Source: Candidatus Poribacteria bacterium (GTDB lineage Bacteria; Poribacteria; WGA-4E; WGA-3G). Taken from it: a stretch of 64,000 nt of DNA. The notes under the pieces are model-generated. The model was given only the letters and a program-made list of their open reading frames with translations, did no database searches and was not told the origin of the DNA. The translations under genes were made by a program, and so were the position numbers. Below are positions 1 to 64,000 of this stretch, in pieces (the stretch's first letter is position 1; every line of letters starts with the position of its first letter). The stretch lies in the NCBI GenBank assembly GCA_963666305.1, contig OY762722.1, positions 3,478,432 through 3,542,431 of the forward strand. Reading direction: 5' to 3'.

Positions 1-516
1 GAACAACTTGGTTCAGCAGACATCATCGTCAATAACGCTGTGATTCAGTATAACTGGACCTCGGTTTTAGAACAGTCCGCTGAGGACTACGAGAGCCAGT
101 TCCAGTCATGCGTTCTGCATAATGTATATATGGCACAAGCCTTTGTCCCTGGAATGATCGAATCAGGATGGGGACGGGTTGTCAGCATTAATACGGAATG
201 TTCAATGCAAAACTTCGCAACTCAAAGTGCCTACACATCGGGAAAGCGAGGTATGGACGGTGTCTTGCGAGTGCTCGCTAAAGAGGTCGGTGCAGACGGT
301 GTCACTGTCAACCAAGTTGCTCCGGGATGGACTGTCAGCGAAAAAAGTGAAGCGAGTGCATCCGACGAACATTATTGGAGTAAGGTGCCGATGCAACGCC
401 GTGGCACTGCCCAAGAGATCGCCAACACCGTGCTTTTTCTTGCATCAGATCTCGCGAGTTACATCACGGGTGCGTATATCCCGGTGTGCGGTGGGAATGT
501 AATGCCCACAATTTGA
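1..516 (+). CDS. Short-chain dehydrogenase/reductase (SDR) family oxidoreductase, 5'-truncated at window edge
   Basis: The frame is open from nt 1 (EQLGSADIIVNNAVIQ..., an NNAG-like motif). C-terminal SDR hallmarks are VNQVAPGWT and ASYITGAYIPVCGG. Only the C-terminal ~170 aa lie inside the window. Confidence 0.8.
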   Translation, partial: EQLGSADIIVNNAVIQYNWTSVLEQSAEDYESQFQSCVLHNVYMAQAFVPGMIESGWGRVVSINTECSMQNFATQSAYTSGKRGMDGVLRVLAKEVGADGVTVNQVAPGWTVSEKSEASASDEHYWSKVPMQRRGTAQEIANTVLFLASDLASYITGAYIPVCGGNVMPTI

Positions 517-528
517 GGAATTTATTCC

Positions 529-924
529 ATGGAATTAAAAGTTTGCGCCCTCGGAATTTTGTTCAGGAATAAAGAAATTCTGTTGGGTAAGAGGGCTAAA
601 CACCGAACTTCTTATCCGAATGTTTGGGATATGATCGGTGGACACTGCGAAAATGGTGAAACACTGACACAGACACTCATCAGAGAATTGCAGGAAGAAA
701 TCGGTGTTATACCAATCCGGTTTCAACACATCGCGACACTATTTGATTCCAACAACGACCACACTTACCATGTATTTGTCGTAACGGATTGGAAAGGCGA
801 ACCGGATTGCTTACAACCGGAAGAGCACTCAATTATCGGATGGTTTGAAATCATTGAGGCGTTAAAATTGGAGCTTGCCTTACCTGTATATCGCGATTTA
901 TTCGTCAGTCTTGAAGACCGCTAA
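529..924 (+). CDS. NUDIX hydrolase
   Basis: The Nudix box GGHCENGETLTQTLIRELQEEIGV matches GX5EX7REUXEEXGU. Size is 131 aa. Confidence 0.85.
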   Translation: MELKVCALGILFRNKEILLGKRAKHRTSYPNVWDMIGGHCENGETLTQTLIRELQEEIGVIPIRFQHIATLFDSNNDHTYHVFVVTDWKGEPDCLQPEEHSIIGWFEIIEALKLELALPVYRDLFVSLEDR

Positions 925-963
925 TCAATTGCATATTTTACTGTAGAATCAATCGAGGGAAAT

Positions 964-1800
964 ATGAAACGACATAAACTCCAGTACGAAGTACTGAATG
1001 ACCACAGTCCAGGGGCAGAATCCGGGGGACACTGGGAAATTGAAGTGCATGCTGACCCCAAAGAATTGCAGACGTTCGCCGCAACGGGTTATCTCGTTCG
1101 TGAAGGACTCTTTCAGGGACATGCACTCCAGAAATTGACGGATGCTCTCGATCGTTTGGAGGAACGTGAATGGGAAAAACGAGACAGTGCGATGGCTGGT
1201 AAACGGGGGTGGGGCTTCATTCCGCGGCACTTGATGGATAAAGATGAAGTATTCTTAGAACTCCTGAAATTTCAACCGACTTTATCAATTGCCCGTGCGA
1301 TGATGGGACCGCTTGTGCGGTTGCGGGGTTTGAGTGCGCGCATCAGTTATCCGGGTGAAGATCGAGAGCAGCAAACACCGTGGCATCAACACATGCGTGT
1401 GATCTCGAATCCGATTCCACCGTGGTTCTCACGTCCACACTGCATCGATTGCCTCATCTATCTTGATGATTTGAACGAGGATACCGGTGCAGTCGCTATT
1501 GTCCCAGGATCACATAACTGGTTAGACAAGGCGACGCCGAATGTCTATGGACCTGTGGAAGGAGAGATTGAACTACATGTGAAAGCCGGGGGCGGCGTAC
1601 TGATCCACGGTAATCTCTGGCATCGTGGTTTACCAACGCTCAACGCCAAGCGGAGAATGTTAATCTTAAGTTATACGCCCACCTGGCTACGGAAGTCGCC
1701 ACACGGCGGGGCACAACCCGAAGATGGGTTAACCCACACCTTTCTTGAAGATGCAGATCGGGAAGAACGGATGCTGTTAGGTGTGGGTGGATATTCCTAA
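964..1800 (+). CDS. Phytanoyl-CoA dioxygenase (PhyH) family Fe(II)/2-oxoglutarate oxygenase
   Basis: PhyH-like motifs are present: WHQHMRV, DCLIYLDDLNEDTGAVAIVPGSHNW and NLWHRG (an HxD...H facial triad arrangement). Confidence 0.75.
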   Translation: MKRHKLQYEVLNDHSPGAESGGHWEIEVHADPKELQTFAATGYLVREGLFQGHALQKLTDALDRLEEREWEKRDSAMAGKRGWGFIPRHLMDKDEVFLELLKFQPTLSIARAMMGPLVRLRGLSARISYPGEDREQQTPWHQHMRVISNPIPPWFSRPHCIDCLIYLDDLNEDTGAVAIVPGSHNWLDKATPNVYGPVEGEIELHVKAGGGVLIHGNLWHRGLPTLNAKRRMLILSYTPTWLRKSPHGGAQPEDGLTHTFLEDADREERMLLGVGGYS

Positions 1801-1820
1801 ACCGCAGGAGAAATTATCGA

Positions 1821-2570
1821 ATGAAATATTGTTTGTCTTTAATCGTTGTTCTCTCTACTTTCGCAGTATGTTTGCCTATTTCTGCTCAACACCCGGATGC
1901 TGTTGGAATTTGGCTTTTCGATGAAGGGGCTGGTGATGAAGCTTCTGATAGTTCTGGACATGAGCACACTGCTAAAATTGCTGCTGGAAAATTGGAATGG
2001 GACGATGGTAAAATCGGAAAGGCGGTCGGTTTTAAGCCCGGAACTTATCTTGAAGTCGAACATACAGACACGTTGAATCTCAAAACGTTCACAGTCGCCG
2101 CGTGGGTTAAATTCCGCAATGACACAGGCGGTGGTGAGCAGAACATCGCTTACAAACAGGTAGGGAATGACCGAGCAACCCGAAACTATACTTTAAAAAT
2201 GTGGGGCGGAAAAATCTACGGTATCTTTGCCAGTGACGGTAACACAGATGCCGTTGAATTGGAAAGTGCCACCAATGTCGTTGATGAGAAATGGCATCAC
2301 GTGACATTAACCTATGACAAAAAAGCCCTGAAGTTATATGTGAATGGTAAAGAGGAAGGTTCCGGGGATTTCACGAAAGATCCCGAAACAAATGACGCAC
2401 CGCTTCGCATCGGTAACGGCATTGATGGGCTTATTGATGAACTTCAGATTTTGAGCGTCGCTCTCTCTGTAGACGACATCAAAAGCGATATGAATAATGG
2501 GATACAGCTCGCAGTCAAAGCAAATGGGAAAGCAGCAACAATGTGGGGATACCTGAAAACTCAATGGTAA
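1821..2570 (+). CDS. Secreted LamG/concanavalin-A-like jelly-roll domain protein
   Basis: An N-terminal signal peptide is present (MKYCLSLIVVLSTFAVCLPISAQ). The LamG-type core is EKWHHVTLTYDKKALKLYVNGKEEG...LIDELQIL. It is a paralog of 5500..6321. Confidence 0.55.
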   Translation: MKYCLSLIVVLSTFAVCLPISAQHPDAVGIWLFDEGAGDEASDSSGHEHTAKIAAGKLEWDDGKIGKAVGFKPGTYLEVEHTDTLNLKTFTVAAWVKFRNDTGGGEQNIAYKQVGNDRATRNYTLKMWGGKIYGIFASDGNTDAVELESATNVVDEKWHHVTLTYDKKALKLYVNGKEEGSGDFTKDPETNDAPLRIGNGIDGLIDELQILSVALSVDDIKSDMNNGIQLAVKANGKAATMWGYLKTQW

Positions 2571-2597
2571 GGAACCACACGACGTGGTGAGAAAGAT

Positions 2598-3110
2598 ATG
2601 GAACCCGTCATTAGAAAAGCAATCCCAGATGACGCAAAAGCCGTTGCAGCGGTGATTAACTCAGTCATTTTGGAAGGGCAATACACCGCATTAACCAACC
2701 CATTCACAGAGGAAGAGGAACGCGCCTTCATCACCGGACTCTGCGATCGAAGTGCCCTGTTCGTCGCCGAGGTAGATAGCGAGATTGTTGGGATCCAGGT
2801 CATTGAGCCAGATGCCTTAGCACACTACACAGATTCGATGCAGCATGTCGCAACGATTGGCACGTGGATACAGACGAGTTTTCGCGGGCGGAAGATTGGA
2901 CAGTTACTGGCTGAGGTATCTTTCAGGTTTGGACGCGCGAAAAACTTCAGAAAGATCGCTATTCAAGTGATAGCAGACAACACGCGAGCCCTTCGGTTTT
3001 ATGGCAATCTTGGCTTTCAAAAAATTGGGACCGCCAAAAAACATGCGAAACTTGCAGGTGGTTTCCGTGATGTGATCTATCTGGAAAAATTCCTGACAGA
3101 TGACTCCTAA
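2598..3110 (+). CDS. GNAT family N-acetyltransferase
   Basis: The GNAT acetyl-CoA binding motif is RGRKIGQLLAEV...ALRFYGNLGFQKIG. Size is 170 aa. The gene overlaps the downstream gene by 11 nt, which suggests an operon. Confidence 0.75.
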   Translation: MEPVIRKAIPDDAKAVAAVINSVILEGQYTALTNPFTEEEERAFITGLCDRSALFVAEVDSEIVGIQVIEPDALAHYTDSMQHVATIGTWIQTSFRGRKIGQLLAEVSFRFGRAKNFRKIAIQVIADNTRALRFYGNLGFQKIGTAKKHAKLAGGFRDVIYLEKFLTDDS

Positions 3111-5061
3111 ACGCGGCGTAACCCTTCGAGCGGTGCTGATAGGCTTGGTGTTTATTCCTCTCAACGCCTATCTCGTTGTGCAATTAGAAACAGTGTGGGG
3201 TATCGGCGATCCCACGACAATGACGATATTCTTCAATGCTGTTTTCTGCTTCTTTCTCGTCATCTCCCTGAATCTTTTATTTCTCCGATGGATACCCAAA
3301 AATGCATTAAATCAAGGTGAGTTGCTGACAATTTACAGCATTTTGATGGTGTCTATATCGGTGAGCGGACAGGATTTCACGCATACTATTTTTGGCACCT
3401 TGGGCAACGCCCGATGGTTCGCGACACCTGAAAACGAATGGGCGACTTTGTTCCTAAGCTACCTTCCACAGTGGCTTGAACCTTCTGAAAAAGCATTGGA
3501 AGGCTATTTTTCGGGGGAGTCTTCATTCTATACGTCAAGAAACATCAAAGGATGGATTCAACCGTTAGTGTGGTGGACGCTCTTCCTAACGGTCCTGTGC
3601 TTTGTGATGATTTGCATCAATAGCATCATCCGCCGGCAATGGGTAGAACAGGAAAGATTGACATACCCATTAGTCTACTTACCCTTTGAAATGACGCAGG
3701 CGTACTTTTTCAAAAATCGGCTCTTATGGCTCGGTTTCGGCATCGCTGGAGCAATCAATCTTCTCAACGGTCTAAATGCACTCGTCCCCATTCTCCCTGA
3801 AATTCCGCTCTCCTATAATCTCGCGACACATTTTATAGAACGCCCTTGGAATAGCATTCGAGGCTGGCCCGGTATGCCTGTTCAAGCGAATCCTTTTATT
3901 ATCGGGCTTACCTTTCTAATTCCTCTTGGGCTGCTCTTTTCCTGCTGGTTTTTCTATTTTATATGGAAGTTACAGTACATCGTTGGCAGTATGGTTGGTG
4001 TTAACGTTCCACACTATCCGTTTGCAGATCAGCAGGTATTAGGCGGGTATTTAGGAATCGTTGTTGTAACAGTGTGGCTCGCGAGAAAGCATCTGTGGCG
4101 TGTCCTGAAAGGGGTGATAAACCCAACATCAGCCTCTGACGATGTCACCGAACCGATGCGATATCGGACAGCAGTCTGCGGAACACTGTTAGGCATCGCC
4201 TTCTTAATCGGTTTCTGCTATCAAGCTGGAATGTCCTTGAGTTTTGCCTTCGCATTTTTCGGCATTTACTATCTTATCCTGTTCGGATTTACGCGGATGC
4301 GGGCTGAGCTTGGTCCCCTTATGCATGGTATCCATTACTTCGGTCCTTTCCAACTCATTGTAGCAACAATTGGAAGTCATCGTATCTCCCCACAGACGCT
4401 AACTGTCGCAGCACCGTATTGGACACACACGAAAGAATTCCTAAACAAGCCGATGCCAGCCTATTTGGAAAGCTTCAAACTGGCGGAGCGAGCGAACGTT
4501 AACGCTGGCAACGTTGCGATAGATACGCGTAGACTCTGGAAGGTATGCCTGTTGGCAACGTTTCTATCAATTGCTGTAACACTCTGGGCATTCCTTGAAC
4601 TCGGCTACAAATGGGGCGGACCCGGGGCGTGGCGGGGAAACCTTGCTTACAACGCTATTGCGCGAGTGCTGAAACAACCGACAGATCCAGATTTCGCACA
4701 ACTCGGTGCGACAGGCTTTGGTATAGTATTCATCCTTGTTGGGACTGCCTTGCGGTTAAGATTTCTCTGGTGGTCCCTCTATCCACTTGCCTACCCACTC
4801 GCTGGCTATTACTATTTCAACTATCTCTGGTTTCCGTTTCTCGTCTGTTGGTTGGTAAAGTGGATAACTCTAAAATACGGCGGAATTCATGGGTATCGTA
4901 GAGCGGTGCCACTATTTCTCGGACTGGTTCTTGGAGACTTTGTTTTAGGATGTATATGGACAATCCTTGGCTTATTGACAGGTGAAGCGACGTATATGTT
5001 CCAAGAATTGGTTATATTTCCCCAGAACTTGTCAGTAGCAACCGAATATGCTTTGTCTTGA
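3100..5061 (+). CDS. Polytopic integral membrane protein of unknown function (>=12 predicted TM segments, aromatic-rich)
   Basis: A long ORF with many hydrophobic stretches (e.g. LIGLVFIPLNAYLVVQL, FFLVISLNLLFL, LFLTVLCFVMICI). No family motif was recognised. Confidence 0.6.
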   Translation: MTPKRGVTLRAVLIGLVFIPLNAYLVVQLETVWGIGDPTTMTIFFNAVFCFFLVISLNLLFLRWIPKNALNQGELLTIYSILMVSISVSGQDFTHTIFGTLGNARWFATPENEWATLFLSYLPQWLEPSEKALEGYFSGESSFYTSRNIKGWIQPLVWWTLFLTVLCFVMICINSIIRRQWVEQERLTYPLVYLPFEMTQAYFFKNRLLWLGFGIAGAINLLNGLNALVPILPEIPLSYNLATHFIERPWNSIRGWPGMPVQANPFIIGLTFLIPLGLLFSCWFFYFIWKLQYIVGSMVGVNVPHYPFADQQVLGGYLGIVVVTVWLARKHLWRVLKGVINPTSASDDVTEPMRYRTAVCGTLLGIAFLIGFCYQAGMSLSFAFAFFGIYYLILFGFTRMRAELGPLMHGIHYFGPFQLIVATIGSHRISPQTLTVAAPYWTHTKEFLNKPMPAYLESFKLAERANVNAGNVAIDTRRLWKVCLLATFLSIAVTLWAFLELGYKWGGPGAWRGNLAYNAIARVLKQPTDPDFAQLGATGFGIVFILVGTALRLRFLWWSLYPLAYPLAGYYYFNYLWFPFLVCWLVKWITLKYGGIHGYRRAVPLFLGLVLGDFVLGCIWTILGLLTGEATYMFQELVIFPQNLSVATEYALS

Positions 5062-5499
5062 AACAGGAGATTGAATCCACGGGTTTTGATGGTGTGGATA
5101 AAGAAAGAAAAAATTGTTGTTTTTTTATATTCTTTATTATATATTGCAATCAGCGGATGTTGACCGCTTGAGATTAAACGGACATCTCAATTGTATAGTG
5201 TCGTACAATGTCAGTACATGAGAACACCTTTTAGCGATTTGATCTGTGGCAGGATAGAAACACTATAAAGGTATTCCCATGACTTTGAAAGCAAACTCAA
5301 GGTGTTTATACCGTTTTAGGAGCAACTTTGGTTATTGCAACCGTAACTCGGTGTATCCCCAATGAGCCATTCTTATATCGCTTTCGTTGATTTAGTCAAA
5401 TCTATTCGGAAAAAGTTCGCCTTTCCCGTCTTTTGAAATATGAACAGCTTTAACAGCGTACCCTGAGACGTATGCCTCTTATTACAGAAGGAGACCCCA

Positions 5500-6321
5500 A
5501 TGAAAACTACTCTTACGTTCAGATTAGTGATGTCAGTGTTATTTTTAATGGGACCGGTGCTGATGACCGATGCCCAAGTGGTCAAAGAGGATGAGCTCAT
5601 CATCTACTACAGTTTCAACAAAGACACCCTCAAGGGTGATGATGTCGTCGATGTATCCGGTAATAAAAATGACGGACTTATCAAAGGCGGCAATATCAAA
5701 TCGGTGGCAGGCAAGGTTGGAGAAGGAATGGAGTTTCCCGGGGTGAGTTCAGATTACATTTCAGTTCGGGAACACCAGTACGCTGATCCGATTGAAGAGA
5801 TTACCCTCGCCGCATGGGTTAAAACGGGACAGAGAGGCATGATTGCGTCATGGGACCGGAGCGAATTCTTCCGTTTTGCTGTCGGCGATGACGTAGGTGG
5901 AAACAACGGCACAACTTTTGTTGCTTTTGACACCTGTTGTCCGTGCTGCCATGACTGGTTCGGTAAAACGGATGTTGCGGATGAGAAATGGCACCACCTT
6001 GTCGCAACATCTGATGGTAAGGAACATCGGATATACGTTGATGGCAAATTGGATGAGAAGGTAGATGCCCCCGCTAAAGTCATTGGTGCAGGGCAGGCGC
6101 GGTTCGGATTCATCGGGATTGGCTCAGAAGCCGCCGCCTTTGACGCAGCTACGGGACCGACATGGGCGTATGGCGGAATTCTGGACGAGTTTATGTTGTT
6201 CCACCGTTCACTTTCTGAGAAAGAGATTGAACACCTTGCCAACGGACCTGAGAACCCGTTTGCGGTCGATCCGAACGGCAAAATGAGTACAACTTGGGGC
6301 GACATTAAAGACATCCAGTAG
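5500..6321 (+). CDS. Secreted LamG/concanavalin-A-like jelly-roll domain protein (paralog of 1821..2570)
   Basis: A signal peptide is present (MKTTLTFRLVMSVLFLMGPVLMTDAQ). It shares the motifs EKWHHLVATSDGKEHRIYVDGK and ILDEFMLF with the 1821..2570 protein. Confidence 0.55.
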   Translation: MKTTLTFRLVMSVLFLMGPVLMTDAQVVKEDELIIYYSFNKDTLKGDDVVDVSGNKNDGLIKGGNIKSVAGKVGEGMEFPGVSSDYISVREHQYADPIEEITLAAWVKTGQRGMIASWDRSEFFRFAVGDDVGGNNGTTFVAFDTCCPCCHDWFGKTDVADEKWHHLVATSDGKEHRIYVDGKLDEKVDAPAKVIGAGQARFGFIGIGSEAAAFDAATGPTWAYGGILDEFMLFHRSLSEKEIEHLANGPENPFAVDPNGKMSTTWGDIKDIQ

Positions 6322-6328
6322 TAAAGTA

Positions 6329-6360
6329 AAAGGGCGGTGACATAAAACCGCCCTTCTTTC
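6329..6360. terminator. Bidirectional rho-independent terminator between convergent genes
   Basis: A GC stem AAGGGCGGT / ACCGCCCTT with loop GACATAAA is followed by CTTTC. It lies between the ends of 5500..6321(+) and 6380..7153(-). Confidence 0.6.
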
Positions 6361-6379
6361 AGATTCTCGATCAGTGGCT

Positions 6380-7153
6380 TTAGGCATCAGATGCTGTTAT
6401 TGCTTCCTGAACGCCGGGCCATTCATTCCAAATATTGGTGTAGGCATCATAACCGTTTTTCTCACAATCAACGTGACGTAGGCGAAAAATAACAGCGTAG
6501 CGAATATCAGCCGCCGCGTTGGGTGCCGCCGTGTGAACGATCTGGTGGTGTGTCAGGATTACATCCCCCGCTTTACCAACTATCTGCGTTGGTCCTTCAG
6601 GTAGTTCCGATTTCGGCATCCCGTTTGCCAACATCTCATGTCCTTCCTTTTTGAAATAGTCAGCGAAGAAACTATGCGATTTGGGCCAAACAGTGAAGTT
6701 TCCGCTATACGGTTCCGGCACATCCGCGAGATAAATCACAGCGAGTGCAGTAAATCCACGTCGATAAACTCCTTTTGCCATGCCATTCTTACCGCTCCCT
6801 AACCCATCAAGGTGTCCGTGTGGTTCATTGGGATCCACGTGCAACGGACCCGGAAAACGCAATGCGATCTGTCCTGAGTTCGGAATTTGAACGTTCCCTT
6901 CACCCATCAATGATTCTGAAAGTCGGAGTACAGGCGTTTTACTGAAGAGATCGACGATCTCAGAGGCTTCACGAATTTCGCCGCAGTAGGATTGCGCACG
7001 GTAGCGTTCTAAGTCCCCTTCGTTCATACCAACAGCACCTATAGAGTGATTAATTGCCTGCCGTGCCGCGTCCACCATCAGTTGCGGTACAACCCCGGGG
7101 ACAGAGATATAGCCGTTTCTATAAAACTCTAACTTCTGTTTATGACTGAGCAT
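6380..7153 (-). CDS. Phytanoyl-CoA dioxygenase (PhyH) family oxygenase
   Basis: PhyH-like motifs are present: LHVDPNEPHGHLDG, VILTHHQIVHTAAPN and YAVIFRL. This is the second of three PhyH paralogs in the window. Confidence 0.7.
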   Translation of the reverse strand: MLSHKQKLEFYRNGYISVPGVVPQLMVDAARQAINHSIGAVGMNEGDLERYRAQSYCGEIREASEIVDLFSKTPVLRLSESLMGEGNVQIPNSGQIALRFPGPLHVDPNEPHGHLDGLGSGKNGMAKGVYRRGFTALAVIYLADVPEPYSGNFTVWPKSHSFFADYFKKEGHEMLANGMPKSELPEGPTQIVGKAGDVILTHHQIVHTAAPNAAADIRYAVIFRLRHVDCEKNGYDAYTNIWNEWPGVQEAITASDA

Positions 7154-7283
7154 ATATGCTTCTCCATTTTGCGAGCATTAAAGCGTTTTACCCACTAAAA
7201 GTTTATCATAAATCAATTATAACATGTCCAAACCTGATTACCAAAAGGTTTTTGAATATCAGTGTGCCTGTAGTTTTGAAGAA

Positions 7284-8012
7284 TTAATGTGTGAGTGCAT
7301 AGACCACCGCATTGATACCGATCTGCAATGCGGCATTTGAATACTCTCGCGGATAGAAATCCTCAGCGGCATGCTCCCATGCGTCTCCGAGGTCGGTATT
7401 GAAGTTGATCATCATCATAAGCCTGCCATTGTCGTCATAGACACCGCGACAGTATGCAGGATAACCATCGTATCTTTCATACGTGCGTCCACTAAAAAGC
7501 GAGCGAAGCCCAGGAATCTGGACGAGTTTTTCGATTTTGAAGAAGCATTGGAAAATCGGATGAGATATTGGGATATCCACCGGCTCTCGTTCTGGGAAAA
7601 TCTTCTTGAATTCCGTGTAAAACCGTTCCCATTCGCGTTCGCCGTGGAAATCGTCAACGAAGATAAAACCGCCGCGTAAGAGATATTCACGTAGGTTCTC
7701 TGCTTCTCTTCGGTTCAACCTGAGACTGCCGACCTCCAACATGTAGGAAAACGGATATTCAAAGAGTTCCGTCGCACCAACTTCAATAATCTTTTCACGG
7801 GGATCTGCATCAATGTTCGTCTGTTTGCGGAGTTGCCAGATAAAGTTCCGGTCGGAGGCGGGCCAATCCACTTGCCAACTGCTGCGTCTCGTAAGTTGAC
7901 CGCCATACTGTAGACGGACGAATGTGAATCGGTCCGAATCACATTCCGAATTCGGCAGGATAACAGATACGGACATCACGATGAAAGTAGCCAACAACTG
8001 GATGGTTCGCAT
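7284..8012 (-). CDS. Secreted DUF4159-like protein (copy B)
   Basis: A signal peptide is present. The conserved block is FTFVRLQYGG...DWPASDRNF...LREYLLRGGFIFVDDFHG...MMMINFNTDLGDAWEH. The DUF4159 assignment is from memory of the family consensus. It is a paralog of 13217..13999. Confidence 0.5.
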   Translation of the reverse strand: MRTIQLLATFIVMSVSVILPNSECDSDRFTFVRLQYGGQLTRRSSWQVDWPASDRNFIWQLRKQTNIDADPREKIIEVGATELFEYPFSYMLEVGSLRLNRREAENLREYLLRGGFIFVDDFHGEREWERFYTEFKKIFPEREPVDIPISHPIFQCFFKIEKLVQIPGLRSLFSGRTYERYDGYPAYCRGVYDDNGRLMMMINFNTDLGDAWEHAAEDFYPREYSNAALQIGINAVVYALTH

Positions 8013-8163
8013 ATTTTTCCGGTTTGAAGGTAGGTTTCAACATCTGGGTAATATTTATTCCTGAATTCCTGACTTAGAGTGTAACATATGGAGGGAATTA
8101 AATCCACTCTTAAACCAGATTCGGATGTCCAAGGGCAGGTTCAAATGAAAGTAAGGATTTAGA

Positions 8164-10620
8164 CTAAAAACTTTTGGACCAAACCGTCGTAACTTGGATA
8201 CCTGTGCCAGATTCAAAGGCTTTTGCGACGTTAACTCTGAAAACAGAATCATCTCTTCCAGAATGTATACCCGGAACGTTGACGACAACAGAATTATCCT
8301 CTCCAAACTGTAGACCGATGCCGATATTTCCTTTAGGATCGAAGGTATATGCTGGACCAGATACATTCCAGACTTGTCCTTCATCAAAGAAGACAATAGC
8401 AAAAGCGTTTTTGAAAATACCCCAATCGAACAGATTGGATAAACGGTAGTGATATTCGACATTGAGTAGAAATCCCCGGTCTCCTGCAAACGTGTATGGA
8501 GAAGACGTATGTCCACTTTTGTAAGTTATTGGACCTTCAGATTCACTTTCCTGTCTATACCAAGGATACCCCCTGAGGCCTGCCATTCCACCAATGATAA
8601 ATTGGCGTTGAATTGGCAAAGTCGAGTTGGAAAACCCAAACAGAAGCCGAGTACGAACTCGGTTATTCTTTAAACGGAATGCATACCGAAAGTGCCATTG
8701 TAAACGTGTGAAATCAAAATCGGAGCCTACGGCGGCATTACTATGTTCAATGGAAAACGTGTTGTGCCAACCCACGGAACTCGTTATATTATTCAAATCG
8801 TATTGGAAGGTGAGACTCCGCATTTTGCCGGGGATTATTGATGGGTTTTCTCTTACGCGTAGCCTCGAGCCCCAATTGGCGACAAACCAATCTGTGCTTT
8901 TCTGCAGACTCGCATGTGATTCAGCAACCATTGCCAATTTGAAGAAATGGGATGGCATAATCGGTGACCACTGCAATGCGATCTCGGCACCTTGCCGCAG
9001 ATAGTAATTTTGAAAATCTGGTGTCCCAACGATACGTTGAAAAATGGGTAGTGGATTGTTGTAATTCGGAAAAAGTTCAGGAGCAACGACATCTGTCAAA
9101 CGGTGAATTTGTGCTGTGAGTCCGAGATTCCAAATGTAAGGTTTCCCCCAATTCGCTATGCCACCCATCCGGTAATGGACATGTGGGTTACCGAACGCAT
9201 AACTCGCCTTCCCAAAGAACTTTGAAGTTTGATCGCTCGATGAATCTCTGATGTTCCACGTCCAAAGGGGTCCGACATCCTTTCGTTTGCCGAGTTCAAA
9301 ACCAGTGCCGATTTCCCACCCCGTCACTCGATTAAATCCGAGGCGTAGCGGCGGATTGAGACCAAGATACGCATTCGTAGAAAGCGGTTTCTCATCAACA
9401 GTAATCGTCGCGACGTATTTTGAATTCTCCTCAGCTACCTGTAGGTTTAACTCGTCAAAGTAGGGCATCGCTTTATAGAGTGTTTTGAGTGCTTGTTCAA
9501 GGTCTTCAGAACCGTTTTCAAGTGCCTGTTGAATCTGTGCTTCCGATATCTTCTCATTTCCTTGAATGCGTATTTCGTGGATCGGGACTTCCCCTGCCAG
9601 AAATCGTGTGCCTACGGCTGAAAGTTGAGCATCTAATTCCTGTAAAACCAACTTGCCTGCTGTTGATTTGTGGACCTTGTTAGCCTGAGAACCAGAGATT
9701 TTCAAAGATTTTAGGACTGACAGGGTTCGCGTAATCGGCAGATCCGTCACAGTAATTATCGCAGTGTGCTTGGCATTCACTTCTTCAACGCGTAAAGATG
9801 CCTTTTTAGAATTATTGAGGAGCACGCTTGTAAGAATAGGCATGACTTCAGCAATGTCGCCAGATCCACTTTCGAGGACTTGCACAATGTTGGCACTTAC
9901 AATTTCGTCTACACCTTGGATTTGAATATCGTGAATTTGCTCACCATCAAAAATCCAATCCCATGACTCTGCCTGTTCTTGTATGTCTTGTAACGATGGG
10001 GATACCTCTTCAAGAGTATGGGTTGTAACAGGAGGTGTTGGCTCGACAACTTCAGGCGTTGAGGGCGGCGGAGGGGGTGCGATTTCCAGATCGCGAGGTT
10101 TAAGCGATGTCAGTTCAGAAATCTCAATACCGAGTTGATTGAGATTGAGTAGCAATTCACCAAGCTGTTTTTTCGGGATTTCGCCAACGATATTTATGAG
10201 ATACACATCGTCGTCACTTTTAACAATAACGAAGACCCCTTTGATAGTCTCATTTACTTGAAGGGTGTAGAGATGTAAATTGTCGTTTTCGAGATTGTCT
10301 TGAAAAGAGTGTCCTAATGTATTCCAGCCGCGCACCTTCAGGGTTTCTCCATAATATTGAACAACTTCCTTAAGATTGACAGACCGACTTCGATAACTGC
10401 GGAGATGTAAGTTGTCTATAGTGTTAAACAGCGGCACAATATTGGAAGTCGGTTCCTCCATCACGAGAGCAATGACACGTCTGTCTAAATCAAACTGGAA
10501 TTCAGAGGATGGCAGATTTGGAAAATCGAAGGCGACAGTGCCGTTATTCGACTGTGATTGCCCTGTAGAGGCAATGAGAAACAGGAGTGTTATCATTACT
10601 TTTGTAACAGCATATTTCAT
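8164..10620 (-). CDS. Omp85-superfamily outer-membrane beta-barrel with N-terminal extra domain and two POTRA-like domains (copy B)
   Basis: A signal peptide is present. The POTRA-like repeats are IHDIQIQGVDEIVS... and IHEIRIQGNEKISEAQIQQAL...VATITVDEKP. The Omp85 loop-6 motif is GGMAGLRGYP. The C-terminal ...VTTVWSKSF ends in Phe, a beta-barrel signature. Confidence 0.7.
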   Translation of the reverse strand: MKYAVTKVMITLLFLIASTGQSQSNNGTVAFDFPNLPSSEFQFDLDRRVIALVMEEPTSNIVPLFNTIDNLHLRSYRSRSVNLKEVVQYYGETLKVRGWNTLGHSFQDNLENDNLHLYTLQVNETIKGVFVIVKSDDDVYLINIVGEIPKKQLGELLLNLNQLGIEISELTSLKPRDLEIAPPPPPSTPEVVEPTPPVTTHTLEEVSPSLQDIQEQAESWDWIFDGEQIHDIQIQGVDEIVSANIVQVLESGSGDIAEVMPILTSVLLNNSKKASLRVEEVNAKHTAIITVTDLPITRTLSVLKSLKISGSQANKVHKSTAGKLVLQELDAQLSAVGTRFLAGEVPIHEIRIQGNEKISEAQIQQALENGSEDLEQALKTLYKAMPYFDELNLQVAEENSKYVATITVDEKPLSTNAYLGLNPPLRLGFNRVTGWEIGTGFELGKRKDVGPLWTWNIRDSSSDQTSKFFGKASYAFGNPHVHYRMGGIANWGKPYIWNLGLTAQIHRLTDVVAPELFPNYNNPLPIFQRIVGTPDFQNYYLRQGAEIALQWSPIMPSHFFKLAMVAESHASLQKSTDWFVANWGSRLRVRENPSIIPGKMRSLTFQYDLNNITSSVGWHNTFSIEHSNAAVGSDFDFTRLQWHFRYAFRLKNNRVRTRLLFGFSNSTLPIQRQFIIGGMAGLRGYPWYRQESESEGPITYKSGHTSSPYTFAGDRGFLLNVEYHYRLSNLFDWGIFKNAFAIVFFDEGQVWNVSGPAYTFDPKGNIGIGLQFGEDNSVVVNVPGIHSGRDDSVFRVNVAKAFESGTGIQVTTVWSKSF

Positions 10621-10631
10621 TTAATTCTCCT

Positions 10632-11804
10632 TTACTGTTCATTCTCGATGTTCTTCAGGCGTTGTTGTAGTTTTCTCAAGGCATCTGGAATGCGAGGTTT
10701 GCCGGGTCGATAGATAATTTCGGGTGGCACAATCCTTCCGAACATATATGACTCCGAGCGCAAACTCCATACAGGGGTTGTTATCGAACGGGAACGAATC
10801 GTCTCAGATAAATGCTCTTTCGGGGGTAGATAGAACCACTGTAGCGCGATAGAGTGCCGCGGTCCCTGAAAATAGTGAATCTCAACGGAATGGACACCTG
10901 TAGAGAGCGTTATACTGCCCCGTTTCCCCTTCCCTTCGTGAACGCCATCATTATCTACAACCAGATTTCTGTCGATGTATAGTTTTGCTCCATCATCTGA
11001 GTAAAGAGCGAAATGATACAATCCAGGTGTGTCGATTGCTAACTCGCCTCGGAAGCGAATTGCAAAATCCTCAACAACATATTGCATCTCTGGTGTCGGG
11101 AATCCTTGAGTATAATCTCTTTTAGAGACATCTAAATTTGCTGTAACAAAGGTATAGACAGGTGTCAAAAGGTCGAAATCCGGCATTCGATGGATGGGAC
11201 TACCGGGGACGTAGACTTCCCCGATTAATCCATGTCCGGCCATTACATCTGTGTCGAAGATACCGAGTCCTGCATCTATGCCATCAAGCGTTGCGAGTTC
11301 GACATCCGATGCACCTGTCCCTTTTTCAAAATGTTTTCCTGTCCCATATCCTCCGGTTCCACGTCCATTACGTCCGGGTCCACCAACCCCGGTTCCTCGC
11401 TGTCCCTCAACGACAACTGGACCCGACAGTTCGCCATCTTCACCAAAACTGGCGTTGGACACAGGACTCGGAGCATCTGATTGCGGAAGATCGGCGTATG
11501 TAACGATGTCGGGAATTACATCAGCATGGACGGGTGCCTTAGGAACGCTCACCTCTGGAGCATAGGTTGGTGCGGCGGGGGAAGAAGACGATGCTTCCGT
11601 CTCACTTACCTGTGGCACCACAGGTGTGCGTGGCGGTAAAACCCGTTGTCTTACTCGCTTCTCGGATTCTGGCTCTAATATCTCGGCGGATATGCTCTCT
11701 TTTTCTAAAGTGAAATGATTGGCAAGAAATGGCGAAATCGCTAACATCAATCCTATGTGGAGCACAAGCGATATCAATAAGGCACGGTTTGTGTATCTTC
11801 GCAT
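10632..11804 (-). CDS. TonB-like inner-membrane-anchored protein with Pro-rich linker, Gly-rich segment and C-terminal PA14 domain (copy 2)
   Basis: Six cytoplasmic residues precede a TM helix (ALLISLVLHIGLMLAISPFL). A Pro/Ser-rich linker follows. The PA14-like core is GLYHFALYSDDGAKLYIDRNLVVDNDG...HSVEIHYFQG. Confidence 0.65.
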   Translation of the reverse strand: MRRYTNRALLISLVLHIGLMLAISPFLANHFTLEKESISAEILEPESEKRVRQRVLPPRTPVVPQVSETEASSSSPAAPTYAPEVSVPKAPVHADVIPDIVTYADLPQSDAPSPVSNASFGEDGELSGPVVVEGQRGTGVGGPGRNGRGTGGYGTGKHFEKGTGASDVELATLDGIDAGLGIFDTDVMAGHGLIGEVYVPGSPIHRMPDFDLLTPVYTFVTANLDVSKRDYTQGFPTPEMQYVVEDFAIRFRGELAIDTPGLYHFALYSDDGAKLYIDRNLVVDNDGVHEGKGKRGSITLSTGVHSVEIHYFQGPRHSIALQWFYLPPKEHLSETIRSRSITTPVWSLRSESYMFGRIVPPEIIYRPGKPRIPDALRKLQQRLKNIENEQ

Positions 11805-11805
11805 T

Positions 11806-12960
11806 TTAGTTTATTTGCTCAAGCCGTTGCTGTAGTTTCTTCAACGCATTTGGCACGCGCGACTTACCCGGGCGATAGATAACTTCAGGTGGAACAATCT
11901 GTCTATAGGAATTTGGGGGTTGATAGAACCATTGAAGCGCGATTTCATAACGGGGTCCTTGGAAGTACTGAATTTCAAACGGATGTGTCCCAGTTGTTAA
12001 CTCCATACTTCCGTGTTTACCCATATCCATGAAAGGTCCCTTAAAATGCCACGATACCTGGGTATTTTTCGACAAATCCTTGCGTCCCTTGTTCCGCGTT
12101 ATTCCGTGAAGCCCATCATTATCAATAACGAGGGTGTCGGCAATATACAACTTTGAACCATCATCCGATAAAAGCCAGAAAGTGTACCTGCCGGGAGTAT
12201 CTACAGCCAACACACCGCGGAACCGAACCGCGAAATTCTCAACGACAATCTGCTTCCCTGGTATAGGAAATCCTTGCGTGTACTCTCTTACGGGTACATC
12301 TAAATTTGTTGTAATAAAGGTGTAAACTGGTGTCAAAGCCCCAAAATCGGGCATCCGCTCAATAGCGATACCGGGAACATAAGCCTGCCCAATTAACCCG
12401 TGTCCTGGCATCACGTTTGTGTCGAAGATACCGAGTCCCTCATCTACGGTATCAAGCGTTGCGAATCCTACATCTGATACACCTGTCCCATGGGAACCCA
12501 AGTGTTTTCCATTCCCATATCCACTGTTTCCGATGCCACCTACCCCGATTCCTTGCTGTCCCTCAATCACAACGGGACCTGAAAGCGCGCCGTCTTCGCC
12601 AAAACTGGCGTTGGACACAGGACTTGGAGCGTCTGATTGGGGAACATCAGCGTGTGTAACGATGTCAGGCGTTACATCAGCATGGACAGGTGCCTTCGGG
12701 ACGCTTACCTCTGGTGCGTATACCGGTGACGCAGGGGATGCGGGTGATGATTCGGTCTTGTTCACTTGTGGCACTACAGGCGAACGCGCCGGTAGAACCC
12801 GTCGTTTTACAGGCTTCTCGGATTCTGGCTCCAATATCTCAGCCGATATGCTCTCTTTTACTATGATAAATCGATTCACAAGAAGGGGTGAAATCGCTAA
12901 CATCAGCCCGATATGGAGAGCAAAGGATAGCAATAGTGCTCTATTTGTGTATCCGCGCAT
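11806..12960 (-). CDS. TonB-like inner-membrane-anchored PA14-domain protein (copy 1, tandem paralog)
   Basis: The architecture matches 10632..11804: MRGYTNRALLLSFALHIGLMLAISPLL..., a Pro-rich linker, and a PA14-like GRYTFWLLSDDGSKLYIADTLVIDNDG...HPFEIQYFQG. An AAGGAG RBS sits 9 nt before the ATG. Confidence 0.65.
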   Translation of the reverse strand: MRGYTNRALLLSFALHIGLMLAISPLLVNRFIIVKESISAEILEPESEKPVKRRVLPARSPVVPQVNKTESSPASPASPVYAPEVSVPKAPVHADVTPDIVTHADVPQSDAPSPVSNASFGEDGALSGPVVIEGQQGIGVGGIGNSGYGNGKHLGSHGTGVSDVGFATLDTVDEGLGIFDTNVMPGHGLIGQAYVPGIAIERMPDFGALTPVYTFITTNLDVPVREYTQGFPIPGKQIVVENFAVRFRGVLAVDTPGRYTFWLLSDDGSKLYIADTLVIDNDGLHGITRNKGRKDLSKNTQVSWHFKGPFMDMGKHGSMELTTGTHPFEIQYFQGPRYEIALQWFYQPPNSYRQIVPPEVIYRPGKSRVPNALKKLQQRLEQIN

Positions 12961-13150
12961 TCCATTACTCCTTATGCTCTTGGAACGGATGTGTTAACAA
13001 AAGATGTAGGGATTCGGAGATCCCTCCTACAAATATATCCGTTACATTACTACAAACGAGTTTCCAAGAAGTTGCAGTTTTTTTGATTGTCTCAGATCAT
13101 AAACATTTTTTTCGCGACTTCGCTAAGAAATTTAACATCCTATGATTAGG

Positions 13151-13182
13151 GTGACGGCACTTACGTACCCAAAGGTTGCATT
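13151..13182 (-). promoter_or_regulatory. ECF-type promoter copy (TGCAACC-N17-CGTCAC) upstream of the PA14 gene pair
   Basis: In gene orientation the sequence is AATGCAACCTTT-GGGTACGTAAGTGC-CGTCAC. It has the same architecture and spacing as the six other copies. Confidence 0.6.
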
Positions 13183-13216
13183 TTTTTTCAAAAACGCCCT
13201 ACGGAACTCACTGTAT

Positions 13217-13999
13217 TTAGTGTGTGAGCGAATAGATAACGGCGTTAATTCCCATTTTGAATGCTATATCCGAATATGCTTGCGGATAGAACGAATCCGC
13301 GGCGTGTTCCCATGCGTCTCCCCAATCGGTATTGAAGTTAATCATCATCATGAGCCTGCGGTTGTTATCATAGATTCCGAGACACCGCACGCGGCTGCCG
13401 CCAGTACTATCTCTTTCGTAAGTCCTTCCTCTGCGTGCTGAGCCTGATCCGGGAATTTGCATCAACTCGTTAATGTTATAGAAGCAGTTAAAAATCGGGT
13501 GCGAGATCGGGATGTCCTCGGGTTCACGATCCGGGAAAATTTTCTTCAACTGTTTATAAAACCGCTTCCATGCCTGTCTTCCGTGAAAATCATCGACAAC
13601 GATGAAACCACCGCGTAGCAAGTATTCCCGTAAGTTTCTCGCCTCAGCATCAGTAAATTTCAAACGCTTGACATCAACCATATAGCCAAACGGGTAACGA
13701 AAAAGTTCCCCAGAACCAACATCAATTATCTTTTCCTTTGAACTCACCGCGATATTTGTCTGCTCGCGGAGCTGCAGGATGAAGTTCCGGTCTGAAGCGG
13801 GCCAATCTGTCTCCCATTTGCCATGATACCCCCAAGAACACCTATATTTCAGACGGACGAAGGTGAATACATCAGTCTCTGACTCCTCTACTACAGCCGC
13901 AGAGGCGAAATTACCTCCGAAAATAGACGATACTATCAATATTGATACAATATGGAATGCAAAGGATAGTAAAAAAATACGATTTATGTTTCGTAGCAT
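13217..13999 (-). CDS. Secreted DUF4159-like protein (copy A)
   Basis: It is a paralog of 7284..8012 (FTFVRLKY...DWPASDRNF...LREYLLRGGFIVVDDFHG...MMMINFNTDWGDAWEH). The likely start is the ATG at 13999, preceded by AAGGA. Confidence 0.5.
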   Translation of the reverse strand: MLRNINRIFLLSFAFHIVSILIVSSIFGGNFASAAVVEESETDVFTFVRLKYRCSWGYHGKWETDWPASDRNFILQLREQTNIAVSSKEKIIDVGSGELFRYPFGYMVDVKRLKFTDAEARNLREYLLRGGFIVVDDFHGRQAWKRFYKQLKKIFPDREPEDIPISHPIFNCFYNINELMQIPGSGSARRGRTYERDSTGGSRVRCLGIYDNNRRLMMMINFNTDWGDAWEHAADSFYPQAYSDIAFKMGINAVIYSLTH

Positions 14000-14109
14000 T
14001 TCGTTGTCCTTGTTACCGTTAAAAATTAATTGGACACTTTCAAGCAATTCCTAATGCTGTTATCGTGCACTGGACAGGCACAAACTAACAGTTTATGCTA
14101 AAAATCTGA

Positions 14110-16113
14110 TTAAAAACTATAAAACCAGAGGACGTTGAATTGCACACCTCGTTTTGATTCAAAAGCTTTCGCAACGTTAAACCGTAGGAAGGAGTCGCTT
14201 TCACCGAACTGAAAACCGATCCCCGCATCGCTCTTCGGTACAAGTGTGCGCGTTTCGTCAGTTAAATTCCACGTTTGACCTGCATCAAGAAAAAGCACCA
14301 AAAAGAGGTTAAAATCAAAATCAGATTGCGTGTTTCTCCAAAAAAAGAGTTCCGGTAGGGGGTAAAAATATTCGACGTTGAAGAGGTAGCCACGGTCACC
14401 AGCAAAAGCGTAGAGTGGATAACCGTTCAATATGCCCGGTCCACCGATGGTAAATTGGCGTTGAATCGGTAGAGATTCAGTTGAAAAACTACCGATTGCC
14501 CGAGTCCGTATCCGATGTTTGCCGAGTGAATGTGCATAGCGAAGATGGAGTTGGTAGCGTGTAAAATCGAAGTCTGAACCGAAGGCGGTGTTGCTATGTT
14601 CAACCGAAAACGTGTTGTGCCAACCGAGATAATTTGTGCGAAGGTTAAGATCGTACATGAATATGACACTCTGCATCCGACCAGATGTTATGGCTGGATT
14701 TTCTCGCGCTATTGACGTTGAACGCCAATTGAAAAGATGCCAATCTGTGCTTTTTTCCAGACTTTCGTGATATTCAGCAAGAAGTGCCAACTTAAGCAAA
14801 TGCCTTGCGGGAATAGACTCCACACGTGGCAGTTTTTCCCATCGGAACGCTACTTCAACGCCAGTCTTCAAATAATAGTTGTGCAAGTTTTCCGCACCAA
14901 AAAGGTTATAGAACAAAGCACCTGGATCATTCAAAGAATGGGAAACACGATAAGGAATCACGTTGTCAGGTGTGATGTCTGCAACACGGTGGACCTTGGC
15001 ATTTATGCCAAACCCATGATACCATCTGTCAGCATCTCCCTCCAGATTGTTAAATTGTGTGTACGTCGCAAATGGCATCGTATCAATACCAATTTCGACA
15101 TCTGTTATTTTGTTACCAAACCCGTAACCTGCATATCCAAAAATATTTGAGGTCGGCATTCCATTTGAAAAACGTGCTCTTCGTAAATCCCTTTTTACAG
15201 TCGTACCCAGTTTCCAACCTGTGACCCGATTAAATCTAATCATTGGGTTCATTGTAAAGGAACCAGAAGATCGTAATGAAGCACGTTCCTTCACCGTAAT
15301 CACCGCGATATGTTTCCCCTTTTTTTCTTTAATACTCGACTCTACCGCCTCTAATTTCGCGCCCATTTTTTTTCGGAGTGTTCCTACTGCTTTTTCGATG
15401 TCCTCGTCACCAGTTTCAAGCGTTTCGAGAATCTCCGACCTATCAATTGTATGATTGCCCTGAATCTGAACTTCATGGATCTGCGAACCATCGGCAGTAC
15501 GGAACCGCGTCGGTGAAGAGGCAGGTTGTTTGTTAAAGCGACCAAACGGAAGGGGAAGACGAAAGGTCACAGTAGTCCGTAAAGAAGCAGGTTGTTCGTC
15601 GAAGTCTAACACGAGTAGCGATTTCACTTCAGGAATCTCAATGCCGAGTTTACCGAGATCCGTTAAGAGTTGACCTGCCTGTTGCAATGGAACACTGCCA
15701 ACGATATTTAGCAGATAGACCTTCTCAGCACTTTTTATAACCGCAAAGATGCCCGTGAAGATATCATCCAGGCTTGTGCCTTCCAGAGCAGCTCCGTTCA
15801 GGACATAGAGTCCGACCCTATCATCTTCCTGTATGCCGTTCCAGTCTTTCGCCTTCAAGTTTTCGCTGTAATATTGAGCAAGTTTATCATAAATACCGAC
15901 TTCATCATCGTAGATGTGGATGTAAAGGTCGCTTAGTGTATTAAAGGGTGCTGTCGGAGCAGCGAGTGCAATCAGTTCACGTGTGAAGTGGAATTGAAAC
16001 TTGGCATTTGGTATATCCGGGCAATCGAAAGGGATTGTGCCGTCTGGCGTTTCAGCAGACGTTTGCACGGATACAGTCAGTAGAACGACTATGATATATA
16101 ATATGTATTTCAT
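14110..16113 (-). CDS. Omp85-superfamily outer-membrane beta-barrel with N-terminal extra domain and one POTRA-like domain (copy A)
   Basis: Its N-terminal domain is homologous to that of 8164..10620. The POTRA-like segment is IHEVQIQGNHTIDRSEIL... The L6-like motif is GGPGILNGYP. The C-terminal ...FNVLWFYSF ends in Phe. The likely start is MKYILY at 16113. Confidence 0.65.
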   Translation of the reverse strand: MKYILYIIVVLLTVSVQTSAETPDGTIPFDCPDIPNAKFQFHFTRELIALAAPTAPFNTLSDLYIHIYDDEVGIYDKLAQYYSENLKAKDWNGIQEDDRVGLYVLNGAALEGTSLDDIFTGIFAVIKSAEKVYLLNIVGSVPLQQAGQLLTDLGKLGIEIPEVKSLLVLDFDEQPASLRTTVTFRLPLPFGRFNKQPASSPTRFRTADGSQIHEVQIQGNHTIDRSEILETLETGDEDIEKAVGTLRKKMGAKLEAVESSIKEKKGKHIAVITVKERASLRSSGSFTMNPMIRFNRVTGWKLGTTVKRDLRRARFSNGMPTSNIFGYAGYGFGNKITDVEIGIDTMPFATYTQFNNLEGDADRWYHGFGINAKVHRVADITPDNVIPYRVSHSLNDPGALFYNLFGAENLHNYYLKTGVEVAFRWEKLPRVESIPARHLLKLALLAEYHESLEKSTDWHLFNWRSTSIARENPAITSGRMQSVIFMYDLNLRTNYLGWHNTFSVEHSNTAFGSDFDFTRYQLHLRYAHSLGKHRIRTRAIGSFSTESLPIQRQFTIGGPGILNGYPLYAFAGDRGYLFNVEYFYPLPELFFWRNTQSDFDFNLFLVLFLDAGQTWNLTDETRTLVPKSDAGIGFQFGESDSFLRFNVAKAFESKRGVQFNVLWFYSF

Positions 16114-16430
16114 ATTCACTTTCTGGGCATACACGGTTTTTGGAGGTTGTAAAGGTTATTATAATAACTTAAGCGTGCCTTGTCAAATTGCTGCGTCTGA
16201 AAGGTTTAACGATGGGTCTACAAAGCGCGTTTACAGAACAGGAAAGGCGTGCTTTCTAAGTACGTCTACAGCGGGTATGGTTGAATTAAGAACTAACCCA
16301 AGTTGCTATCTTCTGATCATGAGGATACCCACTATCACTGCCTCCACGGAGTATTACAAATAGTCCAGGTAGGAGTGAAAGGATTACGTATCGCATCTGT
16401 ATCTCCTTGGTATTGTGGGTACATTCGTGC

Positions 16431-16648
16431 TAATTGGATCCGAATGTGTAACGCTTTGTAGAAGTTCCCTCACGCGCTTCTATGCTCTCCACACGCGCTT
16501 CAAACCCCTTTTTTTCGATGGCTTCTATTAAAGCCGCTTTTACACGCTCTGAGATTACTTCATTCACACCATTAGCGGGATCGGCCCCAGCGAATGCCCT
16601 TATCTGAACAATAAAGTACTACTGACAAACAGATAAATGACCACTTTA
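16431..16648 (-). pseudogene. Small putative lipoprotein ORF (~72 aa) interrupted by a 1-nt frameshift in a C3/G3 run
   Basis: A GGAGG RBS precedes ATG...MRQLKWSFICLSVVLYCSDKG (lipobox-like LYC), then a frame change at 16597-16599. The continuation AFAGADPANGVNEVISERVKAALIEAIEKKGF... is open only in the -1 frame. Confidence 0.35.
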
Positions 16649-16779
16649 GCTGACGCATCTTAATTTTCCTCCATACTTTAAAAAACTATGGTAGATTTTA
16701 CAATTACGCATACAGCGGAAAGGAACCAGGATCTGGTATGCCCAATTATGCAGAGCGTTAGAAACAATAAAAAATAGGG

Positions 16780-17349
16780 TTACTCTTCATCTTCATCACC
16801 CTCGACTTCTATAGGAATTTTGAATTCTTGAGGGTTTACCCCCTGGTCCTCAAGGTCCTTAATCTGGTGTTCAAGTTGTTCAGCATTTTCTTCCAAAGTC
16901 TTGATATAGTCCCGACTTTCATCGTTATCGCGCGCGATTTGGAGTTCTATCTGATTCGCTCGCAGAAGCTCCGGCACAGTTGCTTCCTTTTTCCGGAAAA
17001 TCTTATGTGTGAGAACTACCCACTCTTCCAAGAGAGAATGATCGCCCTTAGCGTGGATATACAAAGAGATTCTGAGTGCTTCTAATGCTTCAGCACTGTC
17101 TTTATCTTTGAATTCAAGATACTTGAGCATATATTCTTTTGCCCTTGCTTTCCGCTGCTCAAGTGGACGGGATAATAGGTAATCAAGAGATTTTAACTTA
17201 TTTGCAAGGGCTGCCTTGTCTTCTTCATTCAACCTCTCAACGATGCTGACCGATGTTTCTTCATCCACGCCATCAGGGTCGTGATCGCAGCCAGTATTTC
17301 CAGTTGTGAAGATGATAAAAAACGCGAGAAGAATAAGAAATCGGATCAT
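16780..17349 (-). CDS. Secreted/lipoprotein-like coiled-coil protein of unknown function
   Basis: A signal peptide ends NTGC. The protein is charged and helical (EEDKAALANKLKSLDY...EENAEQLEHQIKDLEDQ). Confidence 0.5.
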   Translation of the reverse strand: MIRFLILLAFFIIFTTGNTGCDHDPDGVDEETSVSIVERLNEEDKAALANKLKSLDYLLSRPLEQRKARAKEYMLKYLEFKDKDSAEALEALRISLYIHAKGDHSLLEEWVVLTHKIFRKKEATVPELLRANQIELQIARDNDESRDYIKTLEENAEQLEHQIKDLEDQGVNPQEFKIPIEVEGDEDEE

Positions 17350-17440
17350 TTTAGTGCCTCCTCAGCAATTGCAGGTTGCTTTATTCATTAAAACTGACGA
17401 TTCGCGCGTGATAGTTCATATCTCGCATCGCTTATCCACA

Positions 17441-20400
17441 TTATTCATCAAGGTTGAACCGCAGGACACCACGATTCGCGGTGCCGACATACAGTATGTT
17501 ACCATCAACAGTGAAAGAGATAACAGAGCCTGGAATTTCGGGTGTTGCCTGTTTCCATGTATTGGAATCCTCTTTCAAGAGATACACGTGTTGATTGGTC
17601 TGTCCATACACCGTTGTGCCCTCCGCTGCTAATCGGGAGACGACGAGAGATTTACCTTCAGCATCGGTTGTGACGTGCCAGTGCGTACTGTCGTTTGAAT
17701 ACGCAACACCTGTGTCGGTTGCCACATAAACGGTTGGTCCCGCGAAGGCGATCGCCTTGAATTTCTCAAAAGAGAACGGGATACCTACAGTAACATCGTT
17801 CCAGGTGTCTCCTTCATCAAACGATTGAAAGAGGTGTCCCTCCCGTTTTCCGACGTAAACAGTACTGCCCGACACGGCGATTTTGAAGCCCATAGAAGTA
17901 ATTGAATCATGAGCAGTAGCAACATCAGCGGAATAACTGTCAGGAGAGGACAATAGAGATGCGAAAGAGTCTTCGCCTGTATCTACTAACCCCGTGTTAT
18001 GCCACTCACTCATACCCGGTTTCCATCTATAAAGCGTCTTCCCGTATTCCACATAGTAGGTATCGCTACTCACGGCAAAGTTTCCAATAAACGCCATCAT
18101 ACTTGCTGAAGCTTGTTCTTGCATAACCTTATTCATGGTTTCATTTAACTGCTCAAAATCAATATCTTCGGGATTTGGTGGTTCGCCCTTTTCAAGGTTT
18201 TGCTTAGCCTTGTCCGTAAACGCTTGCATCATAATTTCGTCCATTTCTATGCGTATTTCCTGTGAATTGATACTTTCAAAAGCGGGCATACCCTCTATAA
18301 ACGCCATGCTATTGTCCTCGGTGGATAGACGAGCTATCGGCGAAGGCGAAGCCATATGATTCCCTCTCTTTACATACAAAGTATCGTCAAATGCTTCAAT
18401 AAGGACACCGGCGTCAATACCACGGGGAAGCGGGGTCCACGATTCACCCTTGTCTGCTGAGAAGACAAATCCATTTGTTGAATTTGCGTAGAGTTTATCG
18501 TTAACAGTGATGAGCGTCTGAACCGGAATACCAACGAGCCCGCTATTAAACGGATACCACGATTTGCCACCATCAATTGTGCACTGAACCCCGGACGGTC
18601 CTCCTTTGTAGAAAGTGTTTTCGTTCATCATCAGCATAGGTGGCGGCACGTTGTAACCTGACCCACCATTTACATTTAAGGCAGTCCAGGTTTCTCCGGT
18701 ATTCATGGAGTAGAAAAGTTCTCCAAACGCATCTACGACTGTAACTTTTCCCTGTGTTGCGAAGAGTTTGATACTCGGCATATAGATTTCTGTTGATTCT
18801 GCACCAGGAAATGGGAAACTTATCCCAAATTGTCCGCCTTGCTGCTTCTCTTCTCCACCCTCCTGTCTTTTCCGTGGATCTATGGAGTACCACGTATCGC
18901 CTTGATCTGTTGAGCGGTAAAGCGACCACTCATCATTCCCTGTCAGCGAAGATTTAAATTGCATCCCGATCTGATTCTGATTTGTCAGTTCGTCCCCCAC
19001 GGCAGCATAGAGACGATGTTCATCGACTGCTAAGGCATGGATGGCTGATTTGTTTTCGGACATTTCTGCTGGACGGATGGTCAATCTTTCCCATGTATCT
19101 GTGTTGAAACGATAGAGTCCACTGTCAGTCCCAGCAAACAGGGCGTTTTCAATGGCGGCGATTGCACGAATTTTTCGATCCGCGAGGTTCTCGTCATTCA
19201 GAGGTATCCACGACTTGCCGGTGTCCACAGAACGAAATATCCCTCCAATGAGAGCAAGATTCAGAGTCATATCGGCTTCTGCCCCAGGTCCCCTATCTGT
19301 TATGACCATGCCAACCGGCTGCCCTTTTGGGTGCGCACCGAGCGAAGTCCATGTCTCACCATCATCTGTAGAAGTCAATACCTCCCCATTGGTAGCGACG
19401 TAGAGCGTCCCGTCCCTCTCTACCATCTGTTGTGTGCCGCCCATCATCCAATCTTTCAGACTGAGTGATGTTGGACTTCCAGCGATGACGAGTTTCCATG
19501 AATGTCCGTCGTCTGCCATCTTATAAAAATTGGTGGAGGTTCCGGCGAAAATGTCTCCACGCGTTGTCGTGAAGAGGGTATTGACAAGCCCCCCTGCGGG
19601 TCCCTTTGTTTGTATCCACTGCGATTTCGGTGTTGAAACCTCAGTTTCATCGACAAGTGCCGCGGCGAAGAGCCTCGCATCCGGTTGCTGACCGGCACCG
19701 GGATTCTTACCGGGGACAGCCGACGTTCCTATCTGATTCCGCACTGCAGGTTTCGCAGGTGAATCTACGACCAAAATCGCCTCGATCAGATCAACCGTCC
19801 GTTCCGATGTAGCGTTTAGGTCGTAAGGTTTCTGGAAACGGGAGAGATACTGTGTGCCAGCCCCCATCAATAGGAAAATCAATACAGCCGAAGCAGCAGA
19901 AAGCACCCAAGGGATCACAGGTTTATTTGCAGTCGGTGGAGTCGGAGTGATACGTGAGACCTCGTTCATAATGTTCTGTGTTAAGTTAGCAGGCAGTTCA
20001 AAACTGTTGAGATTTTGTTGAATCATGTCTTCTTCCTTCATTAGACGATTACGAGCGCGGCTGAGCCGACTCTTAACAGTATTTGGAGATACACCGAGAA
20101 ACTCAGAAATGGCTTTGATTGTCAGTTCCCCAAGGTAGTAAAGCGTCATTACTGTGCGTTCGCTTTCTGGCAGTTTCTGAAGTAGTTTCTTAACAACTTC
20201 ACGGCGCGTTTCATCCGCTTCGGCTGCCTGTTTCTCTGCTACGTATCGAGAGTATGACACTTCATTCACCTCACTCATATCCGTAACTTCTAAAGATTGT
20301 TCCGGTGGCGGATTCTTTCGGAACCAGTCAGAACACAAATTTGCCGCAATGACATAAAGCCAGCCTGGAAACTGGTTATAGTTTTTCAAGGTACCCAGTT

Positions 20401-20575
20401 TCTGGTATGCCCTAAGAAACGCGTCCTGCGTAACTTCCTGTGCGATGTGAAAATCGCCGATCTTCCGCCACACCAGCGCGTGAACCCTTTTCTGGTATTT
20501 CGTGACTAAGGGACTGAATGCGTCCTGATCGCCTTGTAATACCCGTTGAATGAGTTCAGCATCGTTGTATTCCAT
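17441..20575 (-). CDS. Fused ECF sigma factor - TM helix - Asp-box (BNR) beta-propeller protein, paralog 1 (1044 aa)
   Basis: Sigma-70 region 2 is DFHIAQEVTQDAFLRAYQKL...WLYVIAANLC. The region 4 HTH is TVMTLYYLGELTIKAISEFLGVSPNTVKSRLSRARNRL. A single TM helix is VIPWVLSAASAVLIFLLMGAG. Seven or more SxDxGxTW Asp-boxes follow (STDDGETW, SVDTGKSW, STDQGDTW, SMNTGETW, TIDGGKSW, SADKGESW, SFDEGDTW). Confidence 0.8.
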   Translation of the reverse strand: MEYNDAELIQRVLQGDQDAFSPLVTKYQKRVHALVWRKIGDFHIAQEVTQDAFLRAYQKLGTLKNYNQFPGWLYVIAANLCSDWFRKNPPPEQSLEVTDMSEVNEVSYSRYVAEKQAAEADETRREVVKKLLQKLPESERTVMTLYYLGELTIKAISEFLGVSPNTVKSRLSRARNRLMKEEDMIQQNLNSFELPANLTQNIMNEVSRITPTPPTANKPVIPWVLSAASAVLIFLLMGAGTQYLSRFQKPYDLNATSERTVDLIEAILVVDSPAKPAVRNQIGTSAVPGKNPGAGQQPDARLFAAALVDETEVSTPKSQWIQTKGPAGGLVNTLFTTTRGDIFAGTSTNFYKMADDGHSWKLVIAGSPTSLSLKDWMMGGTQQMVERDGTLYVATNGEVLTSTDDGETWTSLGAHPKGQPVGMVITDRGPGAEADMTLNLALIGGIFRSVDTGKSWIPLNDENLADRKIRAIAAIENALFAGTDSGLYRFNTDTWERLTIRPAEMSENKSAIHALAVDEHRLYAAVGDELTNQNQIGMQFKSSLTGNDEWSLYRSTDQGDTWYSIDPRKRQEGGEEKQQGGQFGISFPFPGAESTEIYMPSIKLFATQGKVTVVDAFGELFYSMNTGETWTALNVNGGSGYNVPPPMLMMNENTFYKGGPSGVQCTIDGGKSWYPFNSGLVGIPVQTLITVNDKLYANSTNGFVFSADKGESWTPLPRGIDAGVLIEAFDDTLYVKRGNHMASPSPIARLSTEDNSMAFIEGMPAFESINSQEIRIEMDEIMMQAFTDKAKQNLEKGEPPNPEDIDFEQLNETMNKVMQEQASASMMAFIGNFAVSSDTYYVEYGKTLYRWKPGMSEWHNTGLVDTGEDSFASLLSSPDSYSADVATAHDSITSMGFKIAVSGSTVYVGKREGHLFQSFDEGDTWNDVTVGIPFSFEKFKAIAFAGPTVYVATDTGVAYSNDSTHWHVTTDAEGKSLVVSRLAAEGTTVYGQTNQHVYLLKEDSNTWKQATPEIPGSVISFTVDGNILYVGTANRGVLRFNLDE

Positions 20576-20614
20576 TACAAGCCTTCTCCAGAATCGTATT
20601 ATGTTTTAACTTAA

Positions 20615-20646
20615 GTGACGGATTTTAGGTTCTAAGAAGTTGCATT
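20615..20646 (-). promoter_or_regulatory. ECF-type promoter copy (variant -35 TGCAACT) 40 nt upstream of fused sigma paralog 1
   Basis: In gene orientation: AATAATGCAACTT-CTTAGAACCTAAAATC-CGTCAC. Confidence 0.55.
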
Positions 20647-20771
20647 ATTTTTCATAAAGTGGAATCAAGATTAGGAAATTGATGCTATTGACGATGTTTA
20701 AAGTAGAAACGAACGACGTAATTGCGAGCTCGTATGGTTGGAGGTGAGCAGAATCAATGTGAAATTGAGTC

Positions 20772-22028
20772 TTATTCGGTTCGCAATGCCTCGATTGGAG
20801 AGATATGTGATGCCCTCATTGCAGGGTAAAGCCCAAACAGAATACCGATACAAACGGAGATACTAACGGAGACTGTCATCCAGTGCAGGGAGATTACGAC
20901 TGGCCAGTGCGGAATTACCTTAACGACTTTGACAGCAATATATGAACAAAGATAACCTGTGCCGATACCGAGAAAAATCCCTAACAAACCACCGACACCA
21001 CACATCACAACCGCTTCAATCAAAAACTGAAAGAAAATGTCTTTTCGTTTTGCGCCGATGGCGCGGCGTATTCCGATTTCCCGTGTGCGTTGGTTCACTG
21101 AAACCAACATCATATTCATAATCCCGACGCTTCCCACAAATAGCGAAAAGCCTGCGATACTGCTGAGCATGATTGTGAGAATCCGACTGATATTATCGAG
21201 TTCCTTTACAGCGGTGGTATGGAAACTAATATCGAAAAAATTGTCTTGATTCCGATGCCGTTTTCTTAAAACGGACTTGACTTCCTCAGCGGCTTTTTCA
21301 ATGGTATCGGCATTCATCGCTCTGACGCTGAGATAATTGACATGATGTTTTCCTTTAAACCTATCTTGTGCGGTTGTCAAGGGAATGAACACAATATCGT
21401 CCCAACTGAATCCGTATTGCAGGCTCGTTCCACGTTCAGCCATAACGCCTAAGATGCGGAAACGGTCGGGTCTTCCCCCTTGCAGTGAAAGTTTGATTTC
21501 TTTGCCAATCGGATTCTGTTTTCCAAACAGTTCTGTTGCGACCTCTAAGCCGAGAATACAGACTTTCCTACGGTTATTGAACTCATCTTCGGAGAAGAAT
21601 CGTCCCTGCTGAACCCACCACTTCTTCCCAGTCGGGAAATAAGAATTGACCGCATCATATTCCGTCCATTTCGTTGCACCACCTTCAGCCTGGGCGAGCA
21701 CTTCACCAGAAATTATCGGGATTACAGATTCAACAGTTGGACATTCGGCTTCGATCGCCAAAACGTCTTCATATTTCAGGTGTTCACCGCTGCGATTTGG
21801 TATTACGCGATCTCCGATCCAAATCCACGGATTCCGTCGGATAGTAAAATGGCTGCCATACTTTTCAAACTCTTGGGTAACAATGCTTTTCGCACCGTCA
21901 CCGACGGCGAGCATTGCGAGCACAGCGGCAACGCCAATGATGATACCGAGCATTGTCAGTGCCGAACGCATTTTTTCTTCCAGAATGGCAGTGAGTCCTG
22001 TTGAAATGCCTTCGTAAAATTTCATTGG
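20772..22028 (-). CDS. FtsX/MacB-like ABC transporter permease (periplasmic domain plus 4 TM)
   Basis: MKFYEGISTGLTAILEEKMRSALTMLGIIIGVAAV is followed by a large periplasmic domain. The C-terminal FtsX motifs are MLVSVNQRTREIGIRRAIGAKRKDIFFQFLIEAVVM. No adjacent ATPase gene is present. Confidence 0.7.
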   Translation of the reverse strand, partial: PMKFYEGISTGLTAILEEKMRSALTMLGIIIGVAAVLAMLAVGDGAKSIVTQEFEKYGSHFTIRRNPWIWIGDRVIPNRSGEHLKYEDVLAIEAECPTVESVIPIISGEVLAQAEGGATKWTEYDAVNSYFPTGKKWWVQQGRFFSEDEFNNRRKVCILGLEVATELFGKQNPIGKEIKLSLQGGRPDRFRILGVMAERGTSLQYGFSWDDIVFIPLTTAQDRFKGKHHVNYLSVRAMNADTIEKAAEEVKSVLRKRHRNQDNFFDISFHTTAVKELDNISRILTIMLSSIAGFSLFVGSVGIMNMMLVSVNQRTREIGIRRAIGAKRKDIFFQFLIEAVVMCGVGGLLGIFLGIGTGYLCSYIAVKVVKVIPHWPVVISLHWMTVSVSISVCIGILFGLYPAMRASHISPIEALRTE

Positions 22029-22166
22029 GCTACCCTCCGTTACAATGCGTGTTGAAGTTATAGTAAAGCCCGAAAATAAGTGGGCACCCTCTAAAACACA
22101 AAACACCTCACCGCCGCTGGCGAGGTTTGATGAAGTTTAAGTATTTAATTCGGTAATATTTATCTT

Positions 22167-22433
22167 CCCCAGGCCCGGTAGGTGCGGTTTCCTAACCGCA
22201 CCGGGTATGGTTGTAGAATTACCGAAATATTTTATTAAAACGCATTAACCTCGCCCTGCCGTTGAAGTTTATTTAATTATAGGCTTTACGATAAGATACT
22301 GTGGATGGCTATATGCAAGGTGTTCCCGTATAAGTGAGTCTTCAAACCATAAGTGTCATTTATGGTAGACTTTAGAATTAATTAGATATTCAGCACCGGT
22401 GCGGTTAGAAACCGCATCTACCGGGCCCGGGGG
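22167..22433. mobile_element. MITE-like element (~267 bp) with ~40-nt imperfect terminal inverted repeats, each containing a 9-bp-stem hairpin
   Basis: The left end is CCCCAGGCCCGGTAGGTGCGGTTTCCTAACCGCACCGGG. The reverse complement of the right end is CCCCCGGGCCCGGTAGATGCGGTTTCTAACCGCACCGG. The core is AT-rich and non-coding. A solo copy lies at 53591..53627. Confidence 0.55.
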
Positions 22434-22543
22434 AAAATGTCTGTTTATTTTTCAGGTTTACCATAGTATGTAGATAGCTCCCAGAAACCGTGTGAGCACT
22501 CAATCGCCTCTTCAGCCCCGTAGGGGCGGTATCTGTGTAGCCT

Positions 22544-24370
22544 TCAAACGTACCATTGTGCTTGTGCTCTGAAGAACTGGGCATAAAGCCGATCTTTTGC
22601 AAGTAGCGTCTCGTGGTCTCCGTCTTCGACGATTCTGCCCTTATCAAGGACGAGGATCCGGTCACAGGTTCGGACAGAAGAGAGACGGTGTGAAATTAGC
22701 ACGGATGTGCGCCCGGCACTCCGTTCAATGAATCGTTCGTAAACTGCCTGTTCAGCGAGCGGATCGAGCGCGGCAGTCGGTTCATCAAGCACGACCAGCC
22801 ATGGGGTCTCTCGCATGAAACTCCGGGCTGTTGCGAGTCGTTGCCATTCACCACCGGAGAGATCGCGTCCGCCGAAGGTGGGACCGAGGATTGTTTCATA
22901 ACCGTCTGTGAGTCCGTCAACAACCGAAGCTGCACCACCAGCGATAGATGCCGTTTCCATACGTTCCGGATGTTCAAGGTCACCGAAGATAACGTTATCA
23001 CGTGCGGTAAGGTGGTACTGCGTAAAGTCTTGGAAGACCGCACTACAATGCATCAACCACGCTCGACGGTTTTCATCTGTGAGTGGCATATCTCCTATGT
23101 GGACTATTCCCGTCTGTGGGCGGTAGAGTCCTAAGAGTAAACGCGCCAGAGTGGTTTTCCCCGCGCCATTGGGTCCAACGATTGCGACCCGTTCCCCTTT
23201 TCTCAACGTCAGCGTTATGTTATTTAACGTGGGTTCTTGCGTATTTGGGTAGAAAAACGATATATTTTCTATCGCAATGTTTTGAATTGAATTGTTTTCA
23301 TCTAATTCATCTGTTTTCCGAGAGTGTTTCTCTACTGCAGCTGCATCGCGCCCTAAAAATTGATACAAATCGCCGGACAAACGGTGCATCTGACTCCCTA
23401 TCAACTGAAAATATCCCGCCACTTCATTCCAGATACCGTCCAGTTGGACGAGTGCAGCGGCAGCGGCGATATAGGTGCCGACGGTGAGTCCACCCTGAAA
23501 GATCTCAAGCAATAATAAAATGAGTGAGCCGGCGTATAATAATCCACGGACGATGTCAATCGCAAGATGTGCAAAGAATTTACGGCGTTCAATCCTTTGT
23601 TGTCCGTGTATGAGGGTCTGCGATAACTGTTTCCAGCGGTTTATCCATAAGTCTTGAGTTTGGTATAATCGAACCTCTTTGCCGGTGCCACGATCGGTGA
23701 GGATCCCTTCTAATGCATCTTTCTCCCGACGTTGCGAGGTCTGCTCGACATCAAAGTTGTAACTATCCACAGCGAAACGCGAATCGCTCCACCAAGAGAT
23801 CATACCCGTGAAGGCGGGCAGCAAAACCAATAATGGATGATAACGCCATAACACGATGCCCAGCGTTACAACGCTGATGAATTGTTGGAGGCTATCAATA
23901 AGCCACCAGAGGATATTCTCAAGGTCTAACCCGGAAACCGAACGCGCTCGCTCAAGGGCATTTTGAAATTCAGAGGTCTGGAATTCGATAAGTTCTGTGG
24001 TGTCAGCTTTTTCAAGGATGCGCGCATTCAGCCAGATTTCAATGTTTTCTCTGACACGGATATGGAGCGGTTGGCTTAACTGATTGGCAAGGGTGATAAA
24101 AATGCGTAAGCCAAGCAGCCCTATCAACCACGGAACGACTTGCCGCCACCAGTTCGTATCACCGACAGCATCAGTGATGGCATTGACGAGGTGTTCGGTT
24201 ACAAAGAACTCACCAGCGGGGACAATACCGAGCGATAGTGTGAGTAATATCATCCCCAAAAGCGCGAGTGAACCGCTTTGCCAAACCACTCCAAAAGTTC
24301 GGAAGTAGGCGAATAGACTTTCCTTCGCAGCTGAGCTCCATGTTTTCCATTTTCCTTTAGTGTTTGACAT
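22544..24370 (-). CDS. ABC exporter, fused TMD-NBD half-transporter (subunit 1 of a probable heterodimer)
   Basis: Six TM-like segments precede Walker A GPNGAGKTT, the signature LSGGEWQRLATAR, and Walker B VVLDEPTAALD. The C-terminal LYAQFFRAQAQWYV resembles that of the neighbouring gene. Confidence 0.8.
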   Translation of the reverse strand: MSNTKGKWKTWSSAAKESLFAYFRTFGVVWQSGSLALLGMILLTLSLGIVPAGEFFVTEHLVNAITDAVGDTNWWRQVVPWLIGLLGLRIFITLANQLSQPLHIRVRENIEIWLNARILEKADTTELIEFQTSEFQNALERARSVSGLDLENILWWLIDSLQQFISVVTLGIVLWRYHPLLVLLPAFTGMISWWSDSRFAVDSYNFDVEQTSQRREKDALEGILTDRGTGKEVRLYQTQDLWINRWKQLSQTLIHGQQRIERRKFFAHLAIDIVRGLLYAGSLILLLLEIFQGGLTVGTYIAAAAALVQLDGIWNEVAGYFQLIGSQMHRLSGDLYQFLGRDAAAVEKHSRKTDELDENNSIQNIAIENISFFYPNTQEPTLNNITLTLRKGERVAIVGPNGAGKTTLARLLLGLYRPQTGIVHIGDMPLTDENRRAWLMHCSAVFQDFTQYHLTARDNVIFGDLEHPERMETASIAGGAASVVDGLTDGYETILGPTFGGRDLSGGEWQRLATARSFMRETPWLVVLDEPTAALDPLAEQAVYERFIERSAGRTSVLISHRLSSVRTCDRILVLDKGRIVEDGDHETLLAKDRLYAQFFRAQAQWYV

Positions 24371-24385
24371 CGGAAACCTCTCTTT

Positions 24386-26227
24386 TTATTGATACCAATG
24401 TGCCTGTGCTCTGAAAAATTGGGCATAAAGCCCATTTCTGGCGATCAGTGCTTCATGTGTCCCATCTTCAATGATACGACCCGCATCCAGGACCAAAATA
24501 CGGTCGGCGAGACGCGCCGATCCGATACGGTGTGAAATCAGGAACGTCATACGTCCGGCGGCGAGTTCAACAAAACGTTGATAGAGTTCGACTTCAGCTT
24601 GCGGGTCTAAGGCAGCGGTCGGTTCGTCAAGCACAAGGACTTGCGGGTTTCGGACCAAAGCCCGGGCAACCGCGACTTTTTGCCATTCACCGCCAGATAA
24701 CTCGGCACCTTCACCCTCTTCACCGAGCGACGGGTCGAGAAACGTATCTAAACCGCGGGGAAAGGTTTGAAAACGCTCGTCAAGACCGACTTCATTGATG
24801 ACGCGCCGAAGTGTATCATCGTCAATGTGAAAGTCCGCGGGACCGGGGACCAATTCTTCTCGCACAGGTCTACGAAATCGCGCAAAATCCTGAAAAACAG
24901 CAGCACAGTTCAGCGCGATCTGTTCGGGCGCAATTGAAGCAACGTTTTTGCTATCATAGTGGATCGTCCCATCATCCGGCTGATACAAACCGAGCAGCAA
25001 TTTGATGAGTGTTGACTTGCCTGCACCGTTGGCACCGACGATGCTGACGATCTCCCCGGGGCGTACATGCAAGTTTATGTCTTGTAGCACATCATCTGCT
25101 GCTTCTGGGTATCGGAAGCGTAGATTATGAACCTCTATACCATCTTGTAGGGGTTGTGGAAATGTCTCGGTTCCTGCCTGTGTATGTGCCTTTTCTGCAC
25201 GTTCCAAGAAGGAATGCAAGTCACGCAGCATCGGCAAATCCTCAAATATGGCTTGGATCTGAGAAAGAATCGCCTCCAAATTGCCTTGAAAACTTGCTGC
25301 CGCACCGGTAAGAACGACATAATCTCCAAGCGTGAGGTTGCCATCAACAATACGGGATGCGAGTATGGCAATTGCGATAGCATAGGCAAGAATTTCGGCG
25401 ATAGTTGTGCCGATAGCACCTTTTGCCTGTGTCCAAATCTTTGCAAGCGATTCTTCCTTCCATTTCTGGTGGTTCGTTCGCCAGCGTCTGAAAAGATGAT
25501 CGAAAAGTCCATAAAGCCGGACTTCCTGTCCAGAAGAAGTACCGAGCAATAAACCGAGCATGTAAGCCATCATACGGCGGACGGGGGTCGCATCGTAGTC
25601 ATGAATGTACCCACTCTCGGCTGTTTTAACTTTGAGCCAAGCGGAAGGGATTGCGGGTAAGACGACGACAAGCACGAGCAGCGGGTCAGCGATCCAGAGG
25701 AGCACTCCGTAACCAACGAGCGTTATGCAGAGTTGTCCGATCTCTGTTAGAAAGCGCAAGAGGTTGGTTAACCGGTGTCCGAGAGCCTGTCGTGCCCGTT
25801 GTATCAAATCGTAAGTCTGCGGCTGATCAAAAACGGCAAAATCGATATGCGTTGCGGCTTCAATCAAGGCATGCTGTTGATGGAGCTCAATGCGGTTCTG
25901 CATTTTCCATCGCAAGTAACTGTCCCAAGTGCCAGCAAGGTTTCTGAGAATCGCCAAAAGCACAAGAGCGATCACCCAAGGTGCTGCGGTCTGTAGACTC
26001 GGCTCTGTTTCGTTTGCGAGAATAGCAGCGATGAGATTCACCAATCCTCGACTCGCCCAGAGGACACCTATAGGGATACACCCGTGGACGAGTGTAAGGA
26101 GTGCCTGTGCGATGGCACCGAACGGACTGGCGTGCCACGCGACGAGACAAAAACGACGTAGCGTTTTGATCGCCGACGGACGCGATTCGGATTCTGTGTT
26201 GGGGATTTGAGAATTATTGGAAACCAT
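24386..26227 (-). CDS. ABC exporter, fused TMD-NBD half-transporter (subunit 2)
   Basis: Walker A is GANGAGKST, the signature is LSGGEWQKVAVAR, and Walker B is LVLDEPTAALD. It is tandem with 22544..24370. Confidence 0.8.
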   Translation of the reverse strand: MVSNNSQIPNTESESRPSAIKTLRRFCLVAWHASPFGAIAQALLTLVHGCIPIGVLWASRGLVNLIAAILANETEPSLQTAAPWVIALVLLAILRNLAGTWDSYLRWKMQNRIELHQQHALIEAATHIDFAVFDQPQTYDLIQRARQALGHRLTNLLRFLTEIGQLCITLVGYGVLLWIADPLLVLVVVLPAIPSAWLKVKTAESGYIHDYDATPVRRMMAYMLGLLLGTSSGQEVRLYGLFDHLFRRWRTNHQKWKEESLAKIWTQAKGAIGTTIAEILAYAIAIAILASRIVDGNLTLGDYVVLTGAAASFQGNLEAILSQIQAIFEDLPMLRDLHSFLERAEKAHTQAGTETFPQPLQDGIEVHNLRFRYPEAADDVLQDINLHVRPGEIVSIVGANGAGKSTLIKLLLGLYQPDDGTIHYDSKNVASIAPEQIALNCAAVFQDFARFRRPVREELVPGPADFHIDDDTLRRVINEVGLDERFQTFPRGLDTFLDPSLGEEGEGAELSGGEWQKVAVARALVRNPQVLVLDEPTAALDPQAEVELYQRFVELAAGRMTFLISHRIGSARLADRILVLDAGRIIEDGTHEALIARNGLYAQFFRAQAHWYQ

Positions 26228-26377
26228 TTATGTGTTTATCTCACTATTTAAAACTCACAACTGCAACAGAGGGAGATTAATTTGGAAATTGGATTACTTA
26301 CGACGTAGCAGAATCAACAGGTGTTCAGACTCGCTAAGCAATATCCTCTAAACTCGACTAAAGTTGGCAATATCCAT

Positions 26378-29209
26378 CTACTCCTGGATCGAGATGTGGA
26401 ACATGCCATGGTCGTGCGTACCGACGTAGAGTCGATTGTTACTGATAGCGAGAGACATAATAAAACTCCTGGGAACCTCTGCGGAAAGCAGTGCCCAGTC
26501 TTCGTAAGCATCTAAGCGGTAGGCACCGCCATCACCGACACCGTAGATTGTAGTGCCGTCTATAGCGAGTTTCTCTATGACAGTGGGCATCTGTTTTTTA
26601 TCAGTGATGGTCTGCCAGTGTTCTCCAGTTTTTGAGATCAAGACACCTTTATCGGTCGCGATGCAAACAGTTGACCCTAAGAAGATAATGTCTTTGAAAT
26701 GGGTAAAACGGATTGGCAGTATTGACGTGATGTCTTTCCAACTCTCTCCGCTGTCAAGGGATTGAAACAATTTTCCGTTGGTTTTACCTGCATAGACGGT
26801 ATCGCCAGAAGCCATCAAGGTAGATGTGAAACCGATATCGACAAGTCCTGTGTCCGTCCATTGCGGATCACCGGGTTTCCACTTGAAAAGACGCTCCTTG
26901 TATCCAGCGAAAAAAGTCTCACGACTGACAGCGAAGGATTCAATTCTCACGTGTCTTTTTCTCAGTAGATACAACATATATGCTGAGGTATCGCCATCGT
27001 CTGGTGCGGTCTCGGCTTCAAAACTCGGGACACCGTGGACGGGAATGAGTTCATCGCCCGTAGGGGATGTGCGGAAAATACGCGGTTTGTTCTCCTCAAT
27101 TGAAATGGCATAGAATTGATTATCGGCAATCGTTAGTTTGATGTGATCATAGAAATCGCCATCCAATTTGGGGGACTGCTCGTGGGTATTGAAACGAACA
27201 CTTTCCCAAGTTTCGCCGCCATCTGTTGACTGGACGAGGTCGCCCCCGATATGCATATAGAATCTGTGAGTGAGGGTGATCAGGTCGTAAGTTGCGGGAC
27301 CTGTCATCCCGTTCACAAATGGATGCCAGGTCTCACCGGCATCGGTTGTGCGGCTGATCCCGAATATGTCAACTTTGTAAAATGTATTCTCATCGGCAGC
27401 GACGGCTGGGAATCTCGACACGCCAAATGCGTTGAGGTTATCTCTAAGCGATGTCCAAGTTTTCCCCGCATCCGTGGATCGAAATTCGGAGATTCCGAGG
27501 ATTAGGAGCGTTTTCCCTGCCGCCAAGACCTGTATTGCGGCATCAAGGTTCATAACCTCGGGTTTATTTGTTGGTGTTATTTCAGTCCATGAGGTGCCGG
27601 CATCTGCGGAGTGGAAGACTCTCTTAGGCACGTAGCCGCCCAAAGAGCCTCCTTGACCGATTTTCGCGGATGCGAAATCGCGTGTTATTCCGACATAGAG
27701 GTTGTTCTCGTCGACAGTCAGGGTGTAAACAGCGTCCGATGCCTCTGTGAGTGCTTGCTTCCATTTGCTTGAATCGAGGCGATAGAGACCTTGGTTGGTG
27801 CCAGCGAATAAGGTGTTTCCGACGGCGGCGAGGGTATAAATCCATTTCTCTGTCAATCCGGTGTTGAGGGGCATCCAATGCTTACCGGTATCGGTAGATC
27901 GGAAGATGCCTTTCTCTTGAAGGGCGAGGGACAGGATGAGAGCTTCTTTCTCGGGTGCCTCGGTGACGATGAGTCCATTTGCGATGCCCTTTGGACGGGA
28001 GCCAAGGGCGTTCCATGTCTCACCCCCGTTTTCTGAAGCCAACACTTCATCAGCGGAGACGGTATAGAGGGTGCCTTGGTGCTCGGTGATAGGGATTCGG
28101 TACTGTCCAATAGGGATGTCAGCGTTAAGAAGCACCCATGTCGCGTCGGGTGTCAATTTATAGAGCCCTGTTTTTGCGGCAGCGTAGAGGGTTGCGTCAG
28201 CGGCTTCAAAGATATTGAAGACAATACTGCCTGTGGGGCCGATTGCCTGTGTCCATTGTGAATCCTCACCCGTGTCGGTGTCGTCCGATGCGTTTGCGGT
28301 GAAGTGAGGCTCGGAGGTTTGCATACCGGCACCGCTGTTTTTACCGGGCGCGATCGTTCTACCGATCTGGTTCCGCACTGCGGGTTTGGCGAGAATCTCA
28401 AGGTAGATGGGTTCATCAACGATTTCAATGGTAGGCTCAGCGTCGGCATCGAAACTGTATGGCACCTGAAACCGGAGGAGATATTGACCCCCGATGCCGA
28501 AGAGGATCGCCAAGACGGCTACGGCACCGAGCGTTGCCAAAGGGAGTAAGGGTTTCTTAGACGGCGGTGGCGCGGTTGGGCTCAGTTCGGCAATATGTCG
28601 CATAACATTCTCAGTGAGACTGTCGGGGAATTGGAAACTGCCAAGATTCTGCTGAATTACCTCTTCCTCTTTCCGTAGACGGTTGCGTGCGCGGCTCAAA
28701 CGACTCTTAACGGTATTCGGGGAGACACCGAGAAACTCACTGATGGCTTTGATTGTCATCTCGCCCAGGTAATGGAGCGTCATCACTGTGCGTTCACTTT
28801 CCGGCAGTTTTTGGAGCAGTTGCTTGACGATTTCACGGCGCGTGTCATCGGCTTCAGATTTCTGTTGGTCTGTTACATACTGAGAATATGATGCCTTATC
28901 CACCTCACTTGAATCGGCAGTATCGAGGGATTCCATAGATATGCGGTTCTTTCGGAGCCAATCGAGGCACAAGTGTGCTACGATCACATAAAGCCATCCT
29001 GCAAACGCGTTCGGGTTCTTTAAGGTCCCCAGTTTTTGATACGCCCTGAGAAAAGCGTCCTGCGTGATTTCTTGGGCGATGTGAAAATCGCCGATCTTCC
29101 GCCACGCAAGCGCGTGAATCCCTTTCTGATATTTTTTCACCAAAGGACTGAATGCGTCCTCGTCCCCTTGTAATACTCGTTGAATGAGTTGAGCATCGCT
29201 CTGTTGCAT
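26378..29209 (-). CDS. Fused ECF sigma factor - TM - Asp-box beta-propeller protein, paralog 2 (943 aa)
   Basis: The N-terminal region (MQQSDAQLIQRVLQGDEDAFSPLVKKYQKGIHALAWRKIGDFHIAQEITQDAFLRAYQKL) is near-identical to the other paralogs. The HTH is TVMTLHYLGEMTIKAISEFLGVSPNTVKSRLSRARNRL. One TM helix is present. The Asp-boxes are SENGGETW, STDTGKHW, SADAGTSW, STDAGKTW, TTDAGETW, STDGGETW, SLDSGESW. Confidence 0.8.
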   Translation of the reverse strand: MQQSDAQLIQRVLQGDEDAFSPLVKKYQKGIHALAWRKIGDFHIAQEITQDAFLRAYQKLGTLKNPNAFAGWLYVIVAHLCLDWLRKNRISMESLDTADSSEVDKASYSQYVTDQQKSEADDTRREIVKQLLQKLPESERTVMTLHYLGEMTIKAISEFLGVSPNTVKSRLSRARNRLRKEEEVIQQNLGSFQFPDSLTENVMRHIAELSPTAPPPSKKPLLPLATLGAVAVLAILFGIGGQYLLRFQVPYSFDADAEPTIEIVDEPIYLEILAKPAVRNQIGRTIAPGKNSGAGMQTSEPHFTANASDDTDTGEDSQWTQAIGPTGSIVFNIFEAADATLYAAAKTGLYKLTPDATWVLLNADIPIGQYRIPITEHQGTLYTVSADEVLASENGGETWNALGSRPKGIANGLIVTEAPEKEALILSLALQEKGIFRSTDTGKHWMPLNTGLTEKWIYTLAAVGNTLFAGTNQGLYRLDSSKWKQALTEASDAVYTLTVDENNLYVGITRDFASAKIGQGGSLGGYVPKRVFHSADAGTSWTEITPTNKPEVMNLDAAIQVLAAGKTLLILGISEFRSTDAGKTWTSLRDNLNAFGVSRFPAVAADENTFYKVDIFGISRTTDAGETWHPFVNGMTGPATYDLITLTHRFYMHIGGDLVQSTDGGETWESVRFNTHEQSPKLDGDFYDHIKLTIADNQFYAISIEENKPRIFRTSPTGDELIPVHGVPSFEAETAPDDGDTSAYMLYLLRKRHVRIESFAVSRETFFAGYKERLFKWKPGDPQWTDTGLVDIGFTSTLMASGDTVYAGKTNGKLFQSLDSGESWKDITSILPIRFTHFKDIIFLGSTVCIATDKGVLISKTGEHWQTITDKKQMPTVIEKLAIDGTTIYGVGDGGAYRLDAYEDWALLSAEVPRSFIMSLAISNNRLYVGTHDHGMFHISIQE

Positions 29210-29248
29210 TGCACGCCGCCTCCCGAATTATTACGTCTATTGATTGAA

Positions 29249-29280
29249 GTGACGTAACTTGGGTATGGAAAGGTTGCATT
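29249..29280 (-). promoter_or_regulatory. ECF-type promoter copy 40 nt upstream of fused sigma paralog 2
   Basis: In gene orientation: AATAATGCAACCTTT-CCATACCCAAGTTA-CGTCAC. Confidence 0.6.
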
Positions 29281-29369
29281 ATTCTCGAAAAAAGTGAAAA
29301 ATGGTAACACAAACTAAAGTTTATGCTACACGCATATTGAAAAGTATTCAATTAGAAATGATATGAGAA

Positions 29370-30764
29370 TTATTCAGGCTGCTTTGCCAGATTCTCCTGC
29401 ACCAGTTCCGTGACAGCTTCCTCAAGGGCACGCCCGCGGAGTTCAACCTTGCGAACAATTCCTTCTCCGTCAATAAGGAAAGTAGCTGGAATCCCTGTGA
29501 CATTATACATTTTGGTAACAACACCGCTATCCAAAAACTGGGTCCAGGTAATATTCTGTTCTTCGATATATGAATCAAGTGCTACCTGCGTTTGGTCTAA
29601 GCTGATACCGATAATCTCAAATTTCTGATCTTTGTATTTATCGTAGACCTGTTTGAGATGCGGTATTTCCGCCAGACACGGAATACACCATGTCGCCCAG
29701 AAGTCAAGTAGCACAACCTGTCCACGGTATTTCTTCAGCGAGAGTTCTTGACCCTTCAAGTCTATTACCTCAAAATCCGGTGCGGGTTTGCCGATTTTCT
29801 CGCGATGGGAAACCTTGGGAACAACTGAAGCACCTTTCTGTTCACTCTTCTTGTCGTTCTTCTTGTCCGCTGAATTTAGACTGAATGGAATCTTTGCGTC
29901 AGCCTTTCCGTCACGTTCGTACATTTTGGCAACCAATTTCAGTTGCTCCAAACTATCTGCCGATTCCTTAATTTCTTTAGCATACTTTTCGGGATCTATG
30001 TCCGTGAGCATCTGTTTTATCATTTCCAGAAAGCGGGTAATATCTGAGACCGTCGCTGCCCTTTCACTACCCATACGAAAGAAAAGTTCTATCCACTCTT
30101 CTGTGAGCGGATGCCCCTGATAGAACTTTGCGGCATAAGTTTCCAATTCCTGGCGTGCCGCCTCCGGATCGGTGGAGACCAGCTTATAAAATTTCTCCAT
30201 CTGCTTCTCCATTTGAGACGATTCTGACTCAGTTTGAGAAGCGTGATTCTGCGCGTCGGGAGTAACTTCTTCAGATCCCGACGATTTACCACCAACGGCT
30301 TCGGCGATCTCAGCAAGTTCTGTATAGTATTTGAGGGTATCTCGGTGGAATTGTATCTGCTTCGCATACTTTTTTGGGTCCATATCAGTGAGCATTTCAA
30401 GACCAAGTTCATATAAGTGTTTGAGATCCGAAATGAGTTTCCAGGGAGGCTCGGTTTCACTCTGTTCAGTTTCTTTTAGACTAATTTGGTAGAAGACTTG
30501 GTAGAAGAGTTCGACCCACTCCTCGGTTCGCGGATGTTCGTTGAATAATTCTTTAGCAACGCTCTGGAGTTCGACGCGCGCTGCTTCAGGGTCTGTCTTG
30601 AGAACTTGATAAAATGTTTCAAGTTCCGCATCCCAAGAGGCATCGCCTACATAGCGAGTGTGTGATTCAGATGTCGCTTTAGTTTCATCATGCCCGAAAG
30701 CAAGGTAACCGATACCAAACAGGAACAAGCAGACGAGGAATAGATTAATCATTAGAAAACGCAT
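29370..30764 (-). CDS. Secreted TlpA/ResA-like thiol:disulfide oxidoreductase with a duplicated N-terminal helical domain
   Basis: The C-terminal thioredoxin fold carries WCIPC (VVLLDFWATWCIPCLAEIPHL). The signal peptide is MRFLMINLFLVCLFLFGIGYLAF. The likely start is the ATG at 30764, preceded by AAGGAGAG. There is an internal ~110-aa tandem duplication (TDPEAARxEL...HPxTEEWxELF...MLTDxDPxKYAKxI). Confidence 0.75.
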   Translation of the reverse strand: MRFLMINLFLVCLFLFGIGYLAFGHDETKATSESHTRYVGDASWDAELETFYQVLKTDPEAARVELQSVAKELFNEHPRTEEWVELFYQVFYQISLKETEQSETEPPWKLISDLKHLYELGLEMLTDMDPKKYAKQIQFHRDTLKYYTELAEIAEAVGGKSSGSEEVTPDAQNHASQTESESSQMEKQMEKFYKLVSTDPEAARQELETYAAKFYQGHPLTEEWIELFFRMGSERAATVSDITRFLEMIKQMLTDIDPEKYAKEIKESADSLEQLKLVAKMYERDGKADAKIPFSLNSADKKNDKKSEQKGASVVPKVSHREKIGKPAPDFEVIDLKGQELSLKKYRGQVVLLDFWATWCIPCLAEIPHLKQVYDKYKDQKFEIIGISLDQTQVALDSYIEEQNITWTQFLDSGVVTKMYNVTGIPATFLIDGEGIVRKVELRGRALEEAVTELVQENLAKQPE

Positions 30765-30830
30765 TTTTACTCTCCTTGTATAAATAGGCTTACGTTGAAT
30801 TTGCAAGTATTATCTGTCTTGTTGATTTAA

Positions 30831-30862
30831 GTGACGCAGCTTAGATTTCAAAAGGTTGCATT
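30831..30862 (-). promoter_or_regulatory. ECF-type promoter copy upstream of the TlpA-like gene
   Basis: In gene orientation: AATAATGCAACCTTT-TGAAATCTAAGCTG-CGTCAC. Confidence 0.6.
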
Positions 30863-30967
30863 ATTTTCGGCAGAATAACAAAATCGACCTCAAATTCTCA
30901 CCTGTAGATAGGTTTAAGTTTCCGTTGCTTCCACAAACTGAAGACCGAAGACTGATAACTACTCACA

Positions 30968-32392
30968 TCAGATATCGGAACGGAAGAATTTTAGGAACGC
31001 CACTGCCGTAAACGCTAAAGCAAAAAAACCGAGTAAGCACACATCTACTGCAGAGCGACGCAAGGTATCCGATAAAGAAGGTTCCGTCACGGTTGGTGGT
31101 GGTGGAATTTCTTCTGATTCGGAAAGATTATTCCGCTGTCGATCCATTATTTGTACGACCTGTGCCATCACGTCGTCTGAAATTCCACTGAAATATGAAT
31201 CATCAAGTTGCTTGTAGTATCTCTCACCCGTTTGAAAGTAGGTGTCCCTTTTTAGTTTACCGGTTTGCGTTAAGTTTATCGCAGAATAGATGAGAGAGGA
31301 CGTTGGCACGAGCCGAGAGAGCACTTCTCCAATGTGCTCTTGGCGATCCTTTTCGCGTTGGTATCCGTTGTCAATTTTGTTTGCCTGATTCTGGAACTTC
31401 AGTCGAGATTCCTCGTTAATCGGTTTCCGAATCTTGTCCAATCTTTTTTGCACCTCTGGTGTTATCGCCAAATTCGTCCCAAAAATTTCAAATATTTTTT
31501 TATTCAACTTCTCTTGTTTCTCTTTCGCCAGGTTATTGCGAAGTGCGGTTTTTTCCATATAAACAGTCTGCTGCGTTCGGGTGGGTGAGACGAGTTTTGC
31601 TACGATAAACGCCCCTCGTGGTGCAATTAGCACCGCAAACACCCAAAATGTAAAAGCGACAATCAGCGCGGTCTTGGCGTTGTCGAGATACGTTGAAATG
31701 ACGACACCTATCGCAAAAAAGACCGCAATATAGAGCAGCGAGACAAGCGTTAGACCGAGCACTGGCATCGCGATCTTGAGCTCACCGAGTGGAAACCCTT
31801 GCCAGACGATCAGGAGTAACCCCAAAAGGAAAGAGACTAAAAACGGAAGAACGAACACAATGTATCCACCGATCAGCTTGCTCCACAAAAACACATCTCG
31901 AGGAACGGGGTTTGACAAGTTTATCCGAAGGGTGCCTGCTTCTCTCTCCCCCGCAACAGCATCAAATGTGAACAGAAGTGCCAGCAGACTGAAAACCGTC
32001 CCAACAATAAACAGGAAGTCCAGATTTCCTAATACATACGCGAGCGGTGCTTGCGCAAGTGCTGTTGAACCCGGCCGAATGCCATTACGCGTCATTCCAA
32101 GATGGGTCGGCAGCACTTCCTCTAAACCGTTTGCGAAGACGCTCAGCGGCATGGGCTTGAGGAAAAGCTTGGAAACTTCTACATCCGGATCTTGCGCATT
32201 CGGTGGATTTACCTTTGCTTCTGATCGTGAGCGATTCACCGATTCTTGATAATCTGTCAAACTCTGACGATGCTTGCGATAACTGATAGAAAGGGTGAGT
32301 GGGATGAGCAAAGCACACATCAGCAAGAGCGCGATGAACCGGACGCTCAAAATGTGGTGCATAATTTCTTTCTGAATCAATGTTATTAACAC
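30968..32392 (-). CDS. ABC-2 family transporter permease (orphan paralog of 41254..42696)
   Basis: Its N-terminus (MLITLIQKEIMHHILSVRFIALLLMCALLIPLTLS) is almost identical to that of 41254..42696. It has a large extracytoplasmic loop and then five TM segments. There is no adjacent ATPase gene. Confidence 0.65.
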   Translation of the reverse strand: MLITLIQKEIMHHILSVRFIALLLMCALLIPLTLSISYRKHRQSLTDYQESVNRSRSEAKVNPPNAQDPDVEVSKLFLKPMPLSVFANGLEEVLPTHLGMTRNGIRPGSTALAQAPLAYVLGNLDFLFIVGTVFSLLALLFTFDAVAGEREAGTLRINLSNPVPRDVFLWSKLIGGYIVFVLPFLVSFLLGLLLIVWQGFPLGELKIAMPVLGLTLVSLLYIAVFFAIGVVISTYLDNAKTALIVAFTFWVFAVLIAPRGAFIVAKLVSPTRTQQTVYMEKTALRNNLAKEKQEKLNKKIFEIFGTNLAITPEVQKRLDKIRKPINEESRLKFQNQANKIDNGYQREKDRQEHIGEVLSRLVPTSSLIYSAINLTQTGKLKRDTYFQTGERYYKQLDDSYFSGISDDVMAQVVQIMDRQRNNLSESEEIPPPPTVTEPSLSDTLRRSAVDVCLLGFFALAFTAVAFLKFFRSDI

Positions 32393-32431
32393 GGTAATTT
32401 CTCCTCTGTTTTTTAGTTCTTAACCGTTTCG

Positions 32432-32566
32432 TTAGTCGTCTAATTTAAAACGTAACACACCACTACCATAGGTGCCAACATAAAGCACGTTCCCCTCAAC
32501 ATCGAGAGCACTAACAGGACTCGGAATCTCGGGTGTCATCTGTTTCCATCTGTCAGAATTTGTTTT
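32432..32566 (-). other. In-frame continuation encoding the conserved C-terminal tail of the fused-sigma family, located after the TAA stop of 32567..35392
   Basis: It translates to KTNSDRWKQMTPEIPSPVSALDVEGNVLYVGTYGSGVLRFKLDD*. This is collinear with the tails of paralogs 1 and 4 (...NTWKQATPEIPGSVISFTVDGNILYVGTANRGVLRFNLDE). Confidence 0.6.
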
Positions 32567-35392
32567 TTATTGATAGACGCGTTGTTCCGTAACGCCATAC
32601 AGAGTTGTTCCGCTCACCGCAAATTGGTCTATAACGATTGGCACACCTTCAGGGTCGGATGTAACGTGCCAGTGCGTGCCATCGCTTGAATATGCAACCC
32701 CTCCATCGGTTGCCACGTAGATAGCGGAGCCAGCGAATTCTATTGCCTTGAAATGTGTAAAAGAAAACGGAAGTTCGCCCGTAACATCGTTCCACGTATC
32801 TCCTTCGTCAAACGACTGGAAGAGGTGTCCGTCTAATTTAGCGACGTAGACAGTTCTCCTTGAAACAGCGATTTTGAAACCGATGGAACTGGGATTGTTA
32901 AAACTGCCAACCGTATCAATGAGTTCACCTTCATCTATGAGCCCGGTATCAACCCATTCCGGCGTGCCGGGTTTCCACCTGAAGAGTCTCTGTTCATATT
33001 CCATATAGTACGTATTACGACTGACAGCGAAACCTCCGAGAAGTCCACGCATCAGCTGCCGGATATCTTCCACGGCCTTATTGTCATCTCCAGCAACATC
33101 CACATCTAAAGAGGCGTTTTTCCTTAAAAACGACATCCCCGGAATAGGGCTTAACCGATCGTCCTCGGTAGATAAGCGCAAGAGTTGAACGCGATGTTCG
33201 GTGTCTCCTATACCTCTGGCATAGAGCAGATCGTTGAATTTCGCCAGATTCGTGATGTTTCCGAGGCTGCTTGGGACAGGTGTCCACACCTCATCCCCCT
33301 TGGACGAGGCGAGAAGTTCGCCCCCCACATTGGCATACAGCACATTCCGCACAGAAACTAAATTCATCACGCTTGTATTTACCAATCCCGTGCTAAATGG
33401 ATGCCACGTTTTGCCGGCATCGGTTGTGCGATAAATCCCAGACGCTCCGTTCCGATAGAAGGTATTCGCATTCAAAGACACAAGCTTGGAAACATCTCTT
33501 ATGTCTGGTATATTTGAATCCAAGGTAACCCAGTTTTCACCTGCGTCACTTGAGTAATAACTGCCTTTATCGTCCATTGCGAAAAGGCTTTCTTCCACTG
33601 CTACCATTTTGAAGGTTGAAGTCGTTTTCGTTTCTGAGTCTTTGGGTTTATCCTTACCCTTTTGGTAGGATTCCGAAGTTCCAGAAGCAACATGAATCGT
33701 CAGTCCATCTTGGGAGGATGGCTCTATTTTCCTTTTTATAAAGTCTAATGTCTGCCACGAATCTCCCAAATCTGTTGAGCGATATAGGGACAGAGATGTC
33801 GCGGATATCAGTCGCGCTGGCAGACCAAACCCGACCCCTTGATTCACAGCCTTTTCCCCCACGGCGACATAGAGTCGATGCTCGGCACTCGCCACTGCAC
33901 GGATATTCTGGGATTCACCCACCGATAATAAGGTGCTGCCTTCCGAATTGAGGCGATACAGTCCAGAGTCCGTCCCAACAAACACAACATTTTCAACGGC
34001 TGTGATTGCGCGAATTTCTTTCTTCACCAACTGTCCGCTTACGGACACCCACGAGTTACCAGCGTCCACAGAACGGAATACACCATTAACAAGTGCCAAG
34101 TACATTACAATATTGGCTTGCGCCCCAGGTGCTTCATCTGTTATGACGAGATCAATCAACTGACCCACTGGACGTGTACCGAGTGTATCCCACGTCTCGC
34201 CTCTGTCCATTGAAGCGCGGATTTCTGTATCGGAGGCAACGTAGAGGGTATCGTCCGTCTCTATTATTTGCCATGATCCGTTAGGGGGCATGTTGGCGTT
34301 GACAAGGTTCCACCGACTTCTATCGTCCGTCAATCTATAGAGGTCGGTACCTGTCCCGACGTAAGAATCTCCGTTAGCTGCGATGAACAAGTTCTGAACG
34401 CCGCCACCTTCGGGTCCCCCGGTTTGGGTCCACTGCGGTTTCGGGGTTGAGACTTCTGTCGTGTCGATGGGGAGTGTGGCAACAAGGGATTCGTCCGGTT
34501 TCTGAGCTGCCCCAGGACTTTTACCGGGGAGTGCCGAACTTCCTGCCTGAGTCCGCACTGCGGGTTTCGCAGGGAAATCGTAAATAAAAACTGCGTCAAT
34601 AATCTTAACTGTCGGTTCCGAGGTGGCATCAAGGTTATAAGGCTTCTGAAAACGAGAGAGATGCTGCGTGCCAATCCCAATCAGTAGGAAAAGCACGACG
34701 GCTGAGACAACGGAAAGTGCCAACGGGACTACCGGCTTACCTGTAGGAACAGAAACCGGACTCAGACGTGAAACTTCCCGCATGATGTTCTCTGTTAATT
34801 GATCCGGGAGTTGGAAACTGCCAAGATTCTGATGGAGTATATCTTTCTCTTTTCGTAAACGGTTGCGAGCGCGGCTCAGGCGGCTTTTGATGGTATTCTG
34901 GGAGACACCGAGAAACTCAGAAATGGATTTGACCGTCATCTCGCCAAGGTAATGGAGCGTCATCACTGTCCGCTCGCTTTCGGGCAGTGTCTGGAGGAGC
35001 TTCTTAACGACTTCACGGCGCGTCTCATTGGCTTCGGCTGCCTGTTTTTCTGCTATATACTGAGAATATGAAACCCTGTCTATCTCATTAGTCTCGGTAG
35101 CCTCTACGGATTCCAGCACCGGCATGCGATTCTTTCGGAACCAGTCAGCACACAAGTTTGCCGCAATAACGTAGAGCCAACCTGAGAACTGGTTATGGTT
35201 TTTCAAGGTTCCGAGTTTTTTATACGCAGTGAGAAACGCGTCTTGCGTGATTTCTTGGGCAATATGAAAATCACCGATCTTCCGCCACACCAGCGCGTGA
35301 ACCCCTTTCTGATATTTTTTCACTAAGGTACTGAATGCCTCCTGGTCCCCCTGTAATACCCGCCAAATGAGTTGAGCATCGTTTTGTTCCAC
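32567..35392 (-). CDS. Fused ECF sigma factor - TM - Asp-box beta-propeller protein, paralog 3 (941 aa as called, GTG start; ends at an in-frame TAA)
   Basis: The N-terminus is (V/M)EQNDAQLIWRVLQGDQEAFSTLVKKYQKGVHALVWRKIGDFHIAQEITQDAFLTAYKKL. The HTH is TVMTLHYLGEMTVKSISEFLGVSQNTIKSRLSRARNRL. A TM helix and Asp-boxes (SMDRGETW, SVDAGNSW, STDLGDSW, SSDAGENW, TTDAGKTW, SFDEGDTW) follow. A GGAGGAGG RBS lies 6 nt upstream of the GTG. Confidence 0.75.
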   Translation of the reverse strand: MEQNDAQLIWRVLQGDQEAFSTLVKKYQKGVHALVWRKIGDFHIAQEITQDAFLTAYKKLGTLKNHNQFSGWLYVIAANLCADWFRKNRMPVLESVEATETNEIDRVSYSQYIAEKQAAEANETRREVVKKLLQTLPESERTVMTLHYLGEMTVKSISEFLGVSQNTIKSRLSRARNRLRKEKDILHQNLGSFQLPDQLTENIMREVSRLSPVSVPTGKPVVPLALSVVSAVVLFLLIGIGTQHLSRFQKPYNLDATSEPTVKIIDAVFIYDFPAKPAVRTQAGSSALPGKSPGAAQKPDESLVATLPIDTTEVSTPKPQWTQTGGPEGGGVQNLFIAANGDSYVGTGTDLYRLTDDRSRWNLVNANMPPNGSWQIIETDDTLYVASDTEIRASMDRGETWDTLGTRPVGQLIDLVITDEAPGAQANIVMYLALVNGVFRSVDAGNSWVSVSGQLVKKEIRAITAVENVVFVGTDSGLYRLNSEGSTLLSVGESQNIRAVASAEHRLYVAVGEKAVNQGVGFGLPARLISATSLSLYRSTDLGDSWQTLDFIKRKIEPSSQDGLTIHVASGTSESYQKGKDKPKDSETKTTSTFKMVAVEESLFAMDDKGSYYSSDAGENWVTLDSNIPDIRDVSKLVSLNANTFYRNGASGIYRTTDAGKTWHPFSTGLVNTSVMNLVSVRNVLYANVGGELLASSKGDEVWTPVPSSLGNITNLAKFNDLLYARGIGDTEHRVQLLRLSTEDDRLSPIPGMSFLRKNASLDVDVAGDDNKAVEDIRQLMRGLLGGFAVSRNTYYMEYEQRLFRWKPGTPEWVDTGLIDEGELIDTVGSFNNPSSIGFKIAVSRRTVYVAKLDGHLFQSFDEGDTWNDVTGELPFSFTHFKAIEFAGSAIYVATDGGVAYSSDGTHWHVTSDPEGVPIVIDQFAVSGTTLYGVTEQRVYQ

Positions 35393-35432
35393 AGCACGCC
35401 TCCTCCAGAAGTGTGTACATCTATTGATTGAG

Positions 35433-35464
35433 GTGACGTAATTTAGACCTCAAAAGGTTGCATT
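35433..35464 (-). promoter_or_regulatory. ECF-type promoter copy 40 nt upstream of fused sigma paralog 3
   Basis: In gene orientation: AATAATGCAACCTTT-TGAGGTCTAAATTA-CGTCAC. Confidence 0.6.
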
Positions 35465-35747
35465 ATTTTTCAAATGGCTTTCAGCAGTCAGGAGTCGGAA
35501 AACAAGATACCGTCGTCAACACGGTCTTTGCTGATGGATTCCGATAGCCAATTAGCATACTTGTTAATAATAGCGTAGATATATCCGAAAGTAGGTGTGT
35601 AAATATTTCAGCAGCGGATTGTTAGAAATAGGAAACCTCTTCGATTTTGGGCAAATACCGGCACAAACTAACAATTTATACTATAGGGTGGCTTCCTTGC
35701 CAGAATCGCGTGTCAAAAACTTTACACACCCTATCTAAAGCCTGCTC

Positions 35748-36347
35748 CTATTGTAGGTAGGGGAGCAGCAGAGTCTGGAGTCTTTGACGGGCATGGTGCA
35801 AATATGTTTTAACGGTGCTTTCCGACTTGTCTAAGTGTGAGGCAATCTCTTTTATCGGGAGGTCCTGCAAGTAACGCAAACGAAAAGCGCGACGTTGTCC
35901 AGATGGCAGTCGATGCACAGCACTACGGATAACGCGTCCAAGTTCCTCCTCCTCAAGAATCTGACAAGGTGATGACTGCTTTTGGAGCATCGGGAGGCAA
36001 TCGTCGGCGTTTTGTGGTAATGTCTCACACGCAAAAACGATTTCCCTATCTCGTTTGCGGAGGAAATCAATACTACAATTGACAGCAATTTGGTAAAGCC
36101 AACTATAAAATACGGATTGTCCCTTGAAGTTCGGCAGTGCCTGCCACGCCTTCAAGAACACTTCTTGGCAAAGGTCTTCCGCTGTCTCGCGATCCCGAAC
36201 CTTACGGTAAATCAAATTATAGATTTTTTGCTGATATTTGTATACGAGTGGGTTAAACGCCTCTGTATCGCCATTCTGCGCACGCGCCACAAGTTCCGAC
36301 TCATTGAAATCGTTGCGTTCAGGGTGTATTGTTAAATCACTTCGCAT
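35748..36347 (-). CDS. Stand-alone ECF (RpoE-like) RNA polymerase sigma factor, 199 aa
   Basis: Region 2 is DLCQEVFLKAWQALPNFKGQSVFYSWLYQIAVNCSIDFLRKR. Region 4 is QRRAFRLRYLQDLPIKEIASHLDKSESTVKTYLHHARQRL. No anti-sigma gene is adjacent. Confidence 0.8.
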   Translation of the reverse strand: MRSDLTIHPERNDFNESELVARAQNGDTEAFNPLVYKYQQKIYNLIYRKVRDRETAEDLCQEVFLKAWQALPNFKGQSVFYSWLYQIAVNCSIDFLRKRDREIVFACETLPQNADDCLPMLQKQSSPCQILEEEELGRVIRSAVHRLPSGQRRAFRLRYLQDLPIKEIASHLDKSESTVKTYLHHARQRLQTLLLPYLQ

Positions 36348-36401
36348 AGTTTTCTCCTTGTTTAGTAGTTGTCAGCAGTGAGGTTATCGTTTAACAAAAG
36401 T

Positions 36402-36445
36402 CTCTTTACTGATTGCTGATTGCTGACACCTGACGGCTGATTGCT
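36402..36445 (-). promoter_or_regulatory. Tandem-heptamer leader element (GTCAGCAATCAGCAATCAGTAAAGAGAC in gene orientation) upstream of the ECF sigma gene
   Basis: It shares the downstream 24 nt (CTGCTGACAACTACTAAACAAGGAG, including the RBS) exactly with the leader of 52578..53582. Related copies lie at 37899..37944 and 52447..52572. Confidence 0.45.
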
Positions 36446-37820
36446 ATTCAATCCATTGCATTGTTTCTCGGAGTTGTTCCTTTGCTTTGGCGTAATCTCG
36501 GCGCGCCTGATAAAAGACGCGTTGTGCTTCTGTGAACTGCGCTTGTGTTTGAAATGCATCGTTGTAAGTCATATTTTGATACCCCGGTATTTCAACCGTG
36601 ACCTCATCAAGCACGCGTTCTATGGTTCGTAACCTTTGCTCAAAAATCCGCACGCGTGTTTCTTCGATCTCCGCCCGTTCTCTGGCATTTGCCACCTCAC
36701 GATAGGCGCGTCGCACCGCGACACGGATTGACTTTGTTTTTTCGATATACGTCAAGTGCAACCGCTCCAGTTCTGCGATTTCTACAGCGCGGAGATTTTT
36801 CGTCTTGTTTCCATCGTAGAGCGGGATATTGAAGTTGAAACGCAGTTCCCACCCGTCTCGTGTTCGCGGACTGGTTTGAAAAATGCTTGACGCATCTCGC
36901 TCGCGATCGAGTATCACTGGATCATAGAGTGCCTTTGCGTCCCATGTTTGGTTCTGCTGATGTTGCTCGAGCAACACATGGAGATCCTTGTAGCGCGCTT
37001 CGGCAGAGAGTTCGGGGAATCGGTGCCAGAGTGTCTCTGCGGCGAGACGTTCTTGACGGAGCATATCGCCTTGTAAGTCGCGTAAACCAAGGTTGCTTGC
37101 GAGCGCGAGTTCAACAGCGGTTTCCAGGGTCAGATCGTCTTCAGGGAGCGGTTGTGAGAGCGTCACTTCTGAAAGTGGATCAAGTCCAGTGAGACGAATG
37201 AGTTCTGCGGTGTCCACGTCAAGTCGCCGTTGGAGTTCGTTGAGGGCGAGTTGCTGTTCGGAGAGTTCAAGTTCCGTATTGAGGCGACTGAGGAAAGGGA
37301 TCCGTTTCTCTGCGTGCTTGATTTGTGTGCCTTTGAGTTTTTTATTCAGTTCTACCTCAATCGCACGCCGTTCCTGAATCTCTTCCTGTGTGAGGATGAT
37401 ATTGTTCCAGAGATTACGAACATCGTGAACGCTCTGCTTTCTCACGCGTTCGTATTCAATCTCTGCCTTTCGGACTTCCTCCTGTGTGGCATCGAGACCT
37501 TCGGGGATCTCACCGAACTGGGCGAGAAGCATACTTGCCTGTGCGCGGGTGAGATAATCTCTTTCATCAATATCGCCATCTTTCTGGCGTTGATATTCAC
37601 CGGTGAGTCCAACTTGTGGCAGATAAACAGCCTTAGACACACGGAGGTTCGCCTTGGCACGTTCCACCACTTTTTCCGCTTTTTTCACCGCTTCGTTGTT
37701 CTGTAGAGCGAGCTCGATGGCGCGTGTAGGTTGTAGCGCGACGAGTCGTTGTCCTTGAGCAGAAACATCCACAATACTCAAAAGTAAACAGATTATGAAA
37801 ACCATCAATTCTTTGTTCAT
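36444..37820 (-). CDS. TolC-family outer-membrane efflux protein
   Basis: A signal peptide (MNKELMVFIICLLLSIVDVSAQ) is followed by TolC-like helical repeats (LALQNNEAVKKAEKVVERAKANLRVSKAVYLPQVGLTGEY..., and a second repeat with ...RAVEIAELERLHLTYIEKTKSIRVAVRRAYREV). The likely start is the ATG at 37820, preceded by GGAG. Confidence 0.7.
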   Translation of the reverse strand: MNKELMVFIICLLLSIVDVSAQGQRLVALQPTRAIELALQNNEAVKKAEKVVERAKANLRVSKAVYLPQVGLTGEYQRQKDGDIDERDYLTRAQASMLLAQFGEIPEGLDATQEEVRKAEIEYERVRKQSVHDVRNLWNNIILTQEEIQERRAIEVELNKKLKGTQIKHAEKRIPFLSRLNTELELSEQQLALNELQRRLDVDTAELIRLTGLDPLSEVTLSQPLPEDDLTLETAVELALASNLGLRDLQGDMLRQERLAAETLWHRFPELSAEARYKDLHVLLEQHQQNQTWDAKALYDPVILDRERDASSIFQTSPRTRDGWELRFNFNIPLYDGNKTKNLRAVEIAELERLHLTYIEKTKSIRVAVRRAYREVANARERAEIEETRVRIFEQRLRTIERVLDEVTVEIPGYQNMTYNDAFQTQAQFTEAQRVFYQARRDYAKAKEQLRETMQWIE

Positions 37821-37898
37821 TACAATCTCCATTATGTTGGCAGTCAGCCGTCAGTAGGGCGTGTGACGATTACAATCGTTTTCCCTCCGCCACAACGC

Positions 37899-37944
37899 TC
37901 TCTTTACCGATTGCTGATAGCGAAGCGGCTGATTGCTGACACCC
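37899..37944 (-). promoter_or_regulatory. Tandem-heptamer leader element copy upstream of the TolC-like gene
   Basis: In gene orientation: GTCAGCAATCAGCCGCTTCGCTATCAGCAATCGGTAAAGAGAG. Confidence 0.4.
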
Positions 37945-37949
37945 ATTCC

Positions 37950-40262
37950 TCAACGTCGGCTGATGCGGATTGTGACGATAACGATCCCAATCATCAGGAG
38001 TATCAACGCACCGAACAGCAGCGTCGTCACCGACATTTGCGTCTGAGACTCGACTTGTACAGTGATCGAACGGTCGCGTGCCTCAAATTTACGGTTATCG
38101 ACAGTGACTTCCGCATTCAACTTCGCTTGATATTCCCCTACACCGATGTCCGCAGGTGGACGCAACGTCAGTTGGATATCTGTTTCCTCGTTCCGTTTGA
38201 GTGAACCAATGACTTCAGGGATCACCGTGTATTTCCAATCCGTGTTGACATCGACAAGCATACGAATATCGACGAGATCGCGGGTACCGATGTTCTTTAG
38301 CGTCGCTGTCATGTTGACTTCTTCGCCAATTTTAATCGTCTGGAATGCGTTCGGCACGAATACCTCAATCTCCGGCACCCCCTTTGGAATCAGTTCAAAC
38401 CGTTCGACACCGCCTTGGATACCCGAAATCCTATCAGCGGGTAACTCCAACCGATTGTTAACACCCCCAAGTTCAGTGGCTTCCGCGTCATCAATCACGG
38501 CGACGTAGAACTCAAGCGTGCTGTCGAGATACGACGCATCCAATTCCTCTGGTAGATAGACAATCAACGACAGATTCCGCTTCGACTGTTCCTGCGTGAA
38601 CTTCACCTGTGACTGGCGAGATTTTGTCTCTGGATCTTGGAATTCAAAGGAGAGACGATTTAGCAGGTTAATGACGCGCAACTGGAATGTATTCTCCGTT
38701 TCTGCCAACCGATCGAGCGTCAAGTCGTAGGTGACGCTGCTTCCCAAGTTCCCTTCCTGCGAGAATCGGAGTGAGCTGACATTGACCACATCGAGTGCGG
38801 ATTCTTTTTGGAGATAGATGAGTCGCGTGTCGGGTTCGGCAAGTTCGGGGTATTTCAGCGATACCTTCAGACTCTCGACATCTTTCTGAAGTTGGAACGT
38901 CAGTTCCACGGTTTCATTGTAACCAAGGACTGGTATCTTCTCTTCATACGGCTTGACGATATTCGTATCATCGATAACGTCGAGTAAGGAGATATAAATC
39001 CCACGGATCTCATTCGCCGCGGCGATCTCTTCAGGTGTCGCGTTGATCGGCATTGCTTCTGTCGTTGACGTGTTTTTTAATTGGATTGTCACCATCATTT
39101 GCCCACCTGTATTACTGGCGATACGAAACTTCTTCGCACTCAGGATAGAGATATGACGTGTGTCCTCCTCAAGATGGATTTTATAGGGGATTTCCTGATC
39201 GAGGTATTTCAGGCTGACAATGAGACTATCAACATTTCGCCGGAGTTCAAAATCGAGAGTTTTCTCCTGTCCATCTTTGAGTGTCGGAATGCGATATTCA
39301 TAAGGAAAGCCGATGATAGATTCCGTATCATCTTTGATGGAGACATAGACATTGTTGATTTCTTGTGCCGTTGCTTCTTCCGAGTAACCGGCGGAGGTAC
39401 CGGTGCCTGTTTCTTCTGTTTCGCCATTGATTGCACCATACGTGAGCACGACTTCCAGATACCGCCGATCCCCCTGTTTGTAGCGCCTCGCAGACACGAC
39501 AGAGATATACGGATCCTCCTGTTTCAGATGGATGTTCTTCTGGTCCTCGCGCCCTGAGTACGTCAACGCTACAACGACATCTCGCACATTCTCTTTTATC
39601 AGCTCAAACTCCAAAGTGATAGATTCACCCTCTTTGAGCGTCTCAATGCGTCGTTCGTAAGGTTCAGTGATAATCGCTCCACTGGCACCATAACTTTCCT
39701 GTTCTTTAATCGAGACGAAGATATCGTCAATCTGTGCGCTGATAATAATTTCTCGTTCCAGCACTTTCGAGCTTTCAATGAGTTTGACGGGAGATGAGCT
39801 ATTCCGCAAAGTGATTGAGAACAACTCCCGACCATCGACGGATTCATACAGTCTTGTCTCTTCAACGGTGATATGCCACTCATCTTGTAGCGATTCAAGC
39901 TCTACCTGTTGGAGCGTCAATTTTGCCTGTTCATATTCATCGACAGCACGTTCGTAAGCCTCCTCGGCTTTATTGACTTCGGAGACAGTAACGATGTTGT
40001 TGTCCTCCATCATCATCGCCTTGAGGTTTTCAAGGTCAATCTGCTTTTTATTCATCAGTTTTTCTGCCAATTCCATTTTCAAACGCTCGACTTCTATCAG
40101 GATTTGGCGACTCTGTTCCTCTTTCGTTTTTGGATCGTTCCCATTGGCAAGCGAAACATCTTCGGATTCCGCTGCGGGTAGGGGCGAGGTCACCTCGCCC
40201 GTACTGAACAGCGATATCCCTATCACGCTAATGAAAACAATTGTAAGTATATTGGTTCGCAT
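37950..40262 (-). CDS. Large secreted repeat protein (770 aa) with N-terminal coiled coil, three or more ~120-aa beta-sandwich-like repeats, a NEW3/CARDB-like domain and a C-terminal TM anchor (COG1470-like)
   Basis: A signal peptide is followed by a coiled coil (ILIEVERLKMELAEKLMNKKQIDLENLKA). Internal repeats are present (EPYERRIETLKEGESITLEFELIKENV / FPYEYRIPTLKDGQEKTLDFELRRNV / KPYEEKIPVLGYNETVELTFQLQKDV). The NEW3/CARDB-like block is ATLKNIGTRDLVDIRMLVDVNTDWKYTVIPE...GEYQAKLNAEV. The C-terminal anchor is TLLFGALILLMIGIVIVTIRISRR. Confidence 0.55.
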   Translation of the reverse strand: MRTNILTIVFISVIGISLFSTGEVTSPLPAAESEDVSLANGNDPKTKEEQSRQILIEVERLKMELAEKLMNKKQIDLENLKAMMMEDNNIVTVSEVNKAEEAYERAVDEYEQAKLTLQQVELESLQDEWHITVEETRLYESVDGRELFSITLRNSSSPVKLIESSKVLEREIIISAQIDDIFVSIKEQESYGASGAIITEPYERRIETLKEGESITLEFELIKENVRDVVVALTYSGREDQKNIHLKQEDPYISVVSARRYKQGDRRYLEVVLTYGAINGETEETGTGTSAGYSEEATAQEINNVYVSIKDDTESIIGFPYEYRIPTLKDGQEKTLDFELRRNVDSLIVSLKYLDQEIPYKIHLEEDTRHISILSAKKFRIASNTGGQMMVTIQLKNTSTTEAMPINATPEEIAAANEIRGIYISLLDVIDDTNIVKPYEEKIPVLGYNETVELTFQLQKDVESLKVSLKYPELAEPDTRLIYLQKESALDVVNVSSLRFSQEGNLGSSVTYDLTLDRLAETENTFQLRVINLLNRLSFEFQDPETKSRQSQVKFTQEQSKRNLSLIVYLPEELDASYLDSTLEFYVAVIDDAEATELGGVNNRLELPADRISGIQGGVERFELIPKGVPEIEVFVPNAFQTIKIGEEVNMTATLKNIGTRDLVDIRMLVDVNTDWKYTVIPEVIGSLKRNEETDIQLTLRPPADIGVGEYQAKLNAEVTVDNRKFEARDRSITVQVESQTQMSVTTLLFGALILLMIGIVIVTIRISRR

Positions 40263-40347
40263 TTTTAATTAATCCTGTCGTTATAATTGGGTATCCGATT
40301 CGCCAAATCTTGGTTTGACGAATCGGTTGGTTTGTGTCGCGAGCACA

Positions 40348-41082
40348 TTATGCGGCTGTGTCATCCGCAGGTTCGTATCCAGCAACGTAATGCAGATACA
40401 ACGCCTCGAGATCCTCTTTTAGAATTTCTTCGCGCGTTAGCTCCCGTTCAAGATTGCCTTGCACCAGAATACCGATTCTGTCAGCAACCTCCTTCGCACG
40501 GAAGATGTCGTGTGTAGACATAAAGATAGATTTCCCTTCCTCCTTTAGTTCACGGAGTAGATGCAGGAAATCGGCACCCCCCTTCGGATCCAAGCCGGAG
40601 GTCGGTTCATCAAGCAGGACGGCTTGTGCGTTTTTCATGATCGCAATCGCAATGCCCAAGCGTTGACGCATCCCCTTGGAGAAGGTCTTGACGCGCCGTG
40701 TAAAGGCTTCTTCCGGCAGGCCGACGCGTCCGAGTGTCGCATCGAGCTCCTCGTTTGATATCTTTTTGCGTCCGCCGAGTTTCGCGAAGAAGGACAGATT
40801 TTGCCGTGCTGTAAAGTTGCGATAGAGTTCCACATTCTCAGAAACGTAAGCGAGATGCTTCTTCGCTTCGAGTGGGAACTTCGGAATCTCAATGTCACCT
40901 ATCAATGCAGTGCCGCTTGTCGGTTCGATGAAGTTAAGTAGCATTGAGATGGTCGTGCTTTTCCCGGCACCGTTCGCACCGAGGACGACATAGATTTCAC
41001 CGTCGTCCACTTTCAGGTTCAATTTATTCAAGGCTAAGACACTTTCGTTATAGACTTTCGTAAGATCACGGGTTTCTAACAT
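40348..41082 (-). CDS. ABC transporter ATP-binding protein (ABC-2/CcmA-like)
   Basis: Walker A is GANGAGKST, the signature is FSKGMRQRLGIAIAIM, and Walker B is VLLDEPTSGLDP. It lies immediately downstream of the ABC-2 permease 41254..42696. Confidence 0.85.
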   Translation of the reverse strand: MLETRDLTKVYNESVLALNKLNLKVDDGEIYVVLGANGAGKSTTISMLLNFIEPTSGTALIGDIEIPKFPLEAKKHLAYVSENVELYRNFTARQNLSFFAKLGGRKKISNEELDATLGRVGLPEEAFTRRVKTFSKGMRQRLGIAIAIMKNAQAVLLDEPTSGLDPKGGADFLHLLRELKEEGKSIFMSTHDIFRAKEVADRIGILVQGNLERELTREEILKEDLEALYLHYVAGYEPADDTAA

Positions 41083-41253
41083 GGGTTTCTCCTTAGGTTA
41101 TTTTTTCCGCTTTATAATTAAGGATACAATTTTGAGGCAGAATGGGTGCATCGTGGAATGGTTAAGGGTATCAGTTATCGGTAAAGAGGTTTTCGTTTAG
41201 CCATATCCCTCTTTAACCGAAAACTGAAGACCGACGACCGATAACCACTCACA

Positions 41254-42696
41254 TTAAATATCGGAACGGAAGAACTTCAAAAACGCCACGACTGTGAACA
41301 CCAGTGCGAAAAAACCGAGTAAGAACACATCCACTGCGGAGCGGCGCAATGTGTCCGATAAAGCAGGTTCTATTAACATTGGTGGCGGCAGGATTTCGTC
41401 TGTTTCGGATTCAGAAGAATCATTCACTCGATTCATCACTTGTAGCATCTGTGCCATCGCGTCGTCTGAAATTGTGCTGAAATATGTATCATCAAGTTGA
41501 TCATAGTACCGCTCGCCCGTTTGAAAGTAGGTATCCCTTTTTAACGTGCCGGTTTGTGTGAGGTTCATTGCAAAATAGGTGAGTGAAGACGTTGGTGCGA
41601 TCCGGGAGAGCATCTCACCAACCTGCTCTTGCCGATCCTTTTCGCGTTGATAGTCCCTGTCAATTTTACCCGATTGATTCTGGAACTCCAGTCGAAACTG
41701 TTCATCAATCGGGCCTCTGAGTTTATCCAACCTTTTTTGCGTCTCTGGATCGTTTAGGTTAATACGAACACTACCGCCGCTCTCAAAAGCTAAAGCCATT
41801 TTTTTGTTAATCTTGTCTTGCTTATCTTTCATGAGGTTATTGTGAAGTGCGCTTTTTTCCATATAAACAGCCTGCTGTGTCCGAGTGGGTGCGACGAGTT
41901 TCGCGACGACAAACGCGCCTCGCGGCGCGATCAGCACTGCAAATACCCAAAACGTAAAAGCGACAATGAGCGCAGTCTTGGCGTTGTCGAGATACGTTGA
42001 AATGACGACACCTATCGCAAAAAAGACCGCAATATAGAGCAGCGAGACAAGCGTCAGACCCAGCACCGGCAGTGCAACCTTAAGCTCACCGAGCGGAAAT
42101 CCCTGCCAGACGATTAGGAGCAACCCCAAGAGGAAGGATACCAAAAAGGGAATGACGAACACGATGTATCCACCGATCAGCTTGCTCCACAGAAACACAT
42201 CTCGGGGAAGCGGATTTGACAGATTTATCCGGAGCGTGCCTGCCTCTCTTTCTCCGGCAACAGCATCAAATGTGAACAGAAGTGCCAGCAGGCTGAAAAC
42301 CGTCCCGATAATAAACAGGAAATCAAGGTTCCCGAGTGCATACGCCACGGATGCCTGAGAAATCCCTGCTGAACCTTGTCGAACGCCATTACGCGTCATC
42401 CCAAGATAGGTCGGCAGTGCTTCTTCTAAACCGTTTGCGAAGACGCTCAAAGGTGTAGGTTTGAGGAAGAACTTAGAGACTTCCACGTTTGGGTCCTGTG
42501 CGTTCGGTGGATTCTCCTTTGCTTCTGCGCGTGTGCGTTTTACCGATTCTTGATAATCTGTCACATTCTGGCTATATCTACGATAATTGATGGAAAGGGT
42601 GAGCGGGATGAGCAGCGCACACATCAGCAAGAGTGCGACGAACCGGACGCTGAGAATGTGATGCATAATCTCTTTTTGAATCAATGTCGTTAACAT
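41254..42696 (-). CDS. ABC-2 family transporter permease
   Basis: It is a paralog of 30968..32392 (MLTTLIQKEIMHHILSVRFVALLLMCALLIPLTLS..., with a C-terminal ...AFLKFFRSDI shared). It has multiple TM segments and is paired with the ATPase 40348..41082. Confidence 0.7.
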   Translation of the reverse strand: MLTTLIQKEIMHHILSVRFVALLLMCALLIPLTLSINYRRYSQNVTDYQESVKRTRAEAKENPPNAQDPNVEVSKFFLKPTPLSVFANGLEEALPTYLGMTRNGVRQGSAGISQASVAYALGNLDFLFIIGTVFSLLALLFTFDAVAGEREAGTLRINLSNPLPRDVFLWSKLIGGYIVFVIPFLVSFLLGLLLIVWQGFPLGELKVALPVLGLTLVSLLYIAVFFAIGVVISTYLDNAKTALIVAFTFWVFAVLIAPRGAFVVAKLVAPTRTQQAVYMEKSALHNNLMKDKQDKINKKMALAFESGGSVRINLNDPETQKRLDKLRGPIDEQFRLEFQNQSGKIDRDYQREKDRQEQVGEMLSRIAPTSSLTYFAMNLTQTGTLKRDTYFQTGERYYDQLDDTYFSTISDDAMAQMLQVMNRVNDSSESETDEILPPPMLIEPALSDTLRRSAVDVFLLGFFALVFTVVAFLKFFRSDI

Positions 42697-42771
42697 GGTA
42701 ATTTCTCCTGTGTTTTTTACGTGAGTTCGGTTGCATCTCTTTTACCGAACTCACGTTATTGTAGATTGAAG

Positions 42772-44088
42772 TCAATTGAGGGATAATACGTCAGCGGACA
42801 ACAATACCGATAGCTGCTGGAGTATATCCTGTCCCTCTTCGGTTTTTAGAAATTCTTCTCCGAGTTGCGCTTCAAGTTGCGACTGTAGTTGTACCTTAAT
42901 TTGATCCCCCACCTGCGGTATTGCTTCTTTGAGGATACTCATCCCCATTGGTGTTTGGAGAATGTCTTTTCCGAGTTGTGCTTCAAGCTGAGAAACAATC
43001 TCTTTCTCCAAGGCATTCAGCAGTTGTGGTACGAATTTTTTCAGGACTAATTCTTCAGTTGCCTGCTTGAGTTTTTCTCTACCTTCTTGGGTCTTGAGAA
43101 ACGCGTTTCCGTGTTGTTTACGTAAGTCACGCACAATGTCAGCGAGCGCGGAGAATCCCATTTTGTTGCTATTATAGATGTCTCTTTGCGGACCGTTACG
43201 ATAGAGTTTTCCGCTGAGACTGAGGTTGAGACGATGGTGTTCACAGCGAACGATAGGGACCATATCACCTTCCTGTGTCCACAGCATTTGTTGACCGTCT
43301 TTCTCAGAAGGCCGAATCTCGTAGAGATAGCTGCACGGAAGTGTTGGATCCGCAGCATCTTCGGTGAGAACTCCAGGGACTCCTGCTGTTGGATCTGCTG
43401 GACAAAGGATTACGTTCTTCTCCAAATATTGCGGAGAAAGATCGGAAAGCCATTGTGGGTCTGTATCTGCATTGGAAGTCCTATAGTCATCACGGGCGCG
43501 TTTTATCAGCCTCAAATTTTCTCTGCACGTCTCAATACCTTTGGAAGCCTCAGAACTTTGTTGCGCTGAGAGTGAGGCAAGTTCGTGCGGATAGGCATCT
43601 GCTAAGAGGCACCGGTTTAGGCGAATCAACGCTTCCCCACTTTTCGGGTTTTCTGCGATGAGTACCTGCGTCTGTTCACTGAGTTCAATATTGGCGAACC
43701 GTTGCGTATCGTAGAGAGAACTCCCTTGAAGCAGCTGATTTAGGTCTGAAAGCAATACTTCTTGCTGCTGAGCGGAAGGGGTGCTTGTGCCGTTGTATCC
43801 GAGTAGCACCCACTGCATATCTTCGGACAATTGCGATGCAATCCATTCGGACACCGGTGCACGCGTGTCTTGGAGTTTCACAATCAAACTGCCAGGGTCC
43901 TTAATCGCATCCGCATCCAAGAGGTGCTGAGGTGTGCCTGCATGGAGCGGCGGTTGGATTGCCATTGCCATGAATAGAATTGTGAGCAAGGTTGTCGCAC
44001 AAACGGTTAATTTGTGTAATCTGTGTCGCAAACTAAAAGTTTGCGCTACAATTGGTCTGGAGGGTCGAATCGTTTTTAACATTTTCAA
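42772..44088 (-). CDS. Secreted hypothetical protein with C-terminal amphipathic repeats
   Basis: A long N-terminal signal/anchor is present (TVCATTLLTILFMAMAIQPPLHA). The C-terminal repeats are LEAQLGKDILQT.../LEAQLGEEFLKTEEGQDILQQ. Confidence 0.5.
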   Translation of the reverse strand: MKMLKTIRPSRPIVAQTFSLRHRLHKLTVCATTLLTILFMAMAIQPPLHAGTPQHLLDADAIKDPGSLIVKLQDTRAPVSEWIASQLSEDMQWVLLGYNGTSTPSAQQQEVLLSDLNQLLQGSSLYDTQRFANIELSEQTQVLIAENPKSGEALIRLNRCLLADAYPHELASLSAQQSSEASKGIETCRENLRLIKRARDDYRTSNADTDPQWLSDLSPQYLEKNVILCPADPTAGVPGVLTEDAADPTLPCSYLYEIRPSEKDGQQMLWTQEGDMVPIVRCEHHRLNLSLSGKLYRNGPQRDIYNSNKMGFSALADIVRDLRKQHGNAFLKTQEGREKLKQATEELVLKKFVPQLLNALEKEIVSQLEAQLGKDILQTPMGMSILKEAIPQVGDQIKVQLQSQLEAQLGEEFLKTEEGQDILQQLSVLLSADVLSLN

Positions 44089-44132
44089 AATCTCCTTTTT
44101 TGTTTGTTTTCGGTTTTAACTATCGTTAATTG

Positions 44133-47100
44133 CTAATTAATTTTAAAACGTAACACACCACTGCCAGCGGTACCGACATAAAGCACGTTCTCCTCAACAG
44201 CAAGAGAGGTAATAGGCATTGGGATTTCCGGGGCAACCTGTTCCCACACACCAGTATTCTCTTTCAATCGATACACGTGTCGCTCGCTTGTCCCATACAG
44301 CGTTGTCCCGCCTATTGCAAACCTTTCTATAAGGATAGGCGCGCCTTCTGTATCCGTTGTTGCGTGCCAGTGAACGCCATCATTGGAGAACGCAACTCCC
44401 TTATCGGTCGCGACATAAACGGTGGATCCTGTAAAGGTTACTCCCTTGAAATGTGCAACAGGAAAGGGGAGGCTCGCCGTAACATCGTTCCACGTATTTC
44501 CCTCATCAAACGATTGGAAGAGATGTCCATCCCATTTACCGACGTAGATAGTACTCCCTGAAACCGCAAGGTTGGAAGGGAGGGAATCAGGATTGTTAGC
44601 GCTGTCAATCATATCGACAGGAAGTTCATTGATGAGTCCGGTATTCACCCATTCAGTTGCGCCGGCTTTCCATCTGAAGAGTCTTTGCTCATACTCCATA
44701 TAGTAAGTATCACCACTGACAGCGAAACCCCCGATAACCGACCTCACAATTTCACCCAGGAGCTCCTCTAAGGCCGGACTATAGTCTTCAACAAATGCCT
44801 CCATATCTAAATCTTCAAGGATATTATCTTCAAGGATGTTTTGCTGTCCGTCAGTCTGGTCTGTTACTGGCAGAATTTCCTTGAAACGTTCTTCCATCAG
44901 CTTGGTATAGTCTGTCTCCTTTAAAAATGGCATACCCGGAACAGACGTTAACCGATTATCCTCGGTAGATAAGCGAAAGAGGCGGGGGTGAGGTGTCGTG
45001 TCGTCTATAGCTCTGGCGTAGAGCAGATCGTTGAATCTCACCAACTGAATAATGTTTCCGAGGCTGCTTGGAACAAGTGTCCATGACTCGCCCGCATTAG
45101 ATGAGGTGAGAAGTGTGCCTCCGACGTTAGCATAGAGCACATTCTGCACAGAAACTAAATTCATCACGGCTGTCTTTACCAATCCAGCGTTAAACGGATG
45201 CCACGTTTTGCCGGTATCGGTTGTGCGATAAATCCCGGACTCTCCGTTCCAATAGAAGGTATTTGCATTCAAAGACACGAGCGTGGAAACATCTCCTATG
45301 CCCGGTATACTTGAATCCAAAGTAACCCAGGTGTCCCCTGCGTCATTTGAATAATAACCGTTTCCGTCGTCCACTACGAAAAGGTTGTCTTCCACTGCTA
45401 CCATTTCAAAGATTAAAGTCGTTTTCGTTTCTGCGTCCTTAGGACTCTCCTTGCCATTTTGGGCGGATTCCGGAGCTGCAGGTTCAACCCGAATCGTCAT
45501 GCTAACTTGGGGGGAAGGCTCTGTTTCTGTTTTTTTGTAGTCTAATGTCTGCCACGAATCTCCCAAATCTGTTGAACGGTACAGGGATAGAGATGCCTTC
45601 CATACTATTCGCGCTGGCAGCCCGAACCCAAAATCCTTGTTCACCACCTTGTCCCCCACGGCAACATAGAGTCGATACCCGGCACTTGCCAGTGCGCGGA
45701 TATTGCGGGTCTTATGGTCTTCATCCACCGGTAATAGCGTCCAATCTTCGGAACTACGGCGATACAGTCCAAAATCGGTCCCAACAAATACGACATCTTC
45801 AATAGTAGTGATTGCGCGGATTTCTTTGTTCACCAACTTCTCGCTTACGGGATCCCATGATTTCCCAGCGTCCACGGAACGGAATACGCCATCAACAAGT
45901 CCCAAGTACATTGTAATATCGGTTTGCTCTCCAGGGATCCCATCTGTTATGACGAGGTCAATCAGCTGTCCTTCTGGACGTGTGCCGAGTGAATTCCACG
46001 TCTCGCCTCTGTCCATTGAAGCGAGGACTTCCGTATCAGAAACAACATAGAGGGTATTCTCATGTTCTGTCATTTGCCATGACCCATTGATGGACATGTT
46101 GCTACTGACAAGCCCCCACCGACTTTTATCGTCCGCCAATCTATAGAGATCGGTATCTGTTCCGGCGTAAGAATCGCCGTTAGCTGCGATGAACAGGTTC
46201 TGCACGCTGCCACCTTCGGGGCCCTTTGTTTGGCTCCACTGAGGTTTGGGTGTTGGGACTTCTGCGGTGTCAATAGGCAGCGTAGCAACAAGGGATTCTT
46301 CGGATTTCTGTCCTTCCCCTGGACTTTTACCGGGGAGCACGGAACTTCCTGCTTGACTCCGTATTGCAGGTTTCGCAGGGGAATCGTAAACAAAAACCGC
46401 GTCAATAATTTCAACCGTCGGTTCCGATGTTGCATCTAAATTGTAAGGCTTCTGAAAACGGGAGAGATATTGCGTGCCAACACCCATCAGCAGGAAAAGC
46501 AAAACAGCCGAAGCCGCAGAAAGTGCCAAGGGTGCCACCGGTTTACTCACTGCAGGTGGCGGAACAGGGGACATACGCGAGACTTCCTGCATGATGTTAT
46601 CCGCTAAGGTATCAGGGAGTTGGAAGCTGCCAAGATTCTCCTGAAGCACGTCTTCCTCTTGCCGCAAACGGTTGCGTGCACGACTGAGTCGGCTCTTGAT
46701 GGTGTTCTGGGACACACCGAGAAACTCGGAAATGGATTTGATTGTCATCTCGCCAAGGTAATGCATCATCATCACCGTCCGCTCACTCTCTGGCAGCTTT
46801 TGGAGCAGTTTCTTGACGACTTCACGCCGTGATTCATCGGCATCGGCTGCCTGTTTTTCTGCTACATATCGAGAATATGACACTTTGTCCACCTCATTCG
46901 TATTGTCGGCATCTAAGGATTCCATCGGTAGGCGATTCTTTTTCAGATAGTCGCGACACAGGTTTGCCGCGATAACATAAAGCCATCCTGCAAATTGGTT
47001 ATGGTTTTTCAATGTTCGGAGTTTCTTATACGCGGTGAGGAACGCGTCTTGCGTAATTTCTTGTGCGATATGAAAATCACCGATCTTCCGCCACGCAAGT

Positions 47101-47198
47101 GTGTGAACCCCTTTCTGATATTTCTTGACCAAAGGACTGAGCGCGTCCTGATCTCCCTGTAGTATACGTTGGATGAGTTCAACATCGGTGTGTGCCAT
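44133..47198 (-). CDS. Fused ECF sigma factor - TM - Asp-box beta-propeller protein, paralog 4 (1021 aa)
   Basis: The N-terminus is MAHTDVELIQRILQGDQDALSPLVKKYQKGVHTLAWRKIGDFHIAQEITQDAFLTAYKKL. The HTH is TVMMMHYLGEMTIKSISEFLGVSQNTIKSRLSRARNRL. A TM helix and Asp-boxes (SMDRGETW, SVDAGKSW, STDLGDSW, SNDAGDTW, TTDTGKTW, SSNAGESW, SFDEGNTW) follow. Confidence 0.8.
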   Translation of the reverse strand: MAHTDVELIQRILQGDQDALSPLVKKYQKGVHTLAWRKIGDFHIAQEITQDAFLTAYKKLRTLKNHNQFAGWLYVIAANLCRDYLKKNRLPMESLDADNTNEVDKVSYSRYVAEKQAADADESRREVVKKLLQKLPESERTVMMMHYLGEMTIKSISEFLGVSQNTIKSRLSRARNRLRQEEDVLQENLGSFQLPDTLADNIMQEVSRMSPVPPPAVSKPVAPLALSAASAVLLFLLMGVGTQYLSRFQKPYNLDATSEPTVEIIDAVFVYDSPAKPAIRSQAGSSVLPGKSPGEGQKSEESLVATLPIDTAEVPTPKPQWSQTKGPEGGSVQNLFIAANGDSYAGTDTDLYRLADDKSRWGLVSSNMSINGSWQMTEHENTLYVVSDTEVLASMDRGETWNSLGTRPEGQLIDLVITDGIPGEQTDITMYLGLVDGVFRSVDAGKSWDPVSEKLVNKEIRAITTIEDVVFVGTDFGLYRRSSEDWTLLPVDEDHKTRNIRALASAGYRLYVAVGDKVVNKDFGFGLPARIVWKASLSLYRSTDLGDSWQTLDYKKTETEPSPQVSMTIRVEPAAPESAQNGKESPKDAETKTTLIFEMVAVEDNLFVVDDGNGYYSNDAGDTWVTLDSSIPGIGDVSTLVSLNANTFYWNGESGIYRTTDTGKTWHPFNAGLVKTAVMNLVSVQNVLYANVGGTLLTSSNAGESWTLVPSSLGNIIQLVRFNDLLYARAIDDTTPHPRLFRLSTEDNRLTSVPGMPFLKETDYTKLMEERFKEILPVTDQTDGQQNILEDNILEDLDMEAFVEDYSPALEELLGEIVRSVIGGFAVSGDTYYMEYEQRLFRWKAGATEWVNTGLINELPVDMIDSANNPDSLPSNLAVSGSTIYVGKWDGHLFQSFDEGNTWNDVTASLPFPVAHFKGVTFTGSTVYVATDKGVAFSNDGVHWHATTDTEGAPILIERFAIGGTTLYGTSERHVYRLKENTGVWEQVAPEIPMPITSLAVEENVLYVGTAGSGVLRFKIN

Positions 47199-47304
47199 CG
47201 AAAATCTCCTCCGGAATTATTGCCTTTATGATAGAAGGAACGTAACCTTAAGCAATTCGATTGATGAAACTTTGAAAAATAGTAAGATGTTGCTTCTGTA
47301 AGAT

Positions 47305-48318
47305 TCAGTCCCCAATTTTCATTTTTCCCCACACCGTAGTTAACAACTGTGGTTGTGACGAGACTGGTAAGGCAAACGCCGGATCGAACCAATCCGCGCT
47401 GAAGTTATTACCCCGGTGTGTGAGTTGTTCCGAGATACCTCCGCCCAAAGCGATTTTGAAAAGGTGTGTGGCACCACGGATCCGCTTTACGTAAACGAGT
47501 TCATCCGCCTGCGGTGCCCAGATAGGCGCAGATGTTGCCCCGTCATCTGTAGCAACAATGCGCTGTAGTCCGCTACCATCCCGGTTTACAACATAGATAG
47601 CCGCGGTATCCGCCGCATTTTTGCCTGCTAAGAGATCTGCTATGGGGATCGCATCCAGATTTATCCAGGAAAAGGCTATCTTAGTACTATTGGGGGACCA
47701 GGCGGGGGCGTGCATCAAGATCTCTCCTGGAAGAAGTATCTCTTCCGTATTGGTTTGTAGATTGATAATCTGAATCTTGGGACCCCTGGCTTGGAGCACT
47801 CCCCCAGCATCAAGTGCAAACCCTTCATCGGCAACAAAGGCTATCTCAGAGCCGTCGGGTGACCACGCGGGCCACAAACCATTCGTAAGTTTCGCCTCAT
47901 CTTTCCCATCACTCGAGGCGACGTAGACAGCAAATTTTTTAAATCGGTGATAAGCAAACTGTTTTCCATCGGGCGACCAAGTTGGGTGTTCTCTACCCAC
48001 TAATCTCCGGAATACTTTACGCACGTTTGTCCCATCCGCATCCATAAGGTAGAGATCCTTGACTCCCTGTCGTCGATCGGAGGCAAAAAGAATTTGCTTA
48101 CCTGTTGGCGACCAGACGGGGTTGGTATCGGAGGCACGATGTTGGGTTAAGTTTACCTGCACAGACCCATCTGGGTTCATAATATAAATTTCGGAATTGC
48201 CATCGCGGTTCGATGTAAATGCGATTTTGGCAGTTGCTGGGGCTCCTGCAAAAGCGACACGGATAATTCCAAAAACGAGTAGTACACTGAGTGGATAAAA
48301 AATAGGGTTACATTTCAT
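47305..48318 (-). CDS. Secreted TolB-like (PD40/WD40-like) beta-propeller protein
   Basis: The signal peptide is MKCNPIFYPLSVLLVFGIIRVAFA. PD40-type repeats follow (FTSNRDGNSEIYIMNPDGS, SPTGKQILFASDRR, SPDGKQFAYH, SPDGSEIAFVAD). GGAGG lies 8 nt before the ATG at 48318. Confidence 0.7.
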   Translation of the reverse strand: MKCNPIFYPLSVLLVFGIIRVAFAGAPATAKIAFTSNRDGNSEIYIMNPDGSVQVNLTQHRASDTNPVWSPTGKQILFASDRRQGVKDLYLMDADGTNVRKVFRRLVGREHPTWSPDGKQFAYHRFKKFAVYVASSDGKDEAKLTNGLWPAWSPDGSEIAFVADEGFALDAGGVLQARGPKIQIINLQTNTEEILLPGEILMHAPAWSPNSTKIAFSWINLDAIPIADLLAGKNAADTAAIYVVNRDGSGLQRIVATDDGATSAPIWAPQADELVYVKRIRGATHLFKIALGGGISEQLTHRGNNFSADWFDPAFALPVSSQPQLLTTVWGKMKIGD

Positions 48319-48580
48319 CACTGTTTCCTCCATAGATTATGTCTATCTTCACCTGCATTGAATCAGGATCGCCCCAAAACAGACGAATCCGACTGCAAAG
48401 GTAACTGAAGTTGAATTCACCAAAGTTGTGAACGGAAGGCTCATGATCCTGCGCGGTGGAAACAACCGGGCAGGATAGAGTTGCCGATCTTGAAATAGTC
48501 TCGGTATCACCGAAAGCGAGGTAAGCGATGCCGAATAGCAGCAAACAAACAAGGAGTAGATTAATCATCATAAAGCGCAT
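48308..48580 (-). CDS. Small secreted protein (90 aa) whose 5' region and signal peptide duplicate those of the TlpA-like gene
   Basis: MRFMMINLLLVCLLLFGIAYLAFGDTE aligns with the TlpA-like MRFLMINLFLVCLFLFGIGYLAFGHDE. An AAGGAGA RBS and the same ECF promoter precede it. It overlaps the TolB-like gene start by 11 nt. Confidence 0.45.
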   Translation of the reverse strand: MRFMMINLLLVCLLLFGIAYLAFGDTETISRSATLSCPVVSTAQDHEPSVHNFGEFNFSYLCSRIRLFWGDPDSMQVKIDIIYGGNSDEM

Positions 48581-48659
48581 GGTTTTCTCCTTTTAAGCGG
48601 CAGTTTCATTCGGTTCGCAAAAAACAACTTGGTTGAAATTTAAACATCCAATGATTAGG

Positions 48660-48691
48660 GTGACGACTCTTAGGTACCGAAAGGTTGCATT
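48660..48691 (-). promoter_or_regulatory. ECF-type promoter copy upstream of the small secreted ORF / TolB-like operon
   Basis: In gene orientation: AAATGCAACCTTT-CGGTACCTAAGAGT-CGTCAC. Confidence 0.6.
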
Positions 48692-48964
48692 TTTTTAGAA
48701 AAAAGTGAAAAATCATAGGACTTCCGTAGATATACTTTCAAAACGCGGGTATTTCCAAAAACAGCGGGGTTTGTAGTAGCGCAATTCATTGCGCTTTGCG
48801 TAAACCCTAAATGAAATAAATCTTGATTCAGGCAACAAAAAAGGGAACCGGTAAAACTAGCTCCCTTTTAACATTTATTGGACTTCGGAATCTACGCTGA
48901 TAGTCCCGCGACTGCTAAATGGCAAATCCCTGATCTAAATTGCGCATCGTTCCAATCTTTGCCG

Positions 48965-51378
48965 TCAAAATTCAAGTGTCAATCCGAAATAAATGATCCG
49001 AGGCAGTTGTGGCGCATCAAAGACTTCACGTTCAATGCCGACCTCCTGACCTTGTACGTCAAGTGTTGCCTCTTCAAAAATGAACTTTATCTTGTTTTTG
49101 CGGTTGTAGACATTCAGAACATCAAGGAATCCACCCGCCTTTAGTCCCCAGATGTTCCATTTATAACTCACCCGAAGGTCTAACTTATGGTACGGTGTGA
49201 GTTCGGTGCTTAATTGTTCGTCTGCACTCGCCAAAAGCGGGTTCAGTCCACGCGTTACGGGGTCTTGGATGAGAACGATGGAACTGATCGGTGCTTCGGA
49301 GGTGCCACTGAGATACTGCCACTTCGCGCCGATCTCAAACTTCGGTGTGAAACTATAGTTGGCAACAACGCTAACAATGTGCGTGTTATCGAAGAGGTAA
49401 GGTTGATAAGTAGCGGTTGGATTCTCGCGTCGCTCAGCGTGTGTATAGGCGTAGGAAATCCAACCGAAGAACTTATCTGGAATCCGATGCCGTAAGAATA
49501 CCTCCGCACCCGCGACAGACGCTGCCCCTTGATTGAGATAGTTCGAGACTGCATTGGGTGTTACCAACTTCTGTGCGTCTTTGTAATAGGTAGCAAGTTT
49601 CAATTCGGTCCGCGATGAGAGTTCGTGTTCTAATTCCATGATATAGTGTCGTGTGAGACTTGATTCCAATGTCCGGTTGCCGTTTTCCGCTAATAACTGA
49701 GACGGTTGTGGACTCTGTTCATAGTGCCCATAGGCAAAGCGAAGATTGGAACCGTTCGGCAACTTGAAACTCACACTCCCTCGCGGTTGAATAGAAACTT
49801 GCTCTGTCACATTCAGATAGTCAAATCGAACGCCGAGTGCTACCGACAAGAACGAAAGCGGGTCATATCGTCCTTGTACGTATCCTTCAGTCCGATAGAA
49901 ATCGTGCCCGAATTCGTCGTGTACCTCCTCGAAAGTGTCTTCTCTGATGATTTCACCGTCGGGTGTCTCCGTTGTATAACTTAGATCATGATCTGACTCG
50001 AAATTTTCCTCAAGCCAGCCGTTTTCAGAGCTCTTCGCGGGATTGAAGGCGTAGAGAAAACCTGACTCTAATTGAAGCGTTGGGTTTAATCTGTAGGAGA
50101 CATCTTCGCGCAGCATGTAGACTGGGGCATTAATCTTTATTTCATAGTGGAAGTAGTTCGCTGCGTAGCTTGAGGGGTCCACTCTGCCTGCAACGACAGT
50201 GTAACTCTCCCCGGTTACAGCTTGGAGGTCAATATTGAGAAAATTATGGGAACGGGTCAAAGAGAGATAGGAGGTGAGATTTTCGGTGAAATTTGAGCGG
50301 AGATGAAGCCCTTGTCCATCGAACCCGTTTTTGAAATGGACACTTGAGCGCGCAGCATCTTGATAGGGAATTTCTTCTAAATCTTGTATTTCTTCGCCCT
50401 CTTCTACCAGGGTTGCCTCTCCCGTAATCTGAAAATGGTCAGTTGCAGCGAAGGCATTCACTGTAAGGTGATGCTTTTCACCGAGCGGATAGGCACATTT
50501 GAGTTGATAGTCTGAAAAATAGGGTAACTGCTGTGACGTTCCCGTCTGCTGCGCAATGATCGGTCCAGCGATGAGGTCTAAGTAGCTGCGCCGCCCAGAA
50601 GCGGAGATGTATCCCTGATCACCGACTTTGGTTTCGAGGAGTCCTTCAGAATAGAGAAGATTTAAATTGAATTTTCCGCTCCACGACTTTTCGATGCTAT
50701 CACGAGCGTAGATGTCAAGTACGGCTTGCGAGTCGAGTCCGAATTCAGCCCCATATCCACCCGCATAGATGTCGATTTTTTCAAGGCTTTCTGAACTGAT
50801 TGTTGAAAGTAAACCGCCCCAATGGAAAGGGTAGCCGAGAGGTGTTCGATCGAGATAATAAAGGTTAGATCCGGGTTCACTCCCACGGATGTAGAGTGCC
50901 CCGAAGTAATCGTTTGGGATGCCGATGCTTGGGAGGGTCATGAGCCCTTTGAGGGTATCATTGAGGGTGCCGGGGATACGAAGGAGTTCACTCCCACGGA
51001 CTTCCGTGCGACTGATCGTAGGTGGCAGCCGTTTCCCTTCCACCACAACTGTTTCGAGTTTAAAGGCTACGCCGAGGTGTATTTTGATTTCCGTGGTATC
51101 GCCGCTACTGATGTCTACAGTGACTTTTGTGGGGGCACTTCTACAGGATGTGTGACGACGAAGGTATATGTACCTGCGGGCAGTTTCGTGAAGCGGAAGA
51201 CCCCATTTGCATCGGTTTTTTGGTGCTGATCGGTTTCGAGGATATGAACATCGGCGTCCACGAGGGATTTTCCTGTGCTTTGCTGATAGACGGTTCCTTG
51301 AATATCGCCGGTTTGGGCTAAAACAGAGAGTGGCATGGTGACAAACGCAAATAGTGCTATGATGAATTGTGGCTTCAT
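48965..51378 (-). pseudogene. TonB-dependent receptor (CarbopepD_reg N-domain + plug + barrel) split by a 1-nt frameshift in a T4/A4 homopolymer at 51126..51129
   Basis: The upstream frame encodes a signal peptide plus a carboxypeptidase-regulatory-like domain (GTVYQQSTGKSLVDADVHI...TDANGVFRFTKLPAGTYTFVVTHP). The downstream frame continues ...KVTVDISSGDTTEIKIHLGVAFKLETVVVEGKRL...plug...barrel, ending ...RIIYFGLTLEF. Adding one A restores PQKVTVDI continuity. Confidence 0.7.
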
Positions 51379-51455
51379 TGAGTCGTTTTACCTCTGATGT
51401 GGGCGTTAATACATTTCTGAGTATTTCCCAAAATCCATTACATCCAACGATTAGG

Positions 51456-51487
51456 GTGACGACACTTGAGTCTCGAAAGGTTGCATT
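51456..51487 (-). promoter_or_regulatory. ECF-type promoter copy upstream of the TonB-dependent receptor
   Basis: In gene orientation: AATAATGCAACCTTT-CGAGACTCAAGTGT-CGTCAC. Confidence 0.6.
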
Positions 51488-51619
51488 ATTTTGTAATTTT
51501 CTTTTCTACTTCCTGAAATATGTGTTATACTTTTGTATACATACTTTTGGCACATCCTGCCAGTCGAAACCTGCTATACAAAAGTTGGAACTACGACATG
51601 CTCAACTCGGAGGCATAGC

Positions 51620-52438
51620 ATGGAACACCATATAACAAATGAACAGTGGGAACATTTTGAGGAGAACGGCTACGTACGTATCGGACAAGTCGCAACGGAT
51701 ACCGAACTCGCGAAACTGCAAGAGCGGATGGATGACATCATGCTCGGTAAAGCACCCCTGGATTATGACCAAATCATGATGCAACTGGATCGGGCGCCCG
51801 GAAAAGACTCGCCAGGACCGCAGTCTAAAGGGCACAAAGGTGCCACGTTACTGTATCGGAAGATACAGAACCTTGAACTCGATCCGATTTTCTTGGAGTA
51901 CCTCCAGAAACCGGTTTTCCAAGAAGTCTGCGCGAAAATCTACGGAGATGATACCCCTATTGCCTGTTTTCGGGCAATGTTTATGAACAAACCCGCACAC
52001 GAAGGGACTCAGCTCACATGGCATCAAGACAGGTGGAGAGATCTCGATCGAGACCCGAAAATTACGATTTATACCGCCTTGGATCCAGCAATGATTGAGA
52101 ACGGCTGCGTACACATCATTCCGAAATCGCATAGCAGGCTCATCAATCCTGAAAACGGATCCGGTTTTCTAACACAGGAACACATTGACGACATCGTTGC
52201 CCAGACAACACCACTCCCGATGGAGTTGAAGGCGGGAGAAGTCGTTTTACTCCACAATTGGATGCTACACAGTTCCGGGACAAATGACACGGATATTCCG
52301 CGGCGCGCCTTCAGCGTCTGCTACATGCATGGCGAGACGACGTCGCATCACGGACATGCCTTTACGCGGGTGTTCGGCGACGGGGCGATCCGTATTGACG
52401 ATTTATCGAAGTTTAAGTATGAAAGCCCAATCGTTTAG
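51620..52438 (+). CDS. Phytanoyl-CoA dioxygenase (PhyH) family oxygenase (third paralog)
   Basis: GGAGG lies 6 nt before the ATG at 51620 (MEHHITNEQWEHFEENGY...). The motifs are TWHQDRW, IYTALDP...NGCVHIIPKSHS and VLLHNWMLHSSGTN. Confidence 0.7.
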   Translation: MEHHITNEQWEHFEENGYVRIGQVATDTELAKLQERMDDIMLGKAPLDYDQIMMQLDRAPGKDSPGPQSKGHKGATLLYRKIQNLELDPIFLEYLQKPVFQEVCAKIYGDDTPIACFRAMFMNKPAHEGTQLTWHQDRWRDLDRDPKITIYTALDPAMIENGCVHIIPKSHSRLINPENGSGFLTQEHIDDIVAQTTPLPMELKAGEVVLLHNWMLHSSGTNDTDIPRRAFSVCYMHGETTSHHGHAFTRVFGDGAIRIDDLSKFKYESPIV

Positions 52439-52446
52439 ATTTGGGA

Positions 52447-52572
52447 GCAGCCAGCAATCAGAAATCGGCAATCAGTAAAGAGACTCTCGTTAAACAATAA
52501 CCTCTTTCACTGACTGCTGAAAGGATTTTTGAAAAAATCCGCCCTGATTGCTGACAACTACTAAACAAGGAG
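52447..52572 (+). promoter_or_regulatory. Tandem-heptamer leader element (longest copy, with internal 8-bp hairpin) upstream of the Gfo/Idh/MocA gene
   Basis: The sequence is GCAGCCAGCAATCAGAAATCGGCAATCAGTAAAGAGACTCTCGTTAAACAATAACCTCTTTCACTGACTGCTGAAAGG-GGATTTTTGAAAAAATCC-GCCCTGATTGCTGACAACTACTAAACAAGGAG. The last 24 nt are identical to the leader of the ECF sigma gene 35748..36347. Confidence 0.45.
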
Positions 52573-52577
52573 AAAAT

Positions 52578-53582
52578 ATGTCGAAAATTCGACTTGCCAT
52601 GATTGGATGTGGCGGAAACTCATCAGGCCACGCCAGACGAATGAACGCAAATCCTGACGTACAAATCGTCGGTACCTGCGATGTGAATACCGACATCGCT
52701 AACGGCTATATTGATCGGAATCTGTCTGATCTGAGTCCACGACCCAGTGCCTATGACGACATCGGCACGCTGCTGAAAGAGACATCGCCGGATGCCGTGG
52801 TCATCTCTACACCGCACACGCTCCACTTTGAGCAGGGGATGCAGGCACTTGAAGCCGGATGCCATGTCTTGATGGAAAAGCCGATGGTTACGTCTTCTAA
52901 AGATGCGTATACCATCGCAGAAAAGGCGGAAGAGACCGGATTAACGCTGACGATCGGCTACAATACGCCATGCACACCCAATTTCTATTATACCCGAGAA
53001 ATTATCCGTAGTGGGGAATTTGGCAAGTTGGAATTGGTCATTGGCTATATCACACAAGGCTGGAAAGGTGGCACAACCGGAACGTGGCGGCAGAATCCGA
53101 AACTTTCTGGCGGTGGGCAAGCTTACGATAGTGGCGCACACCTTCTGAACAGTCTCTGCTGGGCAGTCGAGTCGAAAGTCGCCGAAGTCTATGCCTATAC
53201 GGACAACCAAGATCGGGATGTTGATATCAATTCCTCAATCAACGTCAAGTTTGAAAGCGGTGTTCTCGCAGCAATGGCGGTGAGTGGCAATTGCCCAAGC
53301 CCTGGTGGTACGCACATGGCGTTGGTTTTTGAGAACGGTAGGATCGAGGTTGATGGCTGGAGTGGCGGTTGGATTCGCGTCTGGAAAGGTAATGAAGCGT
53401 TGGATCCGCCTCCGATTACAGATGACATGTCCGCGGGTTCGCCTGATGATAACTTCATTGACACTCTCTTGGGTAGAGCGGAACCCCGTACCAATCCAAT
53501 GAATGGGATTATCCAATCTGAACTGATGGATCTCATTTACGAATCCGCCGAAACGGGAGTTCCCGCGCGTCCTGAACGCTAA
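52578..53582 (+). CDS. Gfo/Idh/MocA family NAD(P)-dependent oxidoreductase
   Basis: The Rossmann motif is MSKIRLAMIGCGGNSSGHA. The family pattern is EKPMVTSSKDAYTIAEKAEETG. AAGGAG lies before the ATG at 52578. Confidence 0.8.
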   Translation: MSKIRLAMIGCGGNSSGHARRMNANPDVQIVGTCDVNTDIANGYIDRNLSDLSPRPSAYDDIGTLLKETSPDAVVISTPHTLHFEQGMQALEAGCHVLMEKPMVTSSKDAYTIAEKAEETGLTLTIGYNTPCTPNFYYTREIIRSGEFGKLELVIGYITQGWKGGTTGTWRQNPKLSGGGQAYDSGAHLLNSLCWAVESKVAEVYAYTDNQDRDVDINSSINVKFESGVLAAMAVSGNCPSPGGTHMALVFENGRIEVDGWSGGWIRVWKGNEALDPPPITDDMSAGSPDDNFIDTLLGRAEPRTNPMNGIIQSELMDLIYESAETGVPARPER

Positions 53583-53590
53583 ATCTACTT

Positions 53591-53627
53591 CCCCCGATCC
53601 GGTAGGTGCGGTTTCCTAACCGCACCG
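53591..53627. repeat. Solo copy of the hairpin repeat that forms the MITE termini at 22167..22433
   Basis: CCCCCGATCCGGTAGGTGCGGTTTCCTAACCGCACCG lies immediately after the stop of 52578..53582. The stem GGTGCGGTT/AACCGCACC has loop TCCT. Confidence 0.55.
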
Positions 53628-53688
53628 ATCATCTCTAAAAATTACCGATGTCTACATTTCCCCTTTTATCATTGAACTGGGGGTTAGG

Positions 53689-54861
53689 TCACACTCCTAC
53701 TGTCGCCCCTTCAGGACGCGGGGCTGTTGGTCGGATAGGCATCTTCTGATAGGAACGATATGCGAGTTCTGCTAAATGCGGGGTCTCCATTCGGATGTGT
53801 CCTTCCGCCCGCGAGTGCATAAGCGCATCGAGAACACCCGTCACGAGCAGTGTCCGTTCCACAGGATACTGCGGTTCCCCTGTCACAAACATCTCTTCGA
53901 TATTCAGACTCAAATAACTGAAATGGGCATGCGGCGGTCCGTTCTGTAGGTAGAACTCCGTCGCGTAGTGGATATCGCCCGCCTTCGCAGCGTAAGCGAA
54001 ATCAGATACATAGCCGGTCAGCATTAGCACAGCAGAACGGAACCCGTCCCGATGTTCCAGCAAAAACGCCGTTGGATTTGGGCAACCTTCTATAAAGGTG
54101 GTATCTGGACGATTTTCAATCTGCGCACACGCCTTCTCTGCCAAGTCGAGAGACCACTTTCCAGACTCACCTGCCTCCCAAACTGCATCACCTTCCAGAC
54201 ACTGAATTGCCACGATTCCAGACTCACCACCTTGTCGACGCTCAATCATACATTGCAGCGTCTCAAGCGAATGAAAACCGTACGACTCTACACCGGCATA
54301 GCCGATACCGATAGCCGATTCCAGTTCTGTGTCGAGCGGATGTTCTAAAAAGGGTTTCCGCCAACTTAGAGGGAGCGAAGAACCCGCCATAAACGGCACA
54401 TCGAGGGTATTTGCACGATTATACATCCAAATTGCGTCGTCCCAATTGTAGGAGAGGTGTTTATCGTTGAACACAGGCACCGATCTACCACTCGACGCAA
54501 AGACCCCGCAAATCTGTTCAAACATGTAACGGCGCGGATACATGTGCTGTCCGATTTCGTTATACGGATAGTCGCCGTGTTCCCCGATCAATATCACACC
54601 ATCAACAGATAGTTCATTCCCACCGAGTGTCAATGCTTGTCGAATACTTGGGTAGATAGGAACGTTGTGTTCGGATGCTAAACCGACCCCGATGTCCCGA
54701 TCGTCTACCTGATCCAGATAGATAGATACCAATTCCACGCGAGGCATTTGATGCCCGGTATCTGTCGGGAACCCCTTCATATATTTCGTAGCAATCACAT
54801 CTGCGTGTGAGTGTTGATAATATGTGGTGATGATTGCGGCAATTTTTTTAGGTGTAGTCAT
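53689..54861 (-). CDS. Hypothetical protein (390 aa), no recognised domain
   Basis: A long ORF with coding-like composition (MTTPKKIAAIITTYYQHSHADVIATKYMKG...). No motif was identified. Confidence 0.45.
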   Translation of the reverse strand: MTTPKKIAAIITTYYQHSHADVIATKYMKGFPTDTGHQMPRVELVSIYLDQVDDRDIGVGLASEHNVPIYPSIRQALTLGGNELSVDGVILIGEHGDYPYNEIGQHMYPRRYMFEQICGVFASSGRSVPVFNDKHLSYNWDDAIWMYNRANTLDVPFMAGSSLPLSWRKPFLEHPLDTELESAIGIGYAGVESYGFHSLETLQCMIERRQGGESGIVAIQCLEGDAVWEAGESGKWSLDLAEKACAQIENRPDTTFIEGCPNPTAFLLEHRDGFRSAVLMLTGYVSDFAYAAKAGDIHYATEFYLQNGPPHAHFSYLSLNIEEMFVTGEPQYPVERTLLVTGVLDALMHSRAEGHIRMETPHLAELAYRSYQKMPIRPTAPRPEGATVGV

Positions 54862-54927
54862 TGCTTCGCCCGTCTATCTATCTGTCGTGCTGGTAGGAGG
54901 GAACTCCGATTCCAGACTCCTACAAAC

Positions 54928-55803
54928 TCATCTAACGATTTCGGTCCCGATTCCACCCTCTGTGAAGACTTCAAGGAGTAACGAGTGAGGGATACGACCA
55001 TCAATAATATGCGTCTTGAAGACACCACCCATGAGTGCTGTCGTGCATGCCTCTACCTTGGGAAGCATACCACCCGCGATGAAACCTTCCTGAATGAATT
55101 GATCTACTTCTCTCATACGAAGGGTAGGCACCAGCGACGAGGTGTCCGTTAGATCGCGGAGGATGCCGCGCGTATCCGTCAACATAATTAATTTCTCTGC
55201 TTGGAACGCTGATGCAATCTCGCCAGCCATTGTATCGGCATTGATATTATAGGTTTGTCCACGAATACCGACACCAATCGGTGCGATGATAGGAATATAA
55301 CCGGCTTTGTCGAGTGCGGTAATCGACTCGGTGTTAACCCCGATGATCTTACCGACGAATCCGAGATCCACATCGGTCTGCTGTCCATTTTCACCGGTAA
55401 TCTGCGTTTCCTGCTTCTCCGCGAGAATCAGGTTCGCGTCTTTTCCAGACAACCCAATCGCTTTTCCGCCGTGTTGATTGATACGTGCCACAATCTCTTT
55501 GTTAATTGACCCAAGCACCATCTCAGCGATTTCAACCGTTTCCGCATCGGTTACTCGCAATCCCTGTATAAATTCCGGGACTTTCCCAACCTTATCCATC
55601 CATGCGGTGATCCTCGGTCCACCGCCGTGAACGATAATGGGTCGGATGCCGACATATTTCATCAGAACGATGTCTTGCATGACGGAGTGGATGAGCGTCT
55701 CATCCTCCATTGCGGCACCGCCATATTTGATAACAATCCGCCGGTCGTAAAAGCGTCGGATATACGGTAAGGCTTCAATAAGAACTTCAGCAGTTCTGTT
55801 CAT
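54928..55803 (-). CDS. argB: Acetylglutamate kinase
   Basis: ArgB hallmarks are present: RIVIKYGGAAMED, PIIVHGGGP, GLRVTDAETVEI and INADTMAGEIA. Confidence 0.9.
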   Translation of the reverse strand: MNRTAEVLIEALPYIRRFYDRRIVIKYGGAAMEDETLIHSVMQDIVLMKYVGIRPIIVHGGGPRITAWMDKVGKVPEFIQGLRVTDAETVEIAEMVLGSINKEIVARINQHGGKAIGLSGKDANLILAEKQETQITGENGQQTDVDLGFVGKIIGVNTESITALDKAGYIPIIAPIGVGIRGQTYNINADTMAGEIASAFQAEKLIMLTDTRGILRDLTDTSSLVPTLRMREVDQFIQEGFIAGGMLPKVEACTTALMGGVFKTHIIDGRIPHSLLLEVFTEGGIGTEIVR

Positions 55804-56075
55804 GTCTTTTGCTCTTGTCCTCTGTCTTTTAATTCAGAATAGTGTATAATATATGATACGTGAACCTTCTGGGTTTGTCAAATAAAAAATGGTTATCAGT
55901 TATCGGTTGTCGGTAAGAGGATTGGATAAGGAAAATCGCCGAAGTTAGATAACGTTTAGAGGATATTACGATAATTCTATGAAGGAGAACTTTCAATCAA
56001 GAAGACGGCATCATCCTGAGAATCCTCTAATCCTGCAAATCCTGATTCAGACAATGAATAAGGAGTACTCCCACA

Positions 56076-57167
56076 ATGCAAATATCCGCACAGATTTCAC
56101 AATTTCACGGTGTTGGTCTCCCATTTGAAGTTTGCGAGATGCCTATGGCTGCCACTTCAGAGGCCGTTCTCGTCCGCGTTTCACTTTCAACTATCTGTGG
56201 CTCCGACCTTCATACGGTATCGGGTCGCCGCGGGGCAGAGATTCCATGTATACTCGGACATGAAATCGTTGGAACTGTTGTGGCACCAACTCATATTCGT
56301 TCAGCGACAGGAGAGGTACTAAGCGAAGGCGATCGGGTTACGTGGAGTCTCACGACTTCTTGTGGAACATGTGCCTATTGTGCACATCGTAACCTCCCGC
56401 AGAAATGCGAGACGATGTTCAAATATGGTCACGCACGCAGTGAAGATGCTGGTGCTTTTTCAGGTGGGTTCGCCACGCATATCCTATTGCGTCCAAGGAC
56501 AGCAATCTACCACATCCCCGACGGTATGACAGACCAAGAAGCGGTCCCTATTAACTGCGCGCTCTCAACTGTAGTCAACGGCTTGATGAACATCGGCACA
56601 CAGTCCGGTGAGACAGCTGTTGTCCACGGTGCCGGTATGTTAGGCATCTATGCGACGTGTTATCTTCGTGAACAAGGATATGAGGGAGTCGTCGTTGTGG
56701 ATACCAACGAAAGTCGTTTAGAGATTGCCAGACGCTTCGGTGCAACGCATACGTTCAATCCAGATGAGACATCCGTTGTGGAAATTGAATCAGCATTAAA
56801 GGAATTGACGAACGGACGCGGGGCGGATCTCGGTGTAGAAGTCAGCGGTGCAACGATTGGAATCCCTCATCTGATTACGTGGTTAGCAATTGGCGGAAGA
56901 TGTGTGACACTCGGTTATGTCTACCCAAACGCCCATATCACTGTCGATGCCCACCAACTCGTCACGAAGTGTGTAACGCTGCGAGGCATTCATAACTATC
57001 ATCATACCGCGCTCGGCGCATCCATACGTTTTGTGGAGGAAAGCCGAAGCCGTTACCCATTTGCGGAGCTTATCGGAGAAACATATCAATTAGCGGAAAT
57101 TAACACCGCATTTGAACACGCGTTTCGCCAAGAGGTACTTCGCGTCGCTATTGCACCGTCTTCATAG
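56076..57167 (+). CDS. Zinc-dependent alcohol dehydrogenase (MDR) family, threonine/sorbitol dehydrogenase-like
   Basis: Catalytic Zn ligands are CGSDLH and GHEIVG. The structural Zn cysteines are CGTCAYCAHRNLPQKC. The NAD fold is VHGAGMLG. Confidence 0.8.
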   Translation: MQISAQISQFHGVGLPFEVCEMPMAATSEAVLVRVSLSTICGSDLHTVSGRRGAEIPCILGHEIVGTVVAPTHIRSATGEVLSEGDRVTWSLTTSCGTCAYCAHRNLPQKCETMFKYGHARSEDAGAFSGGFATHILLRPRTAIYHIPDGMTDQEAVPINCALSTVVNGLMNIGTQSGETAVVHGAGMLGIYATCYLREQGYEGVVVVDTNESRLEIARRFGATHTFNPDETSVVEIESALKELTNGRGADLGVEVSGATIGIPHLITWLAIGGRCVTLGYVYPNAHITVDAHQLVTKCVTLRGIHNYHHTALGASIRFVEESRSRYPFAELIGETYQLAEINTAFEHAFRQEVLRVAIAPSS

Positions 57168-57177
57168 CTATCACCAG

Positions 57178-59664
57178 TTAGTAAGATCGCGAGCGAAGCT
57201 CGCTCCTACAGAAAGAATCAATCCAGCATCTTGTTCCATCGGTGCGGAGTGTAATCGCGCCCGCCTCGTCGGTTCGTAACATTGGGCATTCACGTACCCG
57301 ATACCGCGCAACCACATCCACATGTGGAAATCGATAGCGATTCCCTTGACCGAGTGAGAAGATCGCATAACGCGGTTGAACGGCATCTAAAAACGGAGCA
57401 CTGCTCGATGTACGACTTCCGTGATGCGGCACTTTTAGAATCTCTGAACGAAGATCTTGTCCAGACGCGATGAGTCGGGACTCGGCGTTTTTGCCGATGT
57501 CACCCGTGAACAGGATGTCTACCTCACCACAGGTAATCTTCATCACGAGTGAATCGTCGTTTTTGTCCGTATCCAGTAGGTTAGTGGAACTTGCATCGAT
57601 GGGGTGTAAGAGATTGAGCGTGGCAGTCGATGTGAATTCAATCTCTCCGGCATAAGGAAACGAATAGGGGATGTTCCGCGCCTTAACAATAGCGTGTAAG
57701 CGTCGATGAGTTTGAGAGTCGAGCGGCATATCCGAGATACCGATGACTTGTTTTACTTTAAAATTCTCTAAAATATAGCCAAGTCCGCCACCGTGGTCGA
57801 GGTCTGGATGCGTCAGGACTACCATGTCTATTTTCCGAATGCCATGAAAGTCAAGATAGGGTTCAATAATCCGTTTGCCGACATCATATTCAACTCGTTT
57901 CCGTTTCTGTTTGTTGTAATAACTCCGTTGAATGCCACCATCAATCAGGATCGTCCGGTTATCTGGAAATCTGACGATTGCAGCGTCCCCTTGCCCGACA
58001 TCAAGCGTAATTACTTCCAACAGTTTTCCCTTCTCGCGGAAAGCGGTATCCCAAACCCAAATCGCCATAACGGACAACCCGATGAGGCTTGCGACTCTCC
58101 ATTGACGATAGACAATCCGCCACTGTGTAATGCCTAAACAGCAGGCGACATAGAGGACGAACAGACCAACTGTTGGTGGCGTTAACTTGGCTATCCCCCA
58201 TGTCTGTCCGAACATGCCGATCAGGGTCAGGAAGATGGAGATAATCGCGTGATTGAGAACGCCAAGCAGTTTCGCAAACGGGAGCCAGATAAAACCGACG
58301 CATACGGATGCCATACCCACCGCAACGATGAGCGATACGAGTCCGACTGCAAACGGACCGACGAGGATTCCGAGCGGATATGCCCGATAGAAGTGGTAGG
58401 CAATTAGCGGTCCGGTTCCGATTTGCGCGGCGAACGTCACGAGATAGGAGAGTACCACCCACTTGATTGCGACCTTCCGAAATTTTGTCAGGACTGAACC
58501 TTCGCTTTCTGAAGATGAACCCTCCGCGCCCTCCCACAACCGACGCAACGGTTTCTCCATTTTCGGGACAAAATAAACAATTGAAACGACGGCGACAAAG
58601 GACAACTGGAATCCGACATCCCACAGTTGCTGCGGGTTCAAGAGCAGTAACACTAACGCCGCAAACGCTAACAGGTTGAAGATGTCCGCATCCCGATCGA
58701 TGAGGGTCGCGAAGAGAAATAGGATTGCCATCAGCGAGGCACGAAACACGGAGGGACGGAAACCGATAAGGCATGCGTAAATTAGCACTGCTATAATCGT
58801 CAGGAGACAAAGAATCTTCTGTGGGAACCGGAAAAGTGAGAAACCGAAATAGCAGAACATCGCGACAAGCCCGACGTGCAGACCGGAGACTGCAAGCACA
58901 TGGAAGGTTCCACTGTTTCGGAAGAGATCCAATGTTTCTGTGGGAACATCACTACGTTTACCGAGTAAGATGCCTTTGAGAAGTTGGGCGTGCAACGAGG
59001 GTTCAAGGAGAGGTGTCTCTACCTCAGTTTGCGTGTAGATAACGTCAATTAGACGTTCTGTCCGGAGACGGAGTGCTTCAATCCACCGTAAGGGTGGAAA
59101 TCCGCCCTGTTCCCCTATACGCACAATCCCTTTCGTATCAATTATGCCGACGATGCCTTGCCGAGAAAGGTGTGCCTGGTAGTCAAAACCACCCGGATTG
59201 CGCTTGGCTTGTGGTTGACGCAGGACACCGGTCAGCGTTAGATGTTTACCGTAGCGGAGTGGTAACAACTCCTGAAATCTGATCAGGAATTTCGCTGATA
59301 CCTGTTGTGTCGAATCTGACAATAACCGGAGTTCACCGACGGCATAACAGGCATCCCACACCTCTCCGCGTTCGGGTTGATATACGGTGGTGCCTGAGAA
59401 GCTGATCGGCTCGTCGTAAAAGTGGTTGTGGATTGGTGAATCGGAGGCGGTTTCTAATCGTAGCATCCCGCCAGCGAAAACCGCCAGATGGAGCAAAGCG
59501 TAACAGAGGTACCGCTGACGATTTCTTGTTACGATGCTACCGATAAAACAGAGGAGCACAAATATCCAGAGCCATAGAAACGGGATGGATGCCCATTTGC
59601 CTACGATAATACCCAGTAGATACGGGATAAGAAAGAAGAGTGCGGGGCGTGGTTTGATTTTCAT
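57178..59664 (-). CDS. comEC: DNA internalization-related competence protein ComEC/Rec2 (DUF4131 + competence + metallo-beta-lactamase domains)
   Basis: The competence-domain membrane core is VLAVSGLHVGLVAMF. The C-terminal MBL domain carries DVGQGDAAIV, HPDLDHGGG and VPHHGS. Confidence 0.85.
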   Translation of the reverse strand: MKIKPRPALFFLIPYLLGIIVGKWASIPFLWLWIFVLLCFIGSIVTRNRQRYLCYALLHLAVFAGGMLRLETASDSPIHNHFYDEPISFSGTTVYQPERGEVWDACYAVGELRLLSDSTQQVSAKFLIRFQELLPLRYGKHLTLTGVLRQPQAKRNPGGFDYQAHLSRQGIVGIIDTKGIVRIGEQGGFPPLRWIEALRLRTERLIDVIYTQTEVETPLLEPSLHAQLLKGILLGKRSDVPTETLDLFRNSGTFHVLAVSGLHVGLVAMFCYFGFSLFRFPQKILCLLTIIAVLIYACLIGFRPSVFRASLMAILFLFATLIDRDADIFNLLAFAALVLLLLNPQQLWDVGFQLSFVAVVSIVYFVPKMEKPLRRLWEGAEGSSSESEGSVLTKFRKVAIKWVVLSYLVTFAAQIGTGPLIAYHFYRAYPLGILVGPFAVGLVSLIVAVGMASVCVGFIWLPFAKLLGVLNHAIISIFLTLIGMFGQTWGIAKLTPPTVGLFVLYVACCLGITQWRIVYRQWRVASLIGLSVMAIWVWDTAFREKGKLLEVITLDVGQGDAAIVRFPDNRTILIDGGIQRSYYNKQKRKRVEYDVGKRIIEPYLDFHGIRKIDMVVLTHPDLDHGGGLGYILENFKVKQVIGISDMPLDSQTHRRLHAIVKARNIPYSFPYAGEIEFTSTATLNLLHPIDASSTNLLDTDKNDDSLVMKITCGEVDILFTGDIGKNAESRLIASGQDLRSEILKVPHHGSRTSSSAPFLDAVQPRYAIFSLGQGNRYRFPHVDVVARYRVRECPMLRTDEAGAITLRTDGTRCWIDSFCRSELRSRSY

Positions 59665-59843
59665 TTGAATCTTATCGGGGTTTTCCTCAATGTCTTGCCA
59701 TTATATCAGTCTCTCCGAAAATATTCTGCTTTTTTAATAGTTTCCAGTTATCGGTTAGGAGACGTTTGTAGAATTCACGATATACGCAACTACCACAGGC
59801 ACTGAACCGAAGACCGAGAACCGAAGACCGATAGCCATTATAT

Positions 59844-59872
59844 TTGACGTGTTCCGTGATTTGTGATATAAT
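59844..59872 (+). promoter_or_regulatory. Sigma70-like promoter with extended -10 for the Eis-like gene
   Basis: TTGACG, a 17-nt spacer, then TGaTATAAT. This is ~30 nt upstream of the 59904 start. Confidence 0.55.
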
Positions 59873-59903
59873 CCGTTTTGACACTACTTTATAAGGAACA
59901 TCA

Positions 59904-61232
59904 ATGCCAAAAAACAGTATTCTCTCACAGATGCCGATGGACCTCGGTGACAACTTGAAACTCCGATTTGCTACTCCTGCCGACACGGATGCTCTCGCTG
60001 AATTCAATACCCGTCTTCATGAAGAAGTGAGCGTGGATCCAGGCACCCGAGACTTGATGTCAGGAGATCACCCCACCTGCAAAGCAAGCGATTTTACCGT
60101 CGTTGAAGATACGAAGGCACGGAAAATCGTGTCATCTCTCTGTCTCATCTCGCAGACCTGGACGTATAGTGGGATCCCTTTCAAGTTCGGGCAACCCGAA
60201 TTCGTCGCAACTGAACCTGAGTACCGCAGAAGAGGCTTAGTCCGCAAGCAGTTCGAGGTCATCCACGCGTTGAGCGAGGCACGCGGTGAATTGATGCAAG
60301 GTATCACAGGTATCCCATGGTATTACCGATTGTTCGGATATGAGATGGCACTGGATATGGAGGCAGAGCGTGTTATTGACGGGATACACATCCCAGCATT
60401 GAAAAAAGGGCAGAACGAGACGTGTCGGCTCCGACCACGAACGGATTCAGATAATGCTTTCATTCAAGACATTTATGAGCGTACTATTGAGCGCAAGGTC
60501 TTTGTTTGCCATCGGACATCGGAGATGTGGGAATATGAATTCACTGGACGTTCTGCGGGAAGTGAAGCACGGCATGAATTCTTACTCATCGAAGATATGG
60601 AAGGGACGCGACTCGGTTATGTCCAACATTTTCAATGGTGTTACGAAAATTTTCTTATCATGCAAATGGAGCTTAAACCGGGGGTTGGCTGTCTACATCA
60701 TATCCCATCACTACTGCGAGCGTTGTGGAAAAAGGCAGAGACGACACCAATTGTCGCCGAAAATGACAACCCGAAAGCAACAGGTGTGCAGTTCATGTTG
60801 GGACGTGAGCATCCGGTCTATCAGGCATTACCCAAAGGCGTTGTTCGTAAGGAGTCGCCCTACGCGTGGTATATCCGCGTGCCAAATTTAACAGCGTTTC
60901 TACGGCATATCCAACCCGCACTCGAAAAACACCTCATCGGCACCATCGCAGAGGGTTACACGGGTGAGCTTAAACTCAACTTCTATCGAAGTGGGGTACA
61001 CCTCAAATTTGAACGAGGTCGCGTCACAGACATTGCCGATTGGACTCCGAAAGACGTTGAGGAGGGGGATGCGGCGTTCCCTGAATTAACTTTTTTACAA
61101 CTGCTGTGCGGACGGTGTCGAACAGAAGAGTTGGTATCAAATTTCGTTGATTGCTGGACGAACGGCAGTTCTCCGGCAGTCCTACTCGATTGCCTGTTCC
61201 CGACATTCGCTGGCGAGGTTTGGCATCTCTAA
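59904..61232 (+). CDS. Eis-like GNAT acetyltransferase (GNAT + C-terminal SCP2-like region)
   Basis: The GNAT core is VATEPEYRRRGLVRKQFEVIHALSEARGELMQGITGIPWYYRLFGYEMA, an RRRGL...YxxFGY pattern as in Eis. Total length is 442 aa. Confidence 0.55.
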   Translation: MPKNSILSQMPMDLGDNLKLRFATPADTDALAEFNTRLHEEVSVDPGTRDLMSGDHPTCKASDFTVVEDTKARKIVSSLCLISQTWTYSGIPFKFGQPEFVATEPEYRRRGLVRKQFEVIHALSEARGELMQGITGIPWYYRLFGYEMALDMEAERVIDGIHIPALKKGQNETCRLRPRTDSDNAFIQDIYERTIERKVFVCHRTSEMWEYEFTGRSAGSEARHEFLLIEDMEGTRLGYVQHFQWCYENFLIMQMELKPGVGCLHHIPSLLRALWKKAETTPIVAENDNPKATGVQFMLGREHPVYQALPKGVVRKESPYAWYIRVPNLTAFLRHIQPALEKHLIGTIAEGYTGELKLNFYRSGVHLKFERGRVTDIADWTPKDVEEGDAAFPELTFLQLLCGRCRTEELVSNFVDCWTNGSSPAVLLDCLFPTFAGEVWHL

Positions 61233-61284
61233 TTGGTTGTCCGTCGTCAGTCTTCAGTTAAGAGATGGCTTGGTAAAACAAAGT

Positions 61285-61317
61285 CTCTCTTTAACCGATA
61301 ACCGATAACTGATAACC
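61285..61317 (+). promoter_or_regulatory. Tandem-heptamer leader element, Y-variant (CTCTCTTTAACCGATAACCGATAACTGATAACC)
   Basis: It lies directly upstream of the 61327 gene. The same variant (in gene orientation) lies upstream of argB (55891..55920), comEC (59744..59763) and the ABC ATPase (41166..41189). Confidence 0.4.
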
Positions 61318-61326
61318 ACTAAAACA

Positions 61327-61896
61327 ATGGTTACCCAATCGCATGTCGTCCTCAACATAGCACTCCTCTCAAAGCGAAACAAACCTTTCCTACATTTCTA
61401 CGCGTTCATCGGTGCTGTCCTTCCTGACCTGCCGATGTTCGTTTTCTTTGCAGTCGAAACTTTTATCCTTAAAACACCACAGCGTGAACTCTGGGGTTCC
61501 CGATACTTCATGGAGTCGTGGCAAACTTTCTTTGACATTTTCAACGCCATCCCGTTGATTCTGATCGTCTTGGGGATTGGATATTATCTACTAAACTCCG
61601 AGAGAATCGTCGTTTTTGCGTGGAGCATGCTCCTCCATTGCGGCTTTGATTTTCTGACGCATCACGATGACGGACATCATCACTTTTTCCCGCTCTCCGA
61701 TTTTGTCTTTGAAAGCCCGATTTCTTATTGGGACAGGGATCACTACGGCAATATCGTCGCGCCGATAGAACGATTGGTTATGCTTGCCGCGTCTATCTAT
61801 CTGTTCCGACGACTGAAAACCCGAATAGCACGTTGGGCACTGGTTATCATCAATGTTCTGTTCTTAGGTTCTTATCTCCTCTTTTTTCTCCGGTAG
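61327..61896 (+). CDS. Small polytopic membrane protein, possibly DUF457/YdjM-like metal-dependent hydrolase
   Basis: It has four or more hydrophobic segments, plus an LPDLPMF motif and a His-rich HHDDGHHH motif. The family assignment is tentative. Confidence 0.4.
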   Translation: MVTQSHVVLNIALLSKRNKPFLHFYAFIGAVLPDLPMFVFFAVETFILKTPQRELWGSRYFMESWQTFFDIFNAIPLILIVLGIGYYLLNSERIVVFAWSMLLHCGFDFLTHHDDGHHHFFPLSDFVFESPISYWDRDHYGNIVAPIERLVMLAASIYLFRRLKTRIARWALVIINVLFLGSYLLFFLR

Positions 61897-62397
61897 GTGT
61901 AGCCTCTCTGTCACGATTTCCTGTCCAATCGTCCATCTTCCTGTAGGAGCGATCTCCTGATCGCGACTTCCGTAGAGTGCAGATGCTATTTGTCAGAATC
62001 GCGGATTGTTTGAATGTGTCAAGTTTCAGAGTATTCAGAGTAAATCCGAAAATCGATGGGGTCTCAAAACGACTGTAACCTTAGACGCTCATTGGGTTTT
62101 GAACGATTTTGAAAGAAGATACTGAAATGCTTACTCTGAAATTTTAGCATCAGGGGTAGGGGTCGAAGTAATGCTGTCTGAATGAAAAATCCATCCGTTT
62201 TCACGGAGGCTTCACGGAGATTTTCGCCGGTATATGCGGGCAGTGGGTGCCACGATGCAATATGTTGACCCCTTCCCCCGAAAAAACGGATGTGAATATA
62301 AAATTAACGTATCGTGTCAGTGTTTTTAGAACCGGATGTGCTTATCTTTTTTGTAGGTACCAATAGAGATTTTCTTCCCATGCTTAAAGACAGATTC

Positions 62398-63615
62398 TCA
62401 ATCTTGGCTTGGTATAAGGCAATCAAATGCGCGTTGTAATGCTTCGCGTAACTTTTGTTCATCCCGAATCATCTCTTGTACTCTCCAAGAATTAGGTGGA
62501 CTACCGTGTGCCAGGGCATTGCGAATCTGATTAAGATTTTCACAGGCTTCACGATTATCTCCAGGTCTCTGTCCGTTTCTTAAGGACCACTGCTGAACTT
62601 CAGATTGAATGTCTTGATCTTGACGGATATAAGGATCCTTTGAATCAAGTCCTTTTTTCTTACACACCACTGTAACAACCGCTTCCCAACCGAATAGTGC
62701 TGCACGTACATAATCGCGACGTCTCAAGTATTGACGGGCTAATTCGGCTTGCTGTTTGGAAAGGTCACCAAGGTCAACCCACGCTAAACGCTCAGCCAAT
62801 CTTCGTTGAAACAGGCCAGATGCTCCGGCGAGTTTAGACGCAAAGACAGGTCTGAACCTACGAATCTCATCGGCTGCTGCAGATAAATTGAGCGTCCGCT
62901 CGTGAAAAGCAGCATTTTCAAGATGTCTCGCTTTATCTGCTTCCACGCCATCTTTAGTGAGGAGCGAGCCGAACACCCGATAATCTCCGGTCGCGTCAAA
63001 GCGGTTGAGAGCATCCAACCATTGTCGTACCCGGTCAAGACCGTCTAATTTAAGTACAGGAGTGATACCTTCTTGAGTCATTTCGAGGGCACCGTACCAC
63101 AGATTTTTCACTTCAAGCCCACGAACACGCGAGAGCATGAAAGCCGAAAGGAAGCCAATCATGCCGAAATGACGAAACCCATGTGTCAAATCGAAATTGA
63201 CAACTCCTTCAGGAACACTGTTGGCAACGACATCTAATATTTTGTACTGTTCGCTCTCATTTTCTCCAAACGGGATCAGGCGTGGCACAACTTCACAACC
63301 GACAGCGCGACACATTAGACTCGTAACATTATCCAAATGTTCTTGCTCAATTTCGCCTTCAGTTTCGACATCAATGAGTTTAAGTCGCGCCTCCTCTTCC
63401 TCACCTTCCGCTGCCAGATTTTCTACTAAAACCCCCCATTGGCTGCTATTCGTGCCCAAAATAACGGTGCGGTCTGGATTGATATATTCTGCTAATGCAA
63501 GTCCAAAAAACGCCGTTGTTTTCGTGGATTTATCTGGAAACTCGTACGTGGTTTCCCGGTATCCAGTTGTTTTGTTTTCCCTACCCCTACCGAGGAATGT
63601 CACAAATGTTTTCAT
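62398..63615 (-). CDS. csx1: Csx1/Csm6-family CARF-HEPN protein (cas_TM1812 / DxTHG family)
   Basis: The N-terminus is MKTFVTFLGRG...TGYRETTYEF (TM1812-family start). The DxTHG motif is NFDLTHGFRHFGMIG. The C-terminal HEPN Rx4H motif is NQIRNALAHG. Confidence 0.65.
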   Translation of the reverse strand: MKTFVTFLGRGRENKTTGYRETTYEFPDKSTKTTAFFGLALAEYINPDRTVILGTNSSQWGVLVENLAAEGEEEEARLKLIDVETEGEIEQEHLDNVTSLMCRAVGCEVVPRLIPFGENESEQYKILDVVANSVPEGVVNFDLTHGFRHFGMIGFLSAFMLSRVRGLEVKNLWYGALEMTQEGITPVLKLDGLDRVRQWLDALNRFDATGDYRVFGSLLTKDGVEADKARHLENAAFHERTLNLSAAADEIRRFRPVFASKLAGASGLFQRRLAERLAWVDLGDLSKQQAELARQYLRRRDYVRAALFGWEAVVTVVCKKKGLDSKDPYIRQDQDIQSEVQQWSLRNGQRPGDNREACENLNQIRNALAHGSPPNSWRVQEMIRDEQKLREALQRAFDCLIPSQD

Positions 63616-64000
63616 TCAAATGTTTCTCCATCAGTCAAAGGTTGCCAATGGCAGAGAAAGAAATCAAGTTCGTCTAATGTGGGTTGATATGTGCTGATGT
63701 CGGATGGATCTTGTATGCGGTGACGCAGCTTAACAATGAGCATCACATCTCCCGTTGTAAGTTCTGCTGGCTCCCGTGACACTTCAATCTCAATACCTGT
63801 AAGCTGCTCAATCAATCGAGCGGTTTCAGGGTAACCGATATAACTTTGAAGGTCGCCAGTTGCGACGGCTTCATGGAGAACTTTTTGGAAAACTGCTTTA
63901 GAAATACGTTTTAGTGTATACACGCCTTCGGTTGGCATGACAGCTGAATTGAGTAAAAGCACCATACGTGTTGTGTTCAGCACGTGCGATGAATCGCACG
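63612..64000 (-). CDS. DUF1874 (STIV B116 / AcrIII-1 / Crn2-like) protein; start uncertain and frame open to window edge
   Basis: MVLLLNSAVMPTEGVYTLKRIS...LQSYIGYPETARLIEQLTGIEIEVSREPAELTTGDVMLIVKLRHRI resembles the B116 family pattern (LTNAF...AIGHDSTINL...G..L..NR.E...GDEALI). Its stop overlaps the csx1-like gene. The candidate starts are an ATG at 63965 and a GTG at 63983, or the gene may extend beyond nt 64000. Confidence 0.5.
   Translation of the reverse strand, partial: CDSSHVLNTTRMVLLLNSAVMPTEGVYTLKRISKAVFQKVLHEAVATGDLQSYIGYPETARLIEQLTGIEIEVSREPAELTTGDVMLIVKLRHRIQDPSDISTYQPTLDELDFFLCHWQPLTDGETFE

Follow-up and report, generated by a model that had tools for sequence, protein, structure and literature searches.

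Omp85 barrels (BAM, TAM, TPS) and TolA/TonB transducers constitute the two main Gram-negative routes that act on the outer membrane, and we know of no described system in which they are joined. A gene cluster of Candidatus Poribacteria, an uncultured, sponge-associated phylum, places genes for Omp85 barrels beside genes for proteins with a TonB-like layout. This raises the question of whether the products of this cluster act together across the envelope and, if so, how they relate to known systems. The cluster lies in a window of 64,000 nt from contig OY762722.1, to which all coordinates refer; loci of relatives are labelled L001-L037. It consists of six minus-strand genes (7284-16134) in the order Omp85-A, DUF4159-A, PA14-1, PA14-2, Omp85-B, and DUF4159-B. 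An initial annotation had this gene order and the coordinates correct, and the PA14, Omp85, POTRA, and DUF4159 domain calls that it put forward for checking were all recovered by Pfam scan. It had also failed to recognise the combination as a described system, and a literature search indeed found no paper on the PA14-Omp85-DUF4159 combination; searches on DUF4159, DUF4252, Poribacteria with PA14, Poribacteria with Omp85, and TonB-like with PA14 yielded nothing relevant beyond gene-table mentions. The features considered here are as follows.

17441..20575, minus strand: candidate regulator, an ECF sigma factor fused to a BNR/sortilin-type domain
16158..16186, minus strand: sigma-70 promoter TTGACA-17-TATAAT of Omp85-A/DUF4159-A, 12 of 12 consensus positions
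14110..16134, minus strand: Omp85-A, likely true start ATG 16116, Pfam Omp85 E 5.5e-9
13217..14047, minus strand: DUF4159-A, likely ATG 13999 (260 aa), Pfam DUF4159 E 9e-51
13153..13180, minus strand: distal ECF-type promoter motif TGCAAC-N18-CGTC upstream of PA14-1, one of seven exact matches
13048..13076, minus strand: proximal ECF-like element TGCAAC-N18-TAGTA, near-invariant across the window, L001, L002, and L004
13008..13025, minus strand: leader hairpin AGGGATCTCCGAATCCCT with T-run in the 5' UTR of PA14-1, from a terminator-like scan
11806..12960, minus strand: PA14-1, Pfam PA14 E 5.6e-14
10632..11804, minus strand: PA14-2, Pfam PA14 E 5.9e-13
8164..10620, minus strand: Omp85-B, Pfam Omp85 E 1e-8
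7284..8012, minus strand: DUF4159-B, Pfam DUF4159 E 8e-51

A gap of 1 nt lies between PA14-1 and PA14-2, and one of 11 nt between PA14-2 and Omp85-B. Within-pair identity amounts to 63% for DUF4159, 62% for PA14, and 31-39% for Omp85, and the paralog pairs in the cluster are, as judged by sequence, real and old.

The two PA14 proteins score 52.6 and 49.3 bits against PF07691 (gathering cut-off 24), and the TonB-like layout described previously holds. A 7-aa cytoplasmic stub leads into a transmembrane (TM) helix (residues 8-28); further along lie a linker that is 20% Pro and 14% Ser (45-118), a stretch that is 30% Gly (119-172), and the PA14 tip, which spans approximately residues 173-362. The C-terminal domain is PA14 and not TonB_C, as had been proposed; in Pfam and NCBIfam, there was no match to TonB_C (PF03544/TIGR01352) at E<=0.1 and none to TolA_C. 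Residues 45-172, which are Pro/Ser- and Gly-rich, are not predicted to be helical and contain no equivalent of the helical domain II of TolA. PA14-1 carries a 29-aa insert inside the PA14 domain and a C-terminal amphipathic helix; PA14-2 shares this architecture without the insert inside PA14, and here an insert of ~25 aa precedes the C-terminal helix. The AF2 model of PA14-1, derived from 18 sequences, has a mean pLDDT of 41 and is usable for the TM helix and the beta-sandwich core only. A profile search identified the polysaccharide-sensing PA14 dyad of RsgI3 (6qe7, E 1e-14) as the closest solved PA14. Two other interpretations of these proteins were considered and rejected, namely, a cleavable signal peptide at the N-terminus, which has no AxA site and contains an invariant polar S/H pair, and a role as anti-sigma factors, given that the cytoplasmic stub is merely 7 aa long.

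The case for a TonB-like anchor turned out to be stronger than first argued. When distant family members are aligned over N-terminal residues 1-65 (A4), which include the TM helix, no column other than S12 and H16 is invariant; both are also invariant in alignment A1, and S-x3-H is kept in ~40 distinct family members. Beyond the PA14 family, DUF4159-A is the sole other ORF in ~0.75 Mb of Poribacteria DNA that contains the anchor motif. Of the SHLS motif of TonB, the S-x3-H half is present and the downstream L/S half is out of register, with Ser at +12 versus +15. The TolA model TIGR02794 was the top family for three of five N-terminal fragments (E 0.004-0.11) and matched at the model's own N-terminus (model positions 2 to ~65 or 88), with sub-threshold scores of 11.7-16.3 bits versus a cut-off of 59.45; PRK09510 (TolA) also matched sub-threshold (E 0.012). 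In a PDB search, the TolA TM helix was the second and third best match with S and H aligned, at a non-significant E of ~2.3. The helix is followed by a short hydrophobic strand, ISAEIL in the PA14 proteins, which reads ISVTMV in TonB and IDAVMV in TolA. Going by these sequence features, the two PA14 proteins are bitopic and reside in the inner membrane, each with a single helix of the TolA/TonB-type S-x3-H kind. A tblastn search with E. coli queries found no credible ExbB, ExbD, TolQ, or TolR in the window or in the 37 flanking loci L001-L037.

The same anchor motif links DUF4159-A to this family. Both members of the pair match the DUF4159 model above its gathering score (172.7 and 172.8 bits), and the sole solved relative, 4i66, is a protein without assigned function. 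Their description as secreted proteins suits DUF4159-B, which has an ordinary signal peptide and is presumed to be a soluble periplasmic protein, but is too simple for DUF4159-A, the N-terminus of which (MLRNINRIFLLSFAFHIVSIL..ASA) bears the S-x3-H motif of the PA14 proteins and includes an ASA site as a possible cleavage point. In L001, DUF4159-A is reduced to a C-terminal remnant. In one genome, a gene at 8125-9435 of L037 encodes DUF4159 (E 1e-48) mounted on the PA14-type anchor and linker; over the first 186 aa it shares 60% identity with PA14-2 (E 2e-66), and the protein ends in the PA14-type C-terminal helix. This fusion may be read as domain-swap (Rosetta-stone-type) evidence that links DUF4159 to the PA14 scaffold.

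Both barrels exceed the gathering cut-off of 24 for PF01103 (36.4 and 35.4 bits) and share 31% identity at the N-terminus and 39% at the C-terminus. In Omp85-A, the signal peptide is followed by a DUF4252-like N-terminal domain, a single POTRA, and the Omp85 barrel. Omp85-B likewise has a signal peptide, after which come DUF4252 (aa 43-156), two POTRA domains (POTRA1 and POTRA2) separated by a beta-hairpin, and a barrel of ~16 strands. Contrary to the earlier claim, the N-terminal domain of ~140 aa is not novel but corresponds to Pfam DUF4252 (PF14060; E 1.6e-6 in Omp85-B, 28.7 bits versus a gathering cut-off of 23.9), which is precomputed in most orthologs. In Omp85-A it is assigned by homology only, the upstream-type barrels of L006 and L007 scoring 22.5 and 16.8 bits; a sequence search for the DUF4252 region found no solved relative. 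In a scan of the region by itself, the POTRA of Omp85-B scores 21.7 bits versus a cut-off of 21.3, and the AF2 model of Omp85-B contains two beta-alpha-alpha-beta-beta units of the POTRA type; the single POTRA of Omp85-A is assigned by homology to Omp85-B. With a mean pLDDT of 60.6 and a pTM of 0.38, the Omp85-B model suits the domain order and the match to BamA and TamA, its best Foldseek matches, but not fine structure. The last residue is aromatic in both barrels (...WFYSF in Omp85-A, ...WSKSF in Omp85-B), and the L6 motifs are those annotated earlier, IGGMAGLRGY in Omp85-B and IGGPGILNGY in Omp85-A. Relative to the L6 consensus (V/I/L)RG(F/Y), which Omp85-B matches with LRGY, Omp85-A reads LNGY and has lost the Arg. 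Across loci, L6 of the barrel upstream of PA14 invariably reads NGY, and that of the downstream barrel usually RGY. Scores for the BamA equivalog TIGR03303 (24-27 bits versus a cut-off of 297) and the TamA equivalog (16-20 bits versus 625) are low, TamA and TamL models match weakly, and ShlB (PF03865) was matched by Omp85-A only, below its cut-off (16.7 versus 22.7 bits). By these profiles, Omp85-A and Omp85-B are divergent paralogs of a BamA/TamA-like barrel and neither BamA nor TamA.

The ECF-type promoter reported upstream of PA14-1 is real, as TGCAAC-N18-CGTC has seven exact matches in the window, including the one at 13153-13180, versus 0.13 expected, all of which are intergenic and on the minus strand. 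Of the module, which had been placed under this promoter as a whole, only PA14-1 through DUF4159-B lie behind it; Omp85-A/DUF4159-A have a housekeeping-type sigma-70 consensus promoter that is kept in L004. Upstream of the tandem PA14 genes, the ECF motif is kept in L001-3, L027, and L028, and the leader hairpin before PA14-1 in L001 and L004; Rfam gave no family match over 6000-21000, leader hairpin included. The candidate regulator consists of an ECF sigma factor (residues 1-190), one TM helix (~218-240), and a BNR/sortilin-type domain of ~800 aa. The ECF motif also stands upstream of the membrane-spanning ECF sigma genes; the copy at 20617-20644 is the promoter motif of this fused sigma gene itself, and the position of the gene is kept in L001, L004, L027, and L028. 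A TonB-dependent receptor gene in the window has this promoter motif upstream as well.

Conservation of the neighbourhood, which had been set as a check, was assessed in 26 GTDB species-representative Poribacteria loci and found to be strong: 17 of the 26 keep the full PA14-Omp85-DUF4159 order, Omp85 adjoins PA14 in 21, DUF4159 occurs in the cluster in 20, and barrels flank PA14 on both sides in 13. Gene order is retained despite protein identities of only 35-60% and across three or more types of paralogous locus, and the linkage persists in paralogous holA-adjacent loci that have no ECF genes or ECF motif nearby; L007-type loci read ECF-236aa-Omp85-PA14-ECF. The PA14-anchor gene stands alone in L005, L008, and L033, and is accompanied by DUF4159 without a barrel in L009, L015, L022, and L025. 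Among the proteins found, the full-length anchor-linker-PA14 protein occurs in Candidatus Poribacteria only, and PA14-domain genes outside Poribacteria have no comparable Omp85/DUF4159 neighbours.

The reading favoured here, with a probability of roughly 40%, is that the cluster encodes a trans-envelope assembly that is specific to Poribacteria, partly induced through ECF sigma, and similar to Tol/TonB and TAM without belonging to either. In such an assembly, the anchor of the PA14 proteins would sit in the inner membrane, where it may dock with a TolQR/ExbBD-type stator whose genes lie elsewhere, and the Pro/Ser- and Gly-rich linker of ~145 residues would span the periplasm. On the barrel side, DUF4252/POTRA may then serve as the contact face for the C-terminal helix and for the head (PA14 or DUF4159), so that glycan binding by PA14 would be coupled to barrel action at the outer membrane, i.e., the assembly or export of surface components, or membrane tethering. 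The domain calls, the synteny, the anchor, the domain swap in L037, the positional barrel classes, the BamA/TamA likeness of the barrels, the polysaccharide-sensing nearest solved PA14, and the ECF motif are consistent with a joint assembly; the sub-threshold TolA matches, the lack of stator genes nearby, the variable gene content, and the weak AF2 models count against it. A bolder version, in which the PA14/DUF4159 proteins form a third class of TolA/TonB-type transducers that couples a proton-motive-force stator to Omp85 barrels, is a long shot. If true, it would imply an energised Omp85 translocon, or Omp85-based cell-surface signalling gated by glycan binding; to our knowledge, Omp85 machines are currently thought to run without direct inner-membrane energy input.

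It is unlikely, though worth serious weighing, that the barrels instead thread the linker or export the PA14 head to the cell surface in a manner akin to two-partner secretion, with PA14 serving as an adhesin or glycan receptor for polysaccharides of sponge or environmental origin and the N-terminal helix as a tether only. The closest PA14 relatives beyond the phylum are mostly multi-repeat giants of 1000-4000 aa (50%-cluster search), a type of protein presumed to be extracellular; the Lap adhesin 6m8m is among the solved structures matched by PA14; the Pro/Gly-rich stretch of ~145 residues would, from its length, suffice for periplasm plus barrel; and Omp85 genes directly flank the cargo-like PA14 gene. 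Against surface export, the PA14 proteins have neither a TPS/haemagglutination-activity domain (Pfam) nor a cleavable signal peptide, the ShlB/TpsB match is sub-threshold and confined to Omp85-A, and the barrels are nearer to BamA/TamA by both profile and fold. Moreover, the invariant polar S/H pair and a 60%-conserved linker would be unexpected in a passive tether.

Less probable still is a relay like cell-surface signalling, formed by the DUF4252 of the barrels, the PA14 proteins, and the membrane-spanning ECF sigma factor (sigma-TM-BNR), in which PA14 would sense polysaccharide and the sigma factor would then induce a regulon that includes the PA14 operon. Such a relay would fit the nearest solved PA14, a sensor domain of the anti-sigma factor RsgI3, as well as the promoter motif common to the PA14 operon and the sigma genes, the arrangement of L007-type loci, and the ECF motif that precedes the TonB-dependent receptor gene. 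In tables of PMC10101095 and PMC10434189, DUF4252 genes of Porphyromonas gingivalis also sit in sigma-hypothetical-DUF4252 runs (PG0214-16, PG0985-87). However, the PA14 proteins cannot bind a sigma factor because of the 7-aa stub, the holA-type modules lack ECF genes and motif, and a module that a sigma factor controls need not belong to the sensing pathway of that factor. A similarly low likelihood is given to co-inherited but functionally independent envelope proteins that form no complex (e.g., a spare barrel, a periplasmic lectin for peptidoglycan or envelope glycan, and a DUF4159 enzyme), kept together by shared regulation or ancestry only. The variability of the module (PA14 alone, PA14 with DUF4159 and no barrel, loss of DUF4159-A) and the different promoters of the two cluster halves would agree with independence, whereas the gene order kept at such low identities across paralogous locus types, the barrel class set by position relative to PA14, the DUF4159 swapped onto the PA14 scaffold, and the absence of such neighbours around PA14-domain genes outside Poribacteria speak against it.

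What makes the module notable is its conservation across a whole candidate phylum, the placement of a lectin-type domain on a TolA/TonB-style anchor beside two specialised barrels, and the partial wiring to an ECF sigma factor of an unusual, membrane-spanning one-component type. Should its parts interact, the module would establish a new subfamily of Omp85 proteins with their own inner-membrane partner and provide a first functional context for DUF4159 and DUF4252, and it might explain glycan sensing or handling at the envelope of these sponge symbionts.

The favoured trans-envelope assembly can be set beside several known systems. By their domain content, neither the barrels nor the PA14 proteins belong to TpsB/TpsA two-partner secretion. 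RsgI-type anti-sigma factors (Clostridia RsgI3, 6qe7) resemble the PA14 proteins in being single-pass proteins with an extracytoplasmic PA14 sensor domain and a genetic tie to an alternative sigma factor; here, however, the cytoplasmic anti-sigma domain RsgI_N is missing, with only 7 residues in its place, the host envelope is of the Gram-negative type and contains outer-membrane barrels, and the sigma factor is an ECF with its own fused membrane and sensor part. TAM likewise pairs a gene for a POTRA-bearing Omp85 barrel with one for a signal-anchored protein long enough for the periplasm, and TamA and TamL give weak profile matches, TamA being among the best structural matches of the barrel. 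In contrast to TAM, the module has no AsmA/DUF490 (TamB-like) domain, its barrels carry DUF4252 and only one or two POTRA and score far below the TamA cut-off, and the set includes two barrel paralogs and a DUF4159 protein. Like the PA14 proteins, TolA and TonB have a single-pass N-terminal anchor in which S-x3-H is invariant; a short hydrophobic strand follows the helix, and a long periplasmic spacer of non-globular type leads to a globular head at the C-terminus. They differ in that the head here is PA14 (DUF4159 in L037) instead of TonB_C/TolA_C, helical domain II is lacking, no stator genes were found in the window or the 37 flanking loci, and an Omp85 barrel, instead of a TonB-dependent receptor or Pal/TolB, is the outer-membrane partner encoded next door. 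The Agl-Glt gliding machinery of Myxococcus combines the TonB-like GltG and GltJ, which keep a TonB_C-like domain unlike the PA14 proteins, with a TolQR-like motor and outer-membrane partners, and we know of no report that assigns its platform proteins to the Omp85 family. In concept it matches what is proposed here, in that TonB/TolA-like anchored proteins join an inner-membrane motor to an adhesion-linked outer-membrane platform.

Six minus-strand open reading frames across 7284-16134 make up the module, namely, Omp85-A, DUF4159-A, PA14-1, PA14-2, Omp85-B, and DUF4159-B. This is the gene order given by the initial annotation, and all of its domain calls were recovered by Pfam, i.e., Omp85 (E 5.5e-9 in Omp85-A and 1.1e-8 in Omp85-B), DUF4159 (E 9e-51 in DUF4159-A and 8e-51 in DUF4159-B), and PA14 (E 5.6e-14 in PA14-1 and 5.9e-13 in PA14-2). 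Identity between paralogs amounts to 63% for DUF4159, 62% for PA14, and 31% (N-terminal part) and 39% (barrel) for Omp85-A versus Omp85-B, and the three pairs are judged to be real and old.

Candidatus Poribacteria, an uncultured phylum, is the source of the closest homologs (94% identical) and of every named homolog. In a scan of 185,579 GTDB species, each represented by one genome, with prefilter patterns that lay inside the PA14 domain, full-length matches to anchor (the N-terminal TM helix), linker, and PA14 domain were found in Poribacteria only (26 loci, one labelled "uncultured bacterium"). The other matches among the best 80 aligned over the PA14 domain alone, and those outside Poribacteria had no Omp85 or DUF4159 neighbours. 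Synteny, proposed beforehand as a check, is conserved across the 26 loci: PA14 is followed by Omp85 and then DUF4159 in 17, at least one barrel is adjacent in 21, barrels lie on both sides of PA14 in 13, and DUF4159 is included in 20. At least three paralogous locus types were distinguished (L001-L037 denote the Poribacteria loci compared with the window):

Beside a fused sigma gene, tandem PA14 genes: window, L001, L004, L027, L028
Beside holA, a single PA14 gene without the ECF motif: L006, L011, L012 and others
Embedded among ECF genes: L007, L030, L035

PA14 stands alone in L005, L008, and L033, and is accompanied by DUF4159 without a barrel in L009, L015, L022, and L025. Judged by sequence, the module is real and conserved, and its function is a predicted one. 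A Verrucomicrobiales MAG locus (L091) has a DUF4159-like region in an ORF of 531 aa (4404-5999; tblastn only, 22% identity, E 1e-12) and, about 4 kb downstream, a 710-aa PA14-domain protein (9287-11419); it is the only non-Poribacteria locus of 54 with both domains nearby, which may be a coincidence.

The L6 motifs were as previously noted, LRGY in Omp85-B and LNGY in Omp85-A. Among the loci compared, the barrel upstream of PA14 always carries NGY, and the downstream barrel RGY, rarely KGY or SGY; L6 class is thus fixed by the side of PA14, which argues that the two barrels are distinct, anciently fixed partners. The N-terminal domain of about 140 aa that had been considered novel is already known as Pfam DUF4252 (PF14060), which was matched in Omp85-B (E 1.6e-6) and is found in the precomputed annotation of most barrel orthologs. 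Upstream-type barrels at other loci match it too, with scores close to the cut-off or under it. Omp85-B has two POTRA units (21.7 bits versus a Pfam cut-off of 21.3 with the region scanned alone), seen in its AF2 model as beta-alpha-alpha-beta-beta at 231-293 and 349-410 with a hairpin in between, and Omp85-A has one; both barrels end in ...SF. In NCBIfam the barrels are nearest to BamA/TamA/TamL, yet far under the equivalog cut-offs. A Foldseek search with the Omp85-B model returned BamA and TamA as best solved matches, at a TM-score of only ~0.26 because the AF2 model is poor.

The architecture described earlier for the PA14 proteins, i.e., a stub, a single helix, Pro-rich and Gly-rich stretches, and a C-terminal PA14 domain, was borne out as follows:

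N-terminal 7 residues: stub
Residues 8-28: TM helix
Residues 45-118: Pro/Ser/Val-rich stretch, 20% Pro
Residues 119-172: Gly-rich stretch, 30% Gly
Residues about 173-362: PA14 domain
C-terminus: conserved amphipathic helix, IP(D/E)ALKKLQQRL

In an alignment of residues 1-65 of distant PA14-anchor members, S12 and H16 are the only invariant columns, and S-x3-H is the signature of TonB and TolA anchors docking in ExbB/TolQ. With the N-terminal profile against 177,635 PDB sequences, the TolA TM helix ranked second and third, its S and H lining up with those of the profile (E ~2.3, not significant). TIGR02794 (TolA) was the top NCBIfam family for three of five N-terminal fragments (E 0.004-0.11, below threshold), aligning at the model's own N-terminus, and PRK09510 (TolA) matched an N-terminal fragment at E 0.012, also below threshold. 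These sub-threshold matches agree with each other and are consistent with a TolA-type anchor. The "linker" is more than a free spacer: it keeps 60% identity even where the heads (the C-terminal globular domains) of the compared proteins differ. Among solved structures, the closest PA14 is the polysaccharide-sensing dyad of the anti-sigma factor RsgI3 (6qe7; E 1e-14), and a Lap adhesin PA14 was matched as well; both would fit glycan binding but do not prove it.

The same anchor is found on a DUF4159 protein. Translated from its most likely start, the ATG at 13999, DUF4159-A begins with MLRNINRIFLLSFAFHIVSIL (MRRHTNRIFLLSFWFHVV in L004) and carries the TNR..LLSFxxH anchor seen in the PA14 proteins, with an ASA site after it; DUF4159-B starts with an ordinary signal peptide. 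A scan of every ORF of 150 aa or more from the window and 37 Poribacteria loci found the anchor motif in PA14-anchor proteins and DUF4159-A only. In L037, a 436-aa natural fusion (8125-9435) consists of the entire PA14-type scaffold (anchor, linker, and Gly-rich segment) followed by DUF4159 (E 1e-48) and the common C-terminal helix, within an Omp85(NGY)-[anchor-DUF4159]-PA14-Omp85-DUF4159 order equal to that of the window. PA14 and DUF4159 can thus replace each other as heads of a shared scaffold. The only solved DUF4159 relative is 4i66, an uncharacterised Haliangium protein. DUF4159-A has been lost by deletion from the L001 genome, where only its last ~20 codons (...INAVIYSLTH) remain between Omp85-A and the ECF promoter (9538-9600).

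We favour a reading in which the module proteins would form one trans-envelope assembly: the anchor would dock in a TolQR/ExbBD-type stator, DUF4252/POTRA would be engaged by the head (PA14 or DUF4159) together with the C-terminal helix, and the ligand would be a glycan. No stator genes (ExbB, ExbD, TolQ, or TolR) were found near the module in the window and 37 flanking loci; a stator may be encoded elsewhere, as tonB is often unlinked from exbBD. Alternatively, the PA14 head may be displayed at the surface or exported in a TPS-like manner, although features of TPS are absent from the module. The proteins may also be independent and merely co-inherited; the head swap in L037 is the strongest evidence in this study that PA14 and DUF4159 act at the same place. 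A signalling relay that would link DUF4252 and PA14 to a membrane-spanning ECF sigma factor is a further alternative; in P. gingivalis, DUF4252 genes occur in sigma-hypothetical-DUF4252 runs according to the gene tables of PMC10101095 and PMC10434189.

The products of the fused sigma genes start with a sigma domain (1-190), cross the membrane once (TM helix at ~218-240), and continue with BNR/sortilin-type beta-propeller repeats over 700-800 aa. The motif TGCAAC-N18-CGTC has seven exact matches in the window versus 0.13 expected, all intergenic and on the minus strand. These sites and other regulatory features are:

17441-20575, 26378-29209, 32567-35392, 44133-47198, minus: four fused, one-component ECF sigma paralogs
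35748-36347: plain ECF sigma gene
13153-13180, minus: motif upstream of PA14-1
20617-20644, minus: motif upstream of the fused sigma gene at 17441-20575
29251-29278, minus: motif upstream of a fused sigma gene
30833-30860, minus: motif upstream of a 478-aa redoxin/AhpC-domain protein gene (29370-30806)
35435-35462, minus: motif upstream of another fused sigma gene
48662-48689, minus: motif upstream of a PD40 beta-propeller protein gene (47305-48333)
51458-51485, minus: motif upstream of a TonB-dependent receptor gene (48965-51046)
13048-13076, minus: proximal element TGCAAC-N18-TAGTA, almost invariant in window, L001, and L004
13008-13025, minus: hairpin AGGGATCTCCGAATCCCT and T-run in the 5' leader of PA14-1
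16158-16186: sigma-70 promoter of Omp85-A/DUF4159-A, 12/12 consensus, conserved in L004

Taken together, the motif copies delineate a putative regulon with seven or more promoters within the 64 kb, and their presence before three of the four fused sigma genes suggests auto- or cross-regulation. The motif is conserved in other loci as well, both ahead of the tandem PA14 genes (L001-L003, L027, and L028) and ahead of the fused sigma gene (L001, L004, L020, L028, and L036). The ECF promoter to which the whole module had been assigned is real upstream of PA14-1, but Omp85-A/DUF4159-A do not lie behind it and have a sigma-70 promoter of their own. The leader hairpin has counterparts in L004 (8760-8780) and L001 (~9960) and is nearly invariant, even though protein identity between these genomes is only about 60-80%; it matched no Rfam family and could be an attenuator or RNA-stability element.

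Other genes around the module are:

16780-17349, minus: ORF of 189 aa that separates Omp85-A from the fused sigma gene; its N-terminus (..FTTGNTGC) resembles that of a lipoprotein, and it matches no Pfam family
964-1800, 1821-2570, 5500-6321, 6380-7153, 51533-52438: recurring PhyH (phytanoyl-CoA dioxygenase) and LamG/Laminin_G_3 genes
3100-5061, plus: 653-aa protein of an uncharacterised multi-pass family, DUF6785 (E 6e-149) and DUF6784

The slot of the 189-aa ORF holds no gene in L004 and a 77-aa gene in L001. PhyH and LamG/Laminin_G_3 families also flank the module in L001, L004, L006, and L011, and their recurrence looks like a Poribacteria-typical gene-family expansion. In L005, a MoxR-type AAA+ gene is convergent to the PA14-anchor gene, and Eco57I-like and Piwi (prokaryotic Argonaute) genes lie a few kb away (neighbourhood at 11220-12212 and 14272-19823).

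Searches of the available literature library found no paper on this combination, in line with the initial annotation, and no description of DUF4159 or of a DUF4252-Omp85 fusion. The module differs from TonB in lacking TonB_C, from TolA in lacking domains II and III, and from TamA-TamB in lacking TamB/AsmA-like domains, and its barrels fail the equivalog cut-offs of both BamA and TamA. Functionally it would come closest to a mixture of two systems, TamA-TamB and TolA/TonB acting with an outer-membrane partner, without being a member of either.

Follow-up and report, generated by a model that had tools for sequence, protein, structure and literature searches.

Seven intergenic elements in the genome of a Candidatus Poribacteria bacterium, a sponge symbiont, are probably promoters. 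They would be recognized by RNA polymerase with a sigma domain that is part of the fused ECF sigma/sensor proteins from this gene array. The elements were located in a window of 64,000 nucleotides, which denotes the whole stretch of DNA analyzed. The evidence supports a promoter that is the autoregulatory target of membrane-anchored ECF sigma factors from a clade specific to Poribacteria, with transcription predicted from the sequence. The motif apparently defines an as yet undescribed envelope regulon, built on a well-known principle.

The motif TGCAACC-N17-CGTCAC occurs in the window in six exact copies and in a seventh copy with a single mismatch (Table 1). All seven are located on the minus strand and outside of ORFs of at least 150 aa. 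In 100 dinucleotide shuffles of the window, the exact motif was expected 0.00 times. A 54-nt position-weight matrix (PWM), trained on Poribacteria copies from outside the window, scored the seven sites at 50.6 to 70.7, while the next window site reached -2.3 and the shuffle maximum was 7.3. Due to this gap, the number of full copies in the window is exactly seven, in agreement with the first-pass annotation, which had listed seven near-invariant copies. The yTAAG described there upstream of CGTCAC is present in the spacer. The two flanking subfamilies were also recovered: the downstream sequence is CCTAATCAtwGGATGT at P1, P6 and P7, and TTCAATCAAyAGAyGT or a relative at the other four sites. 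The distance to three sigma start codons, initially given as 40 nt, is 39, 39 and 40 nt, counted from the last C of CGTCAC. Two orthologous loci have the same arrangement as P2, and the P5 orthologues in L117 and L118 are identical. Terminator-like hairpins are located upstream of P3 (29329-29304, just upstream) and P5 (35525-35509).

Table 1. Promoter elements, fused sigma genes, degenerate motif copies and the small ORF in the window.
Feature	Position	Strand	PWM score	Description
P1	13151..13180	-	59.3	exact; intergenic; predicted start near 13143
P2	20615..20644	-	50.6	TGCAACT, one mismatch; 39 nt to S1 ATG
P3	29249..29278	-	66.9	exact; 39 nt to S2 ATG
P4	30831..30860	-	62.9	exact; 66 nt to ATG of TlpA-like gene (30764)
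P5	35433..35462	-	70.7	exact; 40 nt to S3 GTG
P6	48660..48689	-	63.6	exact; 79 nt to small ORF 48308-48580
P7	51456..51485	-	60.6	exact; 77 nt to ATG of TonB-dependent receptor (51378)
S1	17441..20575	-		fused sigma; ECF sigma-2/sigma-4 (1-185), 35-aa linker, TM helix, BNR/Sortilin-type propeller region (Pfam, alignment)
S2	26378..29209	-		fused sigma, 943 aa; architecture as S1
S3	32567..35392	-		fused sigma, 941 aa (Pfam, alignment)
S4	44133..47198	-		fused sigma, 1021 aa; recognition helices as S1-S3; lacks an own full promoter copy
Degenerate copy	47237..47267	-		TCAATC-N16-CGTTCC; gap between PD40 gene and S4
Degenerate copy	41122..41151	-		ATGCACCC-N16-TGTATCC; 39 nt before ABC ATPase gene 40348-41082
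Vestigial second copy	13045..13077	-		104 nt downstream of P1; -35 (CTGCAACTTCTT) retained, -10 lost; repeat family D19
Small ORF	48308..48580	-		90 aa; first 24 residues (MRFMMINLLLVCLLLFGIAYLAFG) almost invariant phylum-wide, tail variable

A pattern search was run on one genome per species (185,579 species) with the query AATGCAACCTTT-N14-CGTCAC, comprising 18 specified bases. The motif proved to be intergenic and almost confined to Poribacteria, which contributed 104 of the 114 stretches returned (approximately 59 assemblies). The remaining ten matches come from scattered taxa and are not conserved in the flanks; the chance expectation is about 17 matches. Of 137 motif copies, 135 are located outside of ORFs with a length of 150 aa or more, and such ORFs make up 82% of the DNA. 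The motif is thus not equally frequent in coding sequence, a distribution that had been named at first as the mark of a dispersed repeat. Within 400 nt, 128 of the 137 copies are followed by a co-oriented ORF that has a ribosome-binding site; the median distance is approximately 80 nt. The spacer length is constant in the seven window copies and in 133 genome copies. The conserved block has sharp edges at -13 and approximately +46. Its portion common to every gene class extends as far as the predicted start, and the leader sequences that follow are class-specific. In most fused sigma homologues of at least 64% identity, the motif precedes the start codon by 35–44 nt. A motif-blind sample of 57 fused-sigma genes, retrieved by protein similarity only, contained 25 genes with an upstream match of at least 11 out of 14 bases, compared with 0.17 for shuffled upstream regions. 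The AAC and CGTC hallmarks, the distance to the sigma starts, the phylum-wide occurrence and the co-orientation support the ECF-type promoter and the autoregulation proposed in the first-pass annotation.

A dispersed repeat without promoter function, either REP- or MITE-like or a remnant of segmental duplication, is an extremely improbable origin of these copies. Segmental duplication has occurred in the array: S3-ABC2-P4 is paralogous to S4-ABC2-degenerate copy, and the spread of the promoter included a 5′ fragment from the TlpA-like gene. Tandem copies approximately 103 nt apart are present in many genomes. However, the element has neither terminal inverted repeats nor a hairpin, its copies are oriented with the downstream gene and almost never located in coding sequence, and it is conserved at orthologous genes in approximately 59 species-level assemblies. 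Pairwise identity is 70% for the element copies and 30–32% for the flanking sequence, which is the random level. Six copies agree at all 13 core bases, whereas the third codon positions of the paralogous, co-duplicated sigma genes, as neutral sites, are 62–67% identical. With random flanks and diverged third positions, the identity of the element is attributed to selection, not to recent duplication.

The candidate readers of these promoters, the fused proteins S1 to S4, contain Sigma70_r2, Sigma70_r4_2 and Sigma70_ECF within residues 6–183, according to Pfam. Regions 2 and 4 are present and regions 1.1 and 3 are absent, as defined for ECF (group 4) sigma factors. The sigma domain scores 97 bits against TIGR02937 (cut-off 43). 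Its best PDB matches are SigW (E 3e-26), an AlgU-type SigH, and RpoE. SigW is the best NCBIfam match as well, at 123 bits; the fused sigma is not a SigW orthologue, because this score is far under the equivalog cut-off of 209. A hydrophobic helix at approximately residues 222–245 is followed by the propeller region, which suggests a single polypeptide composed of a cytoplasmic sigma factor, a transmembrane (TM) segment and an extracytoplasmic domain. The stretch of approximately 35 residues between sigma-4 and the TM helix had no Pfam or PDB sequence match at E values up to 10, and no anti-sigma domain was recognizable in these searches. Residues 320–943 of S2 were modeled by AF2 as a double beta-propeller of two tandem seven-bladed units; the sigma domain and the linker were modeled with low confidence, and the model is therefore uninformative about autoinhibition. 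The sensors of the paralogues share 36–37% identity, while the DNA-recognition helices of the sigma domains are near-identical in all four proteins. More than 7,000 distinct relatives of the fused sigma-sensor proteins are present in public data, and four are encoded in the 64-kb window. One sensor type occurs on two different sigma modules.

The variant of the -35 follows the sigma-4 helix of the downstream gene. The helix SRL[S/N]RARNRL is paired with ATGCAACC in 54 of 66 cases, SRLRRA[R/Q][N/Q]RL with ATGCACCC, and [L/I]RLHRARQRL with ATGTAACC in three of three cases. Genes with the helix xT[I]xSRL[Q/H]RARKRL have no motif upstream. Such tracking is predicted by self-recognition; since clades share both traits, it is confounded by phylogeny. 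The ECF-type promoter may be read by another sigma factor, with the fused proteins as its targets, but this is unlikely. One candidate, a stand-alone ECF (35748-36347), is encoded within the array just upstream of P5 and has kept its position beside S3 in the close relatives L117 and L118. A free sigma factor would sidestep the problem of the membrane tether, and the activity of the fused sigmas is a prediction. However, the sigma-4 helix of the stand-alone protein (STVKTYLHHARQRL) is very different, and its own gene lacks an upstream motif. With one separate reader, the -35 variant would not be expected to follow the helix of the fused sigma in several clades, and the motif precedes fused-sigma genes also at loci without a nearby stand-alone ECF. 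The fused sigmas, not another ECF, are therefore the presumed readers of the motif.

Housekeeping-type transcription was considered in two forms, with the AATAAT 5′ of TGCAACC as -10 or with an embedded TTGA.A-N15-TnnAAT; in either case, the conserved block would function as a 5′ leader RNA or as an operator. This reading is quite improbable. A sigma-70 scan identified AATAAT as -10-like at P3 and P5, but 17 nt upstream no -35 is conserved (information content below 0.2 bit). Distant variants have AATT, TTTT or AATC instead and keep ATGCAaCC and CGTCAy. TTGACA or TTGAAA at positions 10–15 and TAnAAT at positions 31–36 are found in many copies; these hexamers are, however, 15 nt apart instead of 16–18, and TTGACA is missing from most window copies. 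A housekeeping sigma-70 promoter was rejected on the basis of the hexamer distance, the lack of conservation in the window, and the AATAAT without a -35 partner. The housekeeping promoters of this genome appear to be canonical and distinct from the motif, because a perfect TTGACA-N17-TATAAT precedes the Omp85 gene (16186-16158). A function as leader or operator would agree with the conservation that reaches approximately 15 nt past the -10, and with a partial ACGTC/GAYGT inverted repeat in about two-thirds of the copies. In some sigma clades, however, CGTCAC is located just 23–25 nt from the ATG, and transcription from a -10 further downstream would start in the ribosome-binding site. A structured RNA leader was rejected, since the window contains no Rfam family match, the element folds no better than its shuffles (z -1.9 to +1.7), and the inverted repeat lacks covariation, with paired counts equal to the expectation under independence. 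The spacer TAAG and the 10–15 nt past the -10 are more conserved than in usual ECF promoters, which could reflect the binding of a second factor.

Degenerate copies accompany the seven promoters. The first-pass annotation had reported only a degenerate copy for the fourth sigma gene and suggested regulatory divergence. This copy is indeed present, but the divergence is not a single event: it is clade-wide and includes at least six other genomes. The altered -35, CAATCGA, was found before S4 and its orthologues at seven other loci. In the S4 clade, a motif-driven small ORF is always located directly upstream. S4 is thus probably co-transcribed from P6, riding on the promoter at 48660. The copy at 41122 is a paralogue of P4, generated by segmental duplication (repeat family D16, offset 10286). 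Unlike this copy, the orthologues of the adjacent ABC ATPase gene in other genomes have a canonical motif. The vestigial copy at 13045 is spaced from P1 similarly to the tandem promoter pairs, approximately 103 nt apart, of other Poribacteria.

Pfam assignments agree with the downstream genes named in the first-pass annotation, a PA14 pair, a TlpA-like protein, a small ORF with a TolB-like propeller, and a TonB-dependent receptor. P1 is followed by two PA14 genes (11806-12960 and 10632-11804) and an Omp85/DUF4252 gene (8164-10620); a DUF4159 gene (7284-8012) probably belongs to the same operon. The PA14 orthologues at three other loci are preceded by the same motif. Downstream of P4, a TlpA-like thiol-disulfide oxidoreductase (29370-30764) is encoded, an AhpC/TSA-redoxin by Pfam, and two orthologues have the motif. 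P6 precedes the small membrane-peptide ORF and a PD40/TolB-like gene (47305-48333). The 24 N-terminal residues of the small ORF are shared with the TlpA-like protein, likewise at its N-terminus. The TonB-dependent receptor downstream of P7 is split by a frameshift into 51115-51378 and 48965-51046. Among the 128 Poribacteria copies with a co-oriented ORF, the first gene is a fused sigma in 69 cases. The other first genes encode the small peptide or TlpA-like proteins (29), lipoprotein-like proteins (8), ABC ATPases (7), STAS (5) and PA14 proteins (4), as well as propeller proteins. As the same gene classes are located downstream across Poribacteria, the regulon membership is conserved between species.

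ECF promoters of B. subtilis contain a tGAAACnTTTt -35 with a T-tract, and a CGTC -10 is common to several paralogous ECFs (PMC5758882). The Poribacteria element resembles the SigW, SigM, SigX and SigV promoters in the AAC of the -35, the T-tract directly after it, and the CGTC of the -10. Further common traits are autoregulation, predicted in the present case, envelope regulons, and paralogous sigma factors with overlapping promoters (PMC5758882). In contrast, the Poribacteria -35 is TGCAAC instead of TGAAAC. The spacer in TGCAAC-N18-CGTC is 18 nt, 1–2 nt longer than the 16–17 nt of the SigW and SigX archetypes and at or past the optimum of 14–17 bp quoted for ECFs. Two further conserved features are an A-tract upstream of the -35 and a TAAG located 3 nt before the -10. 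The B. subtilis sigma factors are held by a separate anti-sigma factor, whereas the Poribacteria sigmas are fused to an anchor and a sensor.

Sigma/anti-sigma fusions are known as IutY of Pseudomonas putida, the ECF52 protein SCO4117, ECF48 and ECF53, and regulated proteolysis has been described or proposed for them (PMC8999054). They share with the Poribacteria proteins an ECF sigma and an extracytoplasmic domain that are linked by transmembrane helices within one polypeptide (PMC8999054). IutY-type fusions have an anti-sigma domain, often a zinc finger, before the membrane, whereas the Poribacteria sigmas have approximately 35 residues without a detectable one. The assignment as an IutY-like fusion was rejected for this reason; the order of sigma, TM and extracytoplasmic parts agrees, with a topology predicted from sequence. 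The sensors differ as well, a GH74/HTCS-like double propeller in Poribacteria and a FecR-like or carbohydrate-binding module in the IutY type. ECF57 of Planctomycetes (formerly ECF01-Gob) is also a long ECF sigma with a C-terminal extension rich in beta-propeller (WD40-like) repeats (PMC8999054). Compared by description, the Poribacteria repeats differ as BNR/Asp-box/Sortilin type. Poribacteria are absent from the main text of the 2021 ECF classification. The two tandem seven-bladed propellers predicted for residues 320–943 resemble GH74 xyloglucanases and the HTCS sensors BT4663 and BT4673 of Bacteroides. Foldseek searches with the model yielded E values of 1e-22 for GH74 and 1e-16 to 1e-18 for HTCS sensors, at an identity of 11–16% and modest TM-scores of 0.23–0.46. 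This suggests that the sensor may bind glycans. The output module of the Poribacteria proteins is an ECF sigma, whereas the HTCS systems have a histidine kinase, response regulator and AraC module.

In the proposed mechanism, sigma-4 would bind the extended -35, AAAATAA-TGCAACC-TTTt, and sigma-2 would melt and read the -10, cTAAG-N3-CGTCAC. The predicted start site is the conserved CA within AATCAA, approximately 8 nt past the -10. The Logan contigs examined belonged to a different sigma clade and yielded no 5′ ends. The tethered sigma may become active after proteolytic release, as in IutY or SCO4117, or while still tethered. Near-identical recognition helices together with very different periplasmic sensors suggest that several sensors would converge on one promoter type. 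Any activated sigma would switch on its own gene together with the paralogous genes, a positive feedback. The output would comprise PA14 proteins with Omp85/DUF4159, a TlpA-like periplasmic redoxin, the small membrane peptide with a TolB-like protein, a TonB-dependent receptor, and ABC exporters encoded downstream of the sigma genes.

A wider interpretation is put forward tentatively, as a possible but doubtful one. Poribacteria may operate a "fan-in" network of interchangeable sigma-sensor modules, in which diverse sensors are combined with a shared sigma specificity and a shared promoter. The sensors would then be anciently diverged and, judged from the structure model, probably glycan-binding. 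The cassette of sigma and promoter on the one side and the sensor on the other side would have been shuffled in evolution. Working without an anti-sigma domain, the sigma may act in the tethered state or be partnered by the conserved small membrane peptide MRFLMINLLLVCLLLFGIGYLAFG. Any input would trigger one common envelope regulon and cross-induce every other sensor.

A bipartite ECF-type element, intergenic and co-oriented with the genes behind it, precedes ECF-sigma and envelope genes and is specific to the phylum Poribacteria. The first-pass annotation had listed seven copies of TGCAACC-N17-CGTCAC in the window. Six are exact and the seventh, P2, is present with one base changed; dinucleotide shuffles of the window gave zero matches. 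A weight matrix of 54 nt, trained solely on copies from other genomes, scored the seven sites at 50.6-70.7, the next best window position at -2.3 and the best position in shuffled sequence at 7.3. Because of the gap between 50.6-70.7 and -2.3, the window holds exactly seven full copies. All seven (7/7) are intergenic and directed at a minus-strand gene, and they are interspersed in a single minus-strand gene array from ~7.3 to 51.5 kb. The yTAAG in the spacer, the two downstream sequence subfamilies and the degenerate copy ahead of the fourth sigma gene, all described in the same annotation, were recovered. Its distance of 40 nt to three sigma start codons was measured as 39, 39 and 40 nt from the last C of CGTCAC. 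Flanks of 60 nt on each side share 30-32% identity between copies, as random sequence does, and third codon positions of the paralogous sigma genes share 62-67%, yet 13 core bases are invariant in six copies. The core identity is therefore not due to recent duplication. A vestige of a second copy lies downstream of P1, and two full tandem copies ~103 nt apart occur at many poribacterial loci, nine of which were recorded.

Promoter copies, genes and duplicated segments in the window
Feature	Coordinates	Strand	Remarks
Promoter copy P1	13151	(-)	exact
Promoter copy P2	20615	(-)	TGCAACT; precedes S1
Promoter copy P3	29249	(-)	exact; precedes S2
Promoter copy P4	30831	(-)	exact
Promoter copy P5	35433	(-)	exact; precedes S3
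Promoter copy P6	48660	(-)	exact
Promoter copy P7	51456	(-)	exact
Vestige of second copy	13045-13077		104 nt downstream of P1
Degenerate copy before S4	47237-47267		TCAATC-N16-CGTTCC
Eighth, diverged copy	41122-41151	(-)	ATGCACCC-N16-TGTATCC; 39 nt before ABC ATPase gene
ABC ATPase gene	40348-41082		
Fused sigma S1	17441-20575	(-)	paralogue, 941-1044 aa group
Fused sigma S2	26378-29209	(-)	paralogue, 941-1044 aa group
Fused sigma S3	32567-35392	(-)	paralogue, 941-1044 aa group
Fused sigma S4	44133-47198	(-)	paralogue, 941-1044 aa group
Stand-alone ECF sigma	35748-36347		immediately upstream of P5
PA14 x2, then Omp85/DUF4252, then DUF4159			motif-driven
TlpA-like AhpC/TSA redoxin			motif-driven
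N-terminus of TlpA-like protein	30693-30764		shared with small ORFs
Small membrane peptide, then PD40/TolB-like protein			motif-driven
Small ORF	48308-48580		57-90 aa family
TonB-dependent receptor	48965-51378	(-)	motif-driven; two pieces
CarboxypepD_reg piece	51115-51378		87 aa
Plug+barrel piece	48965-51046		different frame
Omp85-family gene	14110-16134		inside array, no ECF motif
TTGACA-N17-TATAAT promoter	16158-16186	(-)	perfect (12/12); before Omp85-family gene
Duplicated block	30935-32080 vs 41221-42080		
Duplicated block	33124-34199 vs 44921-46005		
Also duplicated	31698-31727 and 42002-42031		

An alignment of 112 non-redundant copies, numbered from the T of TGCAACC, delimits a conserved block from -13 to about +46, with information content falling to background on both sides. 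The consensus reads tTtt..AAAATAA-TGCAACC-TTTtgA.A.cTAAgtt.-CGTCAC-tt.AATcAA.ggatgt. Three parts are conserved though unselected by the search, namely an A-tract 5' of the -35, a TAAG set 3 nt ahead of the -10, and AATCAA 4-9 nt after it. In other ECF promoters the C of GTC is position -10. Applied here, this places the predicted start on the conserved CA of AATCAA, ~8 nt after CGTCAC, and would give the sigma genes 5' untranslated regions of ~30 nt. The predicted starts of the seven copies lie near 13143, 20607, 29241, 30823, 35425, 48652 and 51448. Sequence past AATCAA is specific to the class of the downstream gene, as 5' untranslated regions would be. The -35 part, tGcAACcTTTt, is nearly the Bacillus subtilis ECF sequence tGAAACnTTTt; in that species the T-tract is functional, and several ECF paralogues recognise a CGTC -10 (PMC5758882). 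At TGCAAC-N18-CGTC, the spacing exceeds that of the SigW and SigX archetypes by 1-2 nt, and it falls at the edge of the 14-17 bp range given for ECFs, or outside it.

A housekeeping promoter followed by a conserved leader or operator would account for the AATAAT just 5' of TGCAACC, scored as -10-like in a promoter scan, and for the TTGA.A and TAnAAT look-alikes of many copies. The AATAAT has no -35 partner, however, and in distant variants it is replaced by AATT, TTTT or AATC while ATGCAaCC and CGTCAy stay. The embedded hexamers are separated by 15 nt and most window copies lack them, and a canonical promoter of this region looks different, as the perfect one before the Omp85-family gene illustrates. 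This reading is thus considered very improbable. An RNA element was ruled out, since no Rfam family matched in the window, no copy folded better than shuffles, and a partial ACGTC/GAYGT inverted repeat showed no covariation.

The ECF-type element was searched for as AATGCAACCTTT-N14-CGTCAC (18 specified bases) in one genome per species of 185,579 species, and at least 114 stretches were returned. Among the matches listed, 104 of 114 are poribacterial, from about 59 assemblies. The other 10, also among the matches listed, come from unrelated scattered taxa, lack conserved flanks and approximate the chance expectation for 18 bases over 1.2e12 positions. Those homologues that bear names are poribacterial as well, and on both grounds the window is assigned to Candidatus Poribacteria. 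An equal frequency within coding sequence would have spoken for a repeat. Instead, 135 of 137 copies among the matches listed fall outside ORFs of at least 150 aa, which span 82% of the 850 kb of poribacterial DNA examined. For 128 of the 137 (same matches), a co-oriented ORF with a ribosome-binding site follows within 400 nt. The first downstream gene, again among the matches listed, encodes a fused sigma (69 cases), a member of the small-peptide/TlpA-like family (29), a lipoprotein-like protein (8), an ABC ATPase (7), a STAS protein (5), a PA14 protein (4), a Reg_prop propeller protein (3) or, in a few cases, others. The motif therefore precedes the same kinds of genes across species. Because this set was selected by the motif, a second set of fused-sigma genes was gathered from metagenomes on protein similarity only. 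Of its 57 usable genes, 25 matched 11 or more of the 14 bases within 160 nt upstream, compared with 0.17 in shuffled regions. Logan contigs with homologues were considered as assembled transcripts and discarded; they hold a different sigma clade (MVEDN...) without the motif and resemble ordinary metagenome contigs.

Duplication has clearly helped the promoter to spread: the series S3, ABC-2 gene and P4 is paralogous to S4, ABC-2 gene and the diverged copy at 41122-41151, and the small-peptide ORFs, which are paralogues or 5' pieces of the TlpA-like gene, move together with the promoter. The element is nevertheless strictly co-oriented with genes, nearly absent from coding sequence and free of inverted termini, and its core bases are under selection; the probability of a mere dispersed repeat is close to negligible. 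The block of fused sigma and ABC-2 permease is segmentally duplicated at 77-85% nucleotide identity. Its offsets differ for the two genes (11.8 kb vs 10.3 kb), which implies gene insertion or loss after the duplication.

Envelope genes had been proposed behind the remaining promoter copies, and all non-sigma motif-driven genes of the window do encode envelope proteins. ABC exporters and ABC-2 permeases lie downstream of the sigma genes. The TonB-dependent receptor is in two pieces, either through a frameshift or an assembly error or because it is a pseudogene. The small ORFs, found in the window and at six recorded loci and others outside it, share a near-invariant 24-residue N-terminal membrane segment, MRF[LVM]MINLLLVCLLLFGIGYLAFG, which the TlpA-like protein carries in identical form at its own N-terminus, and have variable tails. 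They are motif-driven, and frequently the next gene is a fused sigma. Their product could be a functional partner peptide, or they could be gene fragments travelling with the promoter. In other Poribacteria, four loci (e.g. L089, 5105-5600) have a motif-driven gene for a STAS-domain protein of 113 aa, of the anti-sigma-antagonist type, which hints at a partner-switching layer tied to the regulon. No STAS gene follows a motif in the window.

The fused proteins S1-S4 begin with an ECF sigma factor (residues 1-185; Sigma70_r2, Sigma70_r4_2, Sigma70_ECF), closest to SigW, AlgU-type SigH and RpoE at scores far under the equivalog cut-offs. About 35 conserved residues, one hydrophobic helix and a BNR/Asp-box/Sortilin-type region follow. 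Between sigma-4 and the membrane helix, no anti-sigma domain was matched in Pfam or PDB sequences. The juxtamembrane PDxLTENVM presumably resembles the segment preceding the transmembrane helix of RsiW-type anti-sigmas; an anti-sigma relic in the linker is unsupported by any Pfam or PDB sequence match. In an AF2 model of S2, only the propeller region is usable (sigma and linker pLDDT below 50). Residues 320-943 are modelled as two tandem propellers, for which the closest structures are those of GH74 xyloglucanases and of the glycan-sensing periplasmic domains of Bacteroides hybrid two-component systems. In their sigma-2 and sigma-4 recognition segments the four window paralogues hardly differ (sigma-4, NT[V/I]KSRLSRARNRL), and their sigma modules are 74-77% identical; their sensors are only 36-37% identical. 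The paralogues thus combine the same recognition helices with different sensors.

Across 130 sigma genes, the -35 upstream of a gene pairs with that gene's own sigma-4 helix. SRL[S/N]RARNRL goes with ATGCAACC (54/66; exceptions mostly from the operonic S4 clade), SRLRRA[R/Q][N/Q]RL with ATGCACCC and [L/I]RLHRARQRL with ATGTAACC (3/3); genes with xTIxSRL[Q/H]RARKRL have no such motif upstream. The pairing fits the prediction of self-recognition and is supportive, not decisive, because shared ancestry confounds the association. A single separate sigma factor reading all copies has one candidate at hand, the stand-alone ECF encoded next to P5. Its sigma-4 helix is STVKTYLHHARQRL, no motif precedes its own gene, and the -35 tracks the helix of each fused gene, so a separate reader is given only a small chance. 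A further fused-sigma clade (start GTG-E-R-E-D-D; eight recorded loci), with a sigma domain 49-53% identical and the sigma-4 helix NTI[A/T]SRL[H/Q]RARKRL, has a conserved but different upstream region (...TTGATTAAAC...CCAATCTGTTCAT...) without TGCAACC and probably uses its own promoter type. The eighth, diverged window copy resembles the upstream region of another fused-sigma clade (locus L179: ATGCACCC...GTATCA) and may, given this likeness, be a working promoter for a different sigma instead of a dead copy.

The degenerate copy before S4 had been read as regulatory divergence. The altered -35 (CAATCGA for GCAACCTTT) is real, but it recurs at seven orthologous loci and is a property of the clade, not local decay. 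At each of these seven loci, the sigma gene is preceded by a motif-driven small ORF whose end lies 50-110 nt away. In the window the small ORF and S4 are separated by a PD40 gene, and the 106-nt gap from PD40 to S4 contains no predicted terminator-like hairpin. The upstream small ORF of the clade and the hairpin-free gap suggest that S4 is probably transcribed from the promoter at 48660. S4 remains part of the putative circuit, with the same DNA-recognition helices as its paralogues.

In the proposed mechanism, the sigma domains of S1-S4 would guide RNA polymerase to the seven promoters, and any activated paralogue would induce the envelope regulon as well as itself and the other paralogues. 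Input may come through the periplasmic double propellers, whose fold points, by analogy, to glycans as possible signals. The tethered sigma could be activated by proteolytic release or while still membrane-bound. Release by proteolysis has been described for IutY and proposed for SCO4117, and fusions of ECFs with transmembrane and extracytoplasmic extensions are already on record (PMC8999054). Autoregulation is common among ECF sigmas, and searching upstream regions is a routine way to predict the promoters they target (PMC7826278). Overlapping promoter recognition by paralogous ECFs is documented in B. subtilis (PMC5758882). An autoregulated ECF promoter that controls an envelope regulon is a textbook principle and not new. 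Literature searches returned no paper combining Poribacteria with ECF or sigma factors, and no description of the poribacterial clade, its promoter or a fusion of sigma and double propeller without anti-sigma domain; the main text of the 2021 ECF classification does not mention Poribacteria.

A modular network in which several sensors fan in on one promoter type is a tentative reading. In other Poribacteria, S2-type sensors (65-72% identical) mostly sit on a different sigma module (54-58%, MVDNDVQLIRRILSGDDEAF...), and such genes lack the TGCAACC motif (S2 gene, 26378-29209, compared with proteins P0004-P0119; loci L186, 1-240, and L189, 640-840). It follows that the sigma/promoter cassette and the sensor were exchanged in evolution; from these alignments they appear shuffled, and the fused sigmas mosaic.

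Poribacteria are uncultivated sponge symbionts without genetics. For this reason, a defined promoter with its probable sigma is a rare entry point into their regulation. The sigma domains and promoters are open to direct tests in Escherichia coli or in vitro, and a simple matrix suffices to identify the members of the regulon in any Poribacteria genome. The ECF field gains a large phylum-restricted clade, a sigma fused to a double-propeller sensor with no anti-sigma domain. Its membrane-tethered sigma raises the question of activation, and its several paralogues on one promoter raise that of why selection favoured redundancy over orthogonality.

Follow-up and report, generated by a model that had tools for sequence, protein, structure and literature searches.

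In a 64-kb stretch of DNA from a sponge symbiont, a Candidatus Poribacteria bacterium (64,000 nucleotides, hereafter the window), we found four neighbouring genes, P1 to P4, each of which encodes in one chain, from the N- to the C-terminus, a complete ECF sigma factor, a helical linker of about 35 residues, one transmembrane (TM) helix, a conserved juxtamembrane stalk and an ectodomain of about 700 residues. These fusion proteins are a real and phylum-wide family in the Poribacteria, and probably a self-regulated one. Their genes follow, here and throughout the phylum, a conserved ECF-type promoter, AATGCAACCTTT-N14-CGTCAC; the sigma domains therefore most likely work as sigma factors and regulate their own genes. 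On balance, we think that P1 to P4 are working group-4 (ECF) sigmas made as membrane-tethered precursors, which are freed by regulated proteolysis and then read this promoter.

Results

All four open reading frames, with products of 941 to 1044 residues, were confirmed on the minus strand at the positions of the initial annotation: P1 at 17441..20575 (1044 aa, seven Asp-boxes), P2 at 26378..29209 (943 aa), P3 at 32567..35392 (941 aa, GTG start) and P4 at 44133..47198 (1021 aa, the same sequence as database protein P0001). The ectodomain of P2 is the most divergent and has no helical insert. The P3 frame is shortened by an in-frame TAA; the continuation past it (32432..32566, minus strand, about 44 codons) is homologous to the final propeller blade of the other three paralogues, and the P3 orthologue of a relative has 986 residues. 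This premature stop counts against the reading that we favour below. The sigma domains had been called near-identical, but at 75-80% identity they are better described as highly similar; the ectodomains share 36-67%.

In each of the four proteins, Sigma70_r2 (aa 23-89) and Sigma70_r4_2 (aa 127-178) were matched above the Pfam gathering score, as was the NCBIfam model TIGR02937 (sigma70-ECF) above its cut-off. The best sequence match in the PDB is Bacillus subtilis SigW (5wuq, E=3.6e-31), although the scores against the SigW equivalog model (120-124 bits) are far under its cut-off of 209. In P4 the domain covers aa 1-182 (46653..47198, minus strand), with sigma-2, a disordered linker at aa 91-106 and sigma-4. 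A dedicated AF2 model of it reached a pLDDT of 80-92 and its top Foldseek matches were ECF sigmas, so that profiles, PDB match and model agree on the ECF identity proposed earlier. The motifs FLxAY, GWLYVIAxN..D..RK and LPESERTV...NT(V/I)KSRLSRAR are invariant or nearly so among 61 homologues. The modelled arrangement of sigma-2 and sigma-4 is compact and superposes best on anti-sigma-bound sigmas (CnrH/CnrY, TM 0.69, rmsd 4.8 Å; SigW/RsiW, TM 0.62), whereas the rmsd to holoenzyme-bound sigmas is about 27 Å.

The cytoplasmic linker (P4 aa 183-218, 46545..46652, minus strand) is modelled as two short helices (182-192 and 197-207, pLDDT 74-79) and carries the family-wide motif LGxFQLPxxLTENIM; by sequence it had no match in Pfam or the PDB. 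A supposed likeness of linker and TM helix to the pre-TM part of RsiW found no support in a phmmer search of the PDB. The Kyte-Doolittle profile confirmed exactly one hydrophobic segment per protein, at about aa 218-245, with an additional weaker window inside the propeller of P2 (aa 555-573). In P4 the TM helix (KPxxP...LLMGxG) was placed by hydropathy at aa 219-243 (46470..46544, minus strand), with P220, P223, G239 and G241 conserved and an AF2 helix at 229-248. The extracytoplasmic stalk (P4 aa 244-320, 46239..46469, minus strand) does contain the PAKPAVRxQxG motif singled out before (AKPAxRxQxG), but the best-conserved juxtamembrane motif of the family is RFQxPY(S/N)L...TVE(I/L)(I/V)DA, directly after the TM helix (RFQxPYxL...TVEIIDA in P4). 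As the stalk is conserved and predicted to be disordered (pLDDT below 50), it should be accessible to proteases.

The large ectodomain is rich in Asp-boxes, as described, with six or seven per protein against 0.17-0.26 in shuffled sequence; no other ORF of the window has at least two. In the P4 model (aa 321-1021, 44136..46238, minus strand; pLDDT 70-90) DSSP gave 14 four-stranded blades, which make up two Asp-box propellers of seven blades each and include a helical insert (aa 764-821) that varies in the family, and Foldseek matched GH74 at an E-value of about 1e-21. The BNR-type propeller of the initial annotation was thus upheld, but the models point to a GH74-like tandem 7+7 propeller, a more precise description than the sialidase, Ycf48 or Vps10 type. 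GH74 xyloglucanases, which are likewise tandem 7+7 Asp-box propellers, are the best structural match (E 3e-21 to 1e-18, TM about 0.45-0.49 on the target), yet identity is 12-15% and the sequence matches are out-of-register repeat matches. At the position equivalent to the GH74 motif RTD(I/V)GG, P1 to P4 vary (D, S, K, G).

The promoter AATGCAACCTTT-N14-CGTCAC occurs seven times in the window against 0.07 sites expected, always on the minus strand. Three sites lie directly before fusion genes, at a distance of 39 nt for P1 (20615..20646, which departs from the 18-base consensus at two positions) and P2 (29249..29280) and of 40 nt for P3 (35433..35464). Another (48660..48691) heads a unit of a small ORF (48308-48580), a PD40 protein (47305-48333) and P4, an arrangement also seen at locus L001. 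The others precede the gene of a TlpA-like thiol-disulfide oxidoreductase (site 30831..30862; gene 29370-30806, likely ATG at 30764; conserved in L002), a pair of PA14-domain genes (site 13151..13182; genes 11806-12960 and 10632-11804), with a further site before a PA14 orthologue in L063, and a frameshifted TonB-dependent receptor gene (site 51456..51487; gene 51115-51378 plus 48965-51046). The sequence matches the Bacillus ECF promoter class (the SigW/SigV class), in which the -35 box reads tGAAACnTTTt or GCAAAC and the -10 box CGTC or CGTA (PMC5758882).

Moreover, the promoter is kept ahead of the fusion genes in relatives with 92% and 63% identity. A scan of GTDB species genomes gave 114 loci, 101 of them titled Poribacteria and three on MAG contigs with no title but with fusion genes; of the 123 sites followed by an ORF, 57 directly precede a fusion gene, typically by 37-41 nt. 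A second subfamily of fusion genes, which stand alone and far from any solo ECF gene, has the promoter TCTGAT-N17-CGTCA, in which the -10 box is unchanged and the -35 box differs; its sigma-4 recognition helix differs in accord. On closed chromosomes the sites of the main motif can be megabases apart (0.84, 3.68 and 4.52 Mb on OY764016.1; 1.64 and 3.64-3.68 Mb on OY761015.1), and therefore they fit a freely diffusing sigma.

Among 400 retrieved proteins, 283 are full-length homologues (850-1100 aa) whose sigma domains keep the same register. Their sources are many independent assemblies, with closed 5-7 Mb chromosomes and the single-cell genome WGA-3G among them, and every taxon name seen was Candidatus Poribacteria. 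Apparent sigma-less homologues were rejected, being the same fusion with N-terminally cut gene calls.

The window contains exactly the five sigma domains counted before, those of the four fusions and that of a solo ECF gene (35748-36347), whose best models are the unnamed ECF model NF009166 and RpoE. As noted earlier, the solo gene adjoins P3 in the window, but this adjacency is not a conserved feature, since the next gene after the solo ECF in L002 is TlpA-like. It was also borne out that none of the neighbouring ORFs scanned matches the anti-sigma domains zf-HC2 or RskA.

Discussion

Our data are best explained by a membrane-tethered pro-sigma. The SigW-like sigma-2/sigma-4 domain would lie in the cytoplasm and the GH74-like tandem propeller outside the cytoplasmic membrane, where we infer that it serves as a sensor, most plausibly for a glycan or another envelope or host-matrix ligand. 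A signal at the propeller would expose the stalk to a site-1 cut, and a site-2 (RseP/RasP-type) intramembrane cut would then free the sigma domain, which with RNA polymerase would start transcription from the AATGCAACCTTT-N14-CGTCAC promoters. Its own gene would be among the outputs, giving positive autoregulation, together with the envelope genes for the TlpA-like oxidoreductase, the PD40/TolB-like protein, the PA14 proteins and the TonB-dependent receptor; ABC exporters and a TolC-like protein may be added, probably by read-through. Against proteolysis, we found no protease gene in the window, and after a site-2 cut the sigma would still carry about 40-50 aa of hydrophobic C-terminal tail. 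That P1 to P4 read the promoter is likewise what we infer, and the solo ECF, which may be co-transcribed from the 48660 promoter, counts against it as another possible reader of the motif.

A further point against this model is that Pfam and PDB sequence searches, RsiW included, detected no anti-sigma domain in P1 to P4; the tether alone would thus have to hold the sigma inactive, unless the linker helices take on this task. The latter idea, in which aa 182-207 would be a minimal cis anti-sigma, after the manner of CnrY and NepR with their short class II domains, that closes sigma-2 on sigma-4 until a signal, with or without cleavage, unlocks it, is tentative and rather unlikely as a full account; it complements the proteolysis model and does not exclude it. 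It draws on the family-wide linker motif and on the AF2 model, with both helices and a sigma most similar to anti-sigma-bound forms. However, lone ECF sigmas often come out compact in AF2, and by sequence the linker resembles neither an anti-sigma family nor RsiW in the PDB.

We consider it improbable that the sigma acts while still anchored, in the manner of ToxR or CadC, with a ligand altering conformation or oligomers and polymerase being recruited near the membrane without proteolysis. In favour of it, sigma-4 of other ECF groups is tolerant of extensions at its C-terminus (PMC7826278), and since no anti-sigma domain was detected, nothing obvious needs removing. Seven promoters lie within about 40 kb amid genes for membrane and secreted proteins, so that co-translational insertion could keep the locus at the membrane, but the sites that are megabases apart elsewhere, the shortness of the cytoplasmic linker and a stalk that resembles a processing site speak against it. 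To our knowledge, no sigma factor acts while integral to the membrane.

Even less probable is an inactive sigma-like domain, with P1 to P4 as anchored GH74-type enzymes or binders, or as PhyR-like decoys or anti-sigma partners of the solo ECF, which would then be what reads the promoter. The ectodomain's similarity to GH74 enzymes would suit such a role, as would a solo ECF for which no anti-sigma was recognised and which may owe its transcription to the 48660 promoter. Nevertheless, the core- and DNA-binding hallmarks of ECF sigmas are all retained while the ectodomains drift to 36% identity, and the second subfamily has its own -35 variant where no solo ECF is at hand. Moreover, the motif is of the SigW/SigV class, the solo ECF is nearest to NF009166 and RpoE, and its adjacency to a fusion is lost in L002. 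Finally, an artefact by frameshift, misassembly or read-through of separate sigma and sensor genes is refuted by conservation of the fusion in hundreds of independent assemblies, closed long-read chromosomes among them, even though the window sequence is not flawless, given the stop in P3 and the frameshifted TonB-dependent receptor.

Covalent fusions of sigma, TM segment and sensor are already known in IutY, ECF52/53/48 and ECF57 (PMC8999054, PMC5411451, PMC5826349). IutY, an ECF243 sigma/anti-sigma hybrid of Pseudomonas putida, is the only experimentally supported model for the working of such fusions; its sigma is freed by successive proteolytic steps in which Prc and the site-2 protease RseP take part (PMC5411451, PMC8999054). 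Like P1 to P4 it joins an N-terminal ECF sigma, a single TM segment and a periplasmic domain in one chain, but its anti-sigma domain is of the FecR type and it serves TonB-dependent cell-surface signalling together with an outer-membrane transducer, whereas in P1 to P4 no anti-sigma domain was detected, the sigma resembles SigW and not FecI, and a double propeller takes the place of the FecR periplasmic domain. In the actinobacterial groups ECF52 (SCO4117 of Streptomyces coelicolor), ECF48 and ECF53, a membrane-crossing C-terminal extension ends in an extracytoplasmic carbohydrate-binding domain and activation by proteolysis is predicted (PMC5826349, PMC8999054). Their extension begins with a zinc-finger (ZAS-type) anti-sigma and has a proline-rich region; P1 to P4 have no zinc finger and only the short linker, and their sensor is the GH74-like double propeller of about 700 aa.

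ECF57 (ECF01-Gob) of Planctomycetes has very long C-terminal extensions rich in WD40-like beta-propeller repeats and is present several times in a genome, with an average of 5.3 copies (PMC7826278, PMC8999054). It differs from P1 to P4 in phylum and in having WD40 instead of Asp-box/BNR GH74-like propellers. Jogler et al. (2012) reportedly described a TM helix followed by WD40 repeats in ECF01-Gob. The planctomycetal extensions are heterogeneous and are thought to stem from fortuitous insertion (PMC7671368), whereas in Poribacteria sigma, linker, TM helix and stalk are conserved together as one unit.

By sequence and fold, the closest sigma is SigW of the B. subtilis SigW-RsiW pair (ECF30). 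RsiW is destroyed by regulated intramembrane proteolysis; P1 to P4 have neither a separate RsiW nor a ZAS domain. The promoter class of SigW, tGAAAC...CGTA/CGTC, resembles theirs (PMC5758882), and its regulon serves envelope and transport functions, like the outputs proposed here. In B. subtilis, too, the membrane-associated pro-sigma-K is cut directly by an intramembrane protease of the site-2 type, SpoIVFB, and no anti-sigma takes part; it belongs to group 3, and has a short pro-sequence at its N-terminus but no sensor domain. The tether of P1 to P4, by contrast, is C-terminal and bears a large sensor. The hybrid two-component proteins BT4663, which senses heparin and heparan sulphate glycans, and BT4673 of Bacteroides also join two external seven-bladed propellers, a TM segment and a cytoplasmic transcription output in one chain, but they signal through a module of kinase, receiver and AraC parts instead of a sigma factor. 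Their sensor domains match the ectodomain in Foldseek at about 1e-16 with weak global superposition (TM about 0.27), and Pfam found no Reg_prop or Y_Y_Y signature in P1 to P4.

Overall, the AATGCAACCTTT-N14-CGTCAC promoter is a new result, and P1 to P4 stand beside the known fused sigmas as tethered ECF sigmas of Poribacteria with a GH74-like double propeller. As the sigma domains are far more alike than the ectodomains, it is probable that a number of different sensors act through a single promoter specificity.

Results

The initial annotation had reported four fusions of an ECF sigma factor, a transmembrane (TM) helix and a propeller, and all four open reading frames were found exactly where it had placed them, on the minus strand: P1 (17441-20575), P2 (26378-29209), P3 (32567-35392) and P4 (44133-47198, to which residue numbers refer). 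Its reading of the N-terminal domain as an ECF sigma factor was borne out by Pfam, with Sigma70_r2 (aa 23-89) and Sigma70_r4_2 (aa 127-178) well above GA in each protein, and by the NCBIfam model TIGR02937 (sigma70-ECF), which gave 88-97 bits against a cut-off of 42.9. No Pfam match to sigma region 3 or region 1 was obtained in P1-P4. The four proteins have the domain composition of ECF (group 4) sigma-70 factors, and the AF2 model and Foldseek agree with this identity. Using phmmer, we found exactly five sigma domains in the window, as previously counted, namely the four fusions and a stand-alone gene, the solo ECF (35748-36347).

The sigma domains of the paralogs had been described as near-identical; they do share one ECF domain, but at 75-80% pairwise identity, compared with 47-75% for linker, TM helix and stalk and 36-67% for the ectodomains. 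As a proxy for ECF grouping, SigW-type models were the best NCBIfam matches of the fusion sigmas, all under the equivalog cut-offs (NF007223, 120-124 bits vs 209; TIGR02948, 105-113 vs 243). The closest solved sigma structure in a PDB sequence search was also SigW. In P3, an in-frame TAA is followed by about 44 codons in the same frame that are homologous to the last propeller blade of its paralogs (32432-32569, minus strand); a close relative has a full-length orthologue (986 aa). The P3 stop is possibly a recent nonsense mutation or a sequencing error, or P3 is a truncated copy that may be inactive.

A single hydrophobic segment was found in each paralog, at about aa 218-245, in agreement with the one TM helix assigned before. 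The full-length AF2 model resolved the sigma domain poorly (pLDDT 30-50), and the N-terminal 300 residues were therefore modelled separately. Here, sigma-2 and sigma-4 reached pLDDT 79-92, the inter-domain linker (aa 91-106) was disordered, two short helices were placed at 182-192 and 197-207 (pLDDT 74-79), and the TM helix was placed at 229-248. In Foldseek, ECF sigmas ranked top for this model, which superposes best on compact, anti-sigma-bound forms (CnrH/CnrY, TM 0.69; SigW/RsiW, TM 0.62). Among 63 diverse members, LGxFQLPxxLTENIM is conserved in the linker, as are SKPxxP and Gly239 of the TM helix, and RFQxPYSLxAxSExTVE(I)VDA immediately outside the membrane. The juxtamembrane motif AKPAVRxQxG pointed out earlier is present and conserved, but mainly inside subfamily 1, the P1-P4 type, and not family-wide. 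The conserved disordered stalk and the conserved Gly and Pro of the TM helix are indirect hints at proteolytic release of the sigma domain.

The stretch between sigma-4 and the TM helix is only about 35 residues long, too short for a class I anti-sigma domain. We rejected the idea of a hidden anti-sigma domain in linker, TM helix or stalk, since aa 175-300 matched no Pfam family even at E values up to 10 and no sequence in the PDB. Domains of the zf-HC2, RskA or other anti-sigma Pfam families were absent from this segment and from the scanned neighbour genes, and the earlier statement that no such gene adjoins the fusions holds for these neighbours. Judged by sequence, P1-P4 thus appear to depart from the ECF norm of a co-encoded anti-sigma factor. 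A resemblance of the linker and TM helix to the segment preceding the TM helix of RsiW is an unsupported lead, because neither Pfam nor PDB sequence searches returned a match.

The ectodomain is indeed packed with Asp-boxes, 6-7 per fusion protein compared with at most 0.26 in shuffled sequences, and no other ORF of the window has two or more. The blades of P1-P4 carry the S-x-D-x-G-x-T-W repeat of the BNR/Asp-box type, and Sortilin-Vps10 was above GA in P2, P3 and P4 (Pfam). The full-length AF2 model (pLDDT 70-90 over aa 330-1021) shows 14 four-stranded blades and a variable helical insert (aa 764-821). The best Foldseek matches in the PDB were GH74 xyloglucanases (E 3e-21 to 1e-18; TM on the target 0.45-0.49), followed by the Bacteroides hybrid two-component sensors BT4663 and BT4673, which are double-propeller glycan sensors. 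The ectodomain is therefore predicted to be a tandem 7+7 Asp-box propeller, the same arrangement of two seven-bladed propellers as in GH74 glycoside hydrolases. The previous comparison with the sialidase/Ycf48/Vps10 type was right about the Asp-box propeller, and a GH74-like 7+7 assignment is more specific. Sequence matches to GH74 chains were local and out of register. GH74 enzymes have two catalytic Asp residues in the cleft between the propellers; judged by the GH74 motif, the N-terminal one may not be conserved in P1-P4.

The upstream regions of P1, P2 and P3 have AAAAATAATGCAACCTTT-N14-CGTCAC in common, and AATGCAACCTTT-N14-CGTCAC also heads the unit of a small ORF, a PD40 gene and P4. 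At up to 3 mismatches, the 18-base pattern occurs at 7 sites of the window, all on the minus strand, where 0.07 are expected by chance. Those of P1, P2 and P3 end 39-40 nt ahead of the start codons; the remaining ones precede the small ORF-PD40-P4 unit, a TlpA-like gene, a pair of PA14 genes and a TonB-dependent receptor. The motif occupies the same places in syntenic loci of relatives with fusions 92% and 63% identical to P4. ECF promoters of Bacillus have tGAAACnTTTt or GCAAAC at -35 and CGTA or CGTC at -10 (PMC5758882), and by its sequence the fusion-gene motif belongs to this class. P1-P4 each have an AAC-containing -35 and a CGT-containing -10 upstream of their own gene or, for P4, operon, a pattern that suggests positive autoregulation, with the fusion sigmas as the probable readers.

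A motif scan over one genome per species (596 Gb) yielded at least 114 loci. Of those listed, 101 bear the title Poribacteria, and 3 more are untitled MAG contigs with a fusion; the other 10, from scattered taxa without a fusion downstream, are about as many as chance would give (roughly 17 estimated for 596 Gb). Of the 123 listed sites followed by an ORF, 57 are immediately upstream of a fusion gene, typically at 37-41 nt. Another 26, among loci L007-L120, precede a gene for a TlpA-like protein or for a small protein whose N-terminus is TlpA-like, and 7 precede an ABC ATPase gene. The last position has only a degenerate copy in the window. TlpA-like N-termini are thus the second commonest target across Poribacteria. 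The first gene behind the promoter in the P4 operon (48308-48580, minus strand) encodes such a small protein (~60-110 aa), whose N-terminus MRFMMINLLLVCLLLFGIAYLAFG resembles the signal or anchor of the TlpA-like protein at 29370-30806.

The fusion genes lie in an island from about 8 kb to 51.5 kb with all genes on the minus strand. It includes ABC exporters, a MacB-type permease, a TolC-like protein, Omp85-like proteins paired with DUF4159 proteins, PA14 proteins, a TlpA-like oxidoreductase, a PD40/TolB-like protein and the TonB-dependent receptor, a content suggestive of a regulon for the envelope and efflux. Relatives keep the gene order fusion, ~430-aa unknown protein, ABC-2 permease, ATPase, ~800-aa protein, TolC-like protein and solo ECF. 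Immediately downstream of P4, a secreted or anchored protein of 438 aa (42772-44088, minus strand) without a Pfam match has C-terminal QLEAQLG..L.T repeats. It may be a sensor partner, since its position is conserved in the related loci L001 (436 aa) and L002 (415 aa).

The module of an Omp85-like gene followed by a DUF4159 gene is duplicated (14110-16134 / 13217-14047 and 8164-10620 / 7284-8012, minus strand), and the second copy follows two PA14-domain genes under an ECF promoter at 13151. Downstream of both paralogous ABC-2 permease genes (30968-32392 and 41254-42696) stands the same element, TGTGAGT(G/A)GTTATC(G/A)GTC(G/T)TCGGTCTTCAGTTT (30807-30967 and 41083-41253). An inverted repeat of 25 nt (CCCCAGGCCCGGTAGGTGCGGTTTC, 92% complementary; 22167-22191 / 22408-22432) encloses 216 nt and lies in the 437-bp intergenic region preceding the MacB-type permease gene; it is possibly a MITE-like or REP-like element. 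The TonB-dependent receptor gene (48965-51378, minus strand) is preceded by an ECF promoter of its own. A frameshift close to a C/A-rich run divides the gene into an 87-aa piece (51115-51378), with a signal peptide and a carboxypeptidase-regulatory-like domain, and a 693-aa barrel ORF in a different frame (48965-51046). TonB-dependent cell-surface signalling was rejected because of this N-terminus, the frameshift and the lack of the receptor in the syntenic loci L001 and L002.

The solo ECF is a formal candidate for reading the motif, because it could be co-transcribed from the promoter at 48660 that heads the P4 unit. We infer that sigmas of the P1-P4 type read it, for four reasons. At about two independent loci, genes of subfamily 2 (fusions of ~910 aa) are isolated, in unrelated surroundings and with no nearby solo ECF, and they share CATCTGAT-N13-AATGTGC(G/A)TCAT, with the -10 box unchanged and TCTGAT replacing GCAACC at -35. 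The sigma-4 recognition helix differs accordingly between subfamilies (VSqNTVKSRLSRAR vs TScgAIrdRLYRAR), with sigma-2 nearly unchanged. Finally, the best NCBIfam matches of the solo ECF are the unnamed ECF model NF009166 and RpoE, not SigW. A functional pairing of the solo ECF with P3, which it directly precedes, was rejected, because the adjacency is lost in L002 and subfamily-2 genes lack a nearby solo ECF. The intergenic regions before the solo ECF (36348-36443) and before the TolC-like gene (37833-37949) contain repeated CAGCAATCAG / ATCAGCCG motifs. In a further locus (L006, 3098-8739), two subfamily-2 fusion genes are in tandem; only the first has the subfamily-2 promoter motif upstream, and the second is therefore probably co-transcribed.

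Discussion

We lean towards a model in which the fusion is a membrane-tethered pro-sigma whose propeller would sense an extracytoplasmic ligand. The sigma domain would be freed by a first cut in the conserved stalk and a second inside the TM helix, and would then activate its own gene and induce envelope genes. An experimental precedent is IutY, a fused sigma released by Prc and RseP (PMC5411451). A locking of the sigma domain in cis by the linker helices, to which the two short predicted helices and the compact superposition would be relevant, is unlikely as a separate explanation and is compatible with the pro-sigma model. It is rather improbable that the sigma domain acts while tethered to the membrane: motif sites lie megabases apart on closed chromosomes, which favours a diffusible sigma. 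That the sigma-like domain is a non-sigma or a decoy seems very unlikely. Two homologous database proteins, P0200 and P0244, have a degenerate sigma as their N-terminal domain, with a weak or no Sigma70_r2 match and an altered region 4; they keep linker motif, TM helix and propellers, and may have lost sigma function.

An assembly, frameshift or read-through artefact has a negligible probability and was rejected, since the full-length fusion is conserved across many homologues, including a locus (L027) from the single-cell genome WGA-3G. P4 is identical to a database protein on a 5.6-Mb contig, and over 120 clusters match it along the full length at 60% identity or more. An exhaustive HMMER search with aa 183-1021 gave 179 clusters (at 50% identity) of E < 1e-30, many of which align query position 1-3 to target residue 183-190 and so have the sigma domain ahead of the aligned part. 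Full-length proteins with a sigma domain made up 283 of the 400 retrieved, so that the fusion proposed at the outset is genuine, and the shorter, seemingly sigma-less homologues are the same fusion with its N-terminus cut off in the gene call, and not anti-sigma versions. Even members with only 32-35% identity match Sigma70_r2, Sigma70_r4_2 and BNR, and subfamily 2 is as abundant as subfamily 1. Every organism name seen for fusion homologues was Candidatus Poribacteria, and diverse fusion clusters map to loci with this title; our non-exhaustive homologue survey gave no evidence for the family outside the phylum.

Sigma factors of the ECF type with a membrane-spanning sensor extension in one chain are an established category. 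Known examples are IutY, ECF48 and ECF53, ECF52 (SCO4117) with a zinc finger, TM helix, proline-rich region and carbohydrate-binding domain, ECF57 with WD40-like repeats, and ECF263 with 5-7 TM helices (PMC8999054, PMC7826278, PMC5826349). P1-P4 share with the IutY type and with ECF52, ECF53 and ECF48 the order of sigma domain, TM helix and extracytoplasmic domain. Those proteins have a recognisable anti-sigma domain (the N-terminal part of FecR, or a zinc-finger ZAS) between sigma-4 and the membrane, whereas none is detectable in P1-P4. Further differences are the GH74-like double propeller as sensor, the SigW-like sigma, the phylum-specific expansion to multiple copies, and one promoter specificity shared by paralogs with divergent sensors. 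Our literature search turned up no description of the P1-P4 family.

A bolder and more tentative proposal, which we regard as doubtful, is that the paralogs form an array of intramembrane-proteolysis substrates without an anti-sigma domain, with different GH74-like sensors, one promoter specificity and one autoregulatory promoter. Since specificity and promoter would be shared, any one sensor that fires would induce all others and the common envelope regulon. If this is true, the fusion sigmas of Poribacteria would have many inputs and one output, with priming across paralogs, and much of the reported abundance of "GH74 glycosidases" in the phylum would stem from the sensor domains of these sigma factors, not from enzymes.

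The fusion would unite sensor, membrane anchor and promoter-selecting subunit in a single chain that lacks an anti-sigma domain, as a compact trans-envelope device, and therefore lends itself well to studying how a tethered sigma is silenced and released. With a sharply defined promoter, a probably orthogonal specificity and modular-looking propellers, reporter assays in a heterologous host should be feasible, and the parts may be of use in synthetic biology. The fusion ectodomains may add to published GH74 counts for Poribacteria, which may then partly reflect sensors and not enzymes. For the sponge symbiosis, the family would represent a phylum-specific, multi-copy sensory system in an uncultivated symbiont, probably reading cues of the host matrix or of the envelope.
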